DNA from: an uncultured Actinomycetota bacterium
Lineage (GTDB): Bacteria > Actinomycetota > Actinomycetes > JACCUZ01
Assembly (NCBI GenBank): GCA_963697675.1
Contig: CAVOOW010000010.1
Coordinates: forward strand, 73,230-137,229
Length of the DNA: 64,000 bases
Reading direction: 5' to 3'
In this document: positions 1-64,000 of the stretch, piece by piece
Layout of the letters: every line of letters starts with the position of its first letter
Numbering within the stretch: position 1 is the first letter of the stretch
Translations under genes and position numbers: made by a program
Notes under the pieces: generated by a model
Database searches by the model: none
The model's input: the letters and a program-made list of their open reading frames with translations, nothing else
What the model was told of the DNA's origin: nothing

Positions 1-436
1 GACGTCGTGCGACGGCAACCGGACGACACCTGCGTACGGCGCCGGGTTGCCCGCCGCGAGGAGGTGCGCCAACCCGACGACATCCGCCCCGGGTCGGCAC
101 GCTGCGGACAGAACCCGGCAGACGTTGGCCTGGTAGACCTCCCCAGCGGCGATCTCGTCGCGCACGTGGGCGACCACCGACTCGTACGCCTCCTGGTCGA
201 GAGATGACGTCCACTCCCCCACCTGATCGGTGTGCCACTCGCCTGGTGGGAGCGGTGCGTCGCGCACGTCGCTGAACCGGGCTGCGGTCAGCTCTCCCTC
301 GAACGTCGCGACGACGGCCCACCAGCCGCCGGAGTCCAGCGCCGCCGGGTCGTGGCTGACCTCTTCGAGGCCGGTGGCGAGACGCCCACCAAACCACGCG
401 AGGGGCTCGTCGCTAGGCCAACCCACCGATTGCCGC
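1..436 (-). CDS. Chorismate-binding enzyme (aminodeoxychorismate/anthranilate synthase component I family), N-terminal part; runs off the window start
   Basis: The minus-strand frame is open from about 436 to position 1. It translates ...GGWWAVVATFEGE...AGEVYQANVCRVLSA..., which fits the GDxYQxNL chorismate-binding motif. A candidate GTG start overlaps the hutH stop. It is absent from the ORF table because no stop falls inside the window. Confidence 0.4.
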
Positions 437-1960
437 CTCGGCTGCAGCCACGATCTCTTCCAGCGCGGCGTCGACCGCTGCGATCTGCACGGCGACGTTG
501 CGGTCGGTGTCCATCGTCGGGACGTCGCGTCGGACCACTGCGTGGACCGCGGTCCCACCCGGGCTCGGCGACGCGACCGCGGCGCGGAAGTCCAGCGCCT
601 GGCAGGCGACCAGGATCTCCACGGACAGCACCGAACGCACGTTGGCGACGACCTCGCGCAGCTTGCGCATTGAGGTCCAGCCCATCGAGACGTGGTCCTC
701 CTGGTTGCCCGACGTCGGGATCGTGTCGACGCTCGCGGGATGGGCGAGCACCTTGTTCTCGCTGACCAGAGAGGCCGCGGTGTACTGCGCGATCATGTAT
801 CCCGAGTTGGTGCCGGGGTCCTTGGCGAGGAATGCCGGCAGGCTGCGACTGAAGGCCGGGTCGAGCATGCGGTCGGTGCGCCGTTCGGAGATGCTCGCGA
901 GCTCGGAGACCGCCATCGCGAGCATGTCGCCCGCGAAGGCGAGCGGCTCGCCGTGGAAGTTGCCCGTCGACATGACCTCGCCGTCCGGCACGATCACCGG
1001 GTTGTCGACGACCGAGCCGAGCTCGATGTCGATGACGCCGCGGGCATGCGCGAGCACGTCGCGCACGGCGCCGTGCACCTGGGGGGCGCAGCGCAGCGCG
1101 TAGGAGTCCTGCACCGCGTGGTCGCTCTCCCGGTGGCTGGCCACGAGCGGGGAGTTGGCCAGCAGCCGGCGCAGGTTGCTCGCGCTCGCGAGCTGGCCGG
1201 GATGCGGCCGGATGACCTGGACCCGCTCGTCGTAGGCGCGGTCGGTGCCCATCAGCGACTCGACGCTGAGCGCCGCAGCGATGTCCACGACCTTGACCAG
1301 CAGGTTGATCTCGTCGATCGCCAGCGCCAGCAGGACCTGCATCGGCTCGGTGCCGTTGATCAGGCTGAGCCCTTCCTTCGCGGCCAGGACAAGGGGCTCG
1401 AGCACCTCCTCTTTGAGCAGTTCCGCCGCTGGCCGTCCGGTGAGCTCCTCCCCCGCGCGGCGCAACCGGCCCTCGCCGACGAGCGGCTGGGCCAGGTGGG
1501 CGAGCTGGCAGAGGTCGCCGCTGGCGCCGACCGAGCCCTTGCCGGGGATCACCGGGAGCAGGTTGCGCTCGAGCATGTCGAGCAGCCGTTGTGGCAGGGC
1601 GGTGCGTACGCCGCTGTAGCCGACGGTGAGGGTTCGCGCGCGCAGCAGCAGCAGTCCGCGGACCACGTCGTCGGGCAGCGGCTCCCCCACCCCGGCGCTG
1701 TGCGAGCGGATCAGCGCGAGCTGCATGCGCTCGAGGTCGCCACGGCCGATGTGGGTGTCCGCGAGGGCGCCGAACCCGGTCGTGATGCCGTACATCACCT
1801 TGTTCTTCTCCACGGCGTCGCTGACCACCGCCCGGCTCGGCTGCATCCGGGCCTCGACGCCGGCCCCGAGCTCGGCCCGGGCCTCGCCCTTGGCCACGGC
1901 GACCAGGTCTTCGAGCGTCAGGGCTTCGCCGGTCACGGTCACAGTGCGCATGGCGGGCAA
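413..1960 (-). CDS. hutH: Histidine ammonia-lyase
   Basis: 515-aa ORF with the MIO-forming motif GSVGASGDLCQLAHLA and overall HAL/PAL-family similarity along its full length. Confidence 0.9.
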   Translation of the reverse strand: MPAMRTVTVTGEALTLEDLVAVAKGEARAELGAGVEARMQPSRAVVSDAVEKNKVMYGITTGFGALADTHIGRGDLERMQLALIRSHSAGVGEPLPDDVVRGLLLLRARTLTVGYSGVRTALPQRLLDMLERNLLPVIPGKGSVGASGDLCQLAHLAQPLVGEGRLRRAGEELTGRPAAELLKEEVLEPLVLAAKEGLSLINGTEPMQVLLALAIDEINLLVKVVDIAAALSVESLMGTDRAYDERVQVIRPHPGQLASASNLRRLLANSPLVASHRESDHAVQDSYALRCAPQVHGAVRDVLAHARGVIDIELGSVVDNPVIVPDGEVMSTGNFHGEPLAFAGDMLAMAVSELASISERRTDRMLDPAFSRSLPAFLAKDPGTNSGYMIAQYTAASLVSENKVLAHPASVDTIPTSGNQEDHVSMGWTSMRKLREVVANVRSVLSVEILVACQALDFRAAVASPSPGGTAVHAVVRRDVPTMDTDRNVAVQIAAVDAALEEIVAAAEAAIGGLA

Positions 1961-2160
1961 CCTAGCGCTCGGCGGCCCGGCCCGACACGCCCGGTCTCGC
2001 CCTCACCTGGTGTCACCTTGTTGTGCTTGGGCTTGGGGGCGATGCTCGGGTACGTCGACTGTGGCCTGCGTCACGGGCATGGACTGCCTTTGAAGCGGTC
2101 CGGATCGATGGGCTATGGTCTACTTCCGCACATCGGGGCAGTTCATTGCGCCGTTGTCGC

Positions 2161-2233
2161 GCGGACGTGGCTCAGTTGGTAGAGCATCACCTTGCCAAGG
2201 TGAGGGTCGCGGGTTCGAATCCCGTCGTCCGCT
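2161..2233 (+). tRNA. tRNA-Gly (anticodon GCC)
   Basis: Cloverleaf gcggacg...cgtccgc with anticodon loop cttGCCaag and T-arm ggttcgaatcc. Confidence 0.85.
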
Positions 2234-2266
2234 CGAAGAGGCCTGGGAGGTTGTTCGGCCTCTCTC

Positions 2267-2337
2267 GGTGGAGTGGCCGAGAGGCGAGGCAACGGCCTGC
2301 AAAGCCGTCCACACGGGTTCAAATCCCGTCTCCACCT
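2267..2337 (+). tRNA. tRNA-Cys (anticodon GCA)
   Basis: Acceptor ggtggag/ctccacc, anticodon stem acggc/gccgt with loop ctGCAaa, T-arm cgggttcaaatcccg. Confidence 0.8.
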
Positions 2338-2356
2338 CGATTACGCACGACAGCAT

Positions 2357-2434
2357 GGGCGATTGGCGCAGTCTGGCTAGCGCGCTTCCCTGACACGGAA
2401 GAGGTCACAGGTTCAAGTCCTGTATCGCCCACCA
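2357..2434 (+). tRNA. tRNA-Val (anticodon GAC), CCA encoded
   Basis: Acceptor gggcgat/atcgccc, anticodon stem cttcc/ggaag with loop ctGACac, T-arm acaggttcaagtcctgt, then acca. Confidence 0.85.
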
Positions 2435-2450
2435 CAAAAGTGCAGGTCAG

Positions 2451-2490
2451 AGGCCGGTTCCGAGATCATTGGAACCGGCTTCTTGATCGT
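2451..2490 (+). terminator. Stem-loop downstream of the tRNA cluster (putative terminator)
   Basis: Perfect inverted repeat gccggttcc-gagatcatt-ggaaccggc followed by ttcttg. Confidence 0.45.
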
Positions 2491-2691
2491 TTGCGGGCAC
2501 CTCGCGGGCAGAGTTTATGCGCGACCGTGGCCGCCCATGGGCGGACGGCACACGACATGGTCACTGTGCCGAGCACCGCGTTCGCCACCACCGTCTCGTT
2601 GACCCCGATCTCCTAGGACTCGGGCGCGGTGATGTGGCCACCGAGCCAACTGCCGGTAGCGCCCACGCCAACAACACGCTAGAAACGTGAC

Positions 2692-3215
2692 ATGCCGATG
2701 TCCACGCCGGTCGCCCAGGCAGTGCTTGTCACCGGTGTCTACGGCGCCGGCAAGAGCACCGTCGTGGCCGACATCGGCAAGGTGCTTGAGGACCACGGGG
2801 CACCCTATGGTTTGCTCGACGTCGACTGGCTGGGTTGGTTCAACGCGGCGAAGACCGGACGTCGCACCGGCGGGTGGTGCTGTCAAACGTACGGATGGTG
2901 TGCGAGGCGTACTTGGCCGCTGGTGTCAGACGACTGGCATTGGCGTGGTCGATCCGCGATCGTGAACAGTTGGACGAGTTGCGCCTCGCCGTACCTGTCC
3001 CGCTACGGGTCGTGCGGCTTTACGTCGACGCGGCCGTCGTTCAACGACGTCTGGCGACGGATCCCACCCAAGAACGCCGGGAGGATGACCTGCGAGTGGC
3101 GCACGACTGGCTGGCAGCCGGTCGCGGGCTAGGTCTTGAGGACCTGGTTCTTCCCGGTGACCAACCGGTCCGGGAGACAAGCGAAGCGATGTGTCGATGG
3201 CTATGTTGGATCTGA
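2692..3215 (+). pseudogene. P-loop NTPase (chloramphenicol-phosphotransferase-like / AAA kinase family), apparent frameshift near 2870
   Basis: Walker A GVYGAGKST...LLDVDWLGWF in frame 1. The family-typical C-terminus (VVLSNVRMVCEAYLAAGVRRLALAWSIRDREQLDELRLA...) continues in frame 3 as ORF 2835..3215. Confidence 0.5.
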
Positions 3216-3719
3216 GGCTCCGCTCTACGAGAGTGCCGACCTGGCTCGGGACGTGCTCCCGCTCCGAACCGCCGTAGACGGCGCGGGAAACTCCGCGGCT
3301 AACCACATTCAAGACGTTGCATAGGCGCTGTTGGCCGACCGGCAGCAAGCGAAACGTCCGCGCGCGGGAAACGTCATTCCTTGGCGCTACGCGGGGATCG
3401 GGGCGGCCACGACTGTGCTCGCCTTGTTGTTGATCTCCCTCATCTACTTCGCAATCGCCGGCAGGCGCCGGCTCGTGCCCTCCCCCCAGGAAGAGTTCGC
3501 GCTCACCCTCGGTGAGCACAGGCACCCCGAAGCAGAGGGGTACGGACACACCCGCGTCGACGAGGTAATGGGAGAGTCTTCCGACCGGGACAACTGACGC
3601 TTTCGATATCGACGACGGTGTGGCCCCGGCATTGTCGACGGCGAGTTGCAGGTTGGGCCTCAGGCGATTCCGACGTCTTCTCCGTGTCTGCGTGAAGCGC
3701 CCCAGGTTCTCTGCCGCTC

Positions 3720-4766
3720 CTATGCGGGGTGCGGCTCTCGGTTGATAGTCGCGTAGTGGGCTTGCTCGAACTCGTTCGGGGTCAGGTAGTCGAGGCTACT
3801 GTGCAGACTCCGGTTGTTGAACCAGTCGACCCAGCCGGCGGTGGCCCACTCGACGTCGGCGATGCCTCGGTAGGCGCCGGCGTGGAAGACGGTGGTGCGG
3901 ATGCACTCGGTCTTGTACAGGCCGATCATCGCTCTCCATGAGTGCGTTGTCGTAGGCGTCGCCGACGGAGCCGATCGACGGGCGGATGCTCCTCGAGGGC
4001 GAGGTGGTCGGTGAACCAGTGGACGTGTATTGCGTGCCGGCGTCCGAGTGACACGATGAGCTGCCCCGGCCGGACCGGGTGTCCTTCACGCTCGCGTTGC
4101 CATGTCGCCATCCGCAGCGGGGTCATGACCAGTGCGACGTCCGCTTGGAGGTCGGCGCAGTGCCAGGCGACGATCTTCTGCGCGAACACGTCCACGACGA
4201 ACGCGACGTAGACGAAGCCCGCCCACGTCCGGACGTAGGTGAAGTCCATGACCCACGTGCCGGTTCGGGGCGGCGGCGGTGAAGTCCCGGTCGAGCAGGT
4301 CCCCGGCACGTTTGCCGTCCTTGCCGGGGATGGTCGTGCGGATGCCCTTACCGCGCCGGACCCCGTCAAGTCCCAAGGCGCTGTCATGGCCCGTCGACCG
4401 GCCTCCGGGGAGGCGCGGCCGGCTGCGCCGGACCAGCGCGCGTCATCTTCCGTCGCCCGTAGAGACCTTCCGGGGTCATCCGGCGAACCCGCCAACCGCC
4501 TGGCGGTGTCCACGGTCCAGGCGAGGTCACGCACCACGTCCATCACCAGGGCGTCGGTCACGGTGCGGGCCGCGACCCGCTGGTCGAGCTACTTCCAGCC
4601 CGGTAGGTCCGTGCGGCGATCTGGCAGCCCTGCTCGCGCAGGACCCGACAGACCGACTCGACCGCACGACCAGCGCCGCGGCACTCGTCGACGAACGCGA
4701 CGATCAACGATTGCGGGCGGTCGGTGAAGTCGGCCCGGGGCGCGGTGCCGGCCTTGCGACCGGTCC
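3720..4766 (-). pseudogene. IS3-family transposase orfB (integrase core), multiple frameshifts
   Basis: Pieces in three frames: DRPQSLIVAFVDE...; RTTIPGKDGKRAGDLLDRDFTAAAPNR; VMDFTYVRTWAGFVYVAFVVDVF; HSDAGTQYTS; IGSVGDAYDNALMES; IGLYKTECI...WVDWFNNRSLHSSLDYLTPNEFE. Confidence 0.75.
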
Positions 4767-6923
4767 GTTTCCCCGGGCCGCCTCCCGAACCCGGCGTGCA
4801 CCTTTCCACGCACCGGGCTCTCCACAAGTCCCGTCTGGCGCGTGTGGTCGTCCTCATCCGGTGATCGGCCACGGCGACGGGAATGACCGATCCCCGGTAT
4901 CGGTAGCGGGTCGTGCTCGACCTTCTGCCGGGTTGAACAGTTCCCGTTCCTCGCTGGCCGGCCACCATCCGCCGCCGCAGTAGCGGCGGCGGAGCTCCTT
5001 CCAGGTGGCCGGCGGTGCTTGCGCCGCAGCCATCGCCAGACCGTCTGCCACACGTAGTGGCTGCAGGTAGCCGAAGGTCGCCGACGACACCCCGGGCCGG
5101 AAGTAGGCGCACCAGCCCCGCAGCACCGGGTTGAGCTGCGGAGCAGGACATCCAGCGGCTGGTTCACCCCGACCTGTCGGCACAGCGTCTTCACCTTGGC
5201 CATCACGGCCCGCAGGGCCTTCTTGGCCGGATAGGTGTAGACGTAGGACCGGCTGGTGCCCCGCTTGCGGTGACGCTGGATGCGCCACCCGAGGAAGTCG
5301 AGGCCCTCGTCGATGTGGGTGATCAGGGTCTTCTCCGGCGACAGGCGCAGGCCCATCGTGGACAAGCACCCCGGCGATCTCCTCTCGCAGCGCTTCGGCG
5401 TCGGCCCTGGTGCCCGCGACCACCAGGCACCAGTCGTCCGCGTACCGGACCAGCCGGTAGTTGGGCAGACCGTGACGGCGCCGTTTCGCCCGTTCCACCG
5501 TCGTGCTGCCGTGGTCCTCCCGGCGGCCCGGCGATGTGCTCGTCCAGGACCGAGAGGGCCACGTTGCTCAGCAGCGGCGACAGGATCGACCCCTGCGGGG
5601 TTCCGGTGGTGGTGTCCCGCAGCGTCGGTCCTCACTGAGGATGCCCGCCTTCAGGAACGCCTTCACCAAGGCCAGGACGCGTTTGTCCCCGACTCGATCC
5701 CGCACCCGGTCCATCAGGGCCGGGTGCGAGATCTCGTCGAAGCAGGCCTTGATGTCGCCCTCCACGATCCACTCATAGAGCGTGGCGATGTCGAGATAGC
5801 GCACCTCGGCCACCGCGTCATGAGCCCGGCGCTTCGGGCGGAACCCGTAGGAACACGGGAGGAAATCCGCCTCGAAGATCGGCTCCAACACCAGCTTCAG
5901 GGACGCCTGGACCACCCGGTCGGTGATCGTCGGCGATCCCCAGACGACGCAGCTTGCCGCCCGCCTTGGGGATCATCCGCTCCCGCACCGGCAGCGGGCG
6001 GAAGCTGCGGTCCTTCAACGCGACCGCAGCCCGTCGAGGAACACCTCGACCCCGCACCGGCCTCCACGATGGACGCGCCGTGCGCCGTCCACCCCGGCCG
6101 TGCGCGCACCCTTGTTGCCCCGCACCCGATCCCACGCCACCAGCAGGAACGCCGGGATCGGCGACGAGGTTGAACAGATCGTCGAACCTGCGATGAGGAT
6201 CATCACGGGCCCAACGGTGCAGCTTGGTCTGGATCTCCAGTACCCGGCGCTCCGCCCGAATCAGCAGCCGAGCTCCGAGCTCGTCGGTATTCACCGGCGA
6301 CACCTCCTGGCATTCCAGCATCCTCACTGCCGACTTGCTGGCCCCCTTCGCCCTGTGCCCGGCTCTCCCGGCCCCGCGGCGGGTCGTCGCTCGGACTACT
6401 ACGAGGCCTCCGCCCCACCCCACGGCCATCAGCCGGCAACGGACCTGCCCACCCGACCGGACTGGCTGCCCGGCACGGACGGGCGACCGCGGGGCGGTTC
6501 CCACGTTCACCACGCAATCGATCGATCAGGGAGGCGCCCAGCTCTACCCCGGCAGCATCGCCACGCCTACGCCGCAGGCCTTCACCGTGGCCTCCCCACC
6601 GACGGAGCTACACGGCTTCGGAGTTGACCCCCACCGACATCCGGCGTGGCCACGCACTGCACACCGGCCCATATCCACCAGATTTGAGCCGGCGCCGCGC
6701 TTACGGGGCTTCAACCACTGGTTCACTCTCGTACACCTTCTGATCTCGCTCGCCGGACCCGCACCGTCTGGCAGTACCAGCACGTCCCGGCTTTGTCAGG
6801 GCTGCTTCCCGCCCTCCCCGGCGTTCCCCGGGTCAGGCTGCCCCCAGCTTCACCAGGCCGCTGCGACGACCCGGCGGGGAGGTCTCTCACCTCCCTCGAT
6901 CACCACGGCGCCTCGTGGCGCAC
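4767..6923 (-). mobile_element. Group II intron (bacterial class) inserted in IS3 orfA
   Basis: 5' end GTGCGcc at 6923 on the minus strand. 3' end is ...gggaaAC at 4767. Domain V is GAGCCCGGTGCGTGG-AAAG-GTGCACGCCGGGTTC, about 50 nt from the 3' end. Joining the exons restores the IS3 orfA frame (...FFAGEL|DRSQ...). Confidence 0.75.
4800..6400 (-). pseudogene. Group II intron reverse transcriptase/maturase, frameshifted
   Basis: RT motifs FLPCSYGFRPKRRAHDAV, IVEGDIKACFDEI, LVRYADDWCLV, MGLRLSPEKTLITHIDEGLDFLGWRI. Maturase X motifs NPVLRGWCAYFRPG, ELRRRYCGGGWWP, TRYRYRG. These are spread over at least four reading frames. Confidence 0.75.
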
Positions 6924-7249
6924 AGCTCCCCCGCGAAGAAAATCGAAGCCCGGAGAATCTCGTTGTCCTCCTCGAGCCGCCGGACCTTCGCCTTCAGCTC
7001 CCGGATCTGGTCCAGCTCCTCCGTCGTGGCTCCCTGACGCTGGCCGCTGTCGACCTGCGCTTGCAAGAACCAGCGACGCACCGACTCCTGCTCAACGTGG
7101 TTGCGCTTCGCGACCGCCTCGGCCGCAGCTGTCGGCGTCGCGTACTCCGAGACGTGCTGCAGCATCTGCTGGACGCAACGCTCCTTCACCTTCGGATCGA
7201 TCTTCTTCGGCACAGGGCCATCCTCCTGGAACTCAGAAGGAGACGGCAT
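6924..7249 (-). CDS. IS3-family transposase orfA (HTH), 5' exon; interrupted by the intron
   Basis: MPSPSEFQEDGPVPKKIDPKVKERCVQQMLQHVSEYATPTAAAEAVAKRNHVEQESVRRWFLQAQVDSG...LEEDNEILRASIFFAGEL, with ATG at 7247-7249. Confidence 0.7.
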
Positions 7250-7272
7250 CAAACCGAGGCGCTTCACAGAAG

Positions 7273-7441
7273 TGGTGGGCCCCGTGGGACTCGAATCCAC
7301 AACCTACGGATTAAAGAGGAATCGGCCTGGTCAATCCCAGGTCAGAGTGTCCGGTGCTCTTCACCTGCGCGGTCGACACTGGACGATCTCTCGTCGGTGC
7401 CGGCTGGCTTTGGAAGCATTGCGGGACTGAGTGCGGAAAGG
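7273..7441 (+). repeat. tRNA-Lys 3'-half repeat, copy A (tRNA part on minus strand, plus conserved arm)
   Basis: tggtgggccccgtgggactcgaatccacaacctacggattaaag matches the revcomp of the tRNA-Lys T-arm, acceptor and CCA. It is followed by aggaatcgg...cccaggtcaga...cacctgcg...ctctcgtcggtgccggctggctttggaagcattgcgggactgagtgcgg. It directly abuts the IS3 end. Confidence 0.7.
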
Positions 7442-8445
7442 CGAACCTGGCCCTGAGGTCCAGACGCTCGCTGAGGCAAGCAGTGGGTGGTCCTCAAAGT
7501 CCTGAGGCGAGCTCGACCTCGCTCAAGCGCACCGTACGGCTGCGCCGCCGGCCCGCGTGGCCGATGCTCACCCGGCGCGGCTGCACGTGCTACTGCAGGC
7601 CGGTCTATCGATCGTCTGCAGGCTCGATCTGCCGTTGGTGCCGGGAGGTCAGAGGATGGCGCCGCGCGGAGCCACTCAACGGCGGCGACGCCCCGGCCGT
7701 ACAGCACCAGCATCGATCACCGTGGCTGGTACGGAGTGCGCCCGAGTGCTCGGCAAGCGTTGACTGGCATGCTCGATGACCTGCGCGGGCTCGGCGTATC
7801 CGGGTCATCGTACGTAACGTCTATGATATCGCCGCCATCAAATGCACACGCAGCACGATCTCTCCCATGTCCAGTCCCCTAGGCGCCTAGGCAAGAAGCG
7901 GCATTGGAACGCTGGCGGCCGTTGGCCACCGAGCCGCCAGTTCGATGCATCGACTGGCGAGCCCGGAGGTAGCTGCGTCGTTGTCCTGGAGGTCTCATCT
8001 CAGCGTCCCCCGGGTCCACTTCACCAGCATCTGTGTCGTCACAAGCTGTCGGGCTGGAGTCGCAGTACGGCGCACCTTCGACAGGCGGGAACCCCCTCGT
8101 TTGACACAGAAAGGCTATCAGCCGAAATCTTTGGCCGGGCCGGTAGTGACAGGTTCTGTTTGGCGGCGCCATTCGTTTGGATCACGCACCAGGTCAGTTG
8201 CCCGCCCCTCCGCCGTGCCGGAGACAACGTGTCAGACAACCAGACCTAGGCCTACGCCCAGCCCCGCCGGCGGGGTTCGTCGACCCACGCGCTGGGGCGT
8301 GAAGGACAACGTCGCCGACCGGTTCGCGAACGCGGACGTTGTCGCCGGACCGGGGTCTCGTGCACCGCGTCGACTTCACGTTCCACCACGTCGGCTCGCC
8401 GTCAGATTTCGTCAGCGCGTTCCGCAATTACTACGGACCTGCTGG

Positions 8446-8865
8446 CTACACCGGGGCGGTGATCGTCGCCTCGGCGACCAGGATGCTCACGTCCGGGGGC
8501 TGCTCGAGAGTGCTGTGGACTGTGCAGGCTCGGGCCACCGCGAGTAGGGCGGGGAGCCGCTCTGGTGGCAACGCCGGTGGGGGAGTGATACGGAGTGTGA
8601 TGCTGGCCACTCGGGCCGGGCGGTCCTGCGACATCTGCCAGCTGGCGTCCACGCGCAGCCCGTCGCGGCAGATGTGGTGGCGGGCCAGGAAGCCACCGGC
8701 GTAGTGCGCCACGCAGGAGGCGAGGCTGGCCACGAACAACTCGACGGGGGTGGGTCCGAGGTCGGTGCCGCCCGTGTCGGCCGGTTGATCGACGATCAGT
8801 TCGTGTCCGCGCACTCGTACGGCGTACCGGTCACCTCCCCGTGCCTTCACAACCATGGCAGCCAT
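8446..8865 (-). CDS. OsmC/Ohr-family peroxiredoxin-like protein
   Basis: GGTDLGPTPVELFVASLASCVA...ITLRI...ACTVHSTL. Confidence 0.75.
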   Translation of the reverse strand: MAAMVVKARGGDRYAVRVRGHELIVDQPADTGGTDLGPTPVELFVASLASCVAHYAGGFLARHHICRDGLRVDASWQMSQDRPARVASITLRITPPPALPPERLPALLAVARACTVHSTLEQPPDVSILVAEATITAPV

Positions 8866-8902
8866 CTCCGCCGTCCTCTCCTGCTTGCGTTCAGCGTCGC
8901 CG

Positions 8903-9412
8903 TCAGATGAACAGGATTTGGGCGCCGTCGGTTTTCTCGATGAAGTCGGCGGCGCTGATGATCGCTTCGACGCCGCCGTAGAGGTCGTTCATGGTCAGGT
9001 GGTTCATGTCGGCGGACATCCGGCAGGCCCACAGGTGCCCGCCGGAGTCGACGATCTGCTCGAGGAACTCCGGGACCTCGGGGACGCCGAGCTCGGCGAT
9101 GGACTTCTTCATCTTCTTGGTGGCGATCGAGGTCATCCACGGCAGGCCGCCCAGGCCTTGCGGCATGTGGGTGGCGGTGTTGCCGAGCATGGTGAACTTC
9201 AGGTCGTCCATGGTCTTCTTGTTGATCAGCTCGAAGCCCCAGAAGGTGAAGAACAGGTGGGTCTCGATGCCTTCACCGAGGGCGGCGTTCGCCAGGATCA
9301 GCCCGGGGTAGGCCATGTCCAGGTTGCCTTTGGAGCAGATGATCGCGAGCTTGCGATCGGTGCGGGCCTCGTCGAACGAGGGGACGAGGGGGGTTGTCTG
9401 GGTGGTGGTCAT
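8903..9412 (-). CDS. DsrE/DsrF-like family sulfur-relay protein
   Basis: Internal start MTTTQTTP (cat at 9410-9412). KLAIICSKGNLDMAYPGLILANAALGEGIETHLFFTFWG matches COG2210 / DsrE-like. Confidence 0.7.
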   Translation of the reverse strand: MTTTQTTPLVPSFDEARTDRKLAIICSKGNLDMAYPGLILANAALGEGIETHLFFTFWGFELINKKTMDDLKFTMLGNTATHMPQGLGGLPWMTSIATKKMKKSIAELGVPEVPEFLEQIVDSGGHLWACRMSADMNHLTMNDLYGGVEAIISAADFIEKTDGAQILFI

Positions 9413-9450
9413 CGCTGGCTCCTTACGGTGGCAGCTTTCTGTTGGCAGCG

Positions 9451-9765
9451 TCAGACGCAGCCGTGGGGTTTGGGTAGGCCGGCGACGTAGGCCATCTTCT
9501 TGGCCGGCTTCTTGGGGAACAGCTCGAACAGCCGCTTGGTCGGGACTCCACCGACGGTCGACACGCGGCGCAGCGTGGCGGTCTCGCCTTGTTGCTGGAA
9601 GTCCTGGCGCAGGAACTTGAGCACGGCCAAGTGTTCGTCGGTCAGTGTGAGGCCGATCTGGGTTGCCAGGGCTTGGCCGAGGTCTTCGTCCCACTCGTCG
9701 TAGGTCGTGAGGAAGCCTTCCTCGTCCACGTGGACCTCGTGCCCGGAGATCGTGGTTACGGGCAT
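9451..9765 (-). CDS. TusE/DsrC-family sulfur-relay protein
   Basis: MPVTTISGHEVHVDEEGFLT...ends ...PKPHGCV, with the penultimate conserved Cys. AGGAGG RBS upstream. Confidence 0.75.
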   Translation of the reverse strand: MPVTTISGHEVHVDEEGFLTTYDEWDEDLGQALATQIGLTLTDEHLAVLKFLRQDFQQQGETATLRRVSTVGGVPTKRLFELFPKKPAKKMAYVAGLPKPHGCV

Positions 9766-11027
9766 GTCACACCTCCTGCTTCTCGGGCTGTTTGTCGGGG
9801 ATCGTCTTGCCGGCCATCGACATGTGCGCTGGAAGCGGGTATCGGGCGGCCGGGCAGCAGCAGGTGCCAGTACATCCACCGGAACGCGAGCTTGCCCCAG
9901 TGGTTGACCCGGGTCTCGGCCAGTAGGCGGAAGGGGCCGACGCGCGGCAGCGGGTAGGTGCCGGGCAGCGGCTCGGTGTCGTAGTTGAAGTCGATCAGCA
10001 GTGCCTTGCCGTCGCCGGCCTCGACGTAGCAGTTGGCGTGCCCGTCGAAACTGCCGGTCATCGGGCGCCCGTCGATGTGGGCCAGGAAGTTCTCGACGAA
10101 CACTTCGACGGAAAAGTGCGCCACCGAGCCGGCCTTGGAGGCCGGGATGTTCGAGGCATCCCCGACGGCGAAGATGTTGTCATGCCCGGTTGCGAGCAGG
10201 GTGTGCTTGTCGACCGGGACGTAGTTGAGCTCGTCGCCCAGCCCGGAGCGGGCGACGTAGTCGGCGCCCATATTCAGCGGGACGGTGACGAGCAGGTCGA
10301 ACGGCACTTCCCTCTCGTCGTAGGACACCAGCGTCTTCCGGTCGGCGTCGATGCGCTCGACGACGAAGTCCGGCTCGAGGGCGATCTTCCGCTCTTCGAG
10401 CATCCCGCCCAGCCGAGCGGAGGCGATTGGTTTGGTGAACGCTCCGGGCAGCGGGGTCACATAGACCAGCTCCACCCGGTCACGCATGCCCCGGCCGCGG
10501 AAATAGGCGTCGGCCAGGAAGGCGAACTCCAGCGGGGCGACCGGGCACTTGATCGGCATCTCGACCACGTGCACCACGACCCGCCCACCGGTGAACGTGC
10601 GCAGTTTGTCGCGTAACGCGAGCGCTCCGTCGAAGGTGTAGAAGTCGTGGATGCTCTCCCGCCACTGACCGCCGTCGAGCATTCCCGGTGTCTGATCCGG
10701 CCGGGGCGCAGTGCCCGTGGCAATCACGAGCTGGTCGTATGGCAGGCACTGGCCGTCCATCAGCCACACAACGTTCTGGTCCGGGACCACCTTGTCGATC
10801 TCGCCAGCCAGGAGCTCGACACCGTTCGGGATGAAACGTCGCGTCGGCTTGACCACATCGCCGGGCGCGGCGGCGCCGAAGGGTAGGAACAGGTAGCCGG
10901 GCTGGTAGTAGTGCACGTCGCTCTGCTCGACAACCGTGATCTGCCAGTCATCGCCAAGCCGGCGTCGCAGCTTGTTGACCACCATCGTCCCAGCGGTCCC
11001 GGCCCCCAGCACGACCAAACGCCTCAT
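9756..11027 (-). CDS. sqr: Sulfide:quinone oxidoreductase-like FAD-dependent oxidoreductase
   Basis: MRRLVVLGAGTAGT Rossmann start (cat at 11025-11027). NAD(P)/FAD-dependent pyridine nucleotide-disulfide fold with SQR-type length and motifs (AVGDASNIP). Confidence 0.7.
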   Translation of the reverse strand: MRRLVVLGAGTAGTMVVNKLRRRLGDDWQITVVEQSDVHYYQPGYLFLPFGAAAPGDVVKPTRRFIPNGVELLAGEIDKVVPDQNVVWLMDGQCLPYDQLVIATGTAPRPDQTPGMLDGGQWRESIHDFYTFDGALALRDKLRTFTGGRVVVHVVEMPIKCPVAPLEFAFLADAYFRGRGMRDRVELVYVTPLPGAFTKPIASARLGGMLEERKIALEPDFVVERIDADRKTLVSYDEREVPFDLLVTVPLNMGADYVARSGLGDELNYVPVDKHTLLATGHDNIFAVGDASNIPASKAGSVAHFSVEVFVENFLAHIDGRPMTGSFDGHANCYVEAGDGKALLIDFNYDTEPLPGTYPLPRVGPFRLLAETRVNHWGKLAFRWMYWHLLLPGRPIPASSAHVDGRQDDPRQTAREAGGVTCP

Positions 11028-11658
11028 CGCTGCCACCTCACTCTTCTGCACTTCAACGCTATGAGCCTTGCTGGTGTGGCGGAACTGCCATTCGTCCTGA
11101 CCTGGAAGGACGTACGGCACGAAGCTGGCTTGGCCCAACCCATCCGGGCCGTGGCAGGAGAAACCTGCGGGAGCCGATCCCGTCGGGGGCCGAGCCGATC
11201 GTCCAACCCGTGCCGGCGACTCGGCGGCTCACCGCTTCAGGAGCGGAGGCGGGACTTTGGGCGGGCTGGTTGACGGATCGTGCTGCATCGGGTCCTTGTC
11301 CTGTGCGCCCTCCTACTGATGACCGGCATCCGCAATCCGACCCCGGGCAGACTTCGAAGCCACGGGTCTCGCGCTCAGCGGAGAGCTGGATGCGCCGCTC
11401 GTCGAAACATCGACGTGGTGGCACGAGACATCTACGGCTCTGACGGCATCGACCTGTCGCCGGCGGTCGCGAAACGACTACCTTTCCACCTGAGCTGCTG
11501 AGGGCGACACAGCCTCTCGGCAGCTGGGCGCCAAAACGCAACGCATCGGCATTTCATCCGTTCGACGCGCCGTGACTTTCGACCCTGACCCTCGCCCATC
11601 ACCGGCTATAACATGCGAGCGACGACGCTGATTCGGTGCCGACATCAGGAGGCGCGCG

Positions 11659-12147
11659 ATGAGCATTCCCGACGACGTCAGGGGGTCTATCCGTCACGAC
11701 GAGGTCGAGGACCCTGGGGCAACGAACCCTCCGACCGACCACCGTGGCCTGCGTGTACTCGGCTTCGAGGAATGCCTAGAACGGTTGCGGACGGCACCGG
11801 TGGGGCGGCTGGCGTTCGTGGACACGGGCGAGCCTGTTGTGTTCCCTGTCAACCACGTTATCGACGGGGTTGACGTTGTCTTCCGGACATCGTGGGGCTC
11901 CAAACTCCAGGTCGCCGAGAATTCCGGCGTTGTCGCATACGAGGTCGACGGGTACGACAGCCGGGGTGAGACCGGTTGGAGTGTCGTCGTGAAGGGCACA
12001 GCCCAGCTCGCGTGTGAGAGTGTCGACACCGACCGCTACGACCAGCTCGGCCTGCGGTCCTGGGCCGACCTCAAGGGCCTCGGCTTCTGGGTGCGGATCC
12101 GTCCGGTCGAGATCACCGGGCGAGAGGTCATCCCAGCGCCGGGCTGA
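11659..12147 (+). CDS. Pyridoxamine 5'-phosphate oxidase family (FMN/F420-binding split-barrel) protein
   Basis: GRLAFVDTGEPVVFPVNHVIDGVDVVFRTSWGSKL...GWSVVVKG. Confidence 0.7.
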   Translation: MSIPDDVRGSIRHDEVEDPGATNPPTDHRGLRVLGFEECLERLRTAPVGRLAFVDTGEPVVFPVNHVIDGVDVVFRTSWGSKLQVAENSGVVAYEVDGYDSRGETGWSVVVKGTAQLACESVDTDRYDQLGLRSWADLKGLGFWVRIRPVEITGREVIPAPG

Positions 12148-12477
12148 CGGCGGCCTGCGGCGGACGGCCTTGGGTCGATATGTCCGGCCCCGTCAATGAA
12201 CCCCAAGACCAACCGGCAGAGCGAGGACGCGACAGACCGCGCACGAGTCACCCCGCCTTAAAATGCGCGGGGTTTCCACAGGTTGAACCGCGACCTAAGA
12301 GAAAGACAATTCAAAGCCCGGAACGCTCCGAGGTGCTGCCGGGCGAGGCCCGATCGAGCTTCAGACGGTCAACCCGGGATGCCTGCGGCCGCCAGTGCTC
12401 CTGTGTGTACGACGGCTGCGGCCCTGTCGATGCGGGCCACATGGCACACGACGTGCGACGACGTGTGCGACGCAAGA

Positions 12478-12724
12478 TGCGGACTTTTGCGGACCGGCGT
12501 CACCTACGACGATCCTCAACCTCAAAGCGCAACGCGCTGACCTGCGGAAACGTGGTGGGCCCCGTGGGACTCGAACCACAACCTACGGATTAAAAGAGGA
12601 TTCTGGCCATCAGCAACGTCCCAGGTCAGACCGTCCCAGTGCCTGTCACCTGCGTAGAGGACACCGGATGACTCTCGTCGGTTCCGGCTGGTTTCGGAAG
12701 CATTGCGGACTCAGTGCGGACCAG
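12478..12724 (+). repeat. tRNA-Lys 3'-half repeat, copy B (native-type downstream flank + tRNA 3' half + conserved arm)
   Basis: atgcggacttttgcggaccg...ctcaaagcgcaacgcgctgacctgcggaaacg | tggtgggccccgtgggactcgaaccacaacctacggattaaaag | aggattctggcc...cccaggtcaga...cacctgcg...ctctcgtcggttccggctggtttcggaagcattgcggactcagtgcggaccag. Confidence 0.75.
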
Positions 12725-13200
12725 TCCGAGGTCGTCGCGGCCGCTGAAACCGACGCCGGCGGCGGGTACACGCTTACCGCGATCCCGCCCCCGCTATCAC
12801 CTGCGACCCGAGGAAAGCGGACGGGGTCAATTTTCGGGCGGCGATGATCTCGAACAGTCATCCCAACGGCGGTAGGTGATGCTGACTTCCTAGATGATCA
12901 TGGAGGCGGCGATGGGCCTCCAGGTGTGGGTGACGAAAGCAGCCCCGGAAGGGGCGCCTTTCCGCCGGTGGGTGCCCTCGACCGCAACCCTCAGCCTTCC
13001 CGACCGTGCTTCGGGCCAATTTCATGGGCAGGCGCCGACCAGGATTTGACACCGGCGCGGCCTCCGGTCGAACTCCGATGCTTTGCCGATCAGTGGGTTG
13101 ACACGACACTCGCGGTCTATCACGGTTTGAGCAAGTTGTGCCGCCGACCTCAGGGCTGTGGCGCGACGTCGTTGCGGTATGGGGCATCGGGGGGCATGGC

Positions 13201-14451
13201 ATGTCAGGGCAGACTGGGCGCAAACAACGCGATACCCACCCCCCGACCCAAGCCAGGCCCGTTATCAGTGGTGCTGTGGCACCGAGGAAGCAGCGAAAGC
13301 TCCATCGGATTCGCGCGTTCCTGATCTTGGGCATAGCCATCTCGCTGGCGGCCATCTCGGGCTCTCATGCCGACGACGACGCGCCTGTCACGATCGGCCC
13401 CCCGCCAGCGAAGCAGCAGCGAAGGTTCCATTGGATTCGCAGGTTGATCCACAGCTACTGGCCGGTGTTTAGCTCGTTTGTCTTCCTGGCTGCGGCCATC
13501 GCCTTGGCATTTGCCTTGCGCTCCAACCATGACGACGCCATCCAGACGCCGAACTGTGACTCCAGCGCCACGTCGGTGGGCACCCGCGAGTGGCAGATCT
13601 GGATTGGCACGGTCTCGGCCGGCTTGGCAATCGCAATCGTGCTCGCCATCCACGGCATCGTCCGCCTCAAGCGGATCCCCGGGCATTGGCCCCCGCGCGC
13701 CGATGTCGGGAAGGTGGCGGTCTGGTTGCATGGCGTCGCGGCGCTGGCATGGATATATGGGCTCGGACGAGCCGTCTCCGAGCTCGTGCACGACCCACGC
13801 ACTTGGCCACTCGACGACATGGAGTTACGCCTGCAATGGGTAGCCGGCATCGGGCTGCTGTGCGCCACACCATGGCTGGCGATGACCTGGCTGTGCCATA
13901 AGGCTGTCCACGGTTACTGGGTCGAGCCGCACACGCTGCGCACAGACCTGCAGGACAAGGACAAGCCGACGCGGGACATGACCAAGACCGATGCCGACAT
14001 CGCCGCGCTGCAGCAGATCTGGAGCCAAATCGTTGGCATCGCCCTTGCGTTCGCAACCCTGGTCGCGATCTCGCTCATACCGACTGGCGCGTTGCGCAAC
14101 CTGTGGCTGTCGCAGAACGTCGACGGCGAGGATGCGAAGAAGAGGCTGGGGGAGAGCTTCACGACCACCGACGTGTTGCTCTACGGCGCGATGTGGGCCC
14201 TGGTCGCCGCATCGGTCGTCATCCCGCTGGTGGCATCGTGGCGATCGACCGCGCAGTCGGTGGTCGACGCGGCGTACCCACCCAACGCAACCATCGCTGC
14301 TGACAAGGACGCGAAAGAGACACGCGAATCGCTGGAGTCGATGCTCAACCTGAGCTCAGGGATCTTGCGCAACCCGCTGACGGTACTCACCGTCGCAACT
14401 CCATTGGTCACTGCGGCCCTGGCCGCATTCATCCCCGAGCTCGGGACGTAG
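13201..14451 (+). CDS. Hypothetical polytopic membrane protein
   Basis: Long ORF with several hydrophobic segments and an internal roughly 40-nt direct repeat near the 5' end. No recognisable family, so the start is uncertain. Confidence 0.3.
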   Translation: MSGQTGRKQRDTHPPTQARPVISGAVAPRKQRKLHRIRAFLILGIAISLAAISGSHADDDAPVTIGPPPAKQQRRFHWIRRLIHSYWPVFSSFVFLAAAIALAFALRSNHDDAIQTPNCDSSATSVGTREWQIWIGTVSAGLAIAIVLAIHGIVRLKRIPGHWPPRADVGKVAVWLHGVAALAWIYGLGRAVSELVHDPRTWPLDDMELRLQWVAGIGLLCATPWLAMTWLCHKAVHGYWVEPHTLRTDLQDKDKPTRDMTKTDADIAALQQIWSQIVGIALAFATLVAISLIPTGALRNLWLSQNVDGEDAKKRLGESFTTTDVLLYGAMWALVAASVVIPLVASWRSTAQSVVDAAYPPNATIAADKDAKETRESLESMLNLSSGILRNPLTVLTVATPLVTAALAAFIPELGT

Positions 14452-15054
14452 GCGTCGACCCCGCAAAACAGGGCAGTCAAGATGCCCTGTGGATAAATCT
14501 GACTAGAAGTGCTGAGAAGGATCCGGTTGTCCACAGAAACAGCGTGGTCGGGTTTGTTGCCAGCAGAGTTACCCGTGAGGTTGCGATTGAGGACCAACTA
14601 GAAGATCGGCTGCTCCGGGAGCCGAGGCGGCCAGGCCCGCCGCCAGCCCGACTCCTTGACGAGGTCGAGCTCGTTCTGGCCAGTGGGGCGCCACAAGGTC
14701 ACCGCGTCAAGGTTGTCAGGTACGGGTCGCTGCCCTGGGTCGCATCGGCACATCCGTCGGACCGCACGGGCACCGGGCGGGCGCTTGATCGGCGGGTTCA
14801 GCTCCGCGGCGTCATTCCCCCGGTACAGCTGGGCGGGGCGGCCCAGGCCGACCGGTAAGCCGGTGCGGGTCTCCGTCGACGGTTGCACCAACCCGGGCGC
14901 CCGCAGGACCTTGCGGCGGAAGCTGGCGCGATCGGCCAGCGGGACGCCCCACACCGCTGATCCCGAGGAGCCGAGCCATGAGCCTGATCCTGTTCCGCCC
15001 ATGGCCAACCGGTTGCCCGCCGCCACCGACACAGGGACCGGCGCTGCCGTCGCA

Positions 15055-16721
15055 CTACCGGGTCAGCAGGACGTAGCCGACCACGCAGGTTGCGGCGAGC
15101 ACGGCCCCGATGAGCGGGAGCCCGAACTTGGCGAACGTGGCCGTGCTGTAGCCACCGGGGCGCATCACCATCAGGTTCGACTGGTGGCTGAACGGGTTGA
15201 TGAACGTGAACGAGATGCAGGTGGCGACGACGGCGAGAAGGATGACGGGGCTGACGTGCATCTCGGCGGCGATGCCGATGGCGACGGGCGTGAGGATGGA
15301 CGCCGCAGCCGAGTTGGTCACCAGGTTGGTCATCAGCGTGGTGGTCAGCGCCAGCACGATGACGACCAGCAGGACATTGCCCGCCGCCAGGTAACTGATC
15401 CCTCGGGCGATTCGCGCCGCCAGCCCGCTGGTCACCACGACCGCGCCCAAGCCGACCGATCCGGCCAGGATGAACAGCACGTTCCAGTCGAGGGCGCGTG
15501 CCGCGGATCTGGGCGTGAGCACTCCGGTGAGCACCATCAGGATCGCCCCGCTGAACGACACGAGTTCCACGGGGGCGAGCCCGAACGACGCAGCGACCAC
15601 CACGGCCGCCAGCACCGAGAGTGCGATCCAGGTCTTGCCCGGCTGCGGCGTCCGGCCGGCGACGTCCTGCCAGAGCGCCACGGACTCGCTGTCCCGGAGC
15701 ATCTCCGCACTGGTCCCGGTCACGAAGCAGGTCGCGCCCGGAGTCGCCGGCGTCTCGCTCAGGGACTGCGTCGTCTGTGCGGCGATGACGCGGAGGCCCG
15801 CCGTCGTCGTCGAGCTCCTTGAGGCTCCCGTGGACGCTGGTGCGCACGGAGACCTCATAGAGCCGACGCGGGGAGAGCCCGAAGTGCGGGCTGCCCCACA
15901 GCGCGGTGACGCCGGCCTCGGTGGCCGCGAACACCAGAACGTCGTCGGCCTCGATGATCTCGGTGGCGGCGAGCGTTTCGCCGGACCGTCGGATGGCCTG
16001 CGAGCTCGAAGACCTGGGTTCGAGCCATCCCAGCTCCGCTGCCACGCCGTCCGCGAGCCAGCGCCCGCCCGGAGACCGGGATCTCGACCCGCCAGTCCAT
16101 CGGGACGGCGACGGGTGCGCCAGCCGATCCCCGGAGGATCAGCGGTGCGGTGATGTAGATGACCAGCGCTCCGACCAGGGCGACCGGAAGCGCGACCACG
16201 GCGAACGACAGCATCGACGACGTGGACGCCGGCGGTGCCGGCGATGCCGGCGATGAGCAGGTTCGAGCTCGTGCCGATGAGAGTGATCGAGCCGGCCAGC
16301 GTCGTCACGTGGGCGATCGGCAGCAGGACCTCGCGGGCCGGGACCTCGCGGGTCTGCTCGAGCTCCTTCGACGCCGGGATCAGCATGGCGACGATCGGCG
16401 TGGTGTTCATCAGGCCCGAGGCGACGCCGACGGGGACGATGAGCCGCCGCAGTGACTGGCGCGCCGTCGTCACCGTGGACAGCAGCCGCCACGTGACCCG
16501 CGTGACGATCCCGGTCAGACGATGCCCTTCGCGATCACGAGCATCGCGGCCACCGTGATCACGCCGCCGTTGCTCAGGCCGGCGAAGAGGTCCCTGGTCG
16601 GAGTGACCCTGGTCAGCCCGGCGACGGCCAGCCCGGTAGCCAGCGCGAGGACCGGCGGGACCTTGCCCGACGTCATCGCCAGCAGCGTCGCGATGACGAT
16701 GACAGCGGCGAGGTACATCAT
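15055..16721 (-). pseudogene. SLC13/DASS-family permease with central TrkA-C (RCK_C) domains; at least three frame changes
   Basis: N-terminus MMYLAAVIVIATLLAMTSGKVPPVLALATGLAVAGL.. (frame of 16515..16883). Then LIVPVGVASGLMNTTPIVAMLIPASKEL... TrkA-C GETLAATEIIEADDVLVFAATEAGVTALWG sits in a third frame. The C-terminal permease half is intact. Confidence 0.5.
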
Positions 16722-16885
16722 CGGTCCCGGGCCCAGGTCGGCGTCACCGAAACAACGTAGACCTCTGCGTTCTCCGGCACGACGGGCATCGTCGCGACTC
16801 GGGGGCCTGGAACGCTCGGCACCGGCAGGGGTGGTCCGGTGGTCGAGATACGTCGAGTTGGGCCCGGCAATGTCCCTCGCCAAGA

Positions 16886-17004
16886 TGCGGACTCTTGCGG
16901 ACTGTGGTCGCCACGACGAAGTTCAATCTCACAGCGCAACACGCTGACCTGGCAAAACGTGGTGGGCCCCGTGGGACTCGAACCCACAACCTACGGATTA
17001 AAAG
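16886..17004 (+). repeat. tRNA-Lys 3'-half repeat, copy C (flank + tRNA 3' half, truncated by IS110)
   Basis: agatgcggactcttgcggactg...acgacgaagttcaatctcacagcgcaacacgctgacctggcaaaacg | tggtgggccccgtgggactcgaacccacaacctacggattaaaagtccg, then the IS110 leader. Confidence 0.75.
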
Positions 17005-18600
17005 TCCGACCGAGGCCGTGCCGGACGGTGACGACTGATGCTCGATGCGACCGTTTGTGCAGGTCAGCGACCTAGAGCCCTTCGGGCTCGCCGTGGTTCG
17101 CGAAGATTCTCCGTGGCGGCGCGCGCCTCTTCTTGTCGCGGCTGTGGTTGGCGAGGACGCTGGGTTGGTCCGTTCCGGTAGGACACCGATTGCCCTTGTA
17201 GTGCCTGTGAGCGTGTAGGTCAGCATGGTGGTGGAGGGCTGCCACGGGAACCGTGGATTGTTGCCTTGAGCACGAGCGTCAGCCTTCAGGATTTCCTTGC
17301 CTTCCCCGGGACGGGCATCGCCATCGTCCGCGGGTTGAGGAGGAGGAACAGCCGATGGATCTGATGCACCCGCGGTGTGCGGGACTGGATGTGTCCAAGC
17401 GCGACGCGAAAGTCTGTGTGCGGGTGGCCAGTGGCGGGCGGTCGGCTGCTCGTTCCACGGTGACGACCTGGGGGGCGGTGACCAACCAGGTGCTGGCGTT
17501 GCGGGAACACCTGATCGGCGAGGCGGTCACGTTGGTGGTGATGGAGGCCACCGGGGACTACTGGAAGCCGTTCTACTACCTGCTCGAAGACTGTCCGTTC
17601 GAGGTGATGCTGGTCAACGCCCGGCATGTGAAGAACCTGCCGGGCCGCAAGACCGACGTCTCCGATGCGGCGTGGCTGGCTCAGCTCGGGGCGCACGGGC
17701 TGGTGCGTGGCTCGTTCGTGCCGCCCGCACCGATCCGGGCGCTGCGGGATCTGACCCGGACCCGGACCACGATGGTGCGCGAGCGCGCCAAGGAGATCCA
17801 GCGGTTGGAGAAGTTGCTGGAGGACACCGGGATCAAGTTGTCCTCGGTGGCCACCGACATCAGCGGGGTGTCCGGGCGGGCGATGCTGGAGGCGCTGGTC
17901 AGCGGCCAACGCGACCCGGCCGTACTTGCGGAGCTGGCGAAACGCCGGCTGCGCACGAAGATCCCGGAACTGACCGAGGCCCTGACGGGACGGTTCACCG
18001 ACCACCATGCGTTCCTGACCCGCCTGCATCTGGATCTGATCGACCAGCACACCCATGCCGTTGAGGAGCTCACCGCCCGGATGGAGGTGGTGATCGAGCC
18101 CTTTCGTGGCGCCCGGGACCTGATCACCACGATCCCCGGGATCAGCGTCCTGGTCGCGGATGTGATCATCGCCGAGACCGGCGCCGACATGGCCCGGTTC
18201 CCCACCGCGGGGCATCTCGCGTCCTGGGCCGGGACGTGTCCGGGAAGCAACGAGTCCGCCGGTCGGGTCAAGTCGACCAAGACCCGACCCGGCAACCCCT
18301 ACCTCAAAGGTGCGCTCGGGATCGCGGCGATGTCCGCGGCTCGCAGCCAGACACCTACCTGGCCGCGAAGTACCGGCGCATCGCGTCCCGGCGCGGACCG
18401 ATCAAGGCCGTCGTCGCCGTCGAGCACGCGATTCTGATCGCGATCTGGAACATGGTCACCAACGGCGTCTTATACGCCGACCTCGGTGGCGACTACTACA
18501 CCAAGCTCAACCCAGACAAGACGAAGCAACGCGCCCTGAACCAGCTCAGACAGATGGGCTACGAGGTCACCCTCAACCCGCTACCAATCGCGCGGTGAAG
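17005..18600 (+). mobile_element. IS110-family insertion sequence (350-nt 5' leader + recombinase gene)
   Basis: IS110-type DEDD transposase preceded by a long non-coding leader. No terminal inverted repeats, as is typical for the family. Boundaries are approximate. Confidence 0.65.
17355..18598 (+). pseudogene. IS110-family transposase, single frameshift near 18350
   Basis: MDLMHPRCAGLDVSKRDAKVCV...VVMEATGDYWKPFYYLLED...MLVNARHVKNLPGRKTDVSDAAWLAQL. The C-terminus DTYLAAKYRRIASRRGPIKAVVAVEHAILIAIWNMV is in a second frame (ORF 18236..18598). Confidence 0.75.
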
Positions 18601-19030
18601 GGAATCTTCGCGTCAGGAGGCAACTCGCAGGGTGGGCGGTGTCGGGCTCTATCGGACGATGTTGTCAACGCCGCCTGAAACTTGACCCCCTAGCGCCTCC
18701 GCGTAGCGGGTGTGGTCGTTGTTTGTGCGGCTCGGTCCCCAGATGCCGCCGGCGGTGTTCCCGGGCCTTGGCGTGCCAAGGGGCTAGAACGGGAGGCTGC
18801 GTCCGGAGGGGCTGCGGAGGTCGAGGTCTTGGGATCTCGCTCTTCTGGTGGTGCGGCGGATCTGGATCCGTTTCATGGTTGGCACACCTTTGTTGGGGAC
18901 TGGCCCCCGGTTGATGGCCCGTTTCCCGACCGGCCGGGGTGGTTGGCCGGCCGGGAAGTCGAGTGGGGAGGGTTCAGCTGATCGAGCGGGCGGCGTCCTG
19001 GATCAGGGTGCTCGCGCCGCCGGGTGGGAT

Positions 19031-20134
19031 TCAGAGCACCTGGAGCTGCACCAGTCCGCGTTGCAGGCCGGAGCTGTTGACGGTGTCGGCGCCGGCCAGG
19101 GTCTCGATCCGCAGGGTGTCCTTTGCGTCGAGGTTGATCGGGGTCACCGTCGGGGTGAGCCCGGCCACGGTGATGTTGGCTCCCGAGCCGCTCACTGTGA
19201 TGTGGTCGACTCCTGCCGTGCCGCGCACGGTGACCTGGTCGGCGCTGTTGTTCGGGCCGGTGTTGTCCAGGGGGTCGGTGAAGTCGGGGGTGAAGTTGAC
19301 GACGTCGGTGCTGGACAGGTCGTTCACGGCGACCTGGTCGCCGCCGCCCTCGTCCAGGCCGCCGAAGCCGACCCAGGACACGTTCTGGATGTTGTCCGCG
19401 TCGACTCGACCGGCGGTGTGATCGGCGATGAGGTGCCCGGCGTTTGCCGACAGGGTGAGCGTCTCGCTGGCGAAGGAGCCGTCCATCTCCATGCTGTTCT
19501 GCCCGGTGCCTCCGTCGACGATGTCGCTTCGGGTTCCCCCGGCGATGAAGCCGTTGAGCTCGCTCTTGAACCGGTCGTTGCCGTCGCCGAGTGCGATGGT
19601 CTCCTGTCCGGTGCCGGCGCCTCCTCCGTCGACGAAGTCGTCGCCTGCTCCGGCCTGAATCGTGACCGGGCCGGGCGCGGCGGCCAAGAAGTCGTCGTTG
19701 CCGTCGGCGCCGATCATCGTGACCGGGAGGTCGCCGTCGCCGAGGTCGCCGATGTTACCGACGACGCCGAGGAAGTCGTTGCCCAGGCCTCCGTTTTCCG
19801 TGATCGGGAGGTCGCCGACGCCGGAGCCGTCCACCGTCATGCCGTCGTCGCCTCCACCGCCAAGCACTTTCACCCGCTGGACTTGGGGGCGCCGGAACTG
19901 GGCGTCGACCGTGCCGTCGAAGCCGAAGTCCACCACGACATTGGTGGCGTTGATGGTGAGGTGGATCACGTCTCGGGCGGCGGTCCCGTTGACGGTCAGG
20001 ACCCCGCTCGTCAGCGTCGCGGTCGGACCTGTTGCCGCGCCTGCCGGGGTGGCGGCGACCAGACCGCCGGCCGTGGTTGCCATCACCGCAACGATTCCGG
20101 CCAGTCGCCGGAGGCTCTGATTTGTGTGTTGCAT
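19031..20134 (-). CDS. Secreted calcium-binding protein with hemolysin-type (RTX-like GGxGxD) repeats
   Basis: Signal peptide MQHTNQSLRRLAGIVAVMATTAGGLVAATPAGAA. Repeated GGGGDDG / GGLGNDF / GADGNDDF / GAGDDFVDGGGAG / GDGNDRF. GAGGAG RBS. The 434-aa plus-strand ORF is its antisense shadow. Confidence 0.65.
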   Translation of the reverse strand: MQHTNQSLRRLAGIVAVMATTAGGLVAATPAGAATGPTATLTSGVLTVNGTAARDVIHLTINATNVVVDFGFDGTVDAQFRRPQVQRVKVLGGGGDDGMTVDGSGVGDLPITENGGLGNDFLGVVGNIGDLGDGDLPVTMIGADGNDDFLAAAPGPVTIQAGAGDDFVDGGGAGTGQETIALGDGNDRFKSELNGFIAGGTRSDIVDGGTGQNSMEMDGSFASETLTLSANAGHLIADHTAGRVDADNIQNVSWVGFGGLDEGGGDQVAVNDLSSTDVVNFTPDFTDPLDNTGPNNSADQVTVRGTAGVDHITVSGSGANITVAGLTPTVTPINLDAKDTLRIETLAGADTVNSSGLQRGLVQLQVL

Positions 20135-20526
20135 CGTGCTTCTCCTCTGTGAGTGCTGGTGTTGCGTACTACGCCGGCACCGGCCAACTGGTTCACCCCG
20201 CAACCAACCCGGTGGCAACCAGATGTCTGCGCAGGCGCGACCCCGGTTCGACCGTTACGCGGCCCGGACGGTGTCGGTTGCGCCGAGCAGAATGGGTTCG
20301 GAACCATCCGCTGGGTGGGTATCCGCCGGCGGCCATCGCCGGGCGGCAGGTGGCTGCATCGAGTGGATGACCAGTATCGGCAACAGACAGATGGGCCAGG
20401 TCGGAGCCCGCCGGAGTCCGCCCCTGATCTGAACCGACACCGCGGCGCTCCCGTGTTCCTGGGCAACGAATAAGTCACCCAAGGAGTCTCGACAGGTCAA
20501 CGAAGATCTCGAAGGCAAGGCGCCCG

Positions 20527-21010
20527 GTGGCCCTCGCCTCCGGTGTGCTCGCGGCGGCTCTGCTGCTCGCCGCCTGCGGCGGCGGGTACGCCTCCACCAC
20601 ATCCAACAGCTCGGGCGCATCGGCTAAGAAGACCCAGAATGCCAACGCCAATGGCAGCCAGACCGTCCAGACCGGCAAGACCTCCGCCGGCAACGTGCTG
20701 GTCAACTCCGAGGGCATGACCCTCACGCCTTCGCGGCGGACTCACCCGGCAAGTCCACCTGCACCGGAGCCTGCGCGGCGTACTGGCCGCCGGCTGCGGC
20801 CTCCGGCTCGCTGAGCCACTCGCCGGAGGTGTCGGCCACACTCGGCACCATCAAACGCTCGGACCGGTCGACCCAGCTCACCGTCAACGGCTGGCCGATG
20901 TACACCTACTCAGCGGATTCCGGTCCGGGCCAGGCCAGCGGGCAGGGCGAGAACCTCTCCGGCGGCCTTTGGTGGGTCGTGGCTGCCTCCGGTGCACAGA
21001 TCAAGTTGAC
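20527..21010 (+). pseudogene. Lipoprotein of the COG4315 family (Y-x-[FWY]-x-x-D repeats), 1-nt frameshift near 20730
   Basis: Lipobox LLLAACGGG. After shifting frame at ctcacgcc the sequence reads [27 protein letters not shown]...TVNGWPMYTYSADSGPGQASGQGENLSGGLWWVV. Confidence 0.5.
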
Positions 21011-22417
21011 AGCTCGGACTCACCACGGACTCACCAGTCGGCCGGACATGATCTTGACCGGCCTAAAAGCCCAGGTCGCCGCACTCCCAGCATCGGCGTC
21101 GGTGGTCGGCGCAAGTCCTGCTGCACCATCACGTGCTCGACGACGATGCCGTCAGGGTCCACCATCACCACGCGCGGTGGACGTATGGCGGGTCAGAGGT
21201 CCGGAACCAGCGTCAACGAGGGGCAGGGGCCAGCAGATTGTTCCGGCGAAAGTCGATCGCTACGCGGCGCTCGTGTTCAGCATGCGTTGGTTCCCATCCG
21301 GTTGCGCTGCGCTGCTCATGGTCCTGGAGTTCGACTGAGCTCACCCAGCGAATCTGCTCAAGGTCGCAGACGCGATGGTGCTCCAGCCCGCGCACGAAGT
21401 AGTACACCGACACCTGCCATCGCCCGTGGCGCTTCCATTGGTCCTCGACGTGCGCGTCCATCCAGATCCCAGGCTGATGCTCCACGGAAACGTAGGTCAC
21501 GGAAGGGCCTTCCTCGAGCGACTTGACCGCGGCCGCTGCTGGACTCCGGATCCTCGGCTACTACCCGATGGGCACGCTCGGCAACCGCTATGCGCTGCGA
21601 TCTCCGAATCGCCCGCGCCTTCTTCGGCGGATGCCCCCGATCTCCTCCCTGACAGGTTGTCGAAGTGGGCGCACAGTCGGGGAGGCTCGCGCGTTCATGG
21701 TCAGCCTGGTAGCGCAGCTCGGAAGACCGCGAGCCAGCCCGCGCTCGCCAGTGGTGGTGATCGCCATAGTCAACTCGGGCGAGCCCGTGGGGAGAGCTTT
21801 ACCGCGGAGGTCATTGGCAGCGCTCCCACGACGGGCGTAGGTTCGACAGCCTCGATTGAGGGCGTGCGCGCATTGCCACAGCTGACCGGAAGCAACGTAC
21901 CGCCGCAGCGCGCCACTCTGCCGGCAGTGTCGAAGCAGCAGCGGGTGCAATACGCCATCCTGTTGCAGATCCTGGAACACGAGACCGCCAACCGGCGCAA
22001 GACAGCGGCGGTCTGTCCACGCACCGACCACAGCGACTTCGATGAAGCCCTCCTGCACCTTCTCATCGATGGGTCACTTGCGGCCCCCACACCGCAACTC
22101 GCCACTCTTGCCGAGCTCGCGGAAGGCGGCTGGCTCACAGTCACCGACCGCGGACGCGCGCGCCTCTACGGCGAACACTGCTGAACGCCGAGGCTTATCA
22201 CGGACTCGCGTGGTGAACCTCAGCGGTTAGCCCAATCGCCTGCGCACGCACGTGGCGGGCTACATCATGAAGGCGGATCCCGGGGGCGACCATCGCCATT
22301 CCGTTTGGCACGGCGGGCGGCAGGTCGGCAGGGGTGCAGCGGGGCGGACGCTCTCCACGGACCTGGAGCCGCGGGTGGGCGTCGCTTCTTGTTCCCCTGC
22401 GCCTTATCGATCAAAGC

Positions 22418-22448
22418 AACGCCCCCCGGTGGACAGCCGGGGGGCGTT
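22418..22448. other. Perfect 12-bp G/C-run hairpin
   Basis: aacgccccccgg-tggacag-ccggggggcgtt in a gene-free region. Confidence 0.4.
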
Positions 22449-22637
22449 CAGTGCGCGCTCCGCTACCTGTGCGCGGTGGCCTGCCGGGCCCCCCACCCTT
22501 GGACCCCCCCGGGACCGAGATGCCTGGCAGGCCGCCGCGTTATGGGTGACCTTCCTCTCTTGACCTGCGCGTCGCCATGGTCAAAGCGGGCCAATTCCTC
22601 AGTTCCATGACGTGTTAGGCCTTCGGTGCAGGTGCAA

Positions 22638-22716
22638 CACTCCAAAAGGCTCGCTCCCTCGGGGATAGGTGAGCCAGCCCGCGCCGCCGTTTCCCCCGAT
22701 CCGGCGGCGCGGGTCT
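22638..22716. repeat. Hairpin-containing repeat module, copy 1
   Basis: cactccaaaaggctcgctccctcgggg...agccagcccgcgccgccg-N10-ccggcggcgcgggtct. Copy 2 is at 22984..23084. Confidence 0.45.
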
Positions 22717-22983
22717 TTGTCGTATACCGAGGCGCGGTGTTGTGTGCTGGCAGCCCACTCCGGTCCCGCGAAGGCCCAGCGGGGACAAAGACCGACGCGT
22801 TGCCGGAGCAGTTCAGGATGCCGCGGCGGACCTCCGAGCCCCCCGTCCCGTGGCCCCCATGGACCGAGACTTCTCAATGACCGCCGCGGCGTCCTCAGAG
22901 ATTTGCCCGCCAATTCGCCCCGTTGCCAGGGTCAGATCGGGTCCCTGCCGTACCACCCCTGACGGGCCACGGAATCAGGCGCA

Positions 22984-23084
22984 CACTCGAAGAGGCTCGC
23001 CCTCAGCAGGGGTCCCCCGGGCCTTCGGGGGACTAGCGAGCCAGCCCGCGCCGCCGACACCCCACGAGCCGGCGGCGCGGGTCT
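22984..23084. repeat. Hairpin-containing repeat module, copy 2
   Basis: cactcgaagaggctcgccctcagcagggg...agcgagccagcccgcgccgccg-N12-ccggcggcgcgggtct. Confidence 0.45.
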
Positions 23085-23272
23085 CGCCCGGGACCTACCG
23101 CCGTTCGGGCGCCGGCTGCTGCGCCCCACGGGCCGGCACTGCTCTGCGTCGTACAACCGGTAGTGCTGCATCCCAATGCCCACGTAGATGCGCTATGGGG
23201 CTGACAGGTAACCACGCTGGCACCATCGGCGAGGTTGAGTGCTGGTGCCAGTGGACGTCATCGCAGGTCAAA

Positions 23273-23446
23273 GCGGTGGGCCCCGTGGGACTCGAACCCA
23301 CAACCTACGGATTAAAAGAGGATTCTGGCCGCTGTCAACGCCCCAGGTCAGAGCGTCCCGCTGCCTTTCACCTGCGTAAACGACACTGGACGACTCTCGT
23401 CGGTTCCGGCTGGTTTCGGAAGCATTGCGGACTCAGTGCGGACCAG
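23273..23446 (+). repeat. tRNA-Lys 3'-half repeat, copy D (tRNA 3' half + conserved arm; non-native flank)
   Basis: ggtgggccccgtgggactcgaacccacaacctacggattaaaag | aggattctggccgctgtcaacgccccaggtcagagc...cacctgcg...ctctcgtcggttccggctggtttcggaagcattgcggactcagtgcggaccag. Confidence 0.75.
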
Positions 23447-23990
23447 ACGAACCAGCCCCGCGGTCTACACCTCTCTGGAGTCCGGCTGGTGGCGGTGTAC
23501 GCGTGGCATCGAGTATCTCGGCTCGGCGCTTCACCGCGGGGAAGCGGGTGTTGACGCGCGAGGCGCCTCTTCTTCTCAGTGGTGCGCGATCGTGGCGGAA
23601 TGCAGCGACGTCAACAACTCGGCGAGGCTCACGACGGGCGGCAGGGTCGGCGACCCCGGGCTCAATAAGCTGACGATGTCGCCACCATCACGGCGTGCGC
23701 TGCGCAATGGGGACCGGCGATCGGGGCGGACGCTGATCGCTTGGTTGACTGGGGCATCGCATTCGCGGGGGATGATTGCCCTCCAGCTCGCCACGTCACC
23801 GAACGCCTCGCACGAACGAATACACGCCTACCTGGACCTCGCCTTTCAGGCCCCGAGATGAGCCACGGCTTGCGGCAGCCGCGGGCGCACGTCTGCCAAG
23901 AAGGACAATTGCCGCGTGCCATTACGGATAGCCGCATGCGGTGCTCGAGAAACCGCCGCCTCCGCGCCCATCGCGCCTACCATCCGGGTC

Positions 23991-26567
23991 ATGGACCTGT
24001 GGGAGCGTGGGTCGGCGCTCGACCTGCTCGATGGGCTGCTGCGCGAGAGCGGCAACCGCGGACGTGTCGCGCTCGTCGCCGGTGAGGCGGGCATCGGCAA
24101 GACCTCGCTGGTGACCGAGTTCGCCCGGCGTGCGGGCTCGCAAGCCCGGGTGCTCTGGGGGGTCTGCGACCGATTGGTCACACCCCGAGCCTTGGGCCCG
24201 CTTCATGACATCGGCCGGTTGACCGGTGGTGTGCTCGCGGAACGCGTGAGCGCGGGGGCGACCCAGGAGGCGATCTTCGACGCATTCCTCGACGAGATCT
24301 CGCAGCCGGCCGAGCGGTTAGGCCCGGTGGTCGTCGTGGAGGACGCGCACTGGGCCGATGAGGGGACTCTCGACTGGCTGGCGTTCCTCGGTCGTCGGCT
24401 CGATCGCCGCTCGACGCTGCTGGTGCTGACCTATCGCAGTGACGAGGTGGGTCCGGAGCATCCGCTGCGCGGTGTCCTGGCGGCGTTGCCAGCCTCCACC
24501 GCGCGGCGTGTGCCGGTCGCTGCGCTGACCCGTGACTGTGTCCGCGAACAGGCACGCCTGGCCGGACGGGACGCGGATTCCGTCTACCGGCTGGCGGGTG
24601 GCAACCCGTTGCTCGTGACCGAGCTGCTCAAGAGCGACAGCGACGACGTGCCCGGCGCGGTGCAGGACCTGATCCTCGATCGGATCCGCGCGCTTTCCGC
24701 GCCGGCCCGCGACGTGGCGCACCTGGTGGCCGTCGTACCGACCCGTGCGGATGCGGTCGTCGCGGCATCGTCCGGCGCCGTCGACGAGTGCATCGCAGCG
24801 GGCGTACTGGTCGAGTCCGGTGACGGTGTGTCCTATCGGCACGAGCTGCTGCGTAGTGCCGTCGAGGACTCGCTGTCGCCGGCTCGCCGCGCCGCGCTGC
24901 ATGGGCAGGTGCTGGAGATCCTGTCCGGCCAGCCGGGCGTCGACCCGGGTCGGCTGGTGCACCACGCCCGCGCCGCCCGCGACGCCGACGCAGTGCTCCG
25001 GTTTGGTCAGCTGGCAGGGGCGAGTGCGGTGCGGCAGGGCGCGCATCGGGAGGCCGCGGCGCACTTCCAGGCCGCTGTCGCCCACCGTGCGCGAATCCCG
25101 GAGCCGGAGCAGGCCGCGCTGCTCGAGCAGTACGCAACCGCGGCCAACCTGGCCGGGTGGCACGAAGAGGCGTTGCACGCGCGCGAGGCCGCTGCCGTGA
25201 TCAGGGAGACGCTCGGACAGTCCGACCTGTTGGGCGAGAACCTGTGCTGGATCTCCAGGTTGTCCTGGTGGACCGGGCGCATCGCCTCGGGGCGTGAGGC
25301 GGGGGCGCGTTCGGTCACCGTGCTCGAGGGCGCGCCACCGTCGACGTACCTCGCCCAGGCCTATGCGAACCAGTCGGCGCTGCACCTCACGACGCACGAG
25401 CTCGACGACGCCGTCCGGCTGGCGGAGCGGGCGCGTGACCTCGCCGAGGAGTTCGGCGACGAGGTGGTCGCGATCTACTCGACCATCACCCTGGGCACGG
25501 CGTGGCTCGTGACCGACCCGCCGCGAGGTCGCGCGGTGCTCGAGGCGGCGCACCAACGGGCGCTCGCGGGGGGCTACGTCGAGCACGCTGCGCGGGCGTT
25601 GGCGAGCCTGTGCCTCGTGCCTGCGGACGAGCTGGCGGAGTACGACGCTGCCGCTCCGGCGATGGACCGCTCGCTTGCGTTCAACGAGGAGCACGACCTT
25701 GAGGGCATGTTGCTTATGGTGCTCGGCGCGCGGGCAAAGCTGCGACTGGAGCGCGGCGACTGGACCGATGCGCTGACCGACGCCGAGGCCACGCTGGCGC
25801 GGTCCGGCCTGCGAGGCGTCAACGCGGCGTTGCCGTTGGTGACCAGGGGTCGCATCGAGGCCGCCCGCGGTGCCCCGGATGCGCTGGCCACGCTGGACCT
25901 GGCGTTGCGCGCGGCGGAAGGTGTCGGCGACGTGCCCTTGGTCGTGCCCGTCGCGGATGCTCGCGCGGAGTACTGGCTGTGGTGTGGCGAACTCGAGCAC
26001 GCGCGCGAGGAGGCGCGGCGTGGCCTTTCGTTTGCCGGCGCTGCCGGTCAGCCGTTCCTGATCGGTCGGCTCGCGTGGCGGCTGTGGCAGTGCGGTGGCA
26101 CGGACGAGATGCCGGCGACGGCAGCACTGCCTTTCCGGCAGATGGTCCACGGCGAATGGTCCGAAGCCGCCGCAGAGTGGGAGCGGCGCGGTGGCACCTA
26201 TCTGCGCGCTGAAGCGCTGGCCCTCGGTGACGAGCCGGCAGCCGGTGAGGCGTTGCGCATCCTGGACGGTCTGGGCGCGACGCGCCCGGCGGACCATCTG
26301 CGGGCGCAGCTGCGCAAGCGCGGGATCCTGCGGGTGCCGCGCGGCCCGCGCCGTGCGACCGCGGCCAACGCGGCCGGGCTGACGCCGCGACAAGTTGACG
26401 TGTTGGTCCTGCTGGTCGAGGGCCTGTCGAACGCGCAGATCGCGGCGCGGCTGACGTTGTCGCCGAAGACCGTCGATCATCACGTCCACGCTTTGTTGCG
26501 CACGCTCGGCGTGGCCAACCGCGGCCAGGCGGTCGCCGTGGCACACCGGCGCCAACTCGTGGGTTGA
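23991..26567 (+). CDS. Large ATP-dependent transcriptional regulator, LuxR family (N-terminal AAA/STAND ATPase, TPR-like middle, C-terminal LuxR HTH)
   Basis: MDLWERGSALDLL...VAGEAGIGKTSLV (Walker A)...VVVVEDAHWAD...C-terminal LTPRQVDVLVLLVEGLSNAQIAARLTLSPKTVDHHV. Confidence 0.8.
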   Translation: MDLWERGSALDLLDGLLRESGNRGRVALVAGEAGIGKTSLVTEFARRAGSQARVLWGVCDRLVTPRALGPLHDIGRLTGGVLAERVSAGATQEAIFDAFLDEISQPAERLGPVVVVEDAHWADEGTLDWLAFLGRRLDRRSTLLVLTYRSDEVGPEHPLRGVLAALPASTARRVPVAALTRDCVREQARLAGRDADSVYRLAGGNPLLVTELLKSDSDDVPGAVQDLILDRIRALSAPARDVAHLVAVVPTRADAVVAASSGAVDECIAAGVLVESGDGVSYRHELLRSAVEDSLSPARRAALHGQVLEILSGQPGVDPGRLVHHARAARDADAVLRFGQLAGASAVRQGAHREAAAHFQAAVAHRARIPEPEQAALLEQYATAANLAGWHEEALHAREAAAVIRETLGQSDLLGENLCWISRLSWWTGRIASGREAGARSVTVLEGAPPSTYLAQAYANQSALHLTTHELDDAVRLAERARDLAEEFGDEVVAIYSTITLGTAWLVTDPPRGRAVLEAAHQRALAGGYVEHAARALASLCLVPADELAEYDAAAPAMDRSLAFNEEHDLEGMLLMVLGARAKLRLERGDWTDALTDAEATLARSGLRGVNAALPLVTRGRIEAARGAPDALATLDLALRAAEGVGDVPLVVPVADARAEYWLWCGELEHAREEARRGLSFAGAAGQPFLIGRLAWRLWQCGGTDEMPATAALPFRQMVHGEWSEAAAEWERRGGTYLRAEALALGDEPAAGEALRILDGLGATRPADHLRAQLRKRGILRVPRGPRRATAANAAGLTPRQVDVLVLLVEGLSNAQIAARLTLSPKTVDHHVHALLRTLGVANRGQAVAVAHRRQLVG

Positions 26568-26627
26568 GCGGGCCCCTCGCGCCCGCGGGGTGCGAGGCTC
26601 CGCAGTTCGTGGACAGGAGAGTGCGCC

Positions 26628-28253
26628 GTGGGGATGTTGGAACTGGCCGGGGATGCGTACGCGCGGCGTGCCTGGGGCGAGGCGTTTGCGCGGTTGACCG
26701 CCGCGGATGCGGATCAGCCGCTGACCCCGCTGCACCTCCAGCGTCTGGCGGTCGCTGCGCACTGCATCGGGAAGACGGACGAGTCCACCGACGCCTGGGG
26801 GCGTGCGCACGCTGCCTGCCTTGAGTGCGGCGACGTCGAGAATGCCGCTTTGGCTGCGGCCTGGTGCGCGTTCGGACTGATCACTCGTGGCGAGTTCGCG
26901 CTAGGCAGCGGTTGGTTGGGGCGCGCGCAAGCGCTCTGCGAGGAACACAATCTCGACTGCCCGGCACGGTGGTTCGTTCTCGGGCAGATGGCCGCGGCGA
27001 GCATGTTCAGCGGCAACTACGCGGCCGCATTGGAGATGTTCCAAGAGACCCAGGGCAATGCCGACCGGATGCGTGATGCCAACGGCATGACGCTGAGCAG
27101 GCTCGGCCGGGCACAGTGCCTCACCCAGCTCGGTCGCGGTCGCGAAGGTCTGCAGTTGTTCGACGAGGTGATGGTCTTTCTCAGCACCGACGAGGTGTCG
27201 CCGCTCGCCGCTGGTCTCGCGTACTGCGCCGCGATCGAGTCCTGCCAGCGGATTCTCGACGTCCGCCGCGCCCAGGAGTGGACGGCCGCACTGACGCGCT
27301 GGTGCGACGAGCAACCCGATCTGGTGCCTTACCGCGGCAACTGCCTGGTTCACCGCGCCGAAATCCTCATGTTGCACGGCGCCTGGCCGGAGGCCTACGA
27401 CCAAGCTGAACGCGCCCGCGACTGGCTCGCCGACGTCGCGGGCACCTCCGTCGGCAATGCGTATTACCGGCTCGGCGAGCTGCACCGGCTCCGCGGGGAG
27501 TACCTCGAGGCCGATGCGGCGTATAAGCAAGCAAGCTTGTACGGACAGGAAACCCAACCGGGCCTCGGGCTGCTGCGCCTCGGGCAAGGTCACATCGACT
27601 CCGCGACCGCGGCGATCCGCCGCGCGCTCGACGAGACTACGGATGTCATCTTGCGTGCGCATCTACTCGGCCCGCAGGTCGATGTGGCGCTCGCCGCCGA
27701 CAACGTGCCGACCGCCCGCGCGGCAGCCGACGAGCTGTCCGAGATCGCCGCGCGGTTCGACGTGCCGCTGCTGCGCGCCATGGCGATGCACGCCGATGGC
27801 GCGGTGACGTTGGCCGAGGGCGACGCACCGGCCGCATTGGGGCGCCTGCGTTCGGCCTGGACGCGTTGGCAGGAGCTAGAGGTGCCGTATTACGGCGCCC
27901 GGGTGCGCGTGCTGATCGGCGAGGCGTGCCGCGCGCTCGGCGATGAGGACACCGCCGAGATGGAGCTCGATGCGGCCCGCTGGGTCTTCCAGGAACTGGG
28001 CGCAGCGCCCGACCTCGCCAGGGTGCAGAAGCTGTCGAAGCGGCCTGCGACAAGGGCACCGGGCGGCCTGTCGCTGCGGGAGACGCAGGTGCTGCGGCTG
28101 GTTGCCGCTGGCAAGACCAACCGGGCGATCGCCGCCGAACTGTTCCTCAGTGAGAAGACCGTGCATCGGCATTTGAGCAACATCTTCACCAAGCTCGACG
28201 TCGGCTCACGGTCCGCCGCGACGGCCTACGCGTTCCAGCACGACCTGGTCTGA
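26628..28253 (+). CDS. LuxR-family transcriptional regulator with TPR-like N-terminal domain
   Basis: C-terminal LSLRETQVLRLVAAGKTNRAIAAELFLSEKTVHRHLSNIFTKL. Confidence 0.8.
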   Translation: MGMLELAGDAYARRAWGEAFARLTAADADQPLTPLHLQRLAVAAHCIGKTDESTDAWGRAHAACLECGDVENAALAAAWCAFGLITRGEFALGSGWLGRAQALCEEHNLDCPARWFVLGQMAAASMFSGNYAAALEMFQETQGNADRMRDANGMTLSRLGRAQCLTQLGRGREGLQLFDEVMVFLSTDEVSPLAAGLAYCAAIESCQRILDVRRAQEWTAALTRWCDEQPDLVPYRGNCLVHRAEILMLHGAWPEAYDQAERARDWLADVAGTSVGNAYYRLGELHRLRGEYLEADAAYKQASLYGQETQPGLGLLRLGQGHIDSATAAIRRALDETTDVILRAHLLGPQVDVALAADNVPTARAAADELSEIAARFDVPLLRAMAMHADGAVTLAEGDAPAALGRLRSAWTRWQELEVPYYGARVRVLIGEACRALGDEDTAEMELDAARWVFQELGAAPDLARVQKLSKRPATRAPGGLSLRETQVLRLVAAGKTNRAIAAELFLSEKTVHRHLSNIFTKLDVGSRSAATAYAFQHDLV

Positions 28254-28341
28254 CACGCGAATGGGTATTTCTTCCGATGCTGCGGCCCCGGCGTCGCTCC
28301 TACCGTTCCCAGCAACGAACAACGACTGGGAGCGATCCGAG

Positions 28342-29454
28342 ATGGGCGACAACACCGAGTACGTCGAGACGGTCATCGTCGGGGGCGGGCAGGCCGGCCT
28401 CGTCGCGGGATACGAGCTGAAGAAGCGGGGCCGCGAATTCGTCATCCTCGACGCGCAGGCCCGCGTGGGTGACGCATGGCGCAACCGCTGGGACTCGCTG
28501 CGCTTGTTCACTCCAGGGCGTGACTGCGAGTTGCCCGGCCTGCGATTTACCGCTCAGCGGAGCCTGGCGCCGACAAAGGACGAGATGGCCGACTACTTGG
28601 AGGCGTACGCCGCGCACCACAACCTGCCTGTGCGCAATAGCGCCCGCGCGACGGGGCTGAGCAAGTCCGGCAACCTGTTCCTGGTCACGACGACGTCTGG
28701 CGAGTTCACCGCGACGAACGTCATCATCGCAAGCGGTTCCTACTGCGATCCGAAGGTGCCGCTCTTCGCCGACGACCTCGACCCGCACATCGTGCAGCTG
28801 CACTCGCAGGCATACCGCAACCCATCGCAACTGCAGCCCGGCGGCGTGCTGCTCGTCGGCGGTGGCAACTCCGGAGCCGACATCAGCCTCGACGTCGTCC
28901 AAACGCGTCCTACATGGTTGGCCGGGCCAGAGGTGCCTCACATCCCGCCGAACATCGACAAGTGGTTCGCACGGATGGTCGTGGTCCGAGCCGTGCGGTT
29001 CGCGCAGCGCAACGTCCTGTGCCTGCGCACGCCCATTGGCCGCAGGGCCGCGCCGAAGATGCGTGGCAAGGCAACCCCGCTGATCCGCGTCAAGCCGAAG
29101 TGGCTGGCCCGCGCCGGCGTGCAGCGCGTCGGTCGGGTCGTCGGCGTCCACGACGGGCTCCCGCAGCTCGAGGACGGTCAAGTACTTGACGTCACCAACG
29201 TGATCTGGTGCACCGGCTATCGGCACGACTTCCCGTGGATCGACCTCGACGCTGCGTTCGACGAGCACGGCTCGCCGGTCCATGCACGCGGCGTGTCCAC
29301 CGAGGTCACCGGGCTCTACTTCGTCGGCCTTGAGTTCCAGTTCGCGCTGGCATCGGCGTCACTCTGGGGAGTCGCGCGCGATGCGGCGTACGTCGTCTCG
29401 CACCTGGACCACCACATGACCACTCGGCCGAAGCTCGCCCCCGCGGCGGCCTGA
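28342..29454 (+). CDS. Flavin-containing monooxygenase-like NAD(P)/FAD-binding oxidoreductase
   Basis: MGDNTEYVETVIVGGGQAGLVAGYEL...second dinucleotide site LLVGGGNSGADIS. Confidence 0.75.
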   Translation: MGDNTEYVETVIVGGGQAGLVAGYELKKRGREFVILDAQARVGDAWRNRWDSLRLFTPGRDCELPGLRFTAQRSLAPTKDEMADYLEAYAAHHNLPVRNSARATGLSKSGNLFLVTTTSGEFTATNVIIASGSYCDPKVPLFADDLDPHIVQLHSQAYRNPSQLQPGGVLLVGGGNSGADISLDVVQTRPTWLAGPEVPHIPPNIDKWFARMVVVRAVRFAQRNVLCLRTPIGRRAAPKMRGKATPLIRVKPKWLARAGVQRVGRVVGVHDGLPQLEDGQVLDVTNVIWCTGYRHDFPWIDLDAAFDEHGSPVHARGVSTEVTGLYFVGLEFQFALASASLWGVARDAAYVVSHLDHHMTTRPKLAPAAA

Positions 29455-30147
29455 CGGCCGCGTCGCCGGCTGCGCACCGGCGCCAACTCGTGTTGGGGCG
29501 GCCGCTCGCGCCTACGATCCGGTCATGGAGCTGTGGGAGCGCGCGGATGCGCTCGAGCTGCTCGATGCTGTGTTGCGCAAGTGTGCCGGTGAGGGGGGTG
29601 GCGTTGGTCGCCGGCGAGGCGGGGATCGGGAAGCCGTCACTGGTGGCCGAGGTCGCGCGACGCTCGCGGGAGCGGGTGCGGGTGCTGTGGGGTGCGTGCG
29701 ACCGGTTGGTGACGCCGCGCGCGTTGGGGCCGTTGCAGGAGCCGGCCCGCCAGACCGGAGGTGAGCTGGCCGCGCGGTTGTCGGCCGGGGGCCGGGCAGG
29801 AGGCGATCTTCGCGGCGTTCCTCGACGAGCTGTCCGATCCACCGCACGGGTTGGGTCCGATGGTGGTGGTGGAGGACGCGCACTGGATGGATGAGGCGAC
29901 CCTCGACTGGCTGGCCTTCCTTGGTCGGCGTACCGATCGCCTGTCGGTGCTGCTAGTGGTGACCGACCGGGACGACGAGATGGGGCCCGAGCATCCGTTG
30001 CGGGGTGTCCTCGGGTCGCTGCCGGCGGCGAGGTCGCGTCGGGTCGTGGTGCCGGAATTGTCGCGGGAGTGCGTGTTGGAGCAGGCGCGGCTCGCCGGGC
30101 GGGACGCGCAGTCGGTAGCCGCGCACCGGTTGAACCTGCTGCCTTGA
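29455..30147 (+). pseudogene. Truncated, frameshifted paralogue of the N-terminus of the AAA-LuxR regulator, preceded by a 35-nt copy of the regulator's 3' end
   Basis: gcgcaccggcgccaactcgtgttgg is about 85% identical to 26535-26567. MELWERADALELLDAVL...VALVAGEAGIGKPSLVAEVARR...VVVEDAHWMDEATLDWLAFLGRR...GPEHPLRGVLGSLPAA is spread over three frames. Confidence 0.6.
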
Positions 30148-30199
30148 TCGAAGCTGATCTCTACGCGCAACTTAGGGAGATCTCCCGATTCAGCCCCTA

Positions 30200-30430
30200 G
30201 TGGGGCGCTCCTACCTTGGCGGGCACGACGACGACAGATCTTGGGAGAGCAGAACCGTGCGCCTCATTCATGACGACCTCGCTCAGGCAGAGCGATTCCT
30301 CCGCCTTGAGAGCCTCATCGACCGCGAGCGGACGCTGCGCACGGCTGCCGCCTTTCGCGCCATCCGCCGGGCCGAGCGCGCGGCCACCCGAGCGCGTCAC
30401 CTGCTCGTCCGGTCAGGGGTCCAGTCATGA
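30200..30430 (+). CDS. Small hypothetical protein
   Basis: Its stop overlaps the downstream start (ATGA at 30427-30430). Confidence 0.3.
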   Translation: MGRSYLGGHDDDRSWESRTVRLIHDDLAQAERFLRLESLIDRERTLRTAAAFRAIRRAERAATRARHLLVRSGVQS

Positions 30431-31644
30431 ACGTGCGTCATCGCCACCATCGGCGTCACCGTCACGACGTCGTCGTGGTGGGAGCGCGCGCCGGCGGAGC
30501 GGCGACCGCACTGCTGCTGGCCAGGCTCGGCCACGACGTAGTGCTGGTGGACCGCGCGCAGTTCCCGTCAGACACGCTGTCGACGCATCAGATCGCCCGA
30601 CCGGGCGTGGTGGCGCTGCACCGATGGGGTCTGCTGGACGAGGTACTCGCGAGCGGGACGCCGGCGATCCGTGAGGTCAGTTTCACCGCCGAGGGCGAAA
30701 CCGTGCGACGCACGGTGAAGGACACGTCTGGCGTAGACCTGCTCGTCGCCCCGCGCCGTCATGTGCTGGACACCCTCGTCGCCGACGCCGCCGCCGACGC
30801 GGGTGCGTGGTTGCACACCGGGATCACCGTCGAGAGCGTCCGCCGCGATCGCAACGGTCGAGCCGTCGGCGTGCGCGGGCACGTCGCGTCGGGCGACCGC
30901 GCAGTGATCGACGCCCGCTTCGTTGTGGGCGCGGACGGGCTGGGTTCGCGTGTCGCGCGTTCGGTCGGCGCGGAGCTCACCGAACAGCGGGGCAGTGCCG
31001 GGGCCGTGCAGTACGCCTACTACGCCGGGCTCCCGTGGCGCGGCATCGAGTTGTTCGCTGCGAACCGTGCCCTCGCTGGAGTGTTCCCGACACACGACGG
31101 GCAGGCCTGCATTTGGGTCGGGACCCCCACCGAAGATGCACGCGCCGCTCGTCGTCACGAGGGCTCTCGCGCGGCGGCGTTCACGAGCCAGCTCGAACGG
31201 GCTGCTCCGGACCTGATGGCGCGGCTGCGCAACGGACGACGGGTCGCGCCGGTCACCGGGATGCTGCGCATGCCGAACCATCTGCGCCGGGCGCACGGTC
31301 CCGGTTGGGCGTTGGTCGGTGACGCCGGCTACCACCGGGACGCGGTGTCCGGACACGGCCTCAGCGACGCCTACCTTCACGCCGAGCTGCTGGCCGCAGC
31401 CCTGCACGCCGTCTTGTCAGGCGACTCGGATGAGCACACTGCCCTAGCCGACTACCAGGAACGACGTGACCGCGCGTTGCGCGACGTCTTCGACTTGACC
31501 TGCGCCCTGGCCGAATATCCGCCCGTGCCCGAGTTCGTCGAACTGCAGAAGCAGCTCAGCCGTGCCTTCGACGCCGAGGCGACCGAACTGGCCGCTCGCC
31601 CCATCCCGGGCGAGCGCGAGCTAGCCCGTGCGCTGATCGCCTAA
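30427..31644 (+). CDS. FAD-dependent monooxygenase (geranylgeranyl-reductase / aromatic-ring hydroxylase fold)
   Basis: DVVVVGARAGGAATALLLARLGHDVVLVDR...GDAGYHRDAVSGHG. Confidence 0.8.
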   Translation: MNVRHRHHRRHRHDVVVVGARAGGAATALLLARLGHDVVLVDRAQFPSDTLSTHQIARPGVVALHRWGLLDEVLASGTPAIREVSFTAEGETVRRTVKDTSGVDLLVAPRRHVLDTLVADAAADAGAWLHTGITVESVRRDRNGRAVGVRGHVASGDRAVIDARFVVGADGLGSRVARSVGAELTEQRGSAGAVQYAYYAGLPWRGIELFAANRALAGVFPTHDGQACIWVGTPTEDARAARRHEGSRAAAFTSQLERAAPDLMARLRNGRRVAPVTGMLRMPNHLRRAHGPGWALVGDAGYHRDAVSGHGLSDAYLHAELLAAALHAVLSGDSDEHTALADYQERRDRALRDVFDLTCALAEYPPVPEFVELQKQLSRAFDAEATELAARPIPGERELARALIA

Positions 31645-31727
31645 CCCGCACAACAGCACGAGACACATCGGCACCGGCCCGGTGCCACCCGCCCATCGCA
31701 CCACCCAACAAGTTAAGGAGTACTGGC

Positions 31728-32297
31728 ATGACCGCAACCGTCAACGAGTCGACCCGCAACGGCGTCGACACCGCCACGCTGTTCGCCACCCTGGACGCGG
31801 TGAAGGCCGCGCCGCAGGCGGCGAGGTTCCAGTTCCGCGCCCACAACGAGTGGATCGCCGGCACCCACAGTCGTGGAACGATCTACGGGTTCTACGGCGT
31901 CGGGGAGGAGCGCACGCACGAGCGCAGCTTCCACTTCGACACCGATCACCCGGCCGTCCTGGTCGGGCAGGACAACGGCCCGACCCCGGTGGAATATCTG
32001 CTGCACGCGCTGGCCGCGTGCCTGACCGCTGGGGTGGCGAACATCGCCGCTGTTCGAGGCGTGAAGCTCAACGAGGTGCACTCCGTCGTCTCCGGCGACA
32101 TCGACCTCAACGGCATCCTGGGCCTCGACCCCGACGTCCGCAACGGCTACCAGAACATCGCCGTGCGGTTCACCGTCAAGGGCGACGCCCCCGACGAGAA
32201 GCTGCGCGAGATCGTCGAGCAGTCCCGGGCGCGCTCAGCAGTCTTCGACGTCATCACCAACCAGGTGCCGGTCACTATCGAGGTCGACACCGCCTGA
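31728..32297 (+). CDS. OsmC-family protein
   Basis: GPTPVEYLLHALAACLTAG... with a strong RBS (taaggag). Confidence 0.8.
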   Translation: MTATVNESTRNGVDTATLFATLDAVKAAPQAARFQFRAHNEWIAGTHSRGTIYGFYGVGEERTHERSFHFDTDHPAVLVGQDNGPTPVEYLLHALAACLTAGVANIAAVRGVKLNEVHSVVSGDIDLNGILGLDPDVRNGYQNIAVRFTVKGDAPDEKLREIVEQSRARSAVFDVITNQVPVTIEVDTA

Positions 32298-33014
32298 TCG
32301 AGCGACACCGTCTGATCGTTCGGCATCGTCCGACCGAGGATGCGAGCCGGGGCCAGCCGTTGGCCCCGGCCCCGTCTTCGCGGCAGGACTGGGGCAATCC
32401 CAAACCCCGAAGATGCCGGTCAGCCGCGGTCCTGGGGTGGTGGTCGTCGCGCGCCGGGCTGAGCGCTGACCACGAGTGCGTGCAGCCGGGAGTGAGATGA
32501 TCGCGGTGTGGTCGTGAAGGCCGGCACGCGTCCGGCGGCACGGCGCTCGCTCGCGCTCTCCCCGTGTGCGGGGGGCCACGCGGCGGGGCTGCGAGCGGCT
32601 CATCATGGCGAAGGGAGAGACCCGACATGGCGCCTCGCCGACGGCCGACACTACGGGCTTGATCGCGTCCCGGCCGTACGCCGCCTGCCGCAACACGCCG
32701 GGCACGCTGGTCTCCAGGGCGCACGGCGCTCGCCTCAAGGTCCATGACGCTGACACAGAGGCTGCGCGGAGGTCCTGCCCGGGGATCACAGCCCTGCCGC
32801 CGTCCGTCGACATCCAACCGGAGGTGTCCGCGTTCAGCCCCGCCCGCGGGCTCCTGCATCAGGCGAGCCACGAGCCTGGGTTCCAGGCCGCGACCACCAC
32901 TCGGCCCAGGACCGACAGCGCACGTGTCGTCATGCTCGACGAAGACAGCGTCGCGTGCAAAGCCGCAGCTTTCCGGCCCAAGGCATGTCGTCGGCTGAGC
33001 AGGCAGGATGCGGA

Positions 33015-33257
33015 CCGTTGCGGACCGGGCCCGCCAACGACGATCTTCAATCTCACATCGCAACGCGCTGAGCAGGGAAAACGCGGTGGGCCCCGTGGGA
33101 CTCGAACCCACAACCTACGGATTAAAAGAGGATTCTGGTCACTGGCAGCGTCCCAGGGCAGAGGCATCAAAGTGCCTCTCACCTGCGCAGATGCTGCTTG
33201 ACGTCTCTCGTCAGTTCTGGCTGGTTTCGGAAGCGTTGCGGACTCAGTGCGGACCAG
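33015..33257 (+). repeat. tRNA-Lys 3'-half repeat, copy E (flank + tRNA 3' half + conserved arm)
   Basis: gatgcggaccgttgcggaccg...cttcaatctcacatcgcaacgcgctgagcagggaaaacg | cggtgggccccgtgggactcgaacccacaacctacggattaaaag | aggattctggtc...cccagggcagag...cacctgcg...ctctcgtcagttctggctggtttcggaagcgttgcggactcagtgcggaccag. Confidence 0.75.
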
Positions 33258-33769
33258 TCCCTGGGGTCTCGATCCTCCTGGGACATCGTCGACTCGACGT
33301 GGTCCGGACGGGCGGAGTGTTTCGCGCGGCGCTCCCTCAGTCGGTGGGCAGCCTCATCGGATCTTCTTCCAGTCGGTGGCTTGGAAGACCCATCCGAAGT
33401 CGGCTACGTCGGTTTCGGTCCACCGCACGGTCCCGTCGCTCGAGGTGGAATCGCGCTGACCACACGAAGGGAACGCAGTCACCCCCGGCAGCCCGTTCAC
33501 CGTCCGGGTGAAGGTGGCAACATCGGCCGAGACCGAGATCCAGCCGCTGCAGGGCACCACGGGGAAGGTCGAGTCCGTAGGTGTCTGACTCGAGGGACCA
33601 GCGACCGTTGCCGATGGTCCAGGTCTACAGGCCGGCGTTCTCTTCGAGGAACTCGGCTGTTGCCTTGCCGCCGCTGGCTCGGGACATGTCCGCCTCGGTC
33701 ATCGAGTAGCGGTACGTGCCCCGTGGCAGGGCGCCGGTCGGGCCCGGACCGGTGAGGGGTTCACGGTGT

Positions 33770-34870
33770 CCGACGCCGCGAGGGCGCGCATCGCCCGCGA
33801 CGAAGGTGCACCCGCTTGGGATGGTCACGGTCGGGTCGCGTCCGGCTTTGTCTCGCAGAGCACCGACCTCGTGAACGAGCTCGTCGATCCACGACGGTTG
33901 TCGTTGATGTCCGATCGCGCGCAGCCCCGCGGTTCGCATCGCGTCGAGCTCTGTGCTGCTGGCCAGCGCCGCCTTGCTTCCGGACCGACAGGCGTTGCTG
34001 TAGCCCGGTCGCGTCGGAGTCTGCGGCGTGTCGCACGGCCCAGGTGGCGGCGCTGGCCGCCGCGCCGTGGAGCCAGCCGCGTTGTTGCGGACTGAGGTCG
34101 CGCCAGGTGTGCGGGCTGGCCATCAGGACGACGGCGCGTGGCCACAGCCGCACGTTGGGCGCGACGAACGGGAGGGTTTCGGGGTAGCCCCGCCAGGTTG
34201 ACTCGCCGCTGTCGATCAGCCCGGACTGGGTCAGCGTCTGACGGTCGCGGGGGTCGACGACCGGGGTCGCGCCCAGAGCCCGGATCCCCGCTTCCTGGCT
34301 GCCCGGGGAGCTGGTGGAGAAGGCTCGTCCGCTCCAGTCGGCGGCGGTGACGATGGGGTGGTCGGTGGCGGCGGCGAATCGCAGACCTCCGGCGAGCAGG
34401 GCGAGCGGCATGACCCCGGTCTTGGCGGGCACGTCGGCCAGACAGTTGCGCCGAGTGGCGCCGGAGGACCTGCGCCTGCAGCTGGTAGGAGTCGATGAGC
34501 AGCGGGACGAGCAGTGGTCGCAGGCTGGTGACTCCCAGGGTGTCGAAGGTGTGCGCCTCCGCCCAGCCGAGGTCCACGCGCCCAGCCGCGACGCGCTGGA
34601 TGACCCGTCGCTGCTCGTCGGTGTCGCGGGCCCGGGTGCGGACCTCGACCTTGAGCTTCCCGCGGCTACGCCTGGTGACCTGTGCCACGAACTCCGGGAT
34701 CGCCGGTGCGCCGACGATCGAGCCGGGTAGCGCCGCGTCCGCCAGCACGAGCGTCCGCTCCGGTGCGATGACAGGCCGTTCTTGCCGGCCAGGGTGCCAC
34801 CGGTGCAGGACGCGAGCAGAACCAGCTGGGCGAGCGCCAGCGTCGCGGAGAACGTCCGGAGGACGCCCGA
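33770..34870 (-). pseudogene. Periplasmic solute-binding lipoprotein (TRAP/DctP-like), at least three frame changes
   Basis: Lipobox LLASCTGG. Then ADAALPGSIVGAPAIPEFVAQVTRRSRGKLKVEV...RVDLGWAEAHTFDTLGVTSLRPLLVPLLIDSYQLQAQVL. A further frame reads PLALLAGGLRFAAATDHPIV...WRGYPETLPFVAPNVRLWP. Confidence 0.4.
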
Positions 34871-35542
34871 GGCGGGCTCATCGGATGTCCACGGTCGGGT
34901 TGCGCAGGAGGGCGACGACGGCGGCCACCCGTCGGTTGACCGTGGGTGTCGTCGTGGATCCCGAGCTTGCGGAAGATGTGCGCCACGTGCGTCTCGACGG
35001 TCTTGGCTCCGACGTGCAGGGACCCGGCGATTGCCTCGTTCGACCGGCCCTCGGCCATCAGCGCGAGCACCTCACGCTCGCGAGTGGACAGGGCGGAGAG
35101 CGGTCCGGCGGCCGCCGCACCCGCCATCAGCCTCGTCACCAGCTCGGGGTCAACGACGCATTCGCCGGCCACGACCCGGCGCAGCGCGTCCAGCAGCGTC
35201 GATGCCTCGCTGACCCGGTCCTTGAGCAGGTAGCCGACGGCCCGCGGTGTTGTCCTCGAGCAGTCGTTGGGCGTAGGTGGCGGCGACGTACTGCGACAGC
35301 ACCAGGACGGCCGTCTTCGGGTAGCGGACTCGGATCTTCTCGGCCGCCACGATGCCCTCGTCGGTGTGCGTCGGCGGCATCCGGATGTCGACCACGGCGG
35401 CGTCGGGCTGCTCCAGGGCGACGAGCCGGAGGAGTCCGGCCGGCTCCGATGCCTCGCCGACGGTTTCGATGCCTTCGCCGGCGAGCAGGCTCCGCAGGCC
35501 TTCGCGGACGATCACCGCGTCGTCAGCGATCACCACTCTCAT
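34860..35542 (-). pseudogene. NarL/FixJ-family response regulator, frameshift near 35240
   Basis: Receiver domain MRVVIADDAVIVREGLRSLLAGEGIETVGEA...VVDIRMPP. LuxR HTH LSTREREVLALMAEGRSNEAIAGSLHVGAKTVETHVAHIFRKLGI is in another frame. Confidence 0.55.
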
Positions 35543-37034
35543 GTTCTCTCCAACTGTGCCGGGCGCAGTGCGCCGGGCCGGTGCGCCACGTGGAGCTCAC
35601 CGGCGAGGGCCGTCACCCGGTCCTCGACCCCGATGTCGTCCATGGACGGCGCTGTCGCGCGTAGAGCCGGATCGCCGTCGTCGAGCAGGCGCACGCTCCA
35701 GCACTGCCGGGGGGTTCGCGTCGCAAGCGTGATCTCCATGTTCGAGGCGTGTCGCCGTCGTGCATCGCCCAGTGCCCACTGGGCAGCGGCGTAGGCGGCG
35801 GCCTCTACAGCGGCGGCCGGATCGCGGGGCTCGGGGCGCGTCGGTCCGCGGTGGTCAACGACGCGTACGACGACCTGGGTGCTGGTGTCGGCCAGTTCCT
35901 GCAAGGCGAAACCGAGGCCGAGGTCGGCCAGCAACGGAGGATGGATGTCGTGCGCGATGGTGCGGACCTGGGCGAGCGCCTCCTTCACGAGCGTGTCCGC
36001 GCGGTCCAGCTTCGGTGCCGACGTCCTGGTCGCTGCCCGCGATCGTCGGTGCGGGCTTGGCCGCGCACCCGGCGCACGGTCATGGCCAGCCCGACGAGCC
36101 GCTGCTGGGCCCCGTCATGAAGATTGCCGCGCAGCTCCCGACGCTCCGACTCCGAGCGCTCCACGAGGCGCTGCGCGGTCGCCCGTGCCGCCGTCAGCTC
36201 GGCTCGGGTCGCGGCCTGCAGCCGCGCGGTGTCGAGGGAGAGCACCATCGCAGGGCGCAACGACCTCAACAACCGGGCGGCCGGCAACGACGCGCGGTGG
36301 TTGACCGCGGCGATTCGCCTTGCCGCGGTTCGTCACGGTGGTCACGGCCCGCCGCGCCGTGCTGTCGGCACCGTCGCTGCCCGGTGGTCCCAGCCTTGCC
36401 CGTCGCGGGTACGTCGTCTCCGTTGGCGTCTACCCAGGTCGACCGTGACTCGGCCCACCACACGATCGTGAGCGCGGGGTCCTTCACGGCGGCGGCCAAC
36501 GTTGCCTGTAATTCGACCAGGTGTCGAGACGCGACCTATCTCCCCGGCCAGCCGGTTCAGTCGTACCGAAGTCGTCCACGATCGGGCTCGCCGCCAGCAC
36601 AGGCACGCCACCAGTCCCAAGGCGCTGGCTTGCGCCACCGCGAACGCCCACGTCCGCGGGGGACCGGTCGTGGTGTCCGCGACGGAAGCGTCCGGCAGGA
36701 CCAGGGCGGCCAGGCTCACCGCCAGCGGGACTCCCACCAGCGAGGCAAGGAGGTCCTCGTGACGCCAGCCGGGACTGCGCAGAATGTGGGCCGGCAGCGC
36801 GGCCGACAGCGCCACCGTCGCGATCAGCACAGCCCGCAGCAACCACCCGCCGGCGCCGAACGGGTCCACGGCCGGTGTCAGGCAGGCGCGCCAGCAGCCT
36901 GGTTCCTCGAACGAGTTCCAGGTCAGCGCGGCGACCAGGCTCGCCGACGCGAGGACGCCAGCGGCTCGTCTCCAGTGCGACGGGGTCGACGGCACCCCCG
37001 ATCCGGTCGCCAGCAGCGCGATGGCCGGCAACAC
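35539..37034 (-). pseudogene. NarL-type sensor histidine kinase (HisKA_3 + HATPase_c), disrupted
   Basis: ERRELRGNLHDGAQQRL (HisKA_3) and ...ITLA...DDGDPAL...MDDIGVEDRVTALAGELHV (HATPase_c) lie in different frames. An in-frame TGA at 36342 separates the membrane N-terminus. Confidence 0.5.
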
Positions 37035-37419
37035 GACGGCGCTGCGCCCGTGAGACGAAGGTCGTCACCGTTCCCGCATGGGTCCACCCGGCCCAGTCCG
37101 GCATCGTCCACAGCAGTCCCACGAACAGGAGCGACGGGACGAGCCGTCCCGCGTGATCGGACGCGATGAACGAGGCGGCGACCAGAGCCACTGCCACCAG
37201 AAGGGCGAGAACGAACCTGCCCGCCGACGCTGCGCCGTAGCTGGTCGACACCAGCGTGGGTGGTCGACTCGCGCTGACCACGATGACCCCTGCGGCCACC
37301 GCGACCAGCAGGCCCGACGCGACGCGCGGTCCCGCGCCCTCGCAGGCGAACAGGGCCAGCGATCAACACGGCAGCCTCGCGACCAGGGTCAGCCCGGCGC
37401 CTGACGGGACGAGCACGTC

Positions 37420-38750
37420 GGAGATCTCCGCCGAGGGCAACGATGCGGTCGCGGACGCCCGTCAGCCCCGTGCCGCGGGCGCCTTCGATCGGAGGGTCGA
37501 TGGCGCAGCTCCCGTCGTCGCTGATCGAGGCGACCACCGCGTCGGCCAGTCGCTCGATGTGGATGGTCGCTCCGGTGGCGCCGGAGTGCTTGACCGAGTT
37601 GGTCACCGCCTCGGCGCACAGGTACCAGAGGGCAGTCTCGACGGATCGCCTCGAGCCGCCCGAGTGGCACGTCCGTCATGACCTGGATGGGAACCGTGCC
37701 GGCCAGGTCGGACAGGGCTGCACGAAGTCCCCCGTCTGAGAGCAGCTGCGGGTGCAGTCCCTGCGCGATGCGCTGCAGGTCATCGAGAGTCCGCTCGACC
37801 TGGACGACGGCGGTGCCCACCTCGCCGCGAGCCGCGGACTCGTTGACGCTGGCGCCGATCGTCAGCAGCGTTTCCCGCAGCTCGTCCAGAAGCGGGTGAA
37901 CCGTGGTAGCCCAGCCTTGCGGCGAGTTGCTCGCGTTCCGTGTCGGCAGCGGTCACCAGTCGCCGCTGCAGCGCTCGCGACTGTGCGACCTGCAGTTCGA
38001 GCTGGGAAACCATTGCGGCGTTCGCCTCCAACATCGCCCAAGCGCGCCGAGTACGCCTGCGGGGCACGGGCGGAGGCGGCTGGCAGCAGCAGCCCGGTGA
38101 TGCCGGCGCCAGGTTCGCTCGCGATCTCGATGACGTGGTCTCGCAGCTGCGCGTCGGCGCCGGGATCGGCCCAGGCGATCACGAAGCAGACACGCCCCCG
38201 CCGCCGCCAGCAGCGACGACCCGACGATGACGCCCCACGCGGGCGACAGCGTCAAGCCGCAACGTGACGAGGGCCGCGGGTAGGGCGATGCCGAGCCCGA
38301 GGAGAACACCGGCGACGCCGTACGCGAGGACTCGGCGACGCTCGCGCCGCGTGTGTCGCCTTCGCGCGGGCGTACGCGCCGCAGGATCGCGATCGTCGCT
38401 CCGACCAGAGCCAGAAACTCGGCCACCTGGCCCGCCCCGAGCCCACGACCCGCGGCCGCGACCGCGAGGACGGCCACCCCGATCAGTCCCGCCCACGCCC
38501 AGGCCTGCGATGCACCACCGCCGCCATTCGATTGCCTGACAGACCCGGTAGGCCGGGGAGCACCGCGACCGCCATCGCCGGCCACCAGATCGCCGACATG
38601 CGGACGTCCAGACCGGCGAGGCACCAGCTGCCGCCTGCTGCCAGCGCCGACCGCGGCCCGGTCGCCGCGCAACGGGCGTCCCACCCAGACCGCCGCGGCG
38701 CCGAAGAAGCCGACAGCCACCGCGGCAGTCGAGCAGGTGCGACCACACAC
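37420..38750 (-). pseudogene. Second NarL-type sensor histidine kinase paralogue, frameshifted
   Basis: TAADTEREQLAARL...; LRAALSDLAGTVPIQVMTDVPLGRL; MTNSVKHSGATGATIHIERLADAVVASISDDGSCAIDPP..GTGLTGVRDRIVALGGDL, in at least three frames. Confidence 0.4.
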
Positions 38751-39000
38751 TGCCCCGCAGCACCGACTCTCCCAGCGCGACCAGGCAACCGCTGAGCAGC
38801 AGGACCAGAGCGCGCGCGACCCGCGGGTTGGGACCCGTCGCCGTGACCTCGATGCGCTCGTCGTCCAGGGAGCCGCCCATCACATTCCGCACTGTGGCAC
38901 AGCCGCCCCCAGAAGGGTCCGAGATGGCCGGGACGACGGGACCGCGCGAGCCCCGCCGCTCGGGCAGGGACGATGATGCCGAGCACCTCGCCCGCGAACG

Positions 39001-39982
39001 TCAGCGACGTTTCGGTCCCCACGCTGGGAAGTTGACCGGTTGCGATCGCGTTGCCGCGACGAGCACGTGCAGGTCGCCGGCGTCAGGATTCATCACACAC
39101 AGGTTGTCGGTGTCCGTGGGCGACCCAGTGGCCGCAGCCGACCAGCAGCTTGCGGCCGTCCGGTGACCAGACCGGCTTGAAGAAGTTCCAGCGATCGTCG
39201 CGGCTCGGACGACGTGCAGGCCGCTACCGTCCGGGTGGACGGCGAAGATCGACCCTGCTCCGGGCGCGCCGTGCGACTCGGGCCAGATGTTGAAGATCAG
39301 TCGACTGACCGTCGGGGGACCAGGCGGGATGCTCGAGTCCGGGGCGGGGGGCGACCACTTCGTGAAGTTCGGTTCCGTCGGTGCGCACCACGTAGATGGC
39401 TTCGTTCTGGAGGAAGTCGGTGGGGCTGGTGGGCCCGACGATGCGACCGAAGGCGATCTGCTGGCCATCGGGCGAGAAGACCGGCTCGACGTCGAACCCG
39501 CCGCGGGTGACCTGACGCGGGTGTGATCCGTCGACGTCCATGACCCAGATGTCGGTCGTGAACGCCGGGTCGTCCGGCAGCAGCGTCAGAGGCGTCGAAG
39601 GCGAGAAGTCGCCCATCAGGCGAGTAGCGCGCGTCCTCCTGGATGCCGCGACCGAAGGTCAGCTGTCGCTGCCCGGTGCCGTCGGGACGGATCGTGGCGA
39701 TGTGCTCCCCGGTGTCGTCCGGGAAGTCGAACGCGACTCGGCCCCGTCCGGCGCCCAGTTCGGCATGAAGCTCGGCACGGTCGTCAGCGGTCGCTGGTGG
39801 GTGCCGTCCGCGTCCGCCGTCCAGAGGCTGAAGTCGCCGAGCGCCGGGTCGAACCGGCCGAACGCGATCGGCCCGTTGCGGACACCCGCAGCGTCGCTCG
39901 GGCCGGCGGACGAGGCGACACAACCGGCGGCGATGACGACCGCTGCGACGAGTCGGGACAGTTTCTGGTGCGACGTGTGCAT
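39001..39982 (-). pseudogene. Secreted TolB-like beta-propeller (PD40/WD40-like repeat) protein, multiple frameshifts
   Basis: Signal peptide MHTSHQKLSRLVAAVVIAAGCVASSA. PD40 repeats (SPDGxxLAF / IYVVRTDG / IFAVHPDGSGLHVV / MNPDAGDLHVLV) are distributed over four frames. Confidence 0.45.
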
Positions 39983-40169
39983 GGTGACCTCCCTGTGGGA
40001 CCCACGGACGTGGGTGACCACATCAGTGCACTCGTCGGCGGCTGCCGCCGTCGTCCGGGCCAGCCCGGATGCTGTGATCGAGCACCTGTGCCACAGTGCG
40101 AATGTGGCGGCGGCGTGGCGCACAGAAGCGTCACGCGATGCGTGGCGATGTCTCGGTGATGTTTCGGCA

Positions 40170-40257
40170 AGACGGCGGACTGTTGCGGACTGGGGGTCGC
40201 CACGACGAAGTTCAATCTCACAGCGCAACACGCTGACCTGGGTAAACGTGGTGGGCC
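40170..40257 (+). repeat. Native downstream flank of tRNA-Lys (copy F), separated from the tRNA by the IS481 insertion
   Basis: agacggcggactgttgcggactg...acgacgaagttcaatctcacagcgcaacacgctgacctgggtaaacg | tggtgggcc, then the IS481 inverted repeat. Confidence 0.7.
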
Positions 40258-41630
40258 TGTGGACTGTCGGCTGTTGCTTGACGGATCTGTTTCGGGTGAT
40301 CCTTGACACTCCGTTTCTGGAATCTAGGGCCGCGGGCCGCTGCCTGCGGCGTGTTTCTTGCGGATGGGTCGGTTGCTGGTGCGGGCCACCGTCTTGACGA
40401 GCTGACTGCCGACCCAGAACTGCAGCAGGTCGCCGGTGACCAGCACGTCGCAGGGCGAGCCGCTGTAGTTCTTCCCGACACTGACTTGTTGGTAGCCGAC
40501 GCAGACGATGCCGTTGGCGGCGACCTTGCGGGAGACCCACGCGTCGCCGTCGCGTTGCGCTGCCCGCGGTGCCGGGACCCGCCCGACCGGGCTCAACGCG
40601 GTGGTCTCTGTGGGGTGGAACCGGCTGTCCGGGGTCGCGTTGCCCAGTGACTGGTGGGGTCGGGCCTGGTTGTAGTAGTCGACCCATTCGTCCAACGCGG
40701 CCTGGGCGATCCGCAGGCTGGTGAACACCTGGGTGGTGTCGAACTCGGTGCGCATACTGCGGTGGAACCGTTCGATCTTCCCGGTGGTGGTCGGGGACCG
40801 TGGCGCGGTGAGCAGGTGCTCGATCCCGTTCTCCCGGCAGATCCGGTCGAACAGCACCTCCACCGGCGGGTGGTGGAACCGGCCGGTGAACACCTTCCCG
40901 TTATCGGTCAGGATCTGCTCCGGGACCCCGTGCGCGCGCAGCGCCGCAGCCAGGCCGTCACAGACCAGCTGGGTGCGTTCCCGGGGCATCAACCGGGCCG
41001 ACACGCAGAACCTCGAGTGGTCATCGACCCCGGTCAACGCCTTTGACGGTCGACCCGTCGGCGAGCAGGAACCCGCCGACCACATCGAGCTGCCACAGCT
41101 CCATCGGCGCGGCCCGTTCCCAGCGTTTCCACTTCTGCGCCCGGCGCCGGCGCGACACGGGGTCGATCACCCCGGCCCGGACCAGGGCGCGGTAGATCGC
41201 CGACTCCGAAGGCACCGGGTCCACCCCCAGCCTGGTCAGCTCGAGCCGGATCCGCCGCGGCCCCCAATACGGGCGGGCCCGGCGCAGCTCGAGCACCCGC
41301 GCCGCCAGCTCGCGCCGGCAGCTGGTGCGGGCACGAGTTCGGCCGGTGCGACCGGTCCCCCAGGCCCTCCAGGCCCTGGGCCTCATAGCGGGCCAGCCAC
41401 GCGTGCAGCGTCTGCCGGCTCACCTTCCACTGCCCGGCCACCTCGGTGACCGTTCGGCCGTCGCTGATCACTGCCAGCACAGCCTGATACCGCTGCTCAG
41501 CCACGCTCATCTCCCTCATACAAGGGAGTGTCAAGAATCAGCCGAAGTAGCTGTCAACCATCAGCCGAACATGTGTAAAGCCTCAACCGATGCCGAACTG
41601 TCAAGCATCAGCCGAGGCCTTACACAGAAG
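40258..41630 (-). mobile_element. IS481-family insertion sequence
   Basis: Imperfect terminal inverted repeats tgtggactgtcggctgttgcttgacgg (40258-40284) and ctgtcaagcatcagccgaggccttacaca (41600-41628). Flanking direct repeat ggtgggcc on both sides. Confidence 0.7.
40324..41534 (-). pseudogene. IS481-family transposase, two frameshifts
   Basis: HTH MSVAEQRYQAVLAVISDGRTVTEVAGQWKVSRQTLHAWLARYEAQGLEGL; ARVLELRRARPYWGPRRIRLEL...MELWQLD; DDE core TDNGKVFTG...TAPRSPTTTGKIERFHRSM. These lie in three frames. Confidence 0.75.
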
Positions 41631-41633
41631 GGG

Positions 41634-41707
41634 TGGGCCCCGTGGGACTCGAACCCACAACCTACGGATTAAAAGTCCGCAGCTCTGCCTGGTTGAGCTA
41701 GAGGCCC
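41634..41707 (-). tRNA. tRNA-Lys (anticodon UUU), the only complete copy
   Basis: The minus strand reads gggcctc-ta-gctcaaccaggcagagc-t-gcgga-cttTTTaa-tccgt-aggtt-gtgggttcgagtcccac-ggggccc-a. The 7-bp acceptor includes one G-U pair. The encoded CCA has been replaced by IS481 sequence (acc c). Confidence 0.8.
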
Positions 41708-41823
41708 GGCGGCTGATGTTGCCGCCGGGCAGCCTACCGGCGGATGGGGGCACCTGACGGTCCCCCGGATGGCGGCACCTGACGCCCCGGACGGGGGACC
41801 TCGACGGTCCCCCCGTCCGCTGC

Positions 41824-43279
41824 CTAAGCGGCGAGGTCGAGCTCCGGCTCGAGACTCGGGACGACGTCCGGCTCGAGCTCGTCGCGGCGGATCAGCGTCA
41901 GCGCCGCGATGATGCCGAGTGCCGGCGACGACGACTCCGCCGATGAAGGCGGCATTGAAGCCGTCGACCAGAGCATCCGGCAGTGCTGCGCCGGTCGCGA
42001 CCGCACTCTCGGTGTGGGAGGTCGCGATCGTGGACAGCGCCGCGATGCCCAGCGCCCCGCCGATCTGCTGCGAGGTGTTGAACAGCCCGGAGGCCAGACC
42101 TGCCTCAGCGGGCTGGACGCCGGCGAGGGCGGCGATCGAGATCGGCACGAACGAGAATCCGATGCCGAGCCCGGAGAGCAGGAAGCCGGGCAGCAGGTCG
42201 CCGAGGTATGAGCCGCCGACCGAGACCTGCGTGAAGTAGACAAGGCCAAGGGTCAGGCTCACCATGCCAACGACCAGGACTGGCTTGACGCCGACCCGGG
42301 TGACCAGCTGCGCCGCCACGGCCGACCACAGGATGGCCGTGCCCGCGACCGCGAGGTAGGCGACCCCGGCCTTCATCGCCGAGTAGCCGAGCACCTGCTG
42401 CATGTACAGCGTCAGCATCAGGAACATCGAGAACAAGGCGGTGCCCAGGATGAAGCCGGCGACATTCGCCCCTGCCACCGTCCGGGTCCGGAGGATGCCG
42501 AACCGCATCAGCGGCTCGGACTGGCGCAGCTCCCAGAACACGAAACCGGCGAGCAGGATCAGTGAGACGGCGAAGAAGCTCAGCGTCCTCGGCGCGAGCC
42601 AGCCGTCCTGCCCCGCCTGCGTGATGGCGTAGACGAGTGTGGAGAGCCCAACCGTGACGAGTGCGGCACCGGCGGCGTCGAACCGTTTCACGTGGGCATC
42701 CCGGCTCTCTTCGAGCAGGAACGGCGCCAGCACGAAGGCCGTCGCGCCGACCGGGATGTTGACGAAGAAGATCCATTCCCAGCTCAGCGCGTCGGTGAGC
42801 ACCCCGCCCAGCAGTACGCCGGCCGCTGCACCGAAGCCGCCGACGGCGCCCCAGACGCCAAGGGCGATGTTGCGTTCCTTGCCCTCAGCGAAGGTCGTGG
42901 AGAGCATCGAGAGCGCCGCGGGGGAGATGATCGCCGCGCCGAGCCCCTGCAGGGCGCGCGCTGCGATCAGCGACTCCTCCGACCAGGCAAGCCCGGCGAA
43001 CAGCGAGGCGAGCGTGAACACGATCACGCCCGCGAGGAAGACGCGGCGCCGCCCCAGCAGGTCCGCCGCTCGGCCGCCGAGAAGGAGCAGGCCCCCGAAG
43101 ACGAGCGCATAGGCGCTGATCACCCATTGCAGGTCCTCCTGCGAGAACCCGAGGTCGACCTTGATCGATGGCAGCGCGACGTTCACGATCGCGATGTCCA
43201 GGACGACCATGAACTGGACGGCGCTGAGGAGCGCCAGAGCCAGCCATTTTCGTCGGTCTGTTGTCTCCATTTCGAACAT
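41824..43279 (-). CDS. MFS transporter, DHA2 (EmrB/QacA) family, 14-TM; apparent 1-nt frameshift near 41930 at the extreme 3' end
   Basis: WLALALLSAVQFMVVLDIAIVNVALPSI...GRRRVFLAGVIVFTLASL. The expected tail LGIIAALTLIRRDELEP is in the adjacent frame (ORF 41824..42249). Confidence 0.75.
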
Positions 43280-43383
43280 GTCCCTTCAAGTAATCATCGA
43301 GTTGACTTGCAAAGTAGCAGTATCTACTTGCAGAACGCAAGCAATATCTTCGCAAAAGCAAGGAACCGCGCTACACTCGGGGC

Positions 43384-44109
43384 ATGGCGAAGCGCTACGA
43401 CCAGTACTGTCCGGTGGCCCACGCCCTGGAGCTGGTCGGCGAGCGGTGGGCGTTGCTCGTCGTACGCGAGCTGATGCGCGGGCCGAAGCGCTACACCGAC
43501 CTCGCCGACGCCCTCGGGATCGGCACGAACATCCTCGCCTCGCGGCTGCGCGACCTCGAGGCTTGCGGGGTGGTCACGACGCGGAAGCTGCCGCCGCCGG
43601 CCGCCTCCCGCGTCTACGAGCTCACCGACTACGGCCGCCAGCTCAAGGCGACGGTCCGGGAGCTGGCCCTCTGGGGCGCCCGCTCACTCGGTCCCCCGAC
43701 CGACGAGCACGAGATGTTCCCCGGCTGGCTCGAGAACGCCCTCGACACGGTGCTCGCCCCCGTCGCGCCACCGGGCCGGTTCGAGTTCCGCGTCGGGGGT
43801 GAGGTCGCCTCGATCGTCGACGGTGAGGCCCGGCCCGGGCCGGTCGACAGCCCCGACGTCGTCGTGGAGGCCGACCCGTCGGGCATGTACTACATGTTCG
43901 TGGACCGGCGTCAGGACCTCGTGTCCATCGCGGGGGACCATGACCTTCTCGGCCAGCTCCTCGATGCCGCTCAGGACCAGGCGGCACGCACCTCCGGTCC
44001 TGCACCGACGCGAGACGCGCGACCGCGCACCGAAACGGTCACGCTGCCGATCGGATCCCCGCCGGTTCCCCCGGGCGGGGCATTGTCGGCTGCGGCTGAG
44101 CCCGGCTGA
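43384..44109 (+). CDS. HxlR-family winged-helix transcriptional regulator with C-terminal extension
   Basis: YCPVAHALELVGERWALLVVRELMRGPKRYTDLADALGIGTNILASRLRDLE. It is divergent from the MFS pump gene. Confidence 0.75.
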   Translation: MAKRYDQYCPVAHALELVGERWALLVVRELMRGPKRYTDLADALGIGTNILASRLRDLEACGVVTTRKLPPPAASRVYELTDYGRQLKATVRELALWGARSLGPPTDEHEMFPGWLENALDTVLAPVAPPGRFEFRVGGEVASIVDGEARPGPVDSPDVVVEADPSGMYYMFVDRRQDLVSIAGDHDLLGQLLDAAQDQAARTSGPAPTRDARPRTETVTLPIGSPPVPPGGALSAAAEPG

Positions 44110-44137
44110 CGAAAGCCCGACGGCGTCGGGCTGGTGG

Positions 44138-46596
44138 TCACCCCGATCGCGCCCCCGCGAAGCGACGGACGAAGGGCCACCTGGCGCGCTGTCGAGGGAT
44201 GGAGCGCTGGTCCACGCTGGCGACGAGTCCGGGAAGAGCCCCCGGAGTCTCGTCCATCAACGTGATCGCGTTGCGCCCCGCGAGGTAGCCCAGGGCGCGA
44301 TAGGCCTCGAACTTCTGGTCCGTGTAGAGCTGGTCTGCGGTCGGATCATTGGGGAACTTGGCATCGGTTGCGTGATAGGCCTGCACATCCCACGGCGCAT
44401 CCTTCGTCACCACCGTCCGGGCATAGATCAATCGGCCGCGGGTGCCGTCATCGAAGGCAATCGTCCCGCTGACGCAGTCCTTCTCGGCGAGCTGGCGAGG
44501 ACCGTTGGGGTCGGGCACGAGGGGCGTCGGATCGATGGTGATCTCGACGTTCAACTCGCTGCGTGCCAGCGCGATCGCGTCGCCAAGAGTGCCGAACGTT
44601 CCGGGTCGGCCACCGCTCGCGTCGAAGCAGTAGATGTTGGCGCACCCCCGCCGCAGCAGCTCGACCAAGCCCAGGTTCTCGTAGTGGCCGCCGTCCGTCA
44701 CATATAGGAACTTTGCGTTCACGTTGTTGAGCCCGAGCAGTTCGCGCACCAGATAGGACGGCCGCGGTCGCGGCACCCACCGGCGTCGCTTACCCGTGGT
44801 CCGCGTCGACTGCCAGTCCTCGAGGCGCCGGGGGTTTGGCACCCAGACGCCGAGCCTGATGTTCGACAATGCGAGCAGGAACGTGAGCGGTCGCCTGGTC
44901 ATCTTGCCCATCGAGGGGGACAACGCCGCGCCCGACATGGCGACCGCGGCGATGAGGGTGAAGTCGCGATGCCTCGTGTCGGGGATGTACTTCTCGAAGT
45001 CCTCAGTTGACACGCCGCCGACGAGGGGGCCGCCGAGCGCGTAGGGGCTGAACGTAAAGCTCGTCACGCCGCGACCGGGTGGCGTGGCGCAGGGTTCGAG
45101 ATGTTGGCGGCGGCGCACACCAGCAGTGTCGGCCAGGATTCGAGACCGGTCTGCGAGAGGGCCACCAGCTTTGTGTAGTCCCGCTCTCGCGCCACCTCAG
45201 GCGCCTTCTTCGTGAGATCCATCGCGGGCATCCGCTCGTCCTTGACGCGCTTGAGCGCAAAGGCACTGGCGAGACGGCGGCGGTAGAAGGGATGCAATGA
45301 CCACGTCGTCAGGTCGGCGCGGTAGTAAAGCAGGACGAACAGTGAGAGCGATATCGCAACGAGAACCCAATCCCTCGGCGATATCTCCGGCTCCTTGACG
45401 GTCAACAGTGCCGTCCAGACGATGATTGCCAACAGGAGCAGTGGTCCGGCGATCGCCCCGGCGAAGTAGGTGATGAACCTGCTCAGCCCCGAGGAGAGCT
45501 TGCCGAACCAGCGACGCAACGTGCTGATGCTCTCCAAGGCCGTTGCTGGCTCGGAAATCCTTGACTGCAATTGAAGAAAGACACCCAGTAGGACTGTGGC
45601 AAGACTTGCGCCGCCTACGGTGCCCACAGCCTGGACCTGCTCCGACGTGACCGCGGTGGTTGTCGGATGGTCTGAAAGATTCCGCAGCGCGGCCAGCGTC
45701 GCCGGCACCAAGGCAATGAAGACGGTTGCAACTCCGAGAGTCACGATGAAGCGCAAGGACCAAGCCTGCACCGCGGCGCGCCACGAGTCATGCTTGAAGC
45801 GCCAGATGACCGTCCAGATCCCCAGTAGGGCGAACGCCACAAGCGCCCAGACGAGCAGCATGACCAACCAGTGCGGAAGGGAGGCGGTGAAGACACAGTT
45901 GTCGTCCCCGCGTTTGCATGCCGTTCCTGTGGACGTCACCGGTGTGCGAAGCGTTGGGAACCGCCATCGGTAAGCGAGCCCGAGAAAGAACCCCGTCGGG
46001 GCAAGCACGAGCGTCAAGAAACCGAGATTGAAGACGAACCCGAGAATCACGCGATAGCCCAAGGCCAACTTGCCCGAGGCTCCGGGCGCGAGATAGGAGC
46101 TCCGGTTGCGCAGGTATTGCTCCTCCGGCGAACCCGGGTGGAACGGTGGAGTCTCGGCGATCAGGCTGGGGTCGGAGTCGTCGTAGCCGGGTTCGCCTTT
46201 CTTGGGTTGCGGTTCCGCCGGATCCCATGTCTTCGCGACCATCGCCATGCCGGCAGCGATATAGGAACCGCCGGAGACCGCCGCCACATAAGCCGCCTCG
46301 CTGAGGCGGTTCAAGCTCGGGTCCTCCTTCGACTTTTCCTTGGACAGGGCTTGCAGCGCACCCAGGTTGAACGACGCTGACCGGATGCCGCCGCCGGAGC
46401 AGCAGATGCCGACCTTGTCGTCCGACGGCGGTTCGATCGTCCCGATGAAAGAGGCCGTCGGTTCCGGCTTGATGCCGAGTAGCAGCCGGCGCCGGGTCTG
46501 GTACGCCCTGTCCACATCCCTACGGCGCATGACGCGAGCCGGCACTTCTTGGACGAGTCCGGAGTCGCGCGTTAGTGGCGTTTCAGGCGCAGTCAT
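44138..46596 (-). CDS. Large patatin-like phospholipase with embedded multi-TM region; apparent frameshift about 45080-45118
   Basis: N-terminal oxyanion/nucleophile motifs GICCSGGGIRSA and AVSGGSYIAAG. About 250 aa of TM helices follow. The C-terminal DGG catalytic-Asp motif YVTDGGHYENLGLVELLRRGC continues in the overlapping ORF 44138..45118. Confidence 0.6.
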
Positions 46597-46721
46597 GATC
46601 CCCCCTCAGCCGCAGCAAGGCGACTACTGCTGTTTTGTACGCGCATAGTCACCACCGGTCAACCATGTGACACGGTCCTGACCGGACGACTGCCTGTGGC
46701 GGCTCATCGACTAGCGGCAAG

Positions 46722-47933
46722 ATGGCGCCTATGGCCTACGACGTCGAACGAGTCCGTCAGTCCTTCCCTGCCCTCAAGGAGGGCGCCGCGCACTTCGACG
46801 GACCGGGCGGATCCCAGGTGCCGCGACAGGTGGGCCACGCCATCGCCGGCACGATCACCGCGGCGATCGCAAACCGCGGCACGGTGACGGCCGCGGAGCG
46901 GCGCGCCGACTCGGTCGTGAACGAGGCCCGCGAGGCGGTGGCTGACCTGCTCGGCGCAACACGCGACGGGGTGGTGTTCGGCCGGTCGATGACCCAGCTC
47001 ACCTATGACATCTCGCGCGCGCTGGCCAAGCAGTGGTCGGCGGGCGACGAGGTCGTGGTGACCCGGCTCGACCACGACGCGAACATCAGGCCGTGGGTAC
47101 GCGCGGCGGAGGTTGCCGGTGCGACCGTGCGCTGGGCGCCGTTCGACCCGGCCACGGGCGAGCTCGCGGTCAGCGACATCACCGACCTCCTCAGTGCACG
47201 CACCCGGGTGGTTGCCGTCACCGGTGCGTCGAACATCCTCGGCACCCGACCGGACGTCCCGGCGATCGCCGACGCTGCGCACGCGCAGGGAACCCTCGTC
47301 TACGTCGACGGCGTGCACCTGACCCCCCACGCCTCGGTCGACGTATCTTCGCTCGGGGCGGACTTCTTCGTCTGCTCGCCCTACAAGTTCCTCGGTCCGC
47401 ACCTGGGCACGCTCGCTGCCGACCCGGGGCTGCTCGACAAGCTCGAGCCCGACAAGCTGCTGCCCCAGACCGATGACGTGCCCGAGCGATTCGAGCTGGG
47501 CACGCTGCCCTACGAGCTGCTGGCCGGCACGACTGCCGCGATCGACTTCCTCGCCGACCTGGTGGGGGGTGACGGCGACCGCCGCTCCAGGCTCGTCGCA
47601 AGCATGGATGCGCTCGAGGACTACGAAGCCGGGCTCTTCGCGATGCTGCTCGACGGGCTGGCCGCCCTCGACGGGGTGACGCTGCACGGCAGCGCTGCCC
47701 AACGCACCCCGACGGCGCTGTTCAGCGTGGCGGGGCGCACCCCGCAGGAGGTGTACGAGCGTCTTGCGCTCGCCGGTGTGAATGCACCCGGCGGCAACTT
47801 CTATGCGCTGGAGGCGTCCCGCTGGCTGGGTCTGGGAGACGAAGGCGCGACGCGCGCGGGCCTGGCGCCGTACACGGACTCCTCGGACATCGACCGCCTG
47901 CTCACCGCCGTCGCCGACTGCCGCACCGTCTGA
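46722..47933 (+). CDS. Cysteine desulfurase-like PLP-dependent aminotransferase class V protein
   Basis: Fold-type I class V motifs ...VYVDGVHLTPHASVDV..DFFVCSPYKFLGPHLG. Confidence 0.8.
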   Translation: MAPMAYDVERVRQSFPALKEGAAHFDGPGGSQVPRQVGHAIAGTITAAIANRGTVTAAERRADSVVNEAREAVADLLGATRDGVVFGRSMTQLTYDISRALAKQWSAGDEVVVTRLDHDANIRPWVRAAEVAGATVRWAPFDPATGELAVSDITDLLSARTRVVAVTGASNILGTRPDVPAIADAAHAQGTLVYVDGVHLTPHASVDVSSLGADFFVCSPYKFLGPHLGTLAADPGLLDKLEPDKLLPQTDDVPERFELGTLPYELLAGTTAAIDFLADLVGGDGDRRSRLVASMDALEDYEAGLFAMLLDGLAALDGVTLHGSAAQRTPTALFSVAGRTPQEVYERLALAGVNAPGGNFYALEASRWLGLGDEGATRAGLAPYTDSSDIDRLLTAVADCRTV

Positions 47934-48119
47934 CCGGCGGGGCCGCGCGTCGCCTGACCGGCGCCAGAGGGCCGCCGAACGGCTGAATTCTGCCGGCGAT
48001 GTATCTGGACGTGTCACATCCGGCTCTGTCCGGAGACAAACTGTCGAGTGCTCCTGCAAGTCAGCCGCAAGTCGGCTGACAGTGCTCAAGAGGACAGTGG
48101 CGTTGACCGAGGAGGAACC

Positions 48120-48455
48120 ATGACCCAGTTCACGCTTCACTGCCCGCTCTGTTCGGCTGAGCTGATGCTCACCGCGCGGCGGCTGATGGTGCGCGTAGAC
48201 GCCGGCACTGCCACGTCGGGCGAGGTCCTGTTCACCTGCCTTGGCTGCCGCCAGACCTCAGCCGTCAACGTCGACGTCGATGCTGTCGCAGCGCTGGTGG
48301 GCGCGGGCGTCACCTTCCTGAGCATGTCCGAGCCGACCATCGACCACCCCGAGTCGCGCCTGGGCGGCCCGCCGCTCACCCACGACGACCTGCTCGACCT
48401 GCACGCCGCCCTGGACGGCGACGCCTGGTTCGAGCAGCTCGCCACTGTCGACTGA
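48120..48455 (+). CDS. Small hypothetical protein with two CxxC pairs (zinc-ribbon-like)
   Basis: MTQFTLHCPLCSAE...FTCLGCRQTS. GAGGAGGA RBS. Confidence 0.4.
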   Translation: MTQFTLHCPLCSAELMLTARRLMVRVDAGTATSGEVLFTCLGCRQTSAVNVDVDAVAALVGAGVTFLSMSEPTIDHPESRLGGPPLTHDDLLDLHAALDGDAWFEQLATVD

Positions 48456-48472
48456 CACGCGTCAGGCAGGCT

Positions 48473-49702
48473 TCAGGTCCGTGCGGGGCTGCTCACGGCC
48501 GCCCGGCTGCGGCTGAGCTCGGCGAGCAGCTGGCGCTCTCGTACCACGAAGTCGTCCAGGGGATGCCCACGCTCGGCGCGCTCGCGCAGGAACGCCAGCT
48601 CGGTCCCTGCGAGCTGGAAGTCGTGCAGTGCTCGCGAGCTGGCGCCGCCGTAGGTCCGTTCGGCCCACGCCATCGCCTGTCGTCGTCGCGGCATCGACGC
48701 GAGCATCGCGACGTCCTCGGGCACGAGCCAGCCGGACTGCACATAGAGCGGCAGCCATCTTGCGATGGTGGCGCCCTCGCGACGGCGCGACCAGGTCGCG
48801 ACTGCCAGGGTCAGCACGAACGCCGGCACCATGATGAGCACATAGCCGACGAGAAAGCCGTGCAGACCTGACAGCGAGGCGTAGTTCCACGTGGCGTGCA
48901 GGGCGACAGCCAGCAGGTAGCCCCCGATGGGGGCGAGCCAGCGCGCGCTCCCGGGCCGTCCTCGCGCCGCGATGCCCAACCCGATGCCCGTCATCGTCGT
49001 GAACAGCGGGTGGGCGAAGGGCGCAAGAACGCCGCGGAGTACGAAGGTCGACCCGGCAGCGAACAGTCCGCCCGTGACACCCAGCTGCTCGTTGCCGGCC
49101 AGGAATGCGCGCCCGAAGTAGAGGATGTTCTCGGTGAAGGCGAAGCCGACCCCCACGAACCCGGCCAGGACGATGCCGTCGACGATCCCGTCGAACTCCT
49201 TGCGGCGGAACAGGAAAACCGCGAGCACGGCTGCGCCTTTCGCGCCCTCTTCGACCCATGGAGCGATGAGGACGCCTGTCGTCGCCATGCCTTGCCCGGC
49301 GTCGCTCGTACGCGCCACGATGATCGCGCTCGCGGTGTTCAGCGTCGCCGCGATGAGAGCCGCGACGGTGGCGCCCCAGAAGAACGCGAAGGCGAGCAGT
49401 GCCCTGGGCTCGGGTTCATAGCGGTCGACCCAGCGCAGCGCACCGATGACGATCGGCAGCGGCAGCACGGCGAGGCTGACGCCGATCAGGAAGCCGCCGA
49501 CTCCGGTCGAGCTCGTCTCCGAGCCGAGGACCACGAGGCCGCTGGCCGCCATCAGCAGGGCGAGCAGCCCGATCAGTACTCCCCGCAAGGCCCGCCGTCC
49601 TCGACGTACCCGGGGCTCGTCCGAAAGCCACTCGTTGGCGTCGCGGGCGGACGGCGGCCACGGTGCCCTGGTGGGCATGGTCGGCCCGACCGGGAGTGAC
49701 AT
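48473..49702 (-). CDS. PrsW-family intramembrane metalloprotease
   Basis: VEEGAKGAAV, FAFTENILY, HATWNY motifs. The start is uncertain. Confidence 0.7.
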   Translation of the reverse strand: MSLPVGPTMPTRAPWPPSARDANEWLSDEPRVRRGRRALRGVLIGLLALLMAASGLVVLGSETSSTGVGGFLIGVSLAVLPLPIVIGALRWVDRYEPEPRALLAFAFFWGATVAALIAATLNTASAIIVARTSDAGQGMATTGVLIAPWVEEGAKGAAVLAVFLFRRKEFDGIVDGIVLAGFVGVGFAFTENILYFGRAFLAGNEQLGVTGGLFAAGSTFVLRGVLAPFAHPLFTTMTGIGLGIAARGRPGSARWLAPIGGYLLAVALHATWNYASLSGLHGFLVGYVLIMVPAFVLTLAVATWSRRREGATIARWLPLYVQSGWLVPEDVAMLASMPRRRQAMAWAERTYGGASSRALHDFQLAGTELAFLRERAERGHPLDDFVVRERQLLAELSRSRAAVSSPART

Positions 49703-49740
49703 GCGGAGAGCCTAAAGCGTGGGCGTGAGATCGTTCCGCC

Positions 49741-51093
49741 ATGACGACCATCGACCGTGACCGACTGCACGAGCTGATGAAGGCCGAGCAGGACTATTTC
49801 GTGGCCCGCCACCCGAAGTCGCAGGCGCTGTTCGAACGGGCCCGTGCGGTCCTGCCGGGTGGGGTTCCGATGAGCTGGATGAGCAAGTGGCCCGGCGGTT
49901 TCCCGGTGCACGTGGCGGAGGCGTCCGGCGCGCACTTCACCGACGTCGATGGCATCGACTACGTCGACTTCTGCCTGGGCGACACAGGGGCCATGACCGG
50001 CCACTCGCCGCCTGCCACGGTCGAGGAGGTACGTCGGCAGGTGGCTCGCGGCATCACGGCCATGCTGCCGACGGCCGACGCCGCCATCGTCGCGGAGGAC
50101 CTCGGCGCCCGGTTCGGACTGCCGCTGTGGCAGTTCACGCTGTCGGCCACCGACGCCAACCGCCACGTCGTCCGCTATGCGCGGCATGTGTCGCGGCGCC
50201 CCAAGATCGTCGTTCACGACTTCTGCTACCACGGCAGTGTCGACGAGACGTTCGCGACGCTTTCCGGGGGACGCACCGTCAACCGGCGCGGGAACATCGG
50301 CCCCCCGGTCGACGTCGGCGAGACCACGACGGTTGTGCCCTTCAACGACGTCGATGCTCTCGAGCGGGCGCTCGCGGCCGGTGACGTGGCGGCGGTCCTC
50401 TTCGAGCCGGCGCTGACCAACGTGGGCATCGTCCTTCCGGAACCGGGCTACCACGACGCGGTGCGGGCGCTGACCCGGGAGCACGGCGTCCTGCTCGTCA
50501 TCGACGAGACCCACACCCTGTGCGCGGGGCCGGGCGGCTACACGGCCGCCTACGGCCTCTCGCCGGACTTCGTCACGCTCGGCAAGGCGGTGGCGGGCGG
50601 CATCCCGGTCGGGGCTTTCGGCATGACAGCCGAGGTGTCGGCGGCGATCGACGCGAGCATCGCGCTCGAGGACATCGACGTGGGCGGGATCGGGGGCACG
50701 CTGGCGGGCAACGCGCTGTCGTTGGCCGCCATGCGGGTCACGCTCGCGGACGTGCTGACACCGTCGGCGTACTCCCGGATGATCCCGCTCGCGGATCGCT
50801 GGGCGGACGGCGTCGACGCGGGCATCGCCCGCTACGACCTGCCGTGGCACTGCAGCCGCCTCGGTGCGCGCGCCGAGTACAACTTCTCGCCGACGCCGCC
50901 CCGTGACGGAGCGCAGGCCCACGCGGCTGGCGACTTCGAGATAGAGCAGTTCCTGCACCTCTTCCTGCTCAACCGCGGCATCCTGCTGACCCCCTTCCAC
51001 AACATGGCCCTGATGTCGCCGGCGACCACCGAGGCCGACGTCGATCGCCATACCGAGGTCTTCGGTGAGGCCCTGGCGACGCTGGCGGGGTGA
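49741..51093 (+). CDS. Aminotransferase class III (glutamate-1-semialdehyde aminomutase-like)
   Basis: LVIDETHTL...TLGKAVAGGIPVGAFG (PLP-binding lysine region). Confidence 0.8.
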   Translation: MTTIDRDRLHELMKAEQDYFVARHPKSQALFERARAVLPGGVPMSWMSKWPGGFPVHVAEASGAHFTDVDGIDYVDFCLGDTGAMTGHSPPATVEEVRRQVARGITAMLPTADAAIVAEDLGARFGLPLWQFTLSATDANRHVVRYARHVSRRPKIVVHDFCYHGSVDETFATLSGGRTVNRRGNIGPPVDVGETTTVVPFNDVDALERALAAGDVAAVLFEPALTNVGIVLPEPGYHDAVRALTREHGVLLVIDETHTLCAGPGGYTAAYGLSPDFVTLGKAVAGGIPVGAFGMTAEVSAAIDASIALEDIDVGGIGGTLAGNALSLAAMRVTLADVLTPSAYSRMIPLADRWADGVDAGIARYDLPWHCSRLGARAEYNFSPTPPRDGAQAHAAGDFEIEQFLHLFLLNRGILLTPFHNMALMSPATTEADVDRHTEVFGEALATLAG

Positions 51094-51331
51094 CCCCGGT
51101 CATGCGATCTAGGACTGAGGTAGCCCGTGCGGGGGGCACCTGACCCGGGAGGATCAGGCTGCAATGGCCCGAGTGGGTCATGGCGGCGCAAACCGGGCAT
51201 ACCTAGGCTGTGGATCGGTAGTTCTGTTGGCCGGTTCGTTATGCGGAAAGCCACCATGCGGTGCTTTCCGGCCAGTGTTTCCGCAGTCTGGGGCGTCAAC
51301 TGTGTCGTTAGAGGAAGGTGGTCCGCCGGTG

Positions 51332-51484
51332 ATGCGTCCGACGGACACCCGATTGCAGGATCCGCTCGTTCTCGACGAAATCGAGCTGTACGGGGAGCTC
51401 GTGATCGCTGCCTCGTCCTCCGACCACCCGTTGAGCCGCGACGAGATCGACCACGTACTCGGTGTCGACGAGGCACGCGACTGA
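51332..51484 (+). CDS. Small conserved hypothetical protein (50 aa)
   Basis: MRPTDTRLQDPLVLDEIELYGELVIAAS...LGVDEARD. RBS gaggaagg. Its 3' end is tandemly triplicated downstream. Confidence 0.3.
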   Translation: MRPTDTRLQDPLVLDEIELYGELVIAASSSDHPLSRDEIDHVLGVDEARD

Positions 51485-51569
51485 CCGCACCGGCCGCTCT
51501 TGCGGTGTCGACGAGGCACGCGACGGACCGCACCGGCCGCTTTTGCGGTGTCGACGAGGCGCACGACCG
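51461..51569 (+). repeat. 43-nt tandem repeat, about 2.5 copies
   Basis: ggtgtcgacgaggcacgcgac[t/g]gaccgcaccggccgct[c/t]ttgc, two full copies plus a partial third. Confidence 0.7.
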
Positions 51570-51684
51570 GGCCTGTCCTGCCCAGCCCGGTCTTCTCCCA
51601 GCGGACCCCGGTAGGTCCGGGCGACAGGAACTGGCCCTAGCATCACGCCCGGACCCGCATTGCCGCCCAGTCCTGGAGTCCCCA

Positions 51685-52305
51685 GTGCGCCTTCGCCTGA
51701 CCCCGCGCAAAGACAGCTTCTTTCCCATGTTCGCCGCGTCGGGACAGAACCTGGTCACGGGTGCCCGCCTGCTCAAGGAGCTGCTGGGGGCGGCGCCGGG
51801 CGATCGCAAGGAGATCGCGGAGAGGATGCGCGCCGCGGAGCACGCGGGCGACGAGGTCACTCACGCCATCATGCGCGAGCTCAACGAGTCGTTCATCACG
51901 CCTTTCGATCGTGAGGACATCTATCGGCTGGCGTCCTCGCTCGACGACGTCATGGACGCCATGGAGGCGGCCGTAGACCTGGTCGTGCTCTACCAGATCG
52001 GTGAGCTCCCGCCCGAGGTCGCTGACCAGATCGATGTGATCGAGCGGGCCGCGGAGCTGACGGCCGAGGCCATGCTCAAGCTGCGCTCGATGAAGGACCT
52101 CTCGGAGTTCTGGATCGAGCTCAACCGCTTGGAGAACCAGGCCGACCAGGTCTATCGCCGGCTGCTGGCCCGGTTGTTCGGGGGCGACTTCGACGCCATG
52201 ACCGTTATGAAGCTCAAGGAGGTCGTCGACCAGCTCGAGGGAGCTGCCGACGCATTCGAGCACGTCGCCAACACTGTGGAGACGATCGCGGTCAAGGAGT
52301 CCTGA
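51685..52305 (+). CDS. DUF47-family (PhoU-like) phosphate transport regulator
   Basis: GTG start (51685). VRLRLTPRKDSFFPMFAASGQN... Immediately upstream of pit. Confidence 0.8.
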   Translation: MRLRLTPRKDSFFPMFAASGQNLVTGARLLKELLGAAPGDRKEIAERMRAAEHAGDEVTHAIMRELNESFITPFDREDIYRLASSLDDVMDAMEAAVDLVVLYQIGELPPEVADQIDVIERAAELTAEAMLKLRSMKDLSEFWIELNRLENQADQVYRRLLARLFGGDFDAMTVMKLKEVVDQLEGAADAFEHVANTVETIAVKES

Positions 52306-52308
52306 CCG

Positions 52309-53301
52309 GTGGAATACCTCGGCATCGTCATCGTCATCGTCACGGCGATGGGGTTCAACTACACCAACGGTTTCCACGATGCCGCGAACGCGATCGCCAC
52401 CTCGGTCTCGACCCGGGCGCTGACCCCGCGGGTGGCGCTGGGCATGGCTGCCGTGTTCAACCTCATCGGCTCGTTCCTCGGCGCCAAGGTCGCCAAGACC
52501 GTCGGCGAGGGGATCATCGAACTGCCGAACGGCACGGACAGCCTTGTCGTCGTTTTCGCCGCGCTGATCGGCGCGATCTCGTGGAACCTGCTGACGTGGT
52601 ACTTCGGGCTGCCGTCGTCCTCCTCACACGCCCTGATCGGCGGGCTGATCGGCGCGGCCATCGCGTCGAGCAGCACGATCTTCTGGCAGGGGATCTACGA
52701 CAAGGTCCTCATCCCGATGGTCGTGTCGCCGATCGTCGGCCTCGTGCTCGGCTACTTCGTGATGGTGGCCATCCTCTGGCTCTTCCGGAGGGCGAGCCCG
52801 TCCCGGGTCTCCCGCGGCTTCCGACACGCGCAGTCGGTGTCGGCCGCTGCCATGTCGCTCGGGCACGGCATGCAGGACGGCGCGAAGACGATGGGCGTCA
52901 TCGTGCTCGCCCTGAACGTTGGCGGCTTCCAGGACGATTTCGAAATCCCGATCTGGGTGTTCTTCATGACCGCCGCGGTGCTCGCCGCTGGCACCTACGC
53001 CGGTGGCTGGCGCATCATGCGCACGCTGGGCCGGCGCATCATCGCGCTCGATCCGCCGCACGGCTTCGCCGCTGAGTCCACGGCCTCCAGCATCCTGTTC
53101 GTCGCCGCCATCGGATACGGCGCACCGATCTCGACCACACAGACGATCACTTCGGCGATCATGGGCGTCGGCGCGACGAAGCGGCTCAAGGCTGTGCGCT
53201 GGGGAGTGGCCGGCAACATCGCCGTAGCCTGGATCTTCACCCTCCCCGGCTCCGCCGCGGTCGCCGCCGTCAGCTACCTGGTCGTCAACCTCTTCGTCTA
53301 A
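52309..53301 (+). CDS. pit: Low-affinity inorganic phosphate transporter (PiT/PHO4 family)
   Basis: GFNYTNGFHDAANAIATSVSTRAL...GANDGAKTMGVI-like motifs. Confidence 0.85.
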   Translation: MEYLGIVIVIVTAMGFNYTNGFHDAANAIATSVSTRALTPRVALGMAAVFNLIGSFLGAKVAKTVGEGIIELPNGTDSLVVVFAALIGAISWNLLTWYFGLPSSSSHALIGGLIGAAIASSSTIFWQGIYDKVLIPMVVSPIVGLVLGYFVMVAILWLFRRASPSRVSRGFRHAQSVSAAAMSLGHGMQDGAKTMGVIVLALNVGGFQDDFEIPIWVFFMTAAVLAAGTYAGGWRIMRTLGRRIIALDPPHGFAAESTASSILFVAAIGYGAPISTTQTITSAIMGVGATKRLKAVRWGVAGNIAVAWIFTLPGSAAVAAVSYLVVNLFV

Positions 53302-53429
53302 GCCTCCCTCCCCCTCTTCCAAGTCGATCACCCCTCCCCTTTCAAAGTCGATCATGCAGTAACCGACATGCCCTCGCATCGCCGCAGGCCAGCGCGCTGC
53401 ACTTAGAAGTCGATCATGCAGTAACCGAC
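53302..53429 (+). repeat. Left compound inverted repeat of the DUF559 element
   Basis: cctccctcccc...ccaagtcgatca...cccctcccctttcaaagtcgatcatgcagtaaccgac (x2). Reverse-complementary to 54518..54660. Confidence 0.65.
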
Positions 53430-53522
53430 GAGGCCTTGCCGGCGGTGCCTCGCCGCGAGCCGCCGGGCGCAGCCTGTGGAGAACTCCGCGGTCGAAAGCG
53501 CGGCATCGACCACCCTTGACTT

Positions 53523-54533
53523 GTGTCGACGTACTGCGCAGTTTTTGGCACCGCGCCCTTCACGTTGCGTGACGCGAAGGCTGTGGGGTGGTCGCAGAGA
53601 GATCTCCGAGGTTTCGTACGCGCCGGGCTCATCAGACGGGTGCTGCACGGCGTGTACGTCGACGCGACTGTCGACGATGACCTGGCTTCGCGGGCGGCCG
53701 CCCTCGCCAAGGTTGTGCCGAGCGGGGACGTGATCTGCTTGCGTACGGCAGGCTGGCTGTGGAGCGCTGACGTGTTGCCGATCGGCGCGCATCGCGAGAT
53801 TCCTCCCGTGGATCTCATGGCGCCGAGTGGCGCTGCTGGACCTCGCCGCGCCGGCTGTCGCGGCCGGACAGGACCAATTGCTTCGTACGACATGATGAAT
53901 GTGCAGGGCGTTCTCGTTACCCCACCGGCGCGAACCACCGCCGACCTGCTGCGGCTGCTCCGGCGACCAGATGCCCTGGCGGCCGGGGACGCCATGCGTC
54001 GCGCGACCGGGGTCGAGCCCACTGCCGTCGCCGAGGTGCTAGATCGCTTCCGAGGGCAACGCGGTGTCGTGCAGGCGCGCGAGCTGCTCGAGCTCTCCGA
54101 CCCGCGCGCCGAGTCGCCGCAGGAGAGCCGCACCAGGCTGCGTTGCGTCGATGCGGGGTTTCCGTGCCCGGAGCCGCAGATCGAGGTGTTCGACGCGGCC
54201 GGGGAGTTTCTGGCGCGCCTCGACATGGGCTATCGCAAGGAGCGCAAGGCTCTCGAGTTCGACGGGGCCGAATATCACTACACGCTCGAACGGGTGCGCC
54301 ACGATCAGAGGCGCCGCGAAGCAGTCGAGCGCGTGGGTTGGGCAGTCAGCGTGGTCACCACTGAACACGTCTTGGGCCGTGGGCTTGTCTTTGAGAGGGT
54401 CGTGTCCGAGTTGCTAGGGGTGGTGCCGCGACTGACCCGCCACCATCCGCGGTACGGAGGTTGGGACGTCGGTGAGCCGTCGTGGCCAACGGTCCGAGGT
54501 GCTCGACATGGCGCAATGTCGGTTACTGCATGA
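53523..54533 (+). CDS. DUF559 / AbiEi-like domain protein (REP13E12-type repeat protein)
   Basis: C-terminal EVFDAAGEFLARLDMGYRKERKALEFDGAEYHYTLERVRHDQRRREAVERVGWAV (DUF559). Confidence 0.6.
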   Translation: MSTYCAVFGTAPFTLRDAKAVGWSQRDLRGFVRAGLIRRVLHGVYVDATVDDDLASRAAALAKVVPSGDVICLRTAGWLWSADVLPIGAHREIPPVDLMAPSGAAGPRRAGCRGRTGPIASYDMMNVQGVLVTPPARTTADLLRLLRRPDALAAGDAMRRATGVEPTAVAEVLDRFRGQRGVVQARELLELSDPRAESPQESRTRLRCVDAGFPCPEPQIEVFDAAGEFLARLDMGYRKERKALEFDGAEYHYTLERVRHDQRRREAVERVGWAVSVVTTEHVLGRGLVFERVVSELLGVVPRLTRHHPRYGGWDVGEPSWPTVRGARHGAMSVTA

Positions 54534-54660
54534 TCGATTTCTATATGCGGGGCGCTGACCTGCGGCGATCGGAGGGCATGTCGGTTACTGCATGATCGAC
54601 TTTGAAAGGGGGAGGGCGACTTTGAAGGGGGGAGGGGCGACTTTGAAAAGGGGAGGGCTG
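54518..54660 (+). repeat. Right compound inverted repeat of the DUF559 element
   Basis: gtcggttactgcatgatcga (x2) followed by cgactttgaaagggggaggg (x3). Confidence 0.65.
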
Positions 54661-54668
54661 GGGGAGGG

Positions 54669-55448
54669 TTAGCCGAAGCGGCCGGTGATGTAGTCCTCGG
54701 TGGACTTCTCGGTGGGTCGGCTGAACATCTCCGAGGTCTCGCCGATCTCGATCAGCTTGCCGGGCTTGCCGGTCCCCGCGATGTTGAAGAACGCAGTTGT
54801 GTCACTGACCCGGGCAGCCTGCTGCATGTTGTGGGTGACGATGACGATCGTGTAGCTGTCCTTGAGCTGGCCGATCAGGTCCTCGATGGCCAGGGTCGAG
54901 ACCGGGTCCAGCGCGGAGCAGGGCTCGTCCATGAGCAGCACCTGTGGCTCCACCGCGATGGCCCGGGCGATGCACAGACGCTGCTGCTGGCCACCGGACA
55001 AGCTGGAGCCGGGCCGCTCGAGCCGGTCCTTGACTTCCTCCCACAGGTTCGAGCCGCGAAGTGACCGCTCGACGAGTTCGTCGAGTTCCTTCTTCTTTAT
55101 CTTCGCGTTGTTGAGCTTCATCCCGGCGGCGACGTTCTCGTAGATCGACATGGTCGGGAACGGGTTGGGTCGCTGGAACACCATGCCGATCTGGCGACGG
55201 ACCTGCACCGGGTCAACGCTGGCCTCATAGAGGTCCTGCCCGTCCATCAGCACCTTGCCCTCGACGCGGGCCTTGGGGATCACCTCGTGCATCCGGTTCA
55301 GGGTGCGCAGGAACGTCGACTTGCCGCAGCCGGACGGGCCGATGAACGCCGTCACGCTCTTCGGTTCAACGACCATCGAGACGTCCTCCACAGCGAGGAA
55401 GTCGCCGTAGAAGATCTTCAGGTCCGAGATATCGATGCGCTTAGCCAC
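54669..55448 (-). CDS. pstB: Phosphate ABC transporter ATP-binding protein
   Basis: Walker [10 protein letters not shown], signature LSGGQQQRL, and the PstB-specific N-terminus. Confidence 0.9.
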
Positions 55449-55481
55449 GTGCGTCGTCCTTGTCGTTGGTGCTGCGGTCGC

Positions 55482-56555
55482 TCATCGACCCGGCGTCTTC
55501 GGAGCGAAGATGAAGGAGATGATCCGGGCAACGAGGTTGAGCGCCATCACAATCGTAATCAGTACGAGGGCTGCCGACCATGCTCTGTCGTAGCCGGCCT
55601 CCGGCGGGAACCCTGGCGTCGCATATGAGTAGTACGTGAAGACGGGCAGTGTCGTCATTCGCCCGTTGAACAGGTCGGTGTTCATGCTCGTCGTCAGCCC
55701 GCAGACGAGCAGCAAGGGAGCGGTCTCCCCGATCACGCGCGCAATCGACAGGGTGACGCCGGTGGCGATGCCGGCGATCGCCGTGGGGAGCACCACCTTG
55801 ACGATGGTGCGCCAGCGTGGGACACCCAGGGCGTAAGACGCCTCGCGCAGCTCATTGGGAACGAGCTTGAGCATCTCCTCGCTCGACCGCACCACGACCG
55901 GGATCATCAGTACGGAAAGCGCCACCGACCCTGCCGCGCCCATCCGCACGCCCGGTCCGTAGAACACCACGAACAAGGCGTAGGCGAAGAGCCCGGCGAC
56001 GATCGAGGGGATGCCGGTCATGACGTCGACGAGGAACGTGACCCACTTCGCGAGCCTGCCTCGGCCGTACTCGACGAGGTAGATCGCGGCCATCAGCCCG
56101 ATCGGGATCGAGATGATCGCGGCGAGGCCGGTGACGAGCAGGGTGCCGACGATGGCGTGCGCGATGCCTCCGCCCTCTCCGATGACGCCGCGCATCGTCT
56201 CGGTGAAGAAGGCCAGGCTGAGCCCCGGGAGGCCTTTGCTCAAGACCGTCCACACCAACGAGATGAGCGGCAGCATGGCCAGCGCGAAGGCGCCGTAGAC
56301 CAGGGTCGTGACCATCCGGTCGGTTCCCCGACGAGCTCCCTCGACCCGGCGAGAGATCAACGTGATCGCGATGATGTCGAGCAGGAACGTCAGGGCGCCG
56401 ATCCCGTACAGGTTGAACCCGAGGAACGACATGACCGCCACTGACACGACCGCCGAGCCGACCAGGACCATTTCGGGGGTCCGACGTGGCAGCACGCCAT
56501 GGGTGAGCGGCGGAGCCGGCTGTGTGGTCTGCGGCGTCGGGGTAAGGGTCGCCAT
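55482..56555 (-). CDS. pstA: Phosphate ABC transporter permease PstA
   Basis: Start MATLTPTPQ overlaps the pstC stop (ATGA). EAA-loop permease. Confidence 0.85.
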   Translation of the reverse strand: MATLTPTPQTTQPAPPLTHGVLPRRTPEMVLVGSAVVSVAVMSFLGFNLYGIGALTFLLDIIAITLISRRVEGARRGTDRMVTTLVYGAFALAMLPLISLVWTVLSKGLPGLSLAFFTETMRGVIGEGGGIAHAIVGTLLVTGLAAIISIPIGLMAAIYLVEYGRGRLAKWVTFLVDVMTGIPSIVAGLFAYALFVVFYGPGVRMGAAGSVALSVLMIPVVVRSSEEMLKLVPNELREASYALGVPRWRTIVKVVLPTAIAGIATGVTLSIARVIGETAPLLLVCGLTTSMNTDLFNGRMTTLPVFTYYSYATPGFPPEAGYDRAWSAALVLITIVMALNLVARIISFIFAPKTPGR

Positions 56556-57512
56556 CAGTTGGCTCCGGAGAACTCGGCGCGCCGGGCGATGAACCAGCGT
56601 GCGGTGAGGTTGACCGCCAGGGTGATCACGAACAGGACCAGACCGGTGAAGATCAGCACGTTGACTTCCAGCCCGGACGACTCGGGGAACTGCAGCGCGA
56701 TGTTGGCCGCGATCGTGGAGGGGTTCTCGCTGCTGATCAGGTTCAGCGAGACCCCGCCGCCCACGGACAAGACCAGGGCGACCGCCATCGTCTCGCCCAA
56801 GGCTCGGCCCAACCCGAGCATCGCCGCGCTGATGATGCCGGACTTCGCGTAGGGCAGCACTGCCATCCGGATCATCTCCCAGCGGGTCGCGCCCAGCGCC
56901 AGTGCTGCTTCCTCGTAGAGCTTGGGCGTCTGGAGGAAGATCTCCCGGCAGATCGCCGTCATGATCGGCAGGATCATCACGGCCAGCACGATGCCGACGG
57001 TGAGCACGGTCCGACCCGTGGCCGAGGCCGGTCCAGCGAAGAGCGGGATGAAGCCGACGTGTTCCGCCAGCCAGCCGTAGGCCGGGGTCAGCTGCGCGGC
57101 GAGGAACACGATGCCCCACAAGCCATAGACGACGCTGGGGATCGCTGCCAGCAGGTCGACGATGTAACCGAGCCCCTGGGCCAGGCGTTTGGGCGCGTAG
57201 TGCGAGATGAACAAGCGCGATGCCTAGCGACACCGGCGTCGCGATGACCAGGGCGAGGACGGCCGCAATGATCGTGCCGTAGACGAGCGGGACGCAGTAG
57301 TCCAGCAGTGACTTCCCCTCGGGGATGTCGTCGCTGCTGGCCGTCACGGCGGGCCAGGCCTCAATGATGAGGAACAGTGCCACTCCGGCGAGCACCACCA
57401 GGATCAGCACGCCGGCCGACCTGGAGATGCCCGAGAAGATGGCGTCGCCCCGACTCTTCCGGGTTGGCCGAAGGGCCGCGCCGGTCGTCGCAGAGGGCGG
57501 TTCCTGGGTCAT
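56555..57512 (-). CDS. pstC: Phosphate ABC transporter permease PstC (apparent 1-nt insertion near 57215)
   Basis: N-terminus is in the frame of ORF 55482..57512 and the body is in the frame of ORF 56555..57214. Deleting one g in cttgttcatc restores ALFISHYAPKRLAQGLGY. Confidence 0.8.
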
Positions 57513-57639
57513 GGCACTGGCTGCTTCCTCGGTTGGAGATCGTGGACGTTCCGGCGATCATGCACAGCGATTGGTCCGGGTGGCCACTGCCGTGACCACC
57601 CGGACCATGTCGGGCTGACCAGCCCGACGAAGCCGCTCG

Positions 57640-58762
57640 TCAGCTGGAACCCTTGATCATCGCGATCGAGGCCGTGATCTTCGTGCGCAGCGCGTCCGTC
57701 AGCGGAGCCGATCCGGCAGCCTTGCCTGCCGCGTCCTGACCTTCGGCGCTGGTCACGTACGTCTCGAACGCCTTGACCAGGTCGCCGTCCGCCGGCTTCT
57801 CGTACTGCAGGCAGACGATCTGGTAGGAGATCAGGATCACCGGGTACGCGCCTGCCTCGGTCGTGTCACGCGCCACGTCCAGGGCCAGGTCGCCGGCCGG
57901 TCGGTTAGGTGTCGGGGTGGAGAGCTCGGCTGCCTTTGCCGCGGTCTCCGCGGAGGGCTCGACGAAGGCGCTGCCGACCTTGACCTTGGTCTTGCCGAGG
58001 TCCCCGACCTGACTCTCGTCGGCGTAGCCGATGGTGCCCTTGCCCTGCTTGATGGCCTGCACGACACCGGAGGTGCCCTGCGCTGCCTCGCCACCCTTGA
58101 CCGGCCAGGTCTGCGCGGCTGGGTAGGTCCACGAGCTCGCTGCGGCCTTGCTCAGGTAGTCGGTGAAGTTCTGCGTGGTGCCGGAGTCGTCCGCACGGTG
58201 TACGGGGGTGATCGCGGTGCTGGGCAGCTTCACCCCGGAGTTGTCGGCTTTGATCGCCGCGTCGTCCCACTTCTTGATCTTGCCGGCGAAGATCTTCGCG
58301 ATCGTGTCCGCCGACAGCTGCAGGCTGGTGATGCCCTCGAGGTTGAACGCGATCGCGATCGGACTGATGTAGACCGGCAGGTCGATCGCACCGGTGCCGC
58401 CCGCGCAGCGGGTCTTCGACTTGGTGAGCTCCTCGTCGTCGAGCGCGGCGTCCGAGCCGGCGAACTGGATGGCGCCACCCGCGAGGAACTGCTCGCGACC
58501 GCCGCCGGAACCGACCGGGTCGTAGTTGACGGTCACGTCCGGGTTGGCCGTCTGGAACGCGGCCTGCCAGGCCGCCATGGCGGCCTGCTGAGCGGTCGAA
58601 CCCGCGCCGTTGAGGCTGCCGGCCAGCTTGTCGGAACCGCCGGCTGGCGCTGAGCTGGAGCCGTCGTCGGTATGTGCCGCCGCTGCTGCCTCCACAGGCA
58701 GTGAGAGCGAGGCTGCCGGCGACGAGTGCCGCGGCAAGCATGGAGAAGCGGTTGAGCTTCAC
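57640..58762 (-). CDS. pstS: Phosphate-binding lipoprotein PstS (apparent 1-nt indel near 58690)
   Basis: GTG start. Signal/lipobox VKLNRFSMLAAALVAGSLALTACGG is in one frame. The mature domain ...DDGSSSAPAGGSDKLAGSLNGAGSTAQ... is in the adjacent frame. Confidence 0.8.
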
Positions 58763-58986
58763 AGTTGAGTCCTCCCGGACCGGCTTGACTGTCTGATGAC
58801 GCTCCGGACGGTAAGGAGAGCAGGTGACGCGATATGCGGGTCTCGGTGAACGCGAGGTGAACAACACGCGTGTCATGGCTCGTAGTGCGACACCACGGAC
58901 GATCACGGCTCCGCCGTCGGGCTGTTCACTCTCAGTCCTGGGGCTGTTCGCTCTCAGCCGCGGGCTGTTCTGTCTCAGCCCCGGGG

Positions 58987-60000
58987 CTAGGCACCGTCCC
59001 TGCTGAACATCACGTCGGTCTCCCACCGGGTGAAGTCCAGGCCCCTGTACAGCGCGATCGCCGGGGCGTTGTCAGCGTCGACGTAGAGCATCGCGTCCGG
59101 CAGGCCGCGGTGGCGCAGGTAGCGGAGCCCGGTCAGCGTGAGGGCACGCCCCAGACCCGTGCCGCGCTCGGCGGGATCGACCCCGACGACATACACCTCG
59201 CCGATCAGGTCGTGACCGTGCCCGTCGTGCGTGTGCGGCCCGGTCACCGCCTGGTGCTCCGGCCCGCCGTGCACCTTCGTCCAGTGGAAGCCCACCAGCC
59301 GCTCGGAGCCGTCCTCGGCCGTCCGCGTCGCGAGGAAGAACCCGGCCGGGTCGAACCACGGCTCGCTCATCCGCCGGTGCAGGTCGTCGGCGTCCCAGCC
59401 GCCCTGTTCGGGGTGGCCCCGGAAGGCCAGCGCGTTGAGCCGCACCCAGGCGTCGTCGTCGCGGCCCGGCTCGAAGGTGCGGACCGTCACGCCGTCGGGC
59501 AGCTTCGGCTCGGGCAGCGTCGCGTACAGCGAGCGCCGCATCTGCCACAGCGCCCGGGACTGCGAGAATCCCATCGAGGCGGCGAGCGCCGCCGCACCCG
59601 GGTGCTCGCCGTGCGACCAGAGGCGCAGGCGGCCGTCAGGGGTCTCGGCGATGGTCGTCGCGACGAGCAGGTGGCCCAGGCCGTGGTGACGAGCAAGGGG
59701 GTGTACGACGACCTCGGCTGAGGCACCGGCGACCTCATCCGTCACGTCCAGATGTCCGTACGCCGCGAGCCGCTGGCCGCCGTTGGTGTCGTGCTCTTCG
59801 CTGCCGATCGAGCTGCCCTCGGAGCCGTAGATCAGGACGTTGCGTACGGGGGCGTCCCCGCCGTAGCGCAGGTGGAGCATGACGTGCTCGGAGAGGGGAC
59901 GTACGCCGTCGACCTCGGTCGCGGCCTCCACGAGGTCGGCCACCGCACGTACCTCGTCCTCGGAAAGCAGGCCGACCACTTCAACCCTCGGGTCCGCCAC
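58987..60000 (-). CDS. mshD: Mycothiol synthase (tandem GNAT acetyltransferase)
   Basis: Two GNAT domains, with MshD-like similarity along the full length. Confidence 0.75.
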   Translation of the reverse strand: MADPRVEVVGLLSEDEVRAVADLVEAATEVDGVRPLSEHVMLHLRYGGDAPVRNVLIYGSEGSSIGSEEHDTNGGQRLAAYGHLDVTDEVAGASAEVVVHPLARHHGLGHLLVATTIAETPDGRLRLWSHGEHPGAAALAASMGFSQSRALWQMRRSLYATLPEPKLPDGVTVRTFEPGRDDDAWVRLNALAFRGHPEQGGWDADDLHRRMSEPWFDPAGFFLATRTAEDGSERLVGFHWTKVHGGPEHQAVTGPHTHDGHGHDLIGEVYVVGVDPAERGTGLGRALTLTGLRYLRHRGLPDAMLYVDADNAPAIALYRGLDFTRWETDVMFSRDGA

Positions 60001-60116
60001 GCCAGGACCCTACTGGCTCGAGTTCATTTCTCCTCCACTTCTCGGCTCTTTCCGATACCACCGCAATTGGATAGGTTCTGGCCCGACCCTCGTCCCCCTG
60101 TCCTTCGAGGTACACG

Positions 60117-62012
60117 ATGTCCAGATCCGGACCCTTGCGGCACCGCAGCTACGTGGCGATCGCCGCCGCTGCCGTCGCAGCTCTCTGCCTCGTCCCCGCC
60201 GTCGGCGCCAGCGCCTCGGCGCGCGGCGGCGCCGACCATCGCCACCACCACGGCAATCGGGTCGGCGTGCAGATCCTGTCCTTCAACGACTTCCACGGGA
60301 ACCTCGCTCCGCCCACGGGCTCCGGCGGGCGCATCACGACCGGATACACCGAGCAGCCCGCTACGCCGCCGGCAACGGGTTTCGTGGCCGTCCCGACAAC
60401 CGTGGACGCGGGCGGCGTCGAGTATCTCGCGACCCACCTGCGGGACGCCCGCAAGGGCCACCGCAACAGCGTCACCGTCGCTGCGGGCGACATCATCGGC
60501 GCATCCCCGCTGCTGTCGGCCGCCTTCCACGACGAACCGACCATCGAGGCGATGAACGAGCTGGGCCTCGAGGCGACGTCGGTGGGCAACCACGAGTTCG
60601 ACGAGGGCTACAAGGAGCTGCAGCGGATGCAGGCGGGTGGCTGCCTGCCCGACGGCGACGAGGGCGAGAACAACCAGAACTCCTGCGCCGACCACACGTT
60701 CAAGGGCGCCAACTTCCAGTACCTCTCCGCGAACGTGAAGTACACCGGCACCGACCGCACCATCCTGCCGTCGTACTGGATCAAGAAGATGCACGGCGTG
60801 AAGATCGGGTTCATCGGCATGACCCTGAAGGAGACCCCGACGATCGTCACCGCGGCGGGTGTCGCCGGGCTCGACTTCACCGACGAGGTCGCGACGGCAA
60901 ACGCGCTCGTGCCGGTGCTGCGCCACAAGGGCGTCAAGGCGATCGTCACGCTCATCCACCAGGGCGGCGTGCCCAACAAGACGACGTTCACCGGCGCCGA
61001 GGGACGCACGTACTCGGTGGACCCGTCCTACGACTACACCTGTCAGGGCGGCGGCACCCTCGCCGACGACAGCGCGATCATCCCGATCGCGGAGAACCTC
61101 GACCCCGAGATCGACCTGATCATCTCTGGTCACACCCACCAGCCGTACGTGTGCGACATCCCCGACAACAAGACGCACAAGTCGCGGCTGGTCACCAGCG
61201 CCTCGTCGTTCGGACGGCTGTTCACCGAGACGGACCTGACCTACGACAAGCGCACCCACGACATCGTCCGCTCGTCGGTCAAGGGCACGAACATGATCGT
61301 CACGCGCGACGTGCCGGCGGCTCCTGACCTGACCGCGCTTCTCACCACCTACCAGACGCTGGTGGCCCCCATTGCCGACCGGCCGGTCGGCAACATCACG
61401 GCCGACGTGACGCGCACCCAGGTGGGCGGCGAGTCCCCACTCGGTGACCTGATCGCCGACGCGCAGCTCAACGACCCATCGGTGGTCGTCAACGGCGTGG
61501 CGCCGGTGATCGCGTTCATGAACCCGGGCGGCATCCGTGCCGACCTGACGTTCGCCTCGTCGACGAAGGGCGAGGGTGACGGCGTGGTGACCTTCGAAGA
61601 GGCGTTCACGGTGCAGCCGTTCAACAACTTCGACGTGTCGATGGACATGACGGGCGCCGACATCTATGCGCTGCTCAACCAGCAGTGGACCGGCCTCAAC
61701 TCCGGCAGCGGCGCGAAGGTGCTGCAGGTGAGCAACGGCTTCAGCTACCAATGGACGGCGTCCGGCGGCACGCCACACGTCGTGCCCGGGTCGGTCATGC
61801 TGGGGACGACGCCGATCGTCGACGACGCCAGCCAGACCTTCCGCGTCACGGCGAACAACTTCCTGGCCGGCGGCGGCGACAACTTCGCGGCGTTCAACAA
61901 CGCCACGAACAAGGTCTTCGGAGGCCTGGACATCGACGCGTTCGCGAACTACCTCGAGGCGAACTCGCCGTACTCGCCGCTTCCCCCGACCCGCATCACC
62001 CAGGTCCCGTAG
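60117..62012 (+). CDS. Secreted bifunctional metallophosphatase / 5'-nucleotidase
   Basis: Signal peptide. Calcineurin-like metallophosphatase motifs ILSFNDFHG...GNHEFD...IISGHTH, plus a 5'-nucleotidase C-terminal domain. Confidence 0.8.
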   Translation: MSRSGPLRHRSYVAIAAAAVAALCLVPAVGASASARGGADHRHHHGNRVGVQILSFNDFHGNLAPPTGSGGRITTGYTEQPATPPATGFVAVPTTVDAGGVEYLATHLRDARKGHRNSVTVAAGDIIGASPLLSAAFHDEPTIEAMNELGLEATSVGNHEFDEGYKELQRMQAGGCLPDGDEGENNQNSCADHTFKGANFQYLSANVKYTGTDRTILPSYWIKKMHGVKIGFIGMTLKETPTIVTAAGVAGLDFTDEVATANALVPVLRHKGVKAIVTLIHQGGVPNKTTFTGAEGRTYSVDPSYDYTCQGGGTLADDSAIIPIAENLDPEIDLIISGHTHQPYVCDIPDNKTHKSRLVTSASSFGRLFTETDLTYDKRTHDIVRSSVKGTNMIVTRDVPAAPDLTALLTTYQTLVAPIADRPVGNITADVTRTQVGGESPLGDLIADAQLNDPSVVVNGVAPVIAFMNPGGIRADLTFASSTKGEGDGVVTFEEAFTVQPFNNFDVSMDMTGADIYALLNQQWTGLNSGSGAKVLQVSNGFSYQWTASGGTPHVVPGSVMLGTTPIVDDASQTFRVTANNFLAGGGDNFAAFNNATNKVFGGLDIDAFANYLEANSPYSPLPPTRITQVP

Positions 62013-62047
62013 GGAGCGCAGCACGTCGGAGGGCCGCTTCACCCGCC

Positions 62048-62084
62048 TGGGTGACCGGCCCTCCGGTCTGTCTGGCCTAGGTCA
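62048..62084. terminator. Extended hairpin between convergent genes (bidirectional terminator candidate)
   Basis: ggagggccg-c-ttcaccc-gcct-gggtga-c-cggccctcc. Confidence 0.45.
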
Positions 62085-62173
62085 ACGCGAGGATTGGATA
62101 GGTGTTCGGCCAACTCGTGGCCCGACAGCCATCCAATCCTGCGGGAAAGGGCGGGTCGCTCGGCGCGGTCGGG

Positions 62174-62905
62174 CTAGCGGGCGGGGACGGGATCCGGCGC
62201 GGTAGCGGGATCCATTGCCGCTGCTTCCCGCGGCGGCAGGACGAAGCGGTAGCCGACGTTGCGGACGGTGCCGATCAGCTGCTCGTGCTCGGTGCCGAGC
62301 TTGGCGCGCAACCGGCGGACGTGCACGTCGACGGTGCGCGTGCCGCCGTAGTAGTCGTAGCCCCAGACCTCTTGCAGCAGTTGGGCGCGGGTGAAGACGC
62401 GGCCCGGGTGCTGGGCGAGGAACTTGAGCAGCTCGAACTCCTTGAACGTGAGGTCGAGCGAGCGGCTCCGTACCTTCGCCGTGTAGGTGGCCTCGTCGAT
62501 GGTCACGTCGCCGCGCCGGATCTCGGTGAGCTCCTGGTCGATGTCGGAGCTCGCCGCGAGCCGGCCGATCGCCAGCCGGATGCGTGCCTCGACCTCGGCG
62601 GGCCCGGCCGAGTCGAGCAGCACGTCGTCGACGCCCCACTCCGCGGTCACCGCCGACAGTCCACCCTCCGTGGTGACGAGCAGCACCGGGCAGTTGACGC
62701 CCGTGGTGCGCAGCACCCGGCACAGCGAACGGATGTGCGGCAGCTCGCGGCGCCCGTCGATCAGCAGGGCATCGGCCGGCGGTGCCTCGAGCAGCGCAGA
62801 CGCCTCCGCGGGAGCTACCCGGAGGTGGTGGGACAGCAGACCGAGGGCAGGAAGCACCTCGGCCGAGGGCTGCAAGGCATTGGTCAGCAGCAGCAACTGG
62901 CTCAT
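62174..62905 (-). CDS. glnR: OmpR-family orphan response regulator, GlnR-like nitrogen regulator
   Basis: [32 protein letters not shown]...[23 protein letters not shown]...[11 protein letters not shown], plus a winged-helix trans_reg_C domain. Confidence 0.65.
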
Positions 62906-63007
62906 TGGGCCCACTCCGTTCGCTAAGTGACTAGTAAACACGCCCTAGTCCCCGGTCCATCTCATCTGTCCGACCTACGAGAAGATGTGTCGAGCTCGAG
63001 GAGGGTC

Positions 63008-63250
63008 ATGGCAACCGGCACCGTGCGGTTCTGGGCGGCGGCGCGTGCGGCCGCAGGACAGGCCGAGCAGGCGTACGACGCCGCGACGCTGGGCGCCGTC
63101 GTGGCCGCCCTGGAAGCCGAGCACGGTGCGGCGCTGGCCAAGGTCCTCGCGCACTGCAGCTTCCTCGTCGACGGAGTCCGGGCCGGCCCCGATTTCGCCC
63201 TGTCCGACGGCGCCGAGATCGAGGTGCTCCCGCCCTTCGCCGGCGGCTGA
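63008..63250 (+). CDS. MoaD/ThiS-family sulfur-carrier protein
   Basis: MATGTVRFWAAARAAAG...ends ...EIEVLPPFAGG (C-terminal Gly-Gly). Confidence 0.6.
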   Translation: MATGTVRFWAAARAAAGQAEQAYDAATLGAVVAALEAEHGAALAKVLAHCSFLVDGVRAGPDFALSDGAEIEVLPPFAGG

Positions 63251-63397
63251 CGCGGGCACCGGCATGGCTCGGCAGGCGTCAAGCGATCGCTCCGTCAAGC
63301 CGTCAGCCTTGCGTCACGATCATGATGAGCCTGATCCCCCGCGCGGGCACGCCTGTCTCACACCGGTGGATCCCGGCGTTGGTGACACGATGCGTCC

Positions 63398-64000
63398 ATG
63401 ATCGCCGCGGTTGCTGCCTCGGTCGCCGCGGGACTCGCGGTGGTCCTCGGCATTGCCGCGGCGGGGCCGGTCGGCGTGCTGGTGGCGGCGATCGGCCTGC
63501 TCCAGCTGCTGGTTGCCGCGCGCTGGTTTGGCGCTCTCGGCGTTTCCGCTGCCGCTCGCGGTGGGGCCTTCGTCGGCGCCGCCGCAGCCATCGGGGCTGG
63601 TCTGGCGGTCGCGCTGCGTGACGAACGTCACCCGCTGGCGCCCGTCACCGCTGTCCTCGGGCTGGCGATGCTCGCCGCCATGCTGCACCAACTCGTTCGC
63701 CGCGACGGTCGCGACCACCTGACGGACTCCCTCACCGCGACGGTGTCGTTGGCCGTCGTCGGGTCGCTGGGTGCCTGCTACCTCGGCGCCGCGTCGAGCC
63801 GGGACGGCACGGCCTTCGTCGTGGCTGGCGTCGCGGGAGCCGCCCTCGCCGTCGTCGCCGCGGCACTGCCAGGACCGGAGCCGCTCGTTGCCGGCGCCGG
63901 ACTCCTCGCCGGGGCTGCCGCGGGAGTCGTGGTCGGCGTGCTGAGCGATCTGGGACCGCGCACCGGCGGGCTCGTCGGGCTCTGCTGCGCGGTTGCCGCC
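63398..64000 (+). CDS. Hypothetical polytopic membrane protein, runs off the window end
   Basis: ATG at 63398. Open to position 64000 with repeated hydrophobic stretches. Absent from the ORF table because there is no stop in the window. Confidence 0.35.
   Translation, partial: MIAAVAASVAAGLAVVLGIAAAGPVGVLVAAIGLLQLLVAARWFGALGVSAAARGGAFVGAAAAIGAGLAVALRDERHPLAPVTAVLGLAMLAAMLHQLVRRDGRDHLTDSLTATVSLAVVGSLGACYLGAASSRDGTAFVVAGVAGAALAVVAAALPGPEPLVAGAGLLAGAAAGVVVGVLSDLGPRTGGLVGLCCAVAA

Follow-up and report, generated by a model that had tools for sequence, protein, structure and literature searches.

Group II introns in insertion sequences

Homing into the transposase genes of insertion sequences is textbook behaviour for group II introns as retroelements. 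Among the described systems, E.c.I4 from Escherichia and Shigella homes to specific positions in the IS3-like transposase genes of IS629, IS911, ISEc16 and ISEc31 (PMC3522654). RmInt1 from Sinorhizobium meliloti homes into ISRm2011-2, and its natural copies become inactivated (PMC1802570, PMC4238363, PMC4496777).

We analyzed a window of 64,000 nucleotides from an uncultured Actinomycetota bacterium, in which an initial annotation had proposed a group II intron nested inside an IS3 element, both apparently decayed. The nesting stands: we put the probability of a genuine intron-in-IS3, with intron boundaries 6923→4724 inside an element running 7266→3690 on the minus strand, at about 97% (Table 1). 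The decay holds only for the reading frames as written. The window intron resembles E.c.I4 in naturally targeting conserved parts of IS3-family transposase genes, a likeness in target type, and the two differ in host phylum. With RmInt1 it shares an insertion-sequence host and a transposase expression that would depend on splicing. However, the host of RmInt1 differs from the IS3-family element of the window, and the natural inactivation reported for RmInt1 consists of point mutations and 3′ truncation, whereas the window copy carries dense frameshifts.

Further copies exist in other records. The same intron occupies the same IS3 site in Gordonia aichiensis NBRC 108223 (L001), a Micropruina MAG (L002) and locus L004, and an exact-junction metagenome scan returned six contigs with the identical junction at 74-79% identity. 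In plasmid pYA7-1b of Arthrobacter sp. YA7-1 (NZ_CP110116.1, 76405-79897), the succession is annotated as transposase, ltrA and IS3 transposase. The Arthrobacter, Gordonia and Micropruina copies belong to the same intron lineage (approximately 79% DNA identity) and the same IS3 lineage as the window copy, have the same orientation and share its insertion point in the orfA/orfB overlap, ...TTCTTCGCG(A/G)GGGA(G/A)CT|CGACC.... The pYA7-1b annotation gives ltrA (494 aa) and the two transposase ORFs as intact genes, whereas approximately 30 indels of 1-2 nt are spread across the intron and IS3 sequence of the window as given and, as written, prevent translation of both the intron protein and the transposase. 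The intron-in-IS3 arrangement is already known, and it is present in intact, annotated form in public actinobacterial records.

Table 1. Features of the intron, its IS3 host and the adjoining repeat, in window coordinates
Feature	Position	Strand	Remarks
IS3-family insertion sequence including intron	3690..7266	-	1,377 nt without intron; homology limits
Left inverted repeat	7239..7266	-	TGAAGCGCCTCGGTTTGATGCCGTCTCC; aligned with L081/L082
Right inverted repeat	3690..3720	-	...CCTGGGGCGCTTCA(CGC); reverse complement matches left repeat TGAAGCGCC...
5′ exon, IS3 orfA	6924..7213	-	GTG start at 7213, AGGAGG upstream; HTH_Tnp_1; aligned to OrfAB P0185, P0197, P0123
IBS2-IBS1	6938-6924	-	...CTTCGCGGGGGAGCT, in 5′ exon
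Group II intron	4724..6923	-	2,200 nt; collinear at 71-83% DNA identity with >25 full-length Actinomycetota introns, common ends
5′ splice-site consensus GUGCG	6919..6923	-	sequence and homology onset
Putative EBS2	6692..6699	-	GCGCGGCG; pairs 6/8 with IBS2 CTTCGCGG
EBS1	6604..6609	-	AGCTCC, hairpin loop; pairs 6/6 with IBS1 GGAGCT
RT/maturase frame	4854..6294	-	RVT_1 and GIIM, no endonuclease domain; at least 11-14 frameshifts, no in-frame stop
Domain V	4787..4820	-	GAGCCCGGTGCGTGGAAAGGTGCACGCCGGGTTC; RF00029, fold, covariation
Domain VI	4726..4785	-	bulged branch-point A at 4730; fold and covariation
3′ exon, IS3 orfB (rve DDE transposase)	3720..4723	-	~11 frameshifts; stop codon 3720-3722
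Copy of 3′ half of tRNA-Lys(UUU)	7273..7315	-	"repeat copy A" of the initial annotation
Example indel sites	6153, 6084, 6075, 6019, 5934, 5623, 5511, 5362, 5138, 5063, 5008, 4878, 4715, 4599, 4441, 4259, 4053, 4020, 3990, 3929

Intron boundaries, RNA structure and exon pairing

The 5′ end of the intron had been read directly from GTGCGCC at 6923, and it is exactly at this base that homology to 35 independent intron loci sets in, ending at approximately 4724. The 3′ end, which had been placed at a GGGAAAC at 4767, was off by 43 nt. That motif forms an internal loop within domain VI; the homology of the relatives continues for approximately 43 nt beyond it, and the Rfam match stops at 4724. The real end is …GACTTCAC at 4724, where the RNA closes with the AY-type terminus ...CUUCAC. 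The intron-less IS3 relatives L081-L083 supply the empty site, ...GGGGGAGCT|CGACC..., which corresponds to position 6924 of the window joined to 4723, and the ligated exon junction would read GGGGGAGCT|CGACCGCCC. Because the empty site joins 6924 to 4723, the re-joined peptide formerly given as …FFAGEL|DRSQGRH… was wrong and becomes ...FFAGEL|DRPQSLIVAFVDE.... The initial annotation had made its reading depend on the recovery of an IS3 orfA homologue by exon re-joining and on intron structure detectable with a covariance model. Re-joining restores IS3 orfA/orfB identical to intact relatives, but only with the 3′ site at 4724, and the covariance model detected domains V and VI.

The match to Rfam family RF00029 covered the full model and scored 38.1 bits (E=4.3e-5), 1.9 bits short of the gathering score of 40. 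At the gathering threshold, Rfam returned only tRNAs in the window; at E<=10, domains V/VI gave the sole relevant match, with no D1-D4 family. Domain V, found where it had been proposed (4820-4787), is a hairpin with the catalytic AGC and a bulge, and has a minimum free energy fold with z=-5.5 and compensatory changes in 22 relatives. Across domains V and VI, compensatory changes affect 27 of the 37 pairs, and the column of the unpaired A at 4730 is conserved in all 22 sequences. The 5′ 630 nt of the intron are collinear with the relatives and include three private 1-nt deletions within the first 200 nt. Relatives with different insertion sites show covariation between the EBS1 loop and the last six nucleotides of the exon, and the loop homologous to EBS2 covaries in relatives with exon positions -8 to -15. 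The EBS2 of the Micropruina copy, CCGCGAAG, is fully complementary to its exon, whereas that of the window pairs less well.

The coding content was recovered by stitching frames together. Frameshifts were placed with a purpose-written frameshift-aware dynamic-programming aligner, as plain tblastn merged frames. The stitched intron protein reached 333.9 bits against TIGR04416 (cut-off 300) and is 83% identical to thousands of actinobacterial group II RT/maturases of approximately 476 aa. The stitched OrfAB scored 224.2 bits against NCBIfam NF033516 transpos_IS3 (cut-off 160), with positions 2-369 of the 369-position profile aligned, and it is 70-81% identical to IS3 transposases. The Pfam matches (RVT_1, GIIM, HTH_Tnp_1, rve and rve_3) agree with the earlier view that fragments of both proteins lie in several frames.

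Over its whole length, the IS3 element is 89% identical to the intact intron-less L082/L083 and 82-83% identical to L081. Its limits, previously set at 7268 and 3686, fall by homology at 7266 and 3690-3693 instead. The termini are of the TG...CA form, with TGAAGCGCC... at 7266; a conserved CGC follows the other terminus, ...GGCGCTTCA at 3693. A short target-site duplication of 3-4 bp is typical of the IS3 family but not defining, and no matching flanks of this kind were found here or in L081/L082. In intact relatives, orfA and orfB overlap, with orfB in the -1 frame, the layout associated with programmed frameshifting in the IS3 family (178-489 and 486-1469 in L082, and likewise in the Arthrobacter copy). 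The intron lies in this overlap, and the TTTTCTTC stretch at which the two frames overlap in relatives is a few nucleotides upstream of it. The window sequence has an additional G at approximately 4715-4718 that brings orfB into the orfA frame, and the native arrangement is obscured.

As previously described, the element abuts a repeat: its left end at 7266 sits 6 nt from the copy of the tRNA-Lys 3′ half. By eye, six-frame translations beside the tRNA-half repeats revealed no integrase genes, only PPOX-like and OsmC-like genes.

Origin of the frameshifts

The frameshifts in the intron and IS3 sequence have an unusual composition. Insertions and deletions are about equal in number, and 26 of 28 indels lie outside runs of three or more bases, in runs of 1-2 bases, which rules out homopolymer slippage. 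Nonsense codons number one at most overall, with none in the RT. In an alignment of eight introns, no other copy has so few private substitutions (7) or so many private indels (11) at otherwise invariant columns as that of the window. After frame correction, the RT has one private replacement at 226 invariant positions (0-8 in intact homologues) and OrfB has four at 155 (0-5 in intact homologues). The closest references, at best 84% identical in the plasmid collection and 74-79% among the six metagenome contigs, are too distant for direct substitution counts. Bacterial mutation yields at least several times more substitutions than indels, with more deletions than insertions and widely varying indel sizes. 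Because the 1-2-nt spectrum and the lack of excess replacements at invariant positions misfit ordinary pseudogene decay, we judged the indels to be most likely technical. From the sequence itself, they are probably consensus or assembly errors confined to the accessory region, and the actual element may be wholly or almost intact.

Dense indels are a regional feature. Core genes amounting to approximately 22 kb of the window are free of frameshifts and covered by Pfam over their full length, and frameshifted accessory neighbours include an IS481-like element, a NarL-type regulator and a P-loop gene at 2.7-3.2 kb. GC3-phase HMMs used to map frameshifts across the window were noisy and served as pointers only. 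The regional pattern runs counter to a technical reading, as a generally poor assembly would not spare core genes, whereas neglect of foreign DNA would.

Under genuine decay, an IS3::intron composite left next to a tRNA-linked foreign DNA array would have lost selection and accumulated real frameshifts; the intron-encoded protein and transposase would be pseudogenes, and splicing would require a maturase in trans. The restriction of frameshifts to accessory DNA, including the neighbouring genes, fits this explanation. So does a possible in-frame TAG in orfB (4590-4592), which could be a true nonsense mutation. Additionally, the divergence from L082 at codon positions 1 and 2 of the IS3 slightly exceeds the expectation from the L081/L082 control, which hints at some relaxed constraint. 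However, from general knowledge of mutation spectra, at least 13 ORF frameshifts should bring tens of replacements and several stops, and the RT has its single replacement and no stop, and private indels (11) outnumber private substitutions (7) in the intron alignment. The balance of 1-2-nt insertions and deletions outside homopolymers also speaks against decay, and we consider it unlikely.

The consensus itself may instead be collapsed or chimeric, built from several related IS3::intron copies in one genome or in several community members; in that case no cell would carry this exact sequence, yet each component would be real. Every relative lies nearer to the window copy than to the other relatives, and this central position, together with the fewest private substitutions, fits a mixed consensus; the central position also counts towards a technical origin of the indels. 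The intron and IS family are hugely abundant in metagenomes (8,000 matches at E<=1e-10), and the nearest HutH homologue, from metagenomes (uncultured Actinomycetes), is just 91% identical, so the window may derive from a MAG. Moreover, the left IS3 repeat departs from its relatives at two positions, toward the end of the IS481-like element at 41626. Nonetheless, neighbours that look single-copy, such as the response regulator, are frameshifted alike, which repeat collapse leaves unexplained, and the flank junctions are clean and collinear with the relatives. A collapse of this kind is possible but doubtful.

A further explanation holds that the indels are real products of a region-restricted, indel-only process that inactivates acquired DNA (the IS3, the intron, the IS481-like element and island regulators) and affects neither substitutions nor the neighbouring core genes. 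We regard such a process as highly improbable. Returning to consensus error as the preferred reading, the "pseudogenes" at approximately 2.7-23.9 kb and 32-41.5 kb carry indels of the consensus-error type and should not be taken for evolutionary decay without read-level support.

Putative mechanism and consequences

Our comparisons establish the anatomy, boundaries and exon pairing of the intron, and the same pair of intron and site is conserved in other genera. What is established about group II introns leads us to infer a retrohoming mechanism. A mobile intron with RT and maturase but no endonuclease would have reverse-spliced in sense orientation into the orfA/orfB overlap of the IS3. Its cognate site, ...CTTCGCGGGGGAGCT|CGACC..., would be recognized through pairing of EBS1 (6/6) and EBS2 (6/8) with the 5′ exon. 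The IS3 transposase OrfAB would then be producible from spliced mRNA only. The intron/IS3 pair of the window brings little biological news. The practical gain is a 3′ splice site corrected to 4724 and a homing site defined with covarying EBS1 and EBS2.

A group II intron within an IS3-family element

The initial annotation had described a group II intron nested inside an IS3 element, and this reading is right. Searching the whole window with Rfam at the gathering threshold returned only four tRNAs. In a covariance search, which the initial annotation had named as a refuting test, RF00029 (group II intron domains V-VI) was detected as the only meaningful match in 3,400-7,600 at a permissive threshold, covering the full model at 4822-4724 with 38.1 bits (E=4.3e-5), below the gathering score of 40. 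Pfam searches of the minus strand of 3,690-7,266 found HTH_Tnp_1, rve, rve_3/rve_2, RVT_1 and GIIM as pieces spread over different frames. Once stitched, the intron-encoded reverse transcriptase/maturase (RT) scored 333.9 bits on TIGR04416 (NCBIfam; cut-off 300) and shared 83% identity along its full length with thousands of actinobacterial proteins of ~476 aa, which contain RVT_1 and GIIM without an HNH domain and are named group II intron reverse transcriptase/maturase by their source records. Against IS3-family OrfB proteins the stitched transposase reached 81% identity, and the stitched OrfAB scored 224 bits on NF033516 (transpos_IS3; cut-off 160). This kind of element is already known.

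Eighty genomic loci, each encoding a relative of the RT, were fetched, and DNA homology to the window started exactly at 6923 (GTGCGCC...) in 35 of them, in agreement with the 5′ end read initially. The 3′ end had been placed at 4767; however, homology in the relatives continued past this position to 4729-4722, plasmid matches ended at the same place and the Rfam match ended at 4724. The GGGAAAC taken for the terminus forms an internal loop within domain VI. The fold of nucleotides 4822-4724 (z=-5.5) comprises domain V plus a long domain VI, in which one A, at 4730, is unpaired, seven nucleotides from the intron end ...CUUCAC. In an alignment of 22 relatives this bulged A was invariant, and paired changes on both sides retained pairing in 27 of the 37 predicted domain V/VI pairs. 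In the intron-less IS3 relatives L081 and L082/L083 (the latter 89% identical to the window IS3 over 1,377 nt), the empty site read ...GATTTTCTTCGCGGGGGAGCT/CGACC-CCCGCAGTCG... (a slash marks the junction), which is window position 6924 joined to 4723. We regard this comparison as the decisive boundary check, and the intron runs from 6923 to 4724 (2,200 nt). IS3 sequence was thus restored by precise removal at 6924/4723 and not at the 4767 junction, giving ...ASIFFAGEL/DRPQSLIVAFVDECRGAG...; the peptide re-joined in the initial annotation was incorrect, and it happens to continue with the same 'DR' after the junction because the domain VI loop (GGACCGGTCGCAAGG) is similar to the bases that open the 3′ exon (CGACCGCCCGCAATCG). 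By the alignments to these relatives, the IS3 extends from 7266 (TGAAGCGCC...) to 3693-3690 (...GGCGCTTCA[CGC]); no target-site duplication was found around the IS3.

Coordinates of the intron-bearing element and of neighboring features (window positions)
Feature	Position	Strand	Basis or remark
IS3-family element including intron	3,690-7,266	minus	homology, domains
Domain V	4820-4787	minus	fold, RF00029
Domain VI	4785-4726	minus	fold
P-loop (GAGKST) kinase-like gene, overlapping ORFs	2692-3132 + 2835-3215	plus	frameshift near 2840-2870
Fragmented two-component system	~34090-36320	minus	frameshifts
IS481-like element	~40270-41626	minus	HTH_32 + rve + LZ_Tnp_IS481 once stitched; 2 frameshifts
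tRNA-Lys half copies	7254-7315, 12534-12595, 16941-17002, 23255-23316, 33065-33126, 41612-41673		same orientation
True tRNA-Lys(UUU) gene	41632-41707		

Origin of the frameshifts

Frameshift-aware alignment to an intact homologue revealed at least 11 frameshifts and zero in-frame stops in the RT frame. When the intron DNA was aligned with that of seven relatives, 19 indels were specific to the window copy, of which three fall within the 5′ ribozyme part. The IS3 differed from L082 by ~11-13 disrupting indels and contained one possible TAG (4590-4592). Apart from a few in-frame differences of 3 nt, the indels measured 1-2 nt; insertions were about as numerous as deletions, and 26 of 28 indels lay in runs of just 1-2 identical bases. 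At columns where the other seven introns agree, the window copy had the fewest private substitutions (7) and the most private indels (11) of the eight. The frame-corrected RT carried one private amino-acid change in 226 invariant columns (0-8 in the 20 intact homologues), the frame-corrected OrfB carried four in 155 (0-5 in homologues), and the window copy was nearer each relative than the relatives were to one another. Indels aside, the coding information is indistinguishable from that of working copies. Therefore, we consider the frameshifts most likely to be consensus-sequence errors (probability about 0.7), to which a collapsed or mixed-copy consensus could be one route.

Real decay of neglected foreign DNA, as the initial annotation had read both the intron and the IS3, is unlikely. 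It would fit the regional distribution of the lesions, as core genes spanning ~22 kb of the window, including HutH, an MFS transporter, aminotransferases, PrsW, PstS and a 5′-nucleotidase, are intact by end-to-end Pfam coverage, and accessory genes near the element (the IS481-like element, the NarL-type regulator and the P-loop gene) bear the same lesion type. In the protein collection, HutH found at best a 91% identical match, of metagenomic origin, and exact look-ups of two intact window genes returned no identical protein. However, in bacterial mutation spectra substitutions exceed indels several-fold or more, and deletions exceed insertions. Natural decay with 13 or more ORF frameshifts should therefore bring tens of amino-acid replacements and several stop codons, whereas the RT has its single private change and no stop, and the 1-2-nt indels are balanced. 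This odd spectrum and the few private replacements make decay doubtful.

Accessory genes and the tRNA-Lys repeat array

Bridging two frameshifts gave the NarL-type response regulator (~34.1-34.8 kb) full Response_reg and GerE coverage; the histidine kinase upstream of it was spread across at least three frames. The two ORFs of the P-loop gene, which lies between a tRNA-Gly/Cys/Val cluster and the IS3, look like one frameshift-split gene.

The tRNA-Lys(UUU) 3′ half occurs six times in one orientation, and its copy at 7273-7315 lies 6 nt from the IS3 left end. Several copies have common flanking arms of ~60 nt and ~130 nt, and the array looks as if five related elements, each of 4.4-9.8 kb, had integrated in tandem at a single tRNA gene. 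By eye, no integrase genes were seen beside the arms in six-frame translations; PPOX-like and OsmC-like genes were there instead. The insertion point of the IS481-like element is the very 3′ end of the true tRNA-Lys, and GGCCCACC occurs on either side of the element. The left end of this element, CTTCTG/TGTAAGGCCTCGGCTGATGC, is strikingly like the IS3 junction CTTCTG/TGAAGCGCCTCGGTTTGATGC at 7272-7246, and the IS3 left repeat departs from its own relatives (CCCCAGG) toward the IS481-like form (CCTCGG). An intact IS110-family transposase gene (17253-18437, plus strand; DEDD_Tnp_IS110 and Transposase_20) lies ~250 nt from repeat copy 3. Additionally, a ~1.3-kb unit at 53328-54619, between 102-nt inverted repeats (89% complementary), contains an intact 336-aa ORF whose only match is a weak N-terminal one to AbiEi_4; possible identities of the unit are a small mobile element and a toxin-antitoxin-like cassette.

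Target recognition and transposase hosts

The EBS1 hairpin loop (intron positions 315-320; window 6609-6604, AGCTCC) can pair at every position with the six bases that end the 5′ exon, GGAGCT, and the homologous loop tracks its own exon in relatives inserted elsewhere (TCCTGT with ACAGGA, ATCACG with CGTGAT, TCGTAG with CTACGA, GATGTC with GACATC). A second loop (6699-6692) is the putative EBS2, covarying with exon positions -8 to -15; its pairing is perfect in L002, a Micropruina MAG (CCGCGAAG with CTTCGCGG), and 6/8 in the window copy. The intron has the orientation of the transposase genes. Loop-exon pairing, covariation and sense orientation typify retrohoming into a cognate target, by which the intron probably arrived, as expected from what is established for group II introns.

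Introns of this lineage are also found at the identical IS3 site in Gordonia aichiensis (L001), L002, another Actinomycetota MAG (L004) and the Arthrobacter sp. YA7-1 plasmid pYA7-1b, annotated there as transposase, ltrA and IS3 family transposase; the exact 32-nt junction is common to six metagenome contigs. Other members of the clade interrupt different transposase genes, judged by eye from conserved flank motifs: IS3 orfB at 'WVADI/TY' (DDE motif) and IS256-, IS110-, ISL3-, IS630- and IS701-like genes. By the same judgement by eye, the close intron relatives in L011, L017-L019, L021, L024, L037, L040, L045, L048, L051 and L052 nearly always lie in transposase genes of various IS families, with EBS1 retargeted each time. 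In Streptomyces sp. NPDC006602 (L010, 2880-7084), one intron is nested in another: a full copy (2906-5048) interrupts a second, related group II intron ~18 nt from the start of the latter, which resumes at 5053-7084. Judged from these comparisons, the intron-in-IS3 arrangement is not unusual.

The insertion site falls where orfA and orfB overlap; the intact Arthrobacter copy has its orfA stop a few codons past the junction, and its orfB goes on in the -1 frame. Therefore, OrfAB needs splicing. Just past this site, at ~4715-4718, the window carries a G that L081/L082/L002 lack (CGACCGCCCG vs CGACC-CCCG), and the conceptual spliced sequence therefore runs OrfA into OrfB in the same frame, without the -1 frameshift of the family. 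For RmInt1, which resides in ISRm2011-2, splicing has been proposed to control the host IS (PMC1802570, PMC4238363).

Follow-up and report, generated by a model that had tools for sequence, protein, structure and literature searches.

A tandem chain of CIME-like gene islands 3' of tRNA-Lys(UUU) in an uncultured actinomycete, probably built by serial site-specific integration

The window, a 64,000-nucleotide stretch of an uncultured actinomycete genome, contains a 34-kb chain of gene islands 3' of its sole intact tRNA-Lys gene. The units are bounded by copies of the tRNA-Lys 3' half (the core, O) together with conserved att-site arms (P or P2 on the 5' side, P' on the 3' side). Read along the tRNA strand, the order is tRNA-O-(IS481)-P', island 1, P-O-P', island 2, P-O, region 3, P2-O-P', island 4, P-O-P', island 5 and P-O-IS debris. 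The five O copies share a single orientation, with the intact tRNA-Lys at one array end. Islands 1, 2, 4 and 5 belong to the P/P' family and flank the P2-bounded region 3 on both sides. The features are as follows.

41632..41707, minus strand: intact tRNA-Lys(UUU), putative attL core, B + O (ARAGORN; Rfam RF00005, 67.6 bits)
40258..41630, minus strand: IS481-family insertion, splitting the putative attL at the O/P' boundary (Pfam)
40164..40257, minus strand: 'copy F', 9 nt of duplicated tRNA end followed by the attL P' arm (alignment, BLAST)
33261..40163, unstranded: island 1, 6.9 kb, heavily decayed (Pfam on open stretches of at least 75 aa; GC3 scan)
33003..33260, minus strand: copy E, complete attP-like hybrid site (P 33129-33260, O 33085-33128, P' 33003-33084)
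23450..33002, unstranded: island 2 (Pfam)
23275..23449, minus strand: copy D (P 23319-23449, O 23275-23318, then a non-P' flank, CTTTGACCTGCG...)
17071..23274, unstranded: region 3, 6.2 kb (Pfam)
16877..17070, minus strand: copy C (P2 17009-17070, O 16960-17008, P' 16877-16959)
12728..16876, unstranded: island 4 (Pfam)
12472..12727, minus strand: copy B, complete attP-like hybrid site (P 12597-12727, O 12553-12596, P' 12472-12552)
7446..12471, unstranded: island 5 (Pfam)
7246..7445, minus strand: copy A, distal attR-type end (P 7316-7445, O 7272-7315, IS481-like end 7246-7271)
2435..7245, minus strand: IS debris from copy A to a tRNA-Gly/Cys/Val cluster (Pfam; Rfam)

The intact tRNA-Lys is 100% identical to that of the related metagenomic contigs L087, L088, L090 and L101, and within it O runs from 41675 (C32) to 41632. 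Minus-strand copies of the 44-45-nt segment that spans the first anticodon-loop base to the 3' end lie at 7273 (3 mismatches), 16960 (none), 23274 (1 mismatch) and 33084 (1 mismatch), where chance predicts no matches, and at 12553 with a 1-nt deletion. O is 100% identical (44/44) among copies C, D and E and the tRNA, the identity in copy C extending to 48 nt and keeping CGGAC of the anticodon stem; it is damaged in copies A (91% identity) and B (the deletion, in the T arm). Copies A, B, D and E depart from the tRNA sequence exactly 5' of C32, in agreement with the initial annotation, which had set the divergence at the 5' edge of the anticodon loop; anticodon-centred sites are used by 2083 of 3919 Islander islands (PMC4383910). 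The initial annotation had recognised a single intact tRNA-Lys, and indeed RF00005 scores just 41632-41707 as a tRNA, the gathering score being reached by no other copy in the window.

Six tRNA-Lys halves had been counted on the minus strand, of which A-E are present; the sixth, at 40248, is an end of the IS481-family element. 'Copy F' was therefore rejected as a 45-nt half, since its tRNA-derived part is just GGCCCACCA (40249-40257) and the remaining match is the right end of that element; its P' arm holds a CCAGGTCAG box and GTCCGCA/GTCCGCC repeats. The insertion is 1.37 kb long with ends TGTG...CACA, both of which carry terminal and subterminal TCGGCTGATGCTTGACAG-type repeats, and its frameshifted ORF matches LZ_Tnp_IS481/HTH_28 in 41034-41534 and rve/rve_3 in 40324-41085. 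The flanks GGCCCACCC (41639-41631) and GGCCCACCA (40257-40249) form an 8/9 flanking duplication, and the element would have inserted later at the O/P' boundary beside the tRNA, giving 'copy F'. The present downstream flank of the intact tRNA is CTTC and the IS481-like left end (41630-41605). These ~26 nt are absent from copies B, C, E and F and are common to copy A, in which O is likewise followed by CTTC and ~22 nt of an IS481-like left end (7246-7271), so that the same O-CTTC-IS481-end junction is seen twice.

The P arm (~130 nt) is common to copies A, B, D and E, where, as previously described, it replaces the tRNA 5' half, and the P' arm (~85-95 nt) is common to copies B, C, E and F. The sharing of the latter had been correctly recognised as a ~95-nt flank, but at present this sequence does not directly follow the intact gene. 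Arm identity among copies is just 71-89%, compared with an identical O; BLAST aligns the P' arms of 'copy F' and copy C at 91%; the P' copies in the window differ from one another as much as from the P' of L090, from another species (74-80%). Diverged arms around an identical O point to separate arrivals of already diverged elements and not to local duplication. The 5' arm of copy C, P2, differs from P, is shortened by an IS110 element, and is 85-92% identical to the arm preceding a second tRNA half in L088. The P arm is absent from everything searched outside the window. The 3' flank of copy D is distinct from P' and resembles sequence 3' of tRNA-Lys in L101 and L087.

Every P and P' arm carries, at its distal end, a GTCCGCA pair with a spacing of 10-11 bp, and arm conservation ends abruptly there; 15 of the 27 occurrences of this heptamer in the window belong to such pairs. 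The short direct repeat gcggacNNN(N)tgcggac reported earlier is real and lies at the outer end of both arms. We regard the pairs as putative arm-type sites for binding of an integrase or RDF. In reverse complement the heptamer reads TGCGGAC, the 5' anticodon-stem half-site of the tRNA. Crossover presumably takes place within O, but its position is unproven because the P-O junction has no obvious left core half-site (GAATCCT, versus TGCGGAC in the tRNA).

The contents of the units are mutually unrelated, and the gene contents given for each block in the initial annotation are accurate by Pfam. Island 1 retains fragments of a response regulator (GerE type), a histidine kinase, DctP and PD40. Island 2 encodes two LuxR-family regulators (AAA_16/TPR plus GerE) and a third as a fragment, together with a flavin monooxygenase-like protein, a FAD_binding_3 monooxygenase and OsmC; it also contains an internal repeat (23971-24583 and 29506-30116, 72%). 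Region 3 includes an IS110-family transposase (17253-18437), an RTX-like protein (19031-20218) and a Lipoprotein_15 protein. Island 4 encodes a CitMHS-family transporter, a small wHTH-like ORF and a 437-aa membrane-like ORF, and island 5 a sulfide:quinone-reductase-like flavoprotein (9756-11138), DsrE_2, OsmC and a PNPOx-like protein. The IS debris beyond copy A includes an IS3-family OrfA (6887-7213), rve fragments (3926-4561) and a group II intron with RT/maturase fragments and domain V-VI at 4724-4822 (Rfam RF00029, 38.1 bits, E 5e-5). Island composition, for which a comparison had been proposed, is lower in GC3 than the flanking core genes (0.83 versus 0.88, p = 0.008).

Pfam detected no Phage_integrase, resolvase or large serine recombinase domain in the main ORFs of the array, nor in any open stretch of at least 75 aa in its unassigned parts, in keeping with the earlier observation that no integrase is encoded in cis; a platform integrase adjoining tRNA-Lys was likewise not found. 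The recombinase, which would be of the tyrosine integrase type, is hypothetical, as no cis integrase of its family is found in the window. P' homology in the window ends approximately where an integrase gene would end, with no integrase remnant beyond. If every island once had an integrase, its loss was remarkably clean.

Related contigs share the tRNA-Lys 5' side and differ in each case on the 3' side. L088, L090, L091 and L101 have tRNA-Lys directly beside the same aminotransferase-PrsW block (reaching pit in L088 and L090), which is kept in L087 with MFS-HxlR between the tRNA and the aminotransferase, as in the window; the L087 contig stops 9 nt past tRNA-Lys. L090 and L091 have tRNA-O-P' and, ~45 nt further on, a tyrosine-integrase gene encountered 3' end first. 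The gene is frameshifted and shares 79% identity with a PF00589 protein from a Sporichthyaceae MAG. L094 has a relative of this integrase and then a like arm layout (direct-repeat pair, CCGCAGGTCAG box, tRNA end) beside the 3' half of another tRNA. In L088, tRNA-Lys is separated from a second half (48 nt) by a 1.3-kb one-gene element that includes a triple GGGCAAC repeat besides its own arm; the 48-nt half is preceded by a P2 arm as in copy C and followed by the O-IS481-end junction seen at copy A. In relatives, the arms of the window occur just at tRNA-Lys or its half.

We think it likely that the locus is a tandem array produced by serial site-specific integration into tRNA-Lys(UUU). Judged by its sequence, it has the layout attL-(attP-like)n-attR and two families of arms, P/P' and P2. 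A plausible scenario is that each incoming circular element carried an attP consisting of a ~130-nt P arm, O (the last 44-45 nt of the tRNA, from the first anticodon-loop base) and a ~90-nt P' arm. Integration would rebuild the tRNA, the element ends becoming O-P' and P-O, and later integrations into O copies would yield the internal P-O-P' hybrid sites. The anatomy fits such accretion piecewise after the IS481 insertion is taken into account. Together with the variable 3' side in relatives, the integrase pseudogene beside P' in L090 and L091 and the absence of a cis recombinase, it supports the serial accretion of CIME-like units, arranged attL-(P-O-P')n-attR, that the initial annotation had proposed. 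The order of the integration events is one that we infer; the island nearest the tRNA is the most decayed, unlike a simple order with the newest next to the tRNA. The units are CIME-like and now have no integrase. They could move only with a cognate integrase from elsewhere in the genome or from an incoming relative, so any present-day mobility is putative, and some or all are probably fossils.

Region 3 is either a P2-family element or old chromosomal flank, the latter because its RTX-like gene has a core-like 86% nucleotide identity to an L101 gene 3.3 kb 3' of tRNA-Lys. The array may thus comprise two structures, D being the true attR of a two-island array followed by native chromosome, with C, B and A a second array seeded at a pre-existing secondary P2-O site downstream. 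The D flank (CTTTGACCTG...) does resemble L101 (TTCCTGACCTGG...) and the L087 post-tRNA-Lys sequence, and P2-O is the distal repeat of an old small element in L088. However, the flank similarity spans just ~8-10 nt and the ABC/FtsX genes of L101 are missing from the window; we consider this arrangement unlikely, and since P2-O still requires an earlier integration event, it departs from serial integration only in event order. Less likely again is that the units are attP-only cargo modules built without an integrase, an integron analogue using tRNA-derived sites, in which one chromosomal or helper tyrosine integrase would regularly capture, excise and reshuffle modules at tRNA-Lys. All five units are without a recombinase yet have full-length arms with sharp ends at the GTCCGCA pairs, O is perfectly conserved in non-tRNA copies, both O copies around region 3 apparently served as targets, and the L088 element is a single-gene unit with its own arm and repeats. 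Against this, the integrase remnant directly beside P' in L090 makes the integrase-less state look like decay, the multi-gene islands are partly pseudogenised and of mixed orientation, copies A and B have a damaged O, and the tRNA has no platform integrase beside it.

A local origin, in which the 3' region of tRNA-Lys was multiplied by segmental duplication or unequal crossing-over and unrelated DNA entered between the copies afterwards, might be suggested by the twice-occurring O-CTTC-IS481-end junction and by the possibility of homologous recombination between O copies. It is very improbable given that the arms differ by 11-29% while O is identical, that the P arm replaces the tRNA 5' half precisely at the anticodon loop, that the P' copies are as divergent mutually as from another species' copy, and that the island contents are unrelated. 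The initial annotation also offered a tRNA-derived MITE or small ncRNA, in which the ~270-nt P-O-P' unit would itself be mobile (MITE/SINE-like) or transcribed as a structured RNA. The unit does recur with defined ends formed by short direct repeats, but these are not terminal inverted repeats and there are no target-site duplications; the copies lie in one orientation at one locus, with arms in relatives confined to tRNA-Lys or its half, and P' occurs without P on an intact tRNA (L090) and P without P' in copies A and D. There is no covariation (covariation terms positive), the fold z-score is -0.08 and no Rfam family matches, leaving this the least credible of the alternatives to serial integration.

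Islands stacking serially at a tRNA gene are an array type already known, of which the tRNA-Lys locus is probably a large example. CIMEs and tandem accretion were first described for ICESt1/ICESt3-related islands of Streptococcus thermophilus (reviewed in PMC5704250), and that review cites Zhang and Loria (2017) for accretion of Streptomyces pathogenicity islands. As in CIMEs, attL/attR-type sites are kept, integration and transfer genes are lost, and the 3' end of a conserved gene carries the units in tandem, with internal hybrid att sites. In contrast to S. thermophilus, all five units are without an integrase and no ICE or IME partner lies in the 64 kb; this host, an uncultured Sporichthyaceae-like actinomycete, has the tRNA-Lys anticodon loop as the target, and mobilisation is putative. 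Islander/TIGER arrays (PMC4383910, PMC7192596) similarly have an intact tDNA at one end, same-orientation 3' tDNA fragments at boundaries, an anticodon-centred site and varied islands side by side. Arrays with at least three units are rare among them (4 among 2168 genomes), and the tRNA-Lys array has five units and two arm families; both methods demand one integrase for each island and so do not call arrays of this kind.

The Dehalococcoides ssrA islands, about half of which are without an integration module and have been proposed to be CIMEs (PMC3146451), are likewise many tandem islands 3' of one small-RNA gene, bounded by 3'-end repeats with conserved sequence adjoining each. Integration there is by a serine integrase (DsiB) at a T-loop site of the tmRNA, with a 20-bp repeat (PMC3146451); at tRNA-Lys, by contrast, the remnant in a relative is of a tyrosine integrase, the repeat measures 44-48 nt and begins at the anticodon loop, and there are long arms and paired repeats. 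Integrons also have cargo modules without a recombinase separated by recombination sites, but the array has no intI, attI or Pc, its sites derive from a tRNA with no attC-type hairpin fold, and its modules are multi-gene and of mixed orientation. The attP sites of arm-binding tyrosine integrases (lambda, mycobacteriophage L5, pSAM2) measure ~270 bp overall, each arm bearing at its distal end a pair of direct repeats spaced by about one helical turn, and the integrase gene ends beside one arm. The P-O-P' sites resemble them in size and distal repeat pairs, as do L090 and L094 in having an integrase end beside the arm; unlike them, and unusually, the putative arm repeat corresponds, in reverse complement, to the 5' core half-site of the tRNA itself.

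The window (68% GC) contains a single intact tRNA-Lys(UUU) gene, as the initial annotation had stated, and a series of copies of its 3' half, which we term O. O comprises the last 44-45 nt of the tRNA and begins at C32, where the anticodon loop starts. Six such copies had been proposed; five of these (A-E) are borne out, but at the sixth site, F, the tRNA-derived part is only GGCCCACCA (40249-40257). The five halves and the intact gene are all on the minus strand and lie in the same orientation at island boundaries. O is identical at 44/44 positions in copies C, D, E and the tRNA, and at 98% in B and 91% in A, and there are no matches to O in shuffled sequence. Alignment of the surroundings shows that the tRNA 5' half is replaced by a different sequence, the 5' arm P, precisely at the anticodon-loop boundary. 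The features are as follows.

Components of the tRNA-Lys array, from the tRNA outwards (gene content from Pfam)
41632-41707, minus strand: tRNA-Lys(UUU), the single intact copy in the window
40258-41626: IS481-family element of 1.37 kb between the tRNA and F (from Pfam, its ends and the flanking duplication)
33261-40163: island 1, with two-component system fragments, DctP and PD40
33084, minus strand: copy E of O
23450-33002: island 2, with LuxR-type regulators, two flavin monooxygenases and OsmC
23274, minus strand: copy D of O
17071-23274: region 3, with an IS110 transposase, an RTX-like protein and a Lipoprotein_15 protein
16960, minus strand: copy C, an exact O
12728-16876: island 4, with a CitMHS transporter
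12553, minus strand: copy B, O with one base deleted
7446-12471: island 5, with an SQR-like flavoprotein, DsrE_2, OsmC and a PNPOx-like protein
7273, minus strand: copy A, O with three mismatches

With P' denoting the 3' arm and P2 a different 5' arm, the order on the tRNA strand is tRNA-O-[IS481]-P', island 1, P-O-P' (E), island 2, P-O (D), region 3, P2-O-P' (C), island 4, P-O-P' (B), island 5, P-O (A) and IS debris. The Pfam results agree with the gene content first described for each block, and the GC3 of the island genes is 0.83 compared to 0.88 in the flanking core genes (p = 0.008). These data support the interpretation that the locus is a tandem array of tRNA-integrated islands, integrase-less and CIME-like (i.e. 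resembling cis-mobilisable elements), a known kind of structure; the repeats first described are largely real, and the accretion of islands at tRNA-Lys originally proposed is supported, with the corrections noted here. We note that island 2 contains an internal repeat (23971-24583 and 29506-30116, 72% identical), in which a truncated paralogue corresponds to the N-terminal AAA_16 part of the 883-aa LuxR regulator.

Alignment and self-BLAST show that P (~130 nt) is common to copies A, B, D and E, 5' of O, and that P' (~85-95 nt) is common to B, C, E and F (40164-40248), 3' of O. Copy C has P2 as its 5' arm together with four extra tRNA bases, giving 48 nt of identity, and the 3' flank of copy D differs from P'. 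The distal end of every P and P' arm carries two GTCCGCA heptamers spaced by 11 bp in P and 10 bp in P', and 15 of the 27 occurrences of this heptamer in the window are in the arms; its reverse complement, TGCGGAC, forms the 5' anticodon-stem side of the tRNA, adjoining the presumed crossover. P contains CTGACCTGG 24 nt before O and P' contains an inverse box, CC(A/G)CAGGTCAG, 5 nt after it. The layout is a distal repeat pair, the CTGACCTGG box, the core, the inverted box, a second repeat pair and an integrase stop codon, with the attP-like unit spanning ~270 bp in all. This size and arm arrangement are typical of arm-binding tyrosine integrases, to whose attP sites the unit may be likened.

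The 9-nt box CTGACCTGG, or its inverse CCAGGTCAG, is present in the P arms (e.g. 12621-12629), the P' arms (e.g. 12534-12544) and the flank of D (23262-23271), as well as in three further contigs (L086, 1068-1078; L094, ~3600; L101, ~9829-9837). It is located a few bases from tRNA 3' ends and spans different tRNAs and arm families, and may be a site for a host factor or the integrase, or a signal in tRNA processing or termination. Exact or degenerate pattern scans did not find the P and P' patterns in IMG/VR, the P-O junction in GTDB species genomes or the P pattern in JGI metagenomes; blastn of the whole unit against phage and plasmid collections gave matches to the tRNA part only.

The statement that no integrase gene is present in the 64 kb is borne out by both Pfam scans and tblastn. 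Pfam searches covered the principal ORFs of the whole window and all 179 stop-free stretches of at least 75 aa in those portions of 2-24 kb and 31.6-40.3 kb left unassigned. No match to Phage_integrase (PF00589), resolvase or large serine recombinase was found in these ORFs and stretches, and the same scans gave no relaxase, coupling protein, Xis or HTH_17. The islands thus lack integration and transfer genes in these scans, as CIMEs do, and none has the integrase gene of its own that the island-finding pipelines Islander and TIGER look for. A tblastn search of the window with the integrases of its relatives was negative; a weak match to an integrase C-terminus at 33236-33346 (E 0.04-0.4) overlaps a P arm and has the wrong position and orientation. 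The Pfam matches that are present are to DDE transposases (IS3, IS481), an IS110 transposase, and fragments of a group II intron RT/maturase. Neither the IS110 nor the IS481 transposase is acceptable as the island recombinase, since neither yields 44-48-nt direct repeats of a tRNA half.

The IS481-family element has LZ_Tnp_IS481/HTH and rve/rve_3 domains in two overlapping frames of a frameshifted ORF. Its ends are TGTG...CACA, with TCGGCTGATGCTTGACAG-like motifs repeated at both, and it is flanked by GGCCCACCC and GGCCCACCA, an 8/9 duplication of GGCCCACC(C/A); the DDE transposase, leucine-zipper HTH, terminal inverted repeats and short target duplication of the family are thus all in place. 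When the element is taken out the tRNA is joined to P', giving attL as the integration model predicts. The initial annotation had described a native downstream flank of the intact gene, but the ~26 nt expected to match are the IS481 left end, recurring after copy A; they match the IS481 inverted repeat, and a solo end occurs in the related contig L088. IS481-like left ends lie 2-5 nt past a tRNA-Lys 3' end at 41627-41605 and 7271-7246 in the window and 8475-8405 in L088, a total of three junctions in two genomes; in L087 the flank, at 9 nt, is too short for assignment. The IS may target GGCCCACCA, or else an old junction may have been copied via recombination between O copies. An IS110-family element lies within the P2 arm (17009-17252 / 17253-18437), in which homology to the L088 arm extends for 62 nt from O, with the start of the transposase ORF at a distance of 245 nt. 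A group II intron seems to interrupt an IS3-family element just past copy A (4724-6925, minus strand); it has RVT_1 and GIIM fragments, a domain V-VI at 4724-4822 (RF00029, 38.1 bits, just below the gathering score) and a GTGCG-like 5' end near 6925.

Its proteins group the window with uncultured actinomycetes near Sporichthyaceae and Nocardioidaceae MAGs. Using a class-V aminotransferase gene 5 kb from the tRNA as an anchor, related contigs were recovered at 80-96% nucleotide identity. All of them are collinear on the 5' side of tRNA-Lys (aminotransferase, PrsW, and pit and pst where reached), whereas the 3' side differs in every relative whose contig extends past the tRNA, so that a variable side is opposed to a conserved flank as in an array. 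In L088, L090, L091 and L101 the tRNA directly adjoins the aminotransferase-PrsW block. In L087 (MAG GCA_047520385.1, 96% identity) an MFS-HxlR pair is interposed as in the window, an insertion found in these two only, and the contig breaks off 9 nt past the tRNA, which is to be expected where a repeat lies.

Different 3' structures are seen in the other relatives. In L088 the tRNA is followed by a 1.3-kb element with a single secreted-protein gene, then an arm 85-92% identical to the window P2 with three GGGCAAC repeats further out, and then a second, distal half of 48 nt and the IS481-end flank. L101 has a different flank after the tRNA, and 3.3 kb on a counterpart of the region 3 RTX-like gene at 86% identity. 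In L090 and L091 the intact tRNA is followed by a P' arm including the GTCCGCA pair; a frameshifted tyrosine-integrase gene, oriented toward the tRNA, has its 3' end ~45 nt past P'. A single database relative of the L090 remnant was found, a PF00589 protein (79% identity) encoded in a Sporichthyaceae MAG. In this MAG (L094) the integrase fragment is followed by the layout seen at P', with a direct-repeat pair and a hairpin, then a CCGCAGGTCAGG box, a 5-nt spacer and the end (3' half) of another tRNA. Together, this layout and the adjacency of P' and integrase in L090 and L091 suggest that the P' family carries, or once carried, an adjacent tyrosine integrase. Among the relatives, no intact element was found that bears an integrase together with P and P', and six IMG/VR loci with relatives of the integrase fragment (36-48%) have no tRNA-Lys or arm similarity. 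We note also that a 551-aa integrase ORF in L094 (289-1944) is preceded by an HTH_17 (Xis-like) gene and runs through a tRNA-like 3' half (1689-1742), with a second integrase fragment beside another tRNA half 1.2 kb away; a further small tandem array, at a different tRNA, seems to be present here.

Several other differences lie around the array. Relative to L088, L090 and L101, the window carries an insertion of ~5 kb (41743-46713: MFS, HxlR and two patatin-like ORFs) that begins 36 nt upstream of the tRNA-Lys gene, and of which L087 has MFS-HxlR and lacks the patatin part (44046-46705). The window MFS frame, at 536 aa against 481 aa for its L087 counterpart, runs into the tRNA, and a frameshift at its 3' end is therefore probable; with this gene as an anchor, 80 loci were found in GTDB genomes, none with tRNA-Lys. 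Between pit and pstB, a 1.37-kb insertion (53300-54665) present in the window and L088, and not in L089, has 124-nt inverted repeats (53306-53429/54518-54636, 87% identical) and a single gene with AbiEi_4 and MTES_1575 (REase-like) domains, and may be a small mobile element. On the left, hutH and the tRNA-Gly/Cys/Val cluster (window 2161-2434) are kept in ~85% relatives (L083, L084 and L085), and the DNA after tRNA-Val differs in each genome; the cluster may be a second variable junction. Synteny in these hutH-anchored relatives breaks past the cluster, and does not define the left boundary of the array.

The simplest history is one in three steps, in which a P2-type element would have integrated first, P/P' elements would then have entered both O copies flanking it, and the IS elements would have come last. 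Similarity congruence between P and P' was uninformative as to which arms travelled together. Region 3 may instead be old chromosome, with copy D as the true attR, a structural alternative that is still live and with which the L101 data are compatible; this alters the order of events and leaves the mechanism unchanged. Local duplication of the tRNA-Lys region as a source of the repeats is contradicted by the divergence of the arms (71-89% alike among P, 74-89% among P') when compared to the identity of O. Moreover, the P' copies in the window are as distant from one another as from the P' of another species, which argues for separate arrivals of already diverged elements and not duplication in place. 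The initial annotation had offered a MITE or a small RNA family as its alternative, and this is not supported by covariation, folding, Rfam or the distribution of the arms. The unit ends are direct and not inverted repeats, P and P' are found apart from each other, and in the window and its relatives the arms occur at tRNA-Lys loci only; the terminal inverted repeats and target-site duplications of a MITE are absent from the unit, and its copies are not dispersed in these sequences. As for a structured RNA, RNAalifold covariation terms are positive (+2.8, +1.1) and the variation mostly breaks predicted pairs, albeit with only four sequences and low power; the full unit folds no better than shuffles (z = -0.08) and has no Rfam match, so that neither covariation among the four sequences nor a known family points to an RNA.

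A further scenario is a cassette platform, in which an integrase encoded elsewhere inserts, excises and reorders integrase-free modules, each composed of genes and a ~270-bp attP, at tRNA-Lys. Integrase remnants are cleanly absent, the arm boundaries are sharp and L088 has a one-gene element, all of which is consistent with this, but ordinary decay is indicated by the L090 integrase pseudogene, by the decay of island 1 and by the damage to O in copies A and B, and we regard the platform as improbable. If true, it would constitute a tRNA-anchored functional analogue of an integron, with modules from one gene (1.3 kb, L088) to ~10 kb and the integrase half-site TGCGGAC reused as an arm repeat; the locus is not itself an integron, which would have intI with attI and Pc beside it and attC sites forming imperfect hairpins: there is no recombinase next to the array, and the unit does not fold better than shuffled sequence.

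In the favored interpretation, as an array of integrase-less islands, the locus represents 34 kb of accessory functions (sulfide detoxification, transport, regulators, monooxygenases) that an uncultured actinomycete of soil or freshwater type has gathered at a single tRNA gene, and is an example that can be fully dissected. The arms provide candidate binding sites, predicted from sequence, for integrase and accessory proteins in a lineage without genetic tools, and the locus would act as a natural platform for stacking cargo should the islands turn out to be mobilisable in trans.

That islands form tandem arrays at tRNA and tmRNA genes is well established (PMC7192596; PMC4383910), and integrase-less members that retain att sites are known as CIMEs (PMC5704250). 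Islander found few arrays of three or more (4 among 2168 genomes), and demands an integrase in each island (PMC4383910); arrays consisting of integrase-less units only are unseen by finders that want one integrase per island (PMC4383910; PMC7192596). A close precedent is provided by the Dehalococcoides ssrA islands, which are numerous and in tandem, roughly half of them having no integration module (PMC3146451). The locus described here differs in that it has five units, all of them integrase-free, and it is distinguished from known arrays by its two arm families, its unusually explicit arm architecture, and its host, an uncultured actinomycete lineage.

Follow-up and report, generated by a model that had tools for sequence, protein, structure and literature searches.

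The 64,000-nucleotide stretch of DNA that we analysed (hereafter the window) carries four genes on the minus strand: a sulfide:quinone oxidoreductase (SQR; 9756-11027, 423 aa, ATG start; MRRLVVLGAGTAGT), a TusE/DsrC-like sulfur-relay protein (9451-9765, 104 aa), a DsrE2-like sulfur carrier (8903-9412, 169 aa) and an OsmC-family protein (8446-8865, 139 aa). Sulfide detoxification and sulfide-based respiration both begin with SQR. The first-pass annotation had described a tightly packed, co-directional block lying between two repeat copies, and we found that the coordinates and the layout hold. The SQR and TusE-like genes overlap by 10 nt (9756-9765), the later gaps are 38 nt and 37 nt, and both repeats are real (copy A at 7254-7315 and copy B at 12534-12595, plus strand). 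The divergent neighbour in the same island segment encodes a PPOX-class (Pyridox_ox_2) protein (11659-12147, plus strand; PF12900, 1.1e-26). Apart from a frameshift at the 3' end of SQR the cassette ORFs are intact, with high third-position GC and all functional cysteines kept.

The SQR matches PF07992 in a family profile search and scores 614 bits against the NCBIfam model for type III SQR (NF049943, cut-off 525, residues 2-400), which places it in the least understood SQR class. The name of this model includes "selenoprotein subtype"; the SQR of the window has Cys, not Sec. The best PDB match is human SQOR (1e-41), and both redox cysteines, Cys161 (PIKCPVAP) and Cys333 (HANCYVEAG), align with its active-site pair, which we take to be Cys201/Cys379 in mature numbering. 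Loss of the conserved cysteines had been named as a finding that would speak against the annotation; we found both kept here and in 89/89 SQR homologues, while one or both are absent from more distant SQR-like relatives. In other type III SQRs the active-site pair is about Cys159 with Cys331 or Cys339 (PMC13047784, PMC10989961). The N-terminus has the GxGxxG FAD fold (GAGTAGT, residues 8-14) and there is no signal peptide.

Near the C-terminus the SQR carries a family-wide conserved block, NHWGKLAFRWMYWHLLLPGR, which presumably binds the membrane. The tail beyond this block is frameshifted. When we compared the window DNA with P0001 and P0003, a C-run at 9837-9839 (minus strand) proved to be one C longer than in all close relatives, and the resulting +1 frameshift swaps the last ~25 residues. 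In all close relatives SQR ends ...KQPEKQEV and its TGA lies 1 nt before the TusE-like ATG, thus the 10-nt overlap seen in the window is a consequence of the frameshift. The extra C may be a sequencing error or a genuine mutation.

The TusE-like protein belongs to the TusE/DsrC/DsvC superfamily, as it matches PF04358 (2e-30, 105.8 bits) and TIGR03342 (76.2 bits, cut-off 53.5) and has the characteristic arm ...GLPKPxGC(V/I). Its own arm reads ...AGLPKPHGCV, and only the penultimate Cys103 (CysA) is present; alignment to DsrC structures puts an Ala at the position of the second cysteine (CysB). The same holds for the homologues, in which CysA is found in 87/87, CysB in 0/87, and Ala or Ser at the CysB position in 87/87. 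Since a bona fide dissimilatory DsrC has CysA at the penultimate position and CysB 10-11 residues upstream, the absence of CysB rules out this identity, and a DsrC trisulfide/disulfide cycle is therefore not possible. An assignment as the TusE orthologue of the tRNA 2-thiouridine relay was not supported either (NF008562, 57.8 bits, cut-off 191). We found two independent natural fusions of SQR to a DsrC domain (P0122 and P0162), each with a single terminal cysteine. A single-sequence AlphaFold model of the P0162 fusion was not usable (pLDDT 33).

The third protein matches PF13686 (7.5e-31, 107.6 bits), and its best PDB match is the Saccharolobus DsrE2B 2QS7 (5.8e-11). Cys130 (WACRMS) aligns with the active-site cysteine of 2QS7 and with that of 3PNX and is kept in 82/82 homologues; Cys26 (IICSKG) is conserved almost throughout. 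We saw no sign of a signal peptide or a transmembrane segment. The curated DsrE2 equivalog model was not reached (NF047629, 93.4 bits, cut-off 210), and the protein is best described as DsrE2B-like. An iterative local DsrE2 HMM also returned out-of-frame ORFs overlapping dsrC, which we rejected as artefacts (GC3 about 0.45).

The OsmC protein belongs to the OsmC/Ohr thiol peroxidase family by its match to PF02566 (4e-15, 56.5 bits) and by the two cysteines of the family, Cys51 and Cys114, which align to PDB 9wo1 and are both present in 11/11 homologues. It adjoins the cassette in every close relative, yet it does so at only about 6/84 related loci; at L001 what is left is a 62-aa OsmC-homologous ORF. 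OsmC is a lineage-specific addition and not a core member of the cassette family, whose core is the strongly conserved triad of SQR, TusE-like and DsrE2-like genes.

Synteny in other Actinomycetota had been proposed as the check on a functional sulfide-handling module, and we found it overwhelmingly. The triad is intact in 78/80 species-representative genomes, and in the two others the contig stops directly after SQR. It occurs in Actinomycetes, Acidimicrobiia and Nitriliruptoria, as well as in Trueperaceae and one Acidobacteriota MAG, and is still present at 56% SQR identity. The genes flanking the triad are otherwise unrelated between loci. Searching the literature for SQR together with OsmC, DsrE or TusE, we met no account of this operon. 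The cassette is real and widely conserved in actinobacteria, and its pairing of SQR with two carriers is hardly studied.

The first-pass annotation had also proposed that the usual SQR partners are missing and that the carriers act in their place. As tblastn queries against the 64-kb window we used partner proteins from actinobacteria, TauE among them; for all partners except TauE we also ran locally built HMMs against the six-frame translation. No homologue of CsoR/CstR, ArsR, rhodanese, persulfide dioxygenase (PDO) or TauE was found in the window, which bears out the first part there. It does not extend to the family: at about 19/84 related loci, and likewise at L090, a gene for CstR, rhodanese, PDO-rhodanese or TauE directly adjoins the cassette, whereas about 77% of related loci have no partner gene within +/-8 kb (the context of P0127 is too short to be informative). 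These neighbours argue against carriers that replace PDO, sulfurtransferase, TauE and repressor, and the CsoR/CstR-type operators described below argue against the lack of a persulfide-sensing repressor as a family trait.

The isolation of the cassette in the window is best explained by how it travels. The repeats, direct and 44-62 nt long, duplicate the 3' half of a tRNA-Lys(ttt) gene (41632-41707), with six copies in the window against none expected by chance. Copies A and B form att-like left and right boundaries, copy B with a 1-nt deletion. Between them lie the cassette and its conserved promoter of ~100 bp, in a 5.2-kb segment. The island has five such segments in tandem, with remnants of IS elements and group II introns around them. 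In close relatives we found the complete cassette, with its ~100-bp promoter, in six or more distinct settings. The cassette is horizontally mobile and self-contained, cargo of a small tRNA-Lys island, and its travelling alone best explains why its partners are absent from the window. Our scan of island ORFs yielded no tyrosine integrase, and Pfam gave no match for ORFs beside repeat B or in the 1.1-kb interval from repeat A to OsmC. An Rfam search of the window returned four tRNAs only.

Homology with relatives upstream of SQR starts at about 11112-11124, and alignment of the upstream regions of seven loci with unrelated flanks defined a conserved promoter/operator stretch at 11056-11124 (minus strand). 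This stretch contains a palindrome, CGTCCT-N8-AGGACG (about 11094-11113), a degenerate DevR/OsdR-like box, AGGACGAATGGCAG (11085-11098, -71 from the SQR ATG), and a -10-like TAGCGT (11056-11061, -34 from the ATG), about 30 nt upstream of which the box is centred. Just outside it, a Shine-Dalgarno sequence, GAGGTGG, directly precedes the ATG at 11027. The position of the box is conserved in L001, L004, L086, L087 and L090. A sigma-70 consensus scan found no promoter, and terminator-like matches were no more frequent than in shuffled sequence.

Among the related promoters, 37/81 carry a GGGAC-N4-G[GT]CCC box at -55 to -133, compared with a background rate of 7% of windows, and the spacer positions that the pattern leaves free are non-random as well. 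This box matches the OsdR/DevR consensus AGGGCCGATCGGCCCT (PMC5069765). A CsoR/CstR-type operator, ATACCC-N-GGGGTAT, is present in 16/81 promoters and 0.55% of background windows, and none was found in the 200-nt region upstream of SQR in the window. The strict DevR palindrome GGGNC-N4-GNCCC does not occur near the operon; its single site in the window (51133) is fewer than expected by chance, and a loose DevR-like pattern, with 24 matches in the window, is not diagnostic by itself. Since the strict palindrome is absent near the operon, the regulatory claim for the window draws on the conserved position of the box only.

The neighbourhoods of relatives point the same way. PPOX-class genes are typical of DevR/OsdR dormancy regulons, and in both L087 and L001 a PPOX homologue adjoins the cassette, which lies among genes for Usp, Rv2632c-like and nitroreductase proteins; L087 also has a response regulator with a GerE domain nearby. 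Members of the DevR/DosR/OsdR dormancy regulon are marked by a GGGAC-N4-GTCCC type box over the -35 region and by a cognate response regulator; no response regulator was found in the window itself. Precedents for such control exist: M. tuberculosis DosS binds H2S (PMC9062744), and sqr of B. licheniformis is under the dual control of a CsoR-family sensor and a NarL-family two-component system (PMC9918477). The degenerate box makes the window operon a candidate for DevR/OsdR-type control.

The closest precedent for the gene order is the SQR-TusA-DsrE2 operon of Methylacidiphilum. In M. fumariolicum SolV, MFUM_v2_0219-0221 encode a type III SQR, TusA and DsrE2 and are up 1.7-fold in sulfide-adapted cells (PMC10205796). 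As in the window, a type III SQR is followed by two small cytoplasmic carrier genes, one of DsrE2 type, and the operon includes no PDO. Unlike the window cassette, this operon of a verrucomicrobial methanotroph has TusA rather than a TusE/DsrC-family protein as its first carrier and lacks OsmC; its carriers received no further analysis in that study (PMC10205796).

Heterotroph sulfide operons offer a second comparison, including cstR-tauE-cstA-cstB-sqr of S. aureus and sqr-pdo of Cupriavidus. Like these cst and sqr-pdo-rhodanese operons, the cassette couples SQR to dedicated sulfurtransferases for persulfide handling, and some of its relatives also have an operator of CsoR/CstR type, with genes for CstR, PDO-rhodanese, rhodanese and TauE alongside. 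The heterotroph operons have a type II (or other) SQR, rhodanese/TusA-type carriers and PDO in the operon; in contrast, the cassette has a type III SQR with TusE-like and DsrE2B-like carriers, and neither it nor the window has a PDO or regulator. A CsoR-family repressor may be paired with a response regulator of the NarL family, much as in B. licheniformis, whose operon runs yrkD...nreBC-sqr-pdo (PMC9918477).

The co-encoding of DsrE- and DsrC-family proteins is also reminiscent of the DsrEFH-DsrC and (rhd-)tusA-dsrE2 relays of Allochromatium vinosum and the sHdr systems. Unlike dissimilatory sulfur oxidisers the window has no DsrAB, DsrMK or sHdr genes, and unlike DsrEFH its DsrE protein is a single DsrE2B-like gene. 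In the E. coli TusBCD-TusE 2-thiouridine relay, a single-cysteine TusE takes persulfide from its DsrE-fold partner. The window likewise has a single-cysteine TusE-type protein beside a DsrE-fold partner; unlike in E. coli, their genes are linked to a respiratory flavoprotein and lack a tRNA-modification context. Clustering of DsrE2 genes with genes for sulfur carriers is widespread (PMC3397948, PMC11094781).

Since the triad is conserved, its putative catalytic cysteines are invariant and SQR-DsrC-domain fusions exist, we infer that SQR hands persulfide directly to protein carriers, which is well supported on these grounds and upholds the earlier suggestion that SQR-generated sulfane sulfur passes to DsrE/TusE-type carriers. 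There is precedent for one step, as DsrEFH has been shown to transfer persulfide to DsrC (PMC3397948, as cited in PMC11094781). We think it fairly probable that the cassette is a mobile operon by which the cell oxidises sulfide in the cytoplasm and moves the sulfur bound to proteins. In this model a monotopic, cytoplasm-facing type III SQR would oxidise H2S at its Cys161/Cys333-FAD site and pass the electrons to menaquinone. The bound sulfane sulfur would be neither freed as polysulfide nor transferred onto a small thiol; instead, the flexible C-terminal arm of the TusE-like protein would accept it as a persulfide on Cys103 and exchange it with Cys130 of the DsrE2B-like carrier. The carriers would then pass sulfur on to enzymes whose genes lie elsewhere in the genome, most likely a CstR-type PDO-rhodanese/TauE set such as adjoins the cassette in relatives. 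OsmC, as a two-cysteine thiol-dependent reductase of this lineage only, would probably clear (hydro)peroxide or per/polysulfide by-products. A DevR/DosR/OsdR-type response regulator would probably drive the conserved promoter on hypoxia or sulfide, and in other lineages a CstR-type persulfide-sensing repressor would act in addition.

The cassette could instead be a complete alternative pathway replacing PDO, rhodanese, TauE and the persulfide-sensing repressor, in which sulfur ends on the DsrE/TusE carriers or leaves without dioxygenation. The 64 kb free of partners, the autonomous movement of the cassette with its own promoter and the 77% of related loci lacking a nearby partner gene would all fit. 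We nevertheless consider this unlikely, as these partners directly adjoin about one fifth of related loci, CsoR/CstR-type operators occur in 16/81 promoters and small carriers could not serve as a terminal sink for catalytic sulfur flux; moreover, the visible part of the genome is 64 kb only.

It is quite unlikely that the cassette serves biosynthesis, with SQR turning sulfide into TusE/DsrE2 persulfide for thio-cofactors or, as in TusBCD-TusE-MnmA, for tRNA thiolation when cysteine desulfurase is limiting, for example in hypoxia. The single-cysteine TusE-type architecture, the DsrE-to-TusE relay logic of E. coli 2-thiouridine synthesis and the dormancy-type promoter motif and neighbours are consistent with such a role. 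Against it, the protein falls short of the TusE equivalog model (57.8 against 191 bits), we noticed neither MnmA nor other thiolation genes among the inspected neighbours, and the carriers are strictly linked to a quinone reductase of respiration, as well as to persulfide-detoxification genes in relatives.

DsrC is known as a substrate-carrying protein for DsrAB/DsrK, and the SQR-DsrC fusions fit such a relation equally well. The flavoprotein might thus act on carrier-bound persulfide and not on free sulfide, as a quinol-dependent persulfide/polysulfide reductase or as an oxidase of a protein-bound substrate, with the DsrC-like protein as substrate and not acceptor; the missing cysteines of distant SQR-like relatives indicate functional plasticity in the wider family. 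Menaquinol, with a potential of about -74 mV, is ill suited to reduce the S0/HS- couple (about -270 mV), and both SQR cysteines are invariant in the clade. Characterised type III SQRs oxidise sulfide with quinones (Lencina et al., as cited in PMC10205796). We regard this chemistry as very improbable. The least credit goes to an inactive passenger on a degraded island with no present function in the organism, for while the frameshifted SQR tail, the lack of integrases amid IS and intron remnants and the 62-aa OsmC remnant of L001 hint at decay, the frameshift lies beyond the last conserved SQR segment and may be a single-base homopolymer sequencing error, apart from it the four ORFs are intact, high in third-position GC and complete in their functional cysteines, and the promoter is conserved.

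Returning to the hand-off from SQR to carriers, a broader reading can be offered tentatively. The type III SQR of Actinomycetota and a few other phyla might use a dedicated protein acceptor instead of a small molecule: the C-terminal arm of the single-cysteine DsrC/TusE-like protein would enter the active site and leave it persulfidated, with a DsrE2B-like trimer as back-up. On this reading the operon would be a hitherto unrecognised member of the DevR/DosR/OsdR hypoxia-dormancy regulon, whose haem kinase may itself sense H2S, and a sister architecture would have the same SQR plugged into a DUF1641 quinone-transport scaffold.

Which acceptor takes the sulfane sulfur of SQR is a central question, and the answer is specific to the enzyme type, being glutathione or sulfite for the human enzyme, with polysulfide release in type I. 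The near-obligatory linkage of this SQR to TusE-like and DsrE2-like carriers, together with the fusions, points to a protein-acceptor mechanism, which if true would give a defined function to DsrE2-type proteins, called unclear in the literature so far. H2S modulates the Dos regulon of M. tuberculosis, and promoter elements of DevR/OsdR and CstR type would link sulfide oxidation with the hypoxia response of actinobacteria. If the protein acceptor and the dormancy control both hold, dormant or O2-limited actinobacteria could detoxify sulfide and at the same time draw on it to keep menaquinone reduced.

The four genes of the sulfide-handling cassette are intact minus-strand ORFs at 8446–11027, all with high third-position GC. 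The first (9756–11027) encodes a 423-aa sulfide:quinone oxidoreductase (SQR) that matches NF049943, "type III sulfide quinone reductase", with 614 bits against a cut-off of 525. Human SQOR is its best solved relative (E = 1e-41), and both active-site cysteines align with the human enzyme in the motifs PIKCPVAP and HANCYVEAG. The following genes encode a 104-aa DsrC/TusE-family protein (9451–9765; PF04358 and TIGR03342 matches), a 169-aa DrsE_2-family protein (8903–9412) and a 139-aa OsmC-family protein that retains both family cysteines (8446–8865). The best solved relative of the DrsE_2-family protein is 2QS7, which according to the literature is Saccharolobus DsrE2B. No signal peptide was found in any of the four proteins, which suggests that the chemistry is cytoplasmic.

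The first-pass annotation had the coordinates right, as well as the 10-nt overlap between the SQR and TusE-like genes and the gaps of ~37–38 nt. We found that this overlap is due solely to one extra C in the run at 9837–9839, compared with all close relatives, that puts the final ~25 SQR codons out of frame. In every close relative the SQR tail reads ...PIPLPAHMSMAGKTIPxKQPEKQEV, a GGAGG Shine-Dalgarno sequence lies within that tail and the SQR TGA is 1 base ahead of the TusE ATG. The frameshift falls downstream of the last conserved SQR block and may be either a homopolymer sequencing error or early decay.

To follow the gene order in other genomes, a profile of the cysteine-bearing SQR clade was run against one genome per species. 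This yielded 80 loci (61–76% identity) from Actinomycetes, Acidimicrobiia and Nitriliruptoria, two Trueperaceae MAGs and one Acidobacteriota MAG. By tblastn, 78 of these loci have SQR followed by a DsrC-family gene and then a DsrE2-like gene, and in the remaining two the contig ends directly after SQR. Even a 56%-identical SQR representative is encoded in the identical triad. The sulfide-handling module is thus real, while the proposed four-gene synteny holds for the triad and not for OsmC, which adjoins it in only ~6 of 84 loci (the 80 from the scan and L001–L004). OsmC is found in all of the close relatives (L085–L088 and L090) and as a 62-aa homologous ORF in L001, so it is a lineage-specific, peripheral fourth gene outside the core. 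Beyond the triad the neighboring genes are almost entirely unrelated between loci. The close relatives share ~83–93% nucleotide identity with the window over the cassette, and L001 85%, yet in each the cassette has different surroundings. Homology runs from ~90–100 nt upstream of the SQR ATG to the end of OsmC. These limits and the varied surroundings indicate that the inherited unit is the promoter together with the SQR, TusE-like and DsrE2-like genes, plus OsmC in some.

In the SQR reaction quinone is reduced while sulfide is oxidised, which leaves sulfane sulfur bound to the enzyme, and type II SQR enzymes require an acceptor for this sulfur. The closest solved relatives of the window SQR are type II enzymes. 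The earlier reading had been staked on the SQR cysteines, and we found both Cys161 and Cys333 in 89/89 homologues. Among distant SQR-like representatives (≤45% identity) one or both are often missing. Judged by its cysteines, the window SQR is a member of what appears to be a catalytically complete clade. The carriers are similarly constrained: the penultimate cysteine of the TusE-like protein is present in 87/87 homologues, and the second DsrC cysteine in 0/87, the position being Ala or Ser. In the DsrE2-like protein Cys130 is present in 82/82 and Cys26 in 77/82, and both OsmC cysteines are kept in 11/11.

Natural fusions connect SQR to the first carrier. P0122 (581 aa) and P0162 (562 aa), representatives of independent clusters, each join a complete type III SQR in one chain, through a linker that differs between the two, to a C-terminal, single-cysteine DsrC domain ending in ...GLPKPRGCV or ...GIPKPVGCI. 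DsrE-fold proteins hand persulfide on to DsrC/TusE proteins, which receive it on the cysteine of their C-terminal arm (PMC3397948; reviewed in PMC11094781). On the simplest reading of the conserved triad and the fusions, the arm of the TusE-like protein would accept sulfur at the SQR active site and the DsrE2B-like protein would act as its relay partner. Because of the fusions we favor the TusE-like protein, rather than the DsrE2B-like protein, as the probable first carrier to contact SQR. The idea that SQR hands its sulfur to these carriers therefore appears well founded on the conserved triad, the fusions and the invariant carrier cysteines. OsmC may contribute thiol-dependent clearance of peroxide or of per/polysulfide.

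Among published systems, Methylacidiphilum comes closest, with an H2S-induced operon of type III SQR, TusA and DsrE2 (PMC10205796); its first carrier gene is TusA, whereas in the window cassette it is TusE-like. We found no description in the literature of a TusE-type or OsmC-containing SQR operon. Type III SQR with protein sulfur carriers has one earlier case, with TusA, and the TusE-like version is a new variant.

A second operon architecture, not present in the window, occurs among the relatives (e.g. L034:7318–9922, L016:3116–5873 and L068:7250–9823). In at least 22 of the 80 loci the first gene of the operon encodes an HTH_17-type regulator that has two or three conserved cysteines and whose stop overlaps the SQR start, so that the two are translationally coupled. 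In 28 loci an ORF of ~180–280 aa lies between the SQR and TusE-like genes, and its cluster representative has a weak DUF1641 match (25 bits against a cut-off of 21). DUF1641 proteins (HucM, ForE, Ncp) scaffold quinone-reducing enzymes and conduct quinones, serving Huc, ForCE and NDH-2 (PMC13524794). Since they do so, a complex of SQR with the DUF1641-like protein is a possible and natural extension.

Two elements recur upstream of SQR. The first, GGGAC-N4-G[G/T]CCC, occurs at −55 to −133 in 37/81 loci, compared with 7% of 200-nt windows drawn at random from these loci; its unconstrained spacer positions are biased towards CTTC, and some sites are perfect, for example GGGACTTAAGTCCC. Its layout is that of a DevR/DosR box and of the OsdR consensus from Streptomyces, AGGGCCGATCGGCCCT (PMC5069765). 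The second is a CsoR/CstR-type operator, ATACCC-N3-5-GGGGTAT, found in 16/81 loci versus 0.55% of background windows, often close to the −10 region and in some promoters alongside the first. Elements of these types lie in the sqr promoters of L002, L007, L009, L015, L018, L028, L031, L062, L064, L071, L079, L081 and others. This suggests that type III sqr of Actinomycetota may be under dual sulfane-sulfur and hypoxia/sulfide control. Such an arrangement is plausible, since H2S is bound by DosS, the M. tuberculosis haem kinase, which activates the Dos regulon (PMC9062744), and in B. licheniformis a CsoR-family sensor of sulfane sulfur and a sulfide-sensing NarL-family two-component system together regulate sqr (PMC9918477).

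Upstream of SQR, the window and its nearest relatives lack a CstR-type operator. Common to them is a conserved block, CGTCCT-N8-AGGACG followed by GAATGGCAG and, after ~23 nt, TAGCGT. The half-site AGGACGAATGGCAG is a degenerate form of the DevR-like box, and its centre lies ~30 nt upstream of the −10-like hexamer, a position like that of a class II activator. In L087 and L001 the cassette lies amid Usp, Rv2632c-like, Acg-type nitroreductase and PPOX genes, with a GerE-domain response regulator also in L087, and the window retains a PPOX neighbor. These neighbors support a possible link to a dormancy regulon. For the window's own cassette, DevR/OsdR-type control through the putative box is a weak assignment, because the loose pattern occurs 24 times in the 64 kb, no strict DevR palindrome lies upstream of SQR and no response regulator is encoded near the cassette.

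The cassette lies in an island beside a tRNA-Lys(ttt) gene (41632–41707). The 3' ~46 nt of this gene recur in five partial copies, at 7254–7315 (copy A), 12534–12595 (copy B), 16941–17002, 23255–23316 and 33065–33126. A search with the shared 38-nt core recovered 5 of the 6 copies in the window and none in 100 shuffles; copy B was missed because of a 1-nt deletion. Most copies have a common right flank of ~130–150 nt and left flank of ~60–100 nt. Thus five small segments (4.4–9.8 kb) with conserved ends and a tRNA fragment at each boundary lie in tandem over 7.3–41.6 kb. The arrangement looks like the mark left by repeated site-specific insertion at tRNA-Lys, and the segments look like related, cis-mobilisable-like elements now without an integrase. 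Among the island ORFs scanned we found no tyrosine integrase or recombinase. Three regions (4558–7300, 17253–18437 and 40324–41085) do contain group II intron reverse-transcriptase fragments together with an IS3 orfA-like ORF (6887–7300), an IS110-family transposase (17253–18437) and an IS3-type integrase-core ORF adjoining tRNA-Lys (40324–41085). The SQR cassette takes up the outermost, 5.2-kb segment together with a PPOX-class gene in divergent orientation (11659–12147). Another segment (23916–32297) encodes two large LuxR-family regulators, AAA_16-GerE (883 aa) and TPR-GerE (541 aa), two flavin monooxygenase-like genes and a second OsmC-family gene (31728–32297), and contains a 300-nt direct repeat at 24253 and 29786. 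To the right of tRNA-Lys is ordinary actinobacterial core chromosome with pst genes, PitA, GlnR, a GNAT protein and aminotransferases. Between the PitA-like and pst genes, a 102-nt inverted repeat (53328–53429 and 54518–54619, 89% complementary) flanks ~1.1 kb.

The first-pass annotation had reported that the usual SQR partners (persulfide dioxygenase (PDO), rhodanese or other sulfurtransferase, TauE and a CstR-type repressor) were missing, and proposed that the carriers act instead of them. We likewise detected none of these within the 64-kb window, but their absence does not hold for the family as a whole. Of 84 loci, ~19 (a lower bound from tblastn with few queries) have a CsoR/CstR-family, rhodanese, PDO-rhodanese or rhodanese-TauE gene within 8 kb of the triad, often directly adjacent (e.g. 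L001, L004, L017, L026 and L065). The close relative L090 carries an ArsR-rhodanese regulator, a PDO-rhodanese and a rhodanese at 3–6 kb, and in Salinispora an ArsR-family gene is divergent from the cassette. The isolation of the window cassette from PDO, rhodanese and regulator is best explained by its mobile-island context. The proposed replacement is at odds with partner genes near the same triad in relatives such as L001 and L090. Given these neighbors, it is more probable that the carriers supply the canonical enzymes of persulfide oxidation than that they replace them, and in the window organism such enzymes would have their genes elsewhere on the genome.

What the first reader, a model, noticed from the sequence alone, without database searches (positions are those of the whole stretch)
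16960..18600. IS110-family element inserted exactly at the anticodon-loop junction of a tRNA-Lys half copy, with a 350-nt leader that is a bridge-RNA candidate
Copy C is cut 4 nt past the point where other copies switch to the arm (…ggattaaaag tccg | IS110). IS110-family recombinases are guided to specific targets by a structured non-coding RNA encoded in the non-coding end flanking the recombinase gene. Here that end is 17005-17354, directly abutting the target. The target is a repeated, conserved sequence, so the element would have many potential sites.
Basis: partly seen in the sequence, partly recalled or inferred. Interest (0 to 1): 0.55.

Follow-up and report, generated by a model that had tools for sequence, protein, structure and literature searches.

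The report
IS110 element with bridge RNA, near tRNA
This is an ordinary, probably decaying IS110-family insertion sequence with a well-supported guide ("bridge") RNA upstream of its recombinase gene. It sits about 50-60 bases away from the tRNA-Lys half copy, in a short motif of its own, not at the tRNA break.

Summary
The tRNA-Lys half copy (16960-17008) and the IS110-family gene are real, but the element is not inserted at the tRNA break. Comparison with about 160 related loci puts the element at 17068-18616. It lies in the site TGCAGGTC-AG | (G)AGGCAA, so 49 non-IS bases (17009-17057) separate the tRNA break from the target half-site. The leader is 287 nt, not 350. Its core (17168-17316) folds into a structure conserved across the family: 95% of cells are paired, 18 pairs show compensatory changes, and slid controls give 34-47%. 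One internal loop carries two stretches that co-vary with the flanks of each relative. The 3' arm has the same sense as the left flank plus the AG core. The 5' arm is antisense to the core plus the right flank. A further stretch matches the element's own right end. This is a bridge RNA working as in IS621, but the recombination sites are inverted relative to the direction of transcription (the core reads AG, not CT) and there is an 11-nt subterminal inverted repeat. This copy has a 1-nt deletion in the recombinase gene and a broken stem pair, so it is probably inactive. The family's target motif does recur next to tRNA genes and tRNA-derived repeats, so the link with tRNA is real but indirect.

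The parts
16960..17008 (-). tRNA-Lys(UUU) 3' half copy ('copy C'), from the CCA end to 4 nt beyond the anticodon loop
   Evidence: Exact 32-mer match. Alignment with the full gene and the other copies. Rfam tRNA model 27.1 bits, below the gathering score, as expected for a half.
17009..17057 (.). Spacer 'B': neither tRNA nor IS. It is the left flank of the insertion site.
   Evidence: No homology to any other IS copy except L083/L084, where 17011-17058 is also the left flank but is preceded by unrelated DNA. Single copy in the window.
17058..17067 (+). Left target half-site plus core (TGCAGGTC-AG), target-derived
   Evidence: These bases vary between otherwise identical copies in one genome: CAGGTCAG, CAGCTCAG, CAGGCCAG, CAGGTCAA. 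They co-vary with the RNA 3' arm across the family. An uninterrupted TGCAGGTCAGAGGCC exists at 2441-2455.
17068..18616 (+). IS110-family element, 1549 bp, counting the right-hand AG core copy
   Evidence: blastn to 80 genome loci and junction alignments. 94% identical to L081 and 92% to L082 over its full length.
17075..17089 (+). Terminal hairpin of the left end (GAGCCC UUC GGGCUC)
   Evidence: Present with compensatory sequence changes in all clades of the left-end alignment.
17099..17109 (+). Left copy of the 11-nt subterminal inverted repeat (CGCGAAGATTC). Its partner GAATCTTCGCG is at 18602-18612.
   Evidence: Conserved in all relatives, as GAAGATT or GAAAATT in the left end and AATCTTC or AATTTTC in the right end.
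17168..17316 (+). Bridge-RNA core, closed by the outer stem GUCCGUUCCGG (17168-78) / CCGGGACGGGC (17306-16)
   Evidence: RNAalifold consensus. Pair counts on 14 and on 54 distinct sequences. Covariance model R1 hits here at 169.6 bits, the only hit in the window.
17184..17230 (+). Target-binding module. Closing stem CACCG/UGGUG. The 5' arm AUUGCCCUUG (17189-98) is antisense to core plus right flank. Apical hairpin 17199-17216. The 3' arm AGGUCAG+CA (17217-25) has the same sense as left flank + core + the first bases of the IS.
   Evidence: Column scans: same-sense match to the left flank peaks here at 6.95/8 against 4.1 or less elsewhere. Antisense match to CAG + right flank peaks at 6.04/8 against 5.2 or less. 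Cognate versus non-cognate pairings: 8.8 vs 5.7 of 11.
17233..17305 (+). Second module. Stem GGAGGGC/GCCUUCC, hairpin CCACGG-GAA-CCGUGG (17242-56), and donor guide GCGUCAG+CC (17276-84) with the same sense as the right end of the IS.
   Evidence: Same-sense match to the last 8 nt of the right end peaks here at 6.96/8 against 4.3 elsewhere. It co-varies in relatives: GCGCCAG, AUGUCAG, GAGUGAG, GAGAGAG, GUGACAG.
17355..18598 (+). Recombinase gene (414 aa if repaired), broken by a 1-nt deletion at about 18349/18350
   Evidence: ORFs 17253-18437 and 18236-18598 are in different frames. Alignment to L081/L082 shows GCAGCCA-GACACC against GCAGCCAGGACACC. Pfam and NCBIfam hits. Weak similarity to the IS621 transposase 8WT6.
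18617..18661 (+). Right flank 'R' of the insertion site. GGCAA (18619-23) is complementary to UUGCC in the RNA 5' arm.
   Evidence: Homologous to the right flank of the sister copies L082 and L083/L084. Pairing read directly from the sequence.

Best explanation
An IS110-family insertion sequence occupies 17068-18616. It was inserted by RNA-guided recombination into the site 5'-TGCAGGTC-AG-(G)AGGCAA-3', which lies 49 nt to the right of a tRNA-Lys half copy. Its 287-nt left end encodes a bridge RNA with its core at 17168-17316. [quoted passage not shown] A second module carries GCGUCAG, which matches the element's own right end plus core (the donor). Read on the complementary strand, the core is CT and the order of the arms is exactly that of IS621: sense guide on the 5' side, antisense guide plus two handshake-like bases on the 3' side. 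The chemistry is therefore most likely the same, but the recombination sites are inverted relative to the direction in which the RNA and recombinase are transcribed. This copy is probably an old, inactive one. It has a frameshift in the recombinase gene and one broken pair in the apical hairpin, and its sister copy at the same flanks (L084) is also damaged. Shown here: the boundaries, the conserved structure, and the guide/flank co-variation. Inferred: transcription of the RNA, the pairing itself, and the recombination mechanism (by analogy with IS621 and ISEc21).
For: Boundaries. The target-derived nature of 17058-17067 is shown by between-copy variation within one genome (L008-L015, L029) and by an uninterrupted TGCAGGTCAGAGGCC at 2441-2455. 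Structure: 38 pairs in 6 helices. On 54 distinct sequences, 95.3% of cells are paired against 87.3±0.4 in shuffles (0/500), 18 pairs change on both sides, and slid controls give 34-47%. The model finds the RNA just upstream of the gene in 68 of 76 close loci and gives 76 hits in the 82 distant loci. Guides: 14 distinct 3'-arm variants each match their own left junction, for example AAGACAG, TGGTCAG, AAATGAG, CATTCAG, GCAGTC. The 5' arm is antisense to the right flank, for example UUGCGUCUG against CAG/GAG|ACGCAA, 9 nt, in about ten independent sites. The donor guide co-varies with the right end. IS621 polarity was checked directly in an E. coli locus and against PMC11208160 and PMC11208158. 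Protein family.
Against: No expression data. The minimum free energy of the single sequence is no better than shuffles (z = 0.12), so support for the fold comes from covariation only. A second donor guide, antisense to the start of the left end, could not be identified: the invariant AUUGUUGCC does not co-vary. In this copy the right-hand pairing needs a one-base bulge and is only 5+4 nt. The handshake-like CA does not match the CG that starts this copy. The shared flanks B and R in L084 leave open that more than the minimal IS moved or was inherited as a block.
Confidence: 0.85

Rival explanations
1. One reading: the IS inserted exactly at the anticodon-loop junction of the tRNA-Lys half copy, and the tRNA-derived repeat is its RNA-specified target.
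For: Copy C ends 4 nt later than its siblings, and what follows is not the common arm. IS copies of this family are enriched near tRNA sequences.
Against: 49 nt of non-IS DNA lie between the tRNA break and the target half-site. The loop arms match 17058-17067 and 18614-18623, not the tRNA. The 5' half of the tRNA is absent on the far side of the IS. The closest relatives (L081, L082, L084) have no tRNA half at the left junction.
Confidence: 0.03
2. The unit that arrived next to the tRNA half is larger than the minimal IS: spacer B + IS + flank R (about 17011 to at least 18661). It could be the end of a genomic island, or an IS110 element that mobilised flanking DNA through a pseudo-end or half-matched site. 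In that case the tRNA break would be the junction of that larger unit.
For: WIN and L084 share B and R, but the DNA left of B is unrelated and diverges at the same nucleotide of B. Both upstream sequences contain GTCCG or GGTCG, a weak resemblance (5 of 8) to the left half-site. Recent preprints report half-match recombination and expanded IS110 elements (titles and abstracts listed; not read in full).
Against: L081 (97% aa identity) and L082 lack B. There is no AG core and no convincing guide match at the B boundary. The resemblance is within chance. The normal half-site TGCAGGTCAG sits between B and the IS, as in every other copy. R fades gradually rather than ending sharply in the window.
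Confidence: 0.1
3. The leader is only a 5' UTR or promoter region, and the matches to the flanks are by-products of sequence duplication at insertion rather than RNA guides.
For: No transcript data. No exceptional folding energy. No Rfam family matches.
Against: The matching stretches lie 120-210 nt inside the element, in the arms of a loop held by covarying stems. One of them is antisense, not a copy. They change together with the flanks across 14 or more guide variants. The same logic is experimentally established for IS621 and ISEc21 (PMC11208160, PMC11187229).
Confidence: 0.02

Closest known systems
IS621 (IS110 family, Piv-like subgroup) and its bridge RNA
   Same: DEDD/RuvC-like N-terminal domain plus a C-terminal domain with the conserved Ser. 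The non-coding RNA is upstream of the recombinase in the long left end. There is an internal loop with one sense and one antisense guide overlapping a 2-nt core, two extra bases after the antisense-type guide that match the other partner (handshake-like), a second region matching the element's own end, and no target duplication beyond the core.
   Different: The protein is only weakly similar (E = 6.6e-8 to 8WT6) and is 414 aa against 326 aa. On the RNA-sense strand the core is AG, not CT, and the order of the two guides in the loop is swapped, which means the sites are inverted relative to transcription. There is an 11-nt subterminal inverted repeat instead of 2-3 nt. Both modules are enclosed by a long outer stem. 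The R1 model does not hit the IS621 locus.
IS110 proper subgroup (IS110 of Streptomyces coelicolor and relatives; transposases of 395-455 aa, upstream non-coding region; described in PMC11187229)
   Same: Actinobacterial hosts (relatives named Lapillicoccus, Dermatophilaceae, Arthrobacter, Mycobacterium, Acidimicrobiales), protein length of 414 aa, and a long upstream non-coding region.
   Different: Membership of that subgroup was not tested by phylogeny here, because no IS110, IS116 or IS900 sequences were available. No bridge RNA from this subgroup has been studied experimentally in the papers read.
IS1111-type elements and their seekRNA (ISEc11, IS4321/IS5075, the IS1111-attC group)
   Same: Subterminal inverted repeats of 7-17 bp. 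[quoted passage not shown] They target conserved sequences of other mobile elements.
   Different: In IS1111 types the RNA usually lies downstream of the gene and the transposase is 330-350 aa. Here the RNA is upstream and the protein is 414 aa. The left repeat lies 31 nt inside the end, not a few bases.

Membership tests
IS110 family (DEDD, RNA-guided recombinase) | N-terminal DEDD/RuvC-like domain and C-terminal Transposase_20 domain | tested here: met
   PF01548 E = 1.9e-27 and PF02371 E = 1.4e-19. NF033542 at 250.5 bits against a cut-off of 140. The alignment to IS621 8WT6 covers both domains and places the window protein's ESAG against the ESGSS stretch of IS621. That this stretch holds the catalytic Ser (S241 in PMC11208158) rests on my own reading, not on a printed residue number.
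IS110 family (DEDD, RNA-guided recombinase) | Intact recombinase gene | tested here: not met
   1-nt deletion at about 18349 splits the ORF. It could be a sequencing error, which cannot be told from the window alone.
IS110 family (DEDD, RNA-guided recombinase) | No terminal inverted repeats and no target duplication other than a shared core dinucleotide at both junctions | tested here: met
   AG at both junctions in all clades, with a single AG in the uninterrupted motif at 2441-2455.
Bridge RNA / seekRNA | Conserved structured RNA in the long non-coding end | tested here: met
   Covariation-supported helices. The model hits upstream of the gene in nearly all relatives.
Bridge RNA / seekRNA | Loop with two guides that co-vary with the left and right target halves on opposite strands | tested here: met
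Bridge RNA / seekRNA | Second loop with two guides for the donor (the element's ends) | tested here: inconclusive
   One guide (GCGUCAG, matching the right end + core) is clear and co-varies. The partner for the start of the left end was not found.
Bridge RNA / seekRNA | The RNA is transcribed, binds the recombinase and is required for recombination | not testable with these tools
   Needs RNA-seq and biochemistry.
Rfam-curated RNA family | Match to a curated covariance model | tested here: not met
   No family other than tRNA matched, at the gathering score or at E up to 10.
IS1111 group | Subterminal inverted repeats of 7-17 bp | tested here: met
   CGCGAAGATTC (17099-17109) and GAATCTTCGCG (18602-18612), conserved in relatives.
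IS1111 group | Long non-coding region downstream of the gene; transposase of 330-350 aa | tested here: not met
   The right end is 18 nt, the left end is 287 nt, and the protein is 414 aa.
   59 nt lie between the last tRNA base (17008) and the first IS base (17068).

The most novel reading that the evidence does not exclude
This actinobacterial IS110 lineage may home to a short motif (consensus GCAGGTC-AG-AGSC, often preceded by CGTTTCC) that sits 5-9 nt downstream of tRNA genes and beside the tRNA-derived att repeats of genomic islands. That would make it an RNA-guided element using tRNA/att flanks as a safe harbour. It does so with a bridge RNA whose recombination sites are inverted relative to transcription, combining an upstream RNA (IS110-like) with a long subterminal repeat and reversed guide order (IS1111-like). 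The odd tRNA-half/B junction could then be a by-product of recombination at such sites.
Probability: 0.3. Interest if true: 0.55.

Novelty: new member of a known kind. Interest (0 to 1): 0.3.

Why it matters
It corrects the anatomy. The tRNA-Lys half copy is not the target, so this window offers no case of an IS110 element reading a tRNA anticodon junction. It does provide a clean, covariation-backed bridge RNA for the long-protein, actinobacterial branch of the IS110 family, with assigned target and donor guides. It also shows that the recombination-site polarity relative to the RNA gene is opposite to that of IS621, which matters for anyone predicting targets or reprogramming such elements. 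The enrichment of this lineage's sites next to tRNA genes and att repeats is a testable hint about how these elements choose harmless, repeated landing sites.

Tried and rejected
- Rfam, at the gathering score and at E up to 10: no bridge-RNA family, only the tRNA half.
- Single-sequence folding: the energy is not better than shuffles, so it was not used as evidence.
- Search for the missing 5' half of the tRNA to the right of the IS: only the real gene at 41680.
- Spacer B as a remnant of the tyrosine integrase that flanks the sister copy L082: alignment scores were below the shuffled controls. The only tblastn hit in the window is at 32905-33159.
- Search for an uninterrupted B|R site in viral contigs: one chance hit inside a coding region.
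- Strict regular expression for the guide module: it missed most loci and was replaced by the covariance model.
- Scan of the window for further sites allowing G-U pairs: far too permissive to be informative.
- Search for a second donor guide antisense to the start of the left end: no column stands out, and AUUGUUGCC is invariant and does not co-vary.
- The islands between the tRNA-Lys copies were screened for an integrase: none among 20 ORFs, only metabolic genes, LuxR-type regulators and IS3-family fragments.
Full report
**What is at the coordinates.** The window is 68% G+C actinobacterial-type DNA. A full tRNA-Lys(UUU) gene lies at 41632-41707 on the minus strand. Partial copies of its 3' half lie at 7286, 16973, 23287 and 33097 (coordinates of the shared 32-mer), and one more at 12554-12596. 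In alignment, the copies at 7286, 23287 and 33097 leave the tRNA sequence after ...GGATTAAAAG and continue in a common arm. 'Copy C' (16960-17008) keeps four more tRNA bases (TCCG) and then continues in unrelated sequence. The ORF that follows has both IS110-family domains (PF01548 and PF02371) and hits NCBIfam NF033542 'IS110 family RNA-guided transposase' at 250 bits. It is only distantly similar to the solved IS621 transposase (E = 6.6e-8).

**Where the element begins and ends.** I collected 80 related loci from genomes, 80 from metagenomes and three from exact-protein look-ups. blastn of 16500-19500 against them shows homology starting at 17052-17060 and ending at 18616-18621 in every close relative. 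The junction alignments show flanks diverging immediately left of GCAGGTCAG... and right of ...GAATCTTCGCGTCAG.

In one metagenome-assembled genome there are nine otherwise near-identical copies (L008-L015, L029). In these, the bases corresponding to 17060-17067 differ between copies (CAGGTCAG, CAGCTCAG, CAGGCCAG, CAGGTCAA), so they come from the target, not from the element. Both junctions end in AG in every clade. An uninterrupted TGCAGGTCAGAGGCC with a single AG exists at 2441-2455 of the window. The element proper is therefore 17068-18616 (1549 bp, counting one core copy), inserted in TGCAGGTC-AG | GAGGCAAC.

The last tRNA base (17008) and the first IS base (17068) are 59 nt apart. The 5' half of the tRNA does not reappear beyond the element. 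The statement 'inserted exactly at the anticodon-loop junction' is not correct, and the leader is 287 nt (17068-17354), not 350.

**The spacer.** Bases 17011-17058 are single-copy in the window. They do occur as the left flank of the sister copy L083/L084 (94% identical protein, a different metagenome), as does the first 45 nt of the right flank (to 18661). In L084, however, the DNA to the left of this spacer is unrelated and is not a tRNA half. A full tRNA-Lys gene lies about 700 nt to the right of that copy. L082 shares only the right flank, and its left flank is a tyrosine-integrase ORF that the IS interrupts. L081, the closest relative (97%), has different flanks on both sides.

I read this as follows. 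The insertion into the B|R site is old and was inherited with its surroundings, and the tRNA-half/B junction is a separate rearrangement or island boundary. It remains unexplained that two different junctions fall at the same nucleotide of B. I keep 'a larger unit moved' as a rival at 0.1.

**The RNA.** An alignment of the left ends of 14 relatives spanning 61-97% protein identity gives an RNAalifold consensus with these elements:
- an 11-bp outer stem (17168-78 / 17306-16);
- a first module closed by CACCG/UGGUG (17184-88 / 17226-30), with an internal loop and an apical hairpin (17199-17216);
- a second stem GGAGGGC/GCCUUCC (17233-39 / 17299-305);
- the hairpin CCACGG-GAA-CCGUGG (17242-56).

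Counting pairs on this alignment gives 94.7% paired cells against 88.0±0.8 for shuffles, and 11 pairs with changes on both sides. A covariance model built from it (R1) finds the RNA once in the window (17157-17336, 169.6 bits) and in 68 of 76 close loci. It also gives 76 hits in the 82 distant loci whose proteins are only 45-50% identical, almost all within about 200 nt upstream of the gene start. It does not hit an IS621 locus.

On the 54 distinct sequences of the model alignment, 95.3% of cells pair (shuffles 87.3±0.4, 0/500) and 18 pairs change on both sides. Sliding the partners by 1-3 columns drops pairing to 34-47%. The alignment is fitted to the model, which favours it somewhat, but the MAFFT-only alignment gave the same picture. 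The single-sequence folding energy is unremarkable (z = 0.12). Rfam has no matching family.

**The guides.** The 3' arm of the first loop (17217-25, AGGUCAG+CA, preceded by UGU) has the same sense as the left junction.
- Across the family there are 14 distinct versions of this arm. Each matches its own junction, for example AAGACAG, UGGUCAG, AAGUCAG, AAAUGAG, UGUUCAG, CAUUCAG, CGAGCAG+CU, CGAGCAG+UC, AGUUUAG.
- Mean identity is 8.8 of 11 for cognate pairs and 5.7 for non-cognate pairs.
- In a column scan the match peaks at this arm (6.95 of 8; next best 4.1).

The 5' arm (17189-98) is antisense to the core plus the right flank. Examples are UUGCGUCUG against CAG/GAG|ACGCAA in about ten independent sites of the Mycobacterium-like clade, GCUCUG against CAG|AGC, CCUCUG against CAG|AGG, and GUCUCUG against CAG|AGGC. 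The scan peaks here (6.04 of 8 against 5.2 or less). Cognate flanks pair better than non-cognate ones (2.6 vs 1.2 contiguous pairs beyond the core).

In the second module, GCGUCAG (17276-82) has the same sense as the last bases of the element plus the core and co-varies with them: GCGCCAG, AUGUCAG, GAGUGAG, GAGAGAG, GUGACAG. The scan gives 6.96 of 8 against 4.3. The two bases that follow tend to match the first bases of the right flank.

For this copy the predicted pairings are as follows:
- UGUAGGUCAG (17214-23) with the bottom strand of TGCAGGTCAG (17058-67), including one U·G.
- UUGCC (17190-94) with GGCAA (18619-23), and CUUG (17195-98) with CAGG (18614-17), leaving A18618 bulged.
- In the sister copies, UUGCCC pairs with GGGCAA.

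I could not find the second donor guide.

**Comparison with IS621.** I checked the polarity of IS621 directly. Its 177-nt bridge RNA sequence recalled from memory matched E. coli genomes at 100%. In a locus from strain 90-9280 the left junction is ATCAGGCCT|TGTATT... and the right junction is ...ACAGTATCT|ACGTG. In the RNA, the sense guide AUCGGGCCU precedes the antisense guide UGCGUAG, as described in PMC11208160.

In the present family the antisense guide comes first and the sense guide second, and the core reads AG. Read on the other strand, the core is CT. The 5' arm is then sense to 'left + CT', and the 3' arm is antisense to 'CT + right' and is followed by two bases that match the non-cognate partner. 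That is the position of the handshake guides in PMC11208158. The loop is therefore organised as in IS621, but the recombination sites are inverted relative to the direction of transcription.

Siddiquee et al. (PMC11187229) report that the order of the strand-matching stretches is reversed in IS1111-type seekRNAs compared with the IS110 type, that IS1111 types have subterminal inverted repeats, and that the branch containing IS110 itself has transposases of 395-455 aa with upstream non-coding regions. This element has the upstream RNA and the protein length of the IS110-proper branch, together with an 11-nt subterminal repeat (17099-17109 / 18602-18612) and the reversed order. I did not test its phylogenetic position. 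I cannot say whether this combination has been described before. Large-scale surveys (PMC11208160) predicted bridge RNAs in 86% of IS110-group elements and probably covered relatives.

**State of this copy.** Relative to L081 and L082, the recombinase gene lacks one base at about 18349 (GCAGCCA-GACACC), which separates the last 82 or so codons. The apical hairpin has a G where all relatives have the pairing C (17209). The element starts with CG where the RNA has CA. The sister copy L084 has a 42-nt inverted segment and a deletion in its left end and scores lower with the model (128.8 bits). Both look like decaying relics, unless the deletion is an assembly error.

**The tRNA link.** Although the tRNA half is not the target, the association is not accidental.
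- A strict T-arm motif occurs in 7 of 93 non-redundant 160-nt flanks of family members (14.5 kb), against 27 in 715 kb of all fetched DNA. About 0.55 are expected, giving a Poisson P of about 2e-6 by my own arithmetic.
- In L028 (tRNA-Met), L106 (tRNA-Ala) and L126 (a tRNA-Lys(CUU) 3' half), the left half-site begins 5-9 nt after the tRNA 3' end.
- In L004, L002 and L105, a tRNA-Leu or its fragment lies 14-23 nt beyond the right end.
- L029 resembles the window.
- In the window, CAGGTCAGAG with at most one mismatch occurs 17 times against 5.3 expected (largest of the 100 shuffles 11). It sits 8 nt after tRNA-Val (2443), 8 nt after the 3' end of three tRNA-Lys copies or remnants (12535, 16942, 40231, minus strand), and about 25 nt into the common arm of the others (7338, 12622, 23344; variant at 33154).

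The left half-site is therefore a recurrent feature of tRNA and att flanks. What it does there is unknown. None of these free sites also matches this copy's right-hand guide.

**Verdict.** This is a real IS110-family element with a well-supported bridge RNA. The copy is probably dead. It is a new member of a known kind, with an architectural twist (inverted site polarity, long subterminal repeat) and a tRNA-flank preference that deserve a note rather than a headline.

Noticed in passing
window 12554-12596 (minus strand) and about 40240-40300: A further tRNA-Lys 3' half copy with one indel was missed by the 3-mismatch search. There is also a remnant holding only the last ~9 tRNA bases plus the conserved downstream flank. 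The tRNA-Lys locus therefore carries at least five partial copies plus one remnant.
   Followed up: partly
window 2443, 7338, 12535(-), 12622, 16942(-), 23344, 33154, 40231(-): The motif CAGGTCAG(A/C)G is enriched (17 vs 5.3 expected). It lies at a fixed 8 nt after tRNA 3' ends and, in the opposite orientation, about 25 nt into the arms on the other side of the tRNA-derived repeat. Together these form an inverted pair around the att core. The arms also carry repeated GCGGAC motifs. It may be a recombinase or accessory-protein site.
   Followed up: partly
window 7300-41600: The segments between the tRNA-Lys copies carry OsmC, DsrE-like, flavin oxidoreductase and large LuxR/AAA_16 regulator genes. 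No tyrosine integrase was found among 20 ORFs screened. A weak integrase-like stretch lies at 32905-33159.
   Followed up: partly
window 40324-41386 (minus) and 6887-7300 (minus): IS3-family transposase pieces (rve/rve_3 and HTH domains) sit directly beside the full tRNA-Lys gene. An HTH_Tnp_1-like ORF abuts the copy at 7286.
   Followed up: no
window 15055-16883 (minus): A CitMHS-type transporter gene appears split into two ORFs (15055-16473 and 16515-16883), just left of copy C. It may be a pseudogene.
   Followed up: no
L165 1578-1660 (E. coli O114:H49 strain 90-9280, NZ_CP024240.1): This IS621 copy is preceded by a duplicate of the first 72 nt of its own left end. The duplicate stops exactly at the DNA encoding the left target guide (ATCGGGCCT|TGTATT...), as if IS621 had recombined at its own guide sequence, which mimics its target.
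   Followed up: no
L017, L018, L021-L024, L026 right flanks: In the Mycobacterium-like clade (about 62% identity) the element sits in the left arm of a REP-like palindrome: CGCGAGCAG|ACGCAAAAGCCCC...GGGGCTTTTGCGTCTGCTCGCG. This is the classic IS110-family habit of targeting repeated extragenic palindromes.
   Followed up: partly
L082 547-1347: The sister copy interrupts a tyrosine-integrase ORF near its 3' end (HDLRHGAATLALAGGRTLKLQVS|...). Its right flank is homologous to the right flank in the window.
   Followed up: partly
L002 about 1760-1775 and L105 right flank: About 60-70 nt beyond a truncated tRNA-Leu fragment lies an inverted copy of the half-site (GCTGACCTGCAG / CTCTGACCTGCGG). These could be further target sites or the end of another copy in the opposite orientation.
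   Followed up: no
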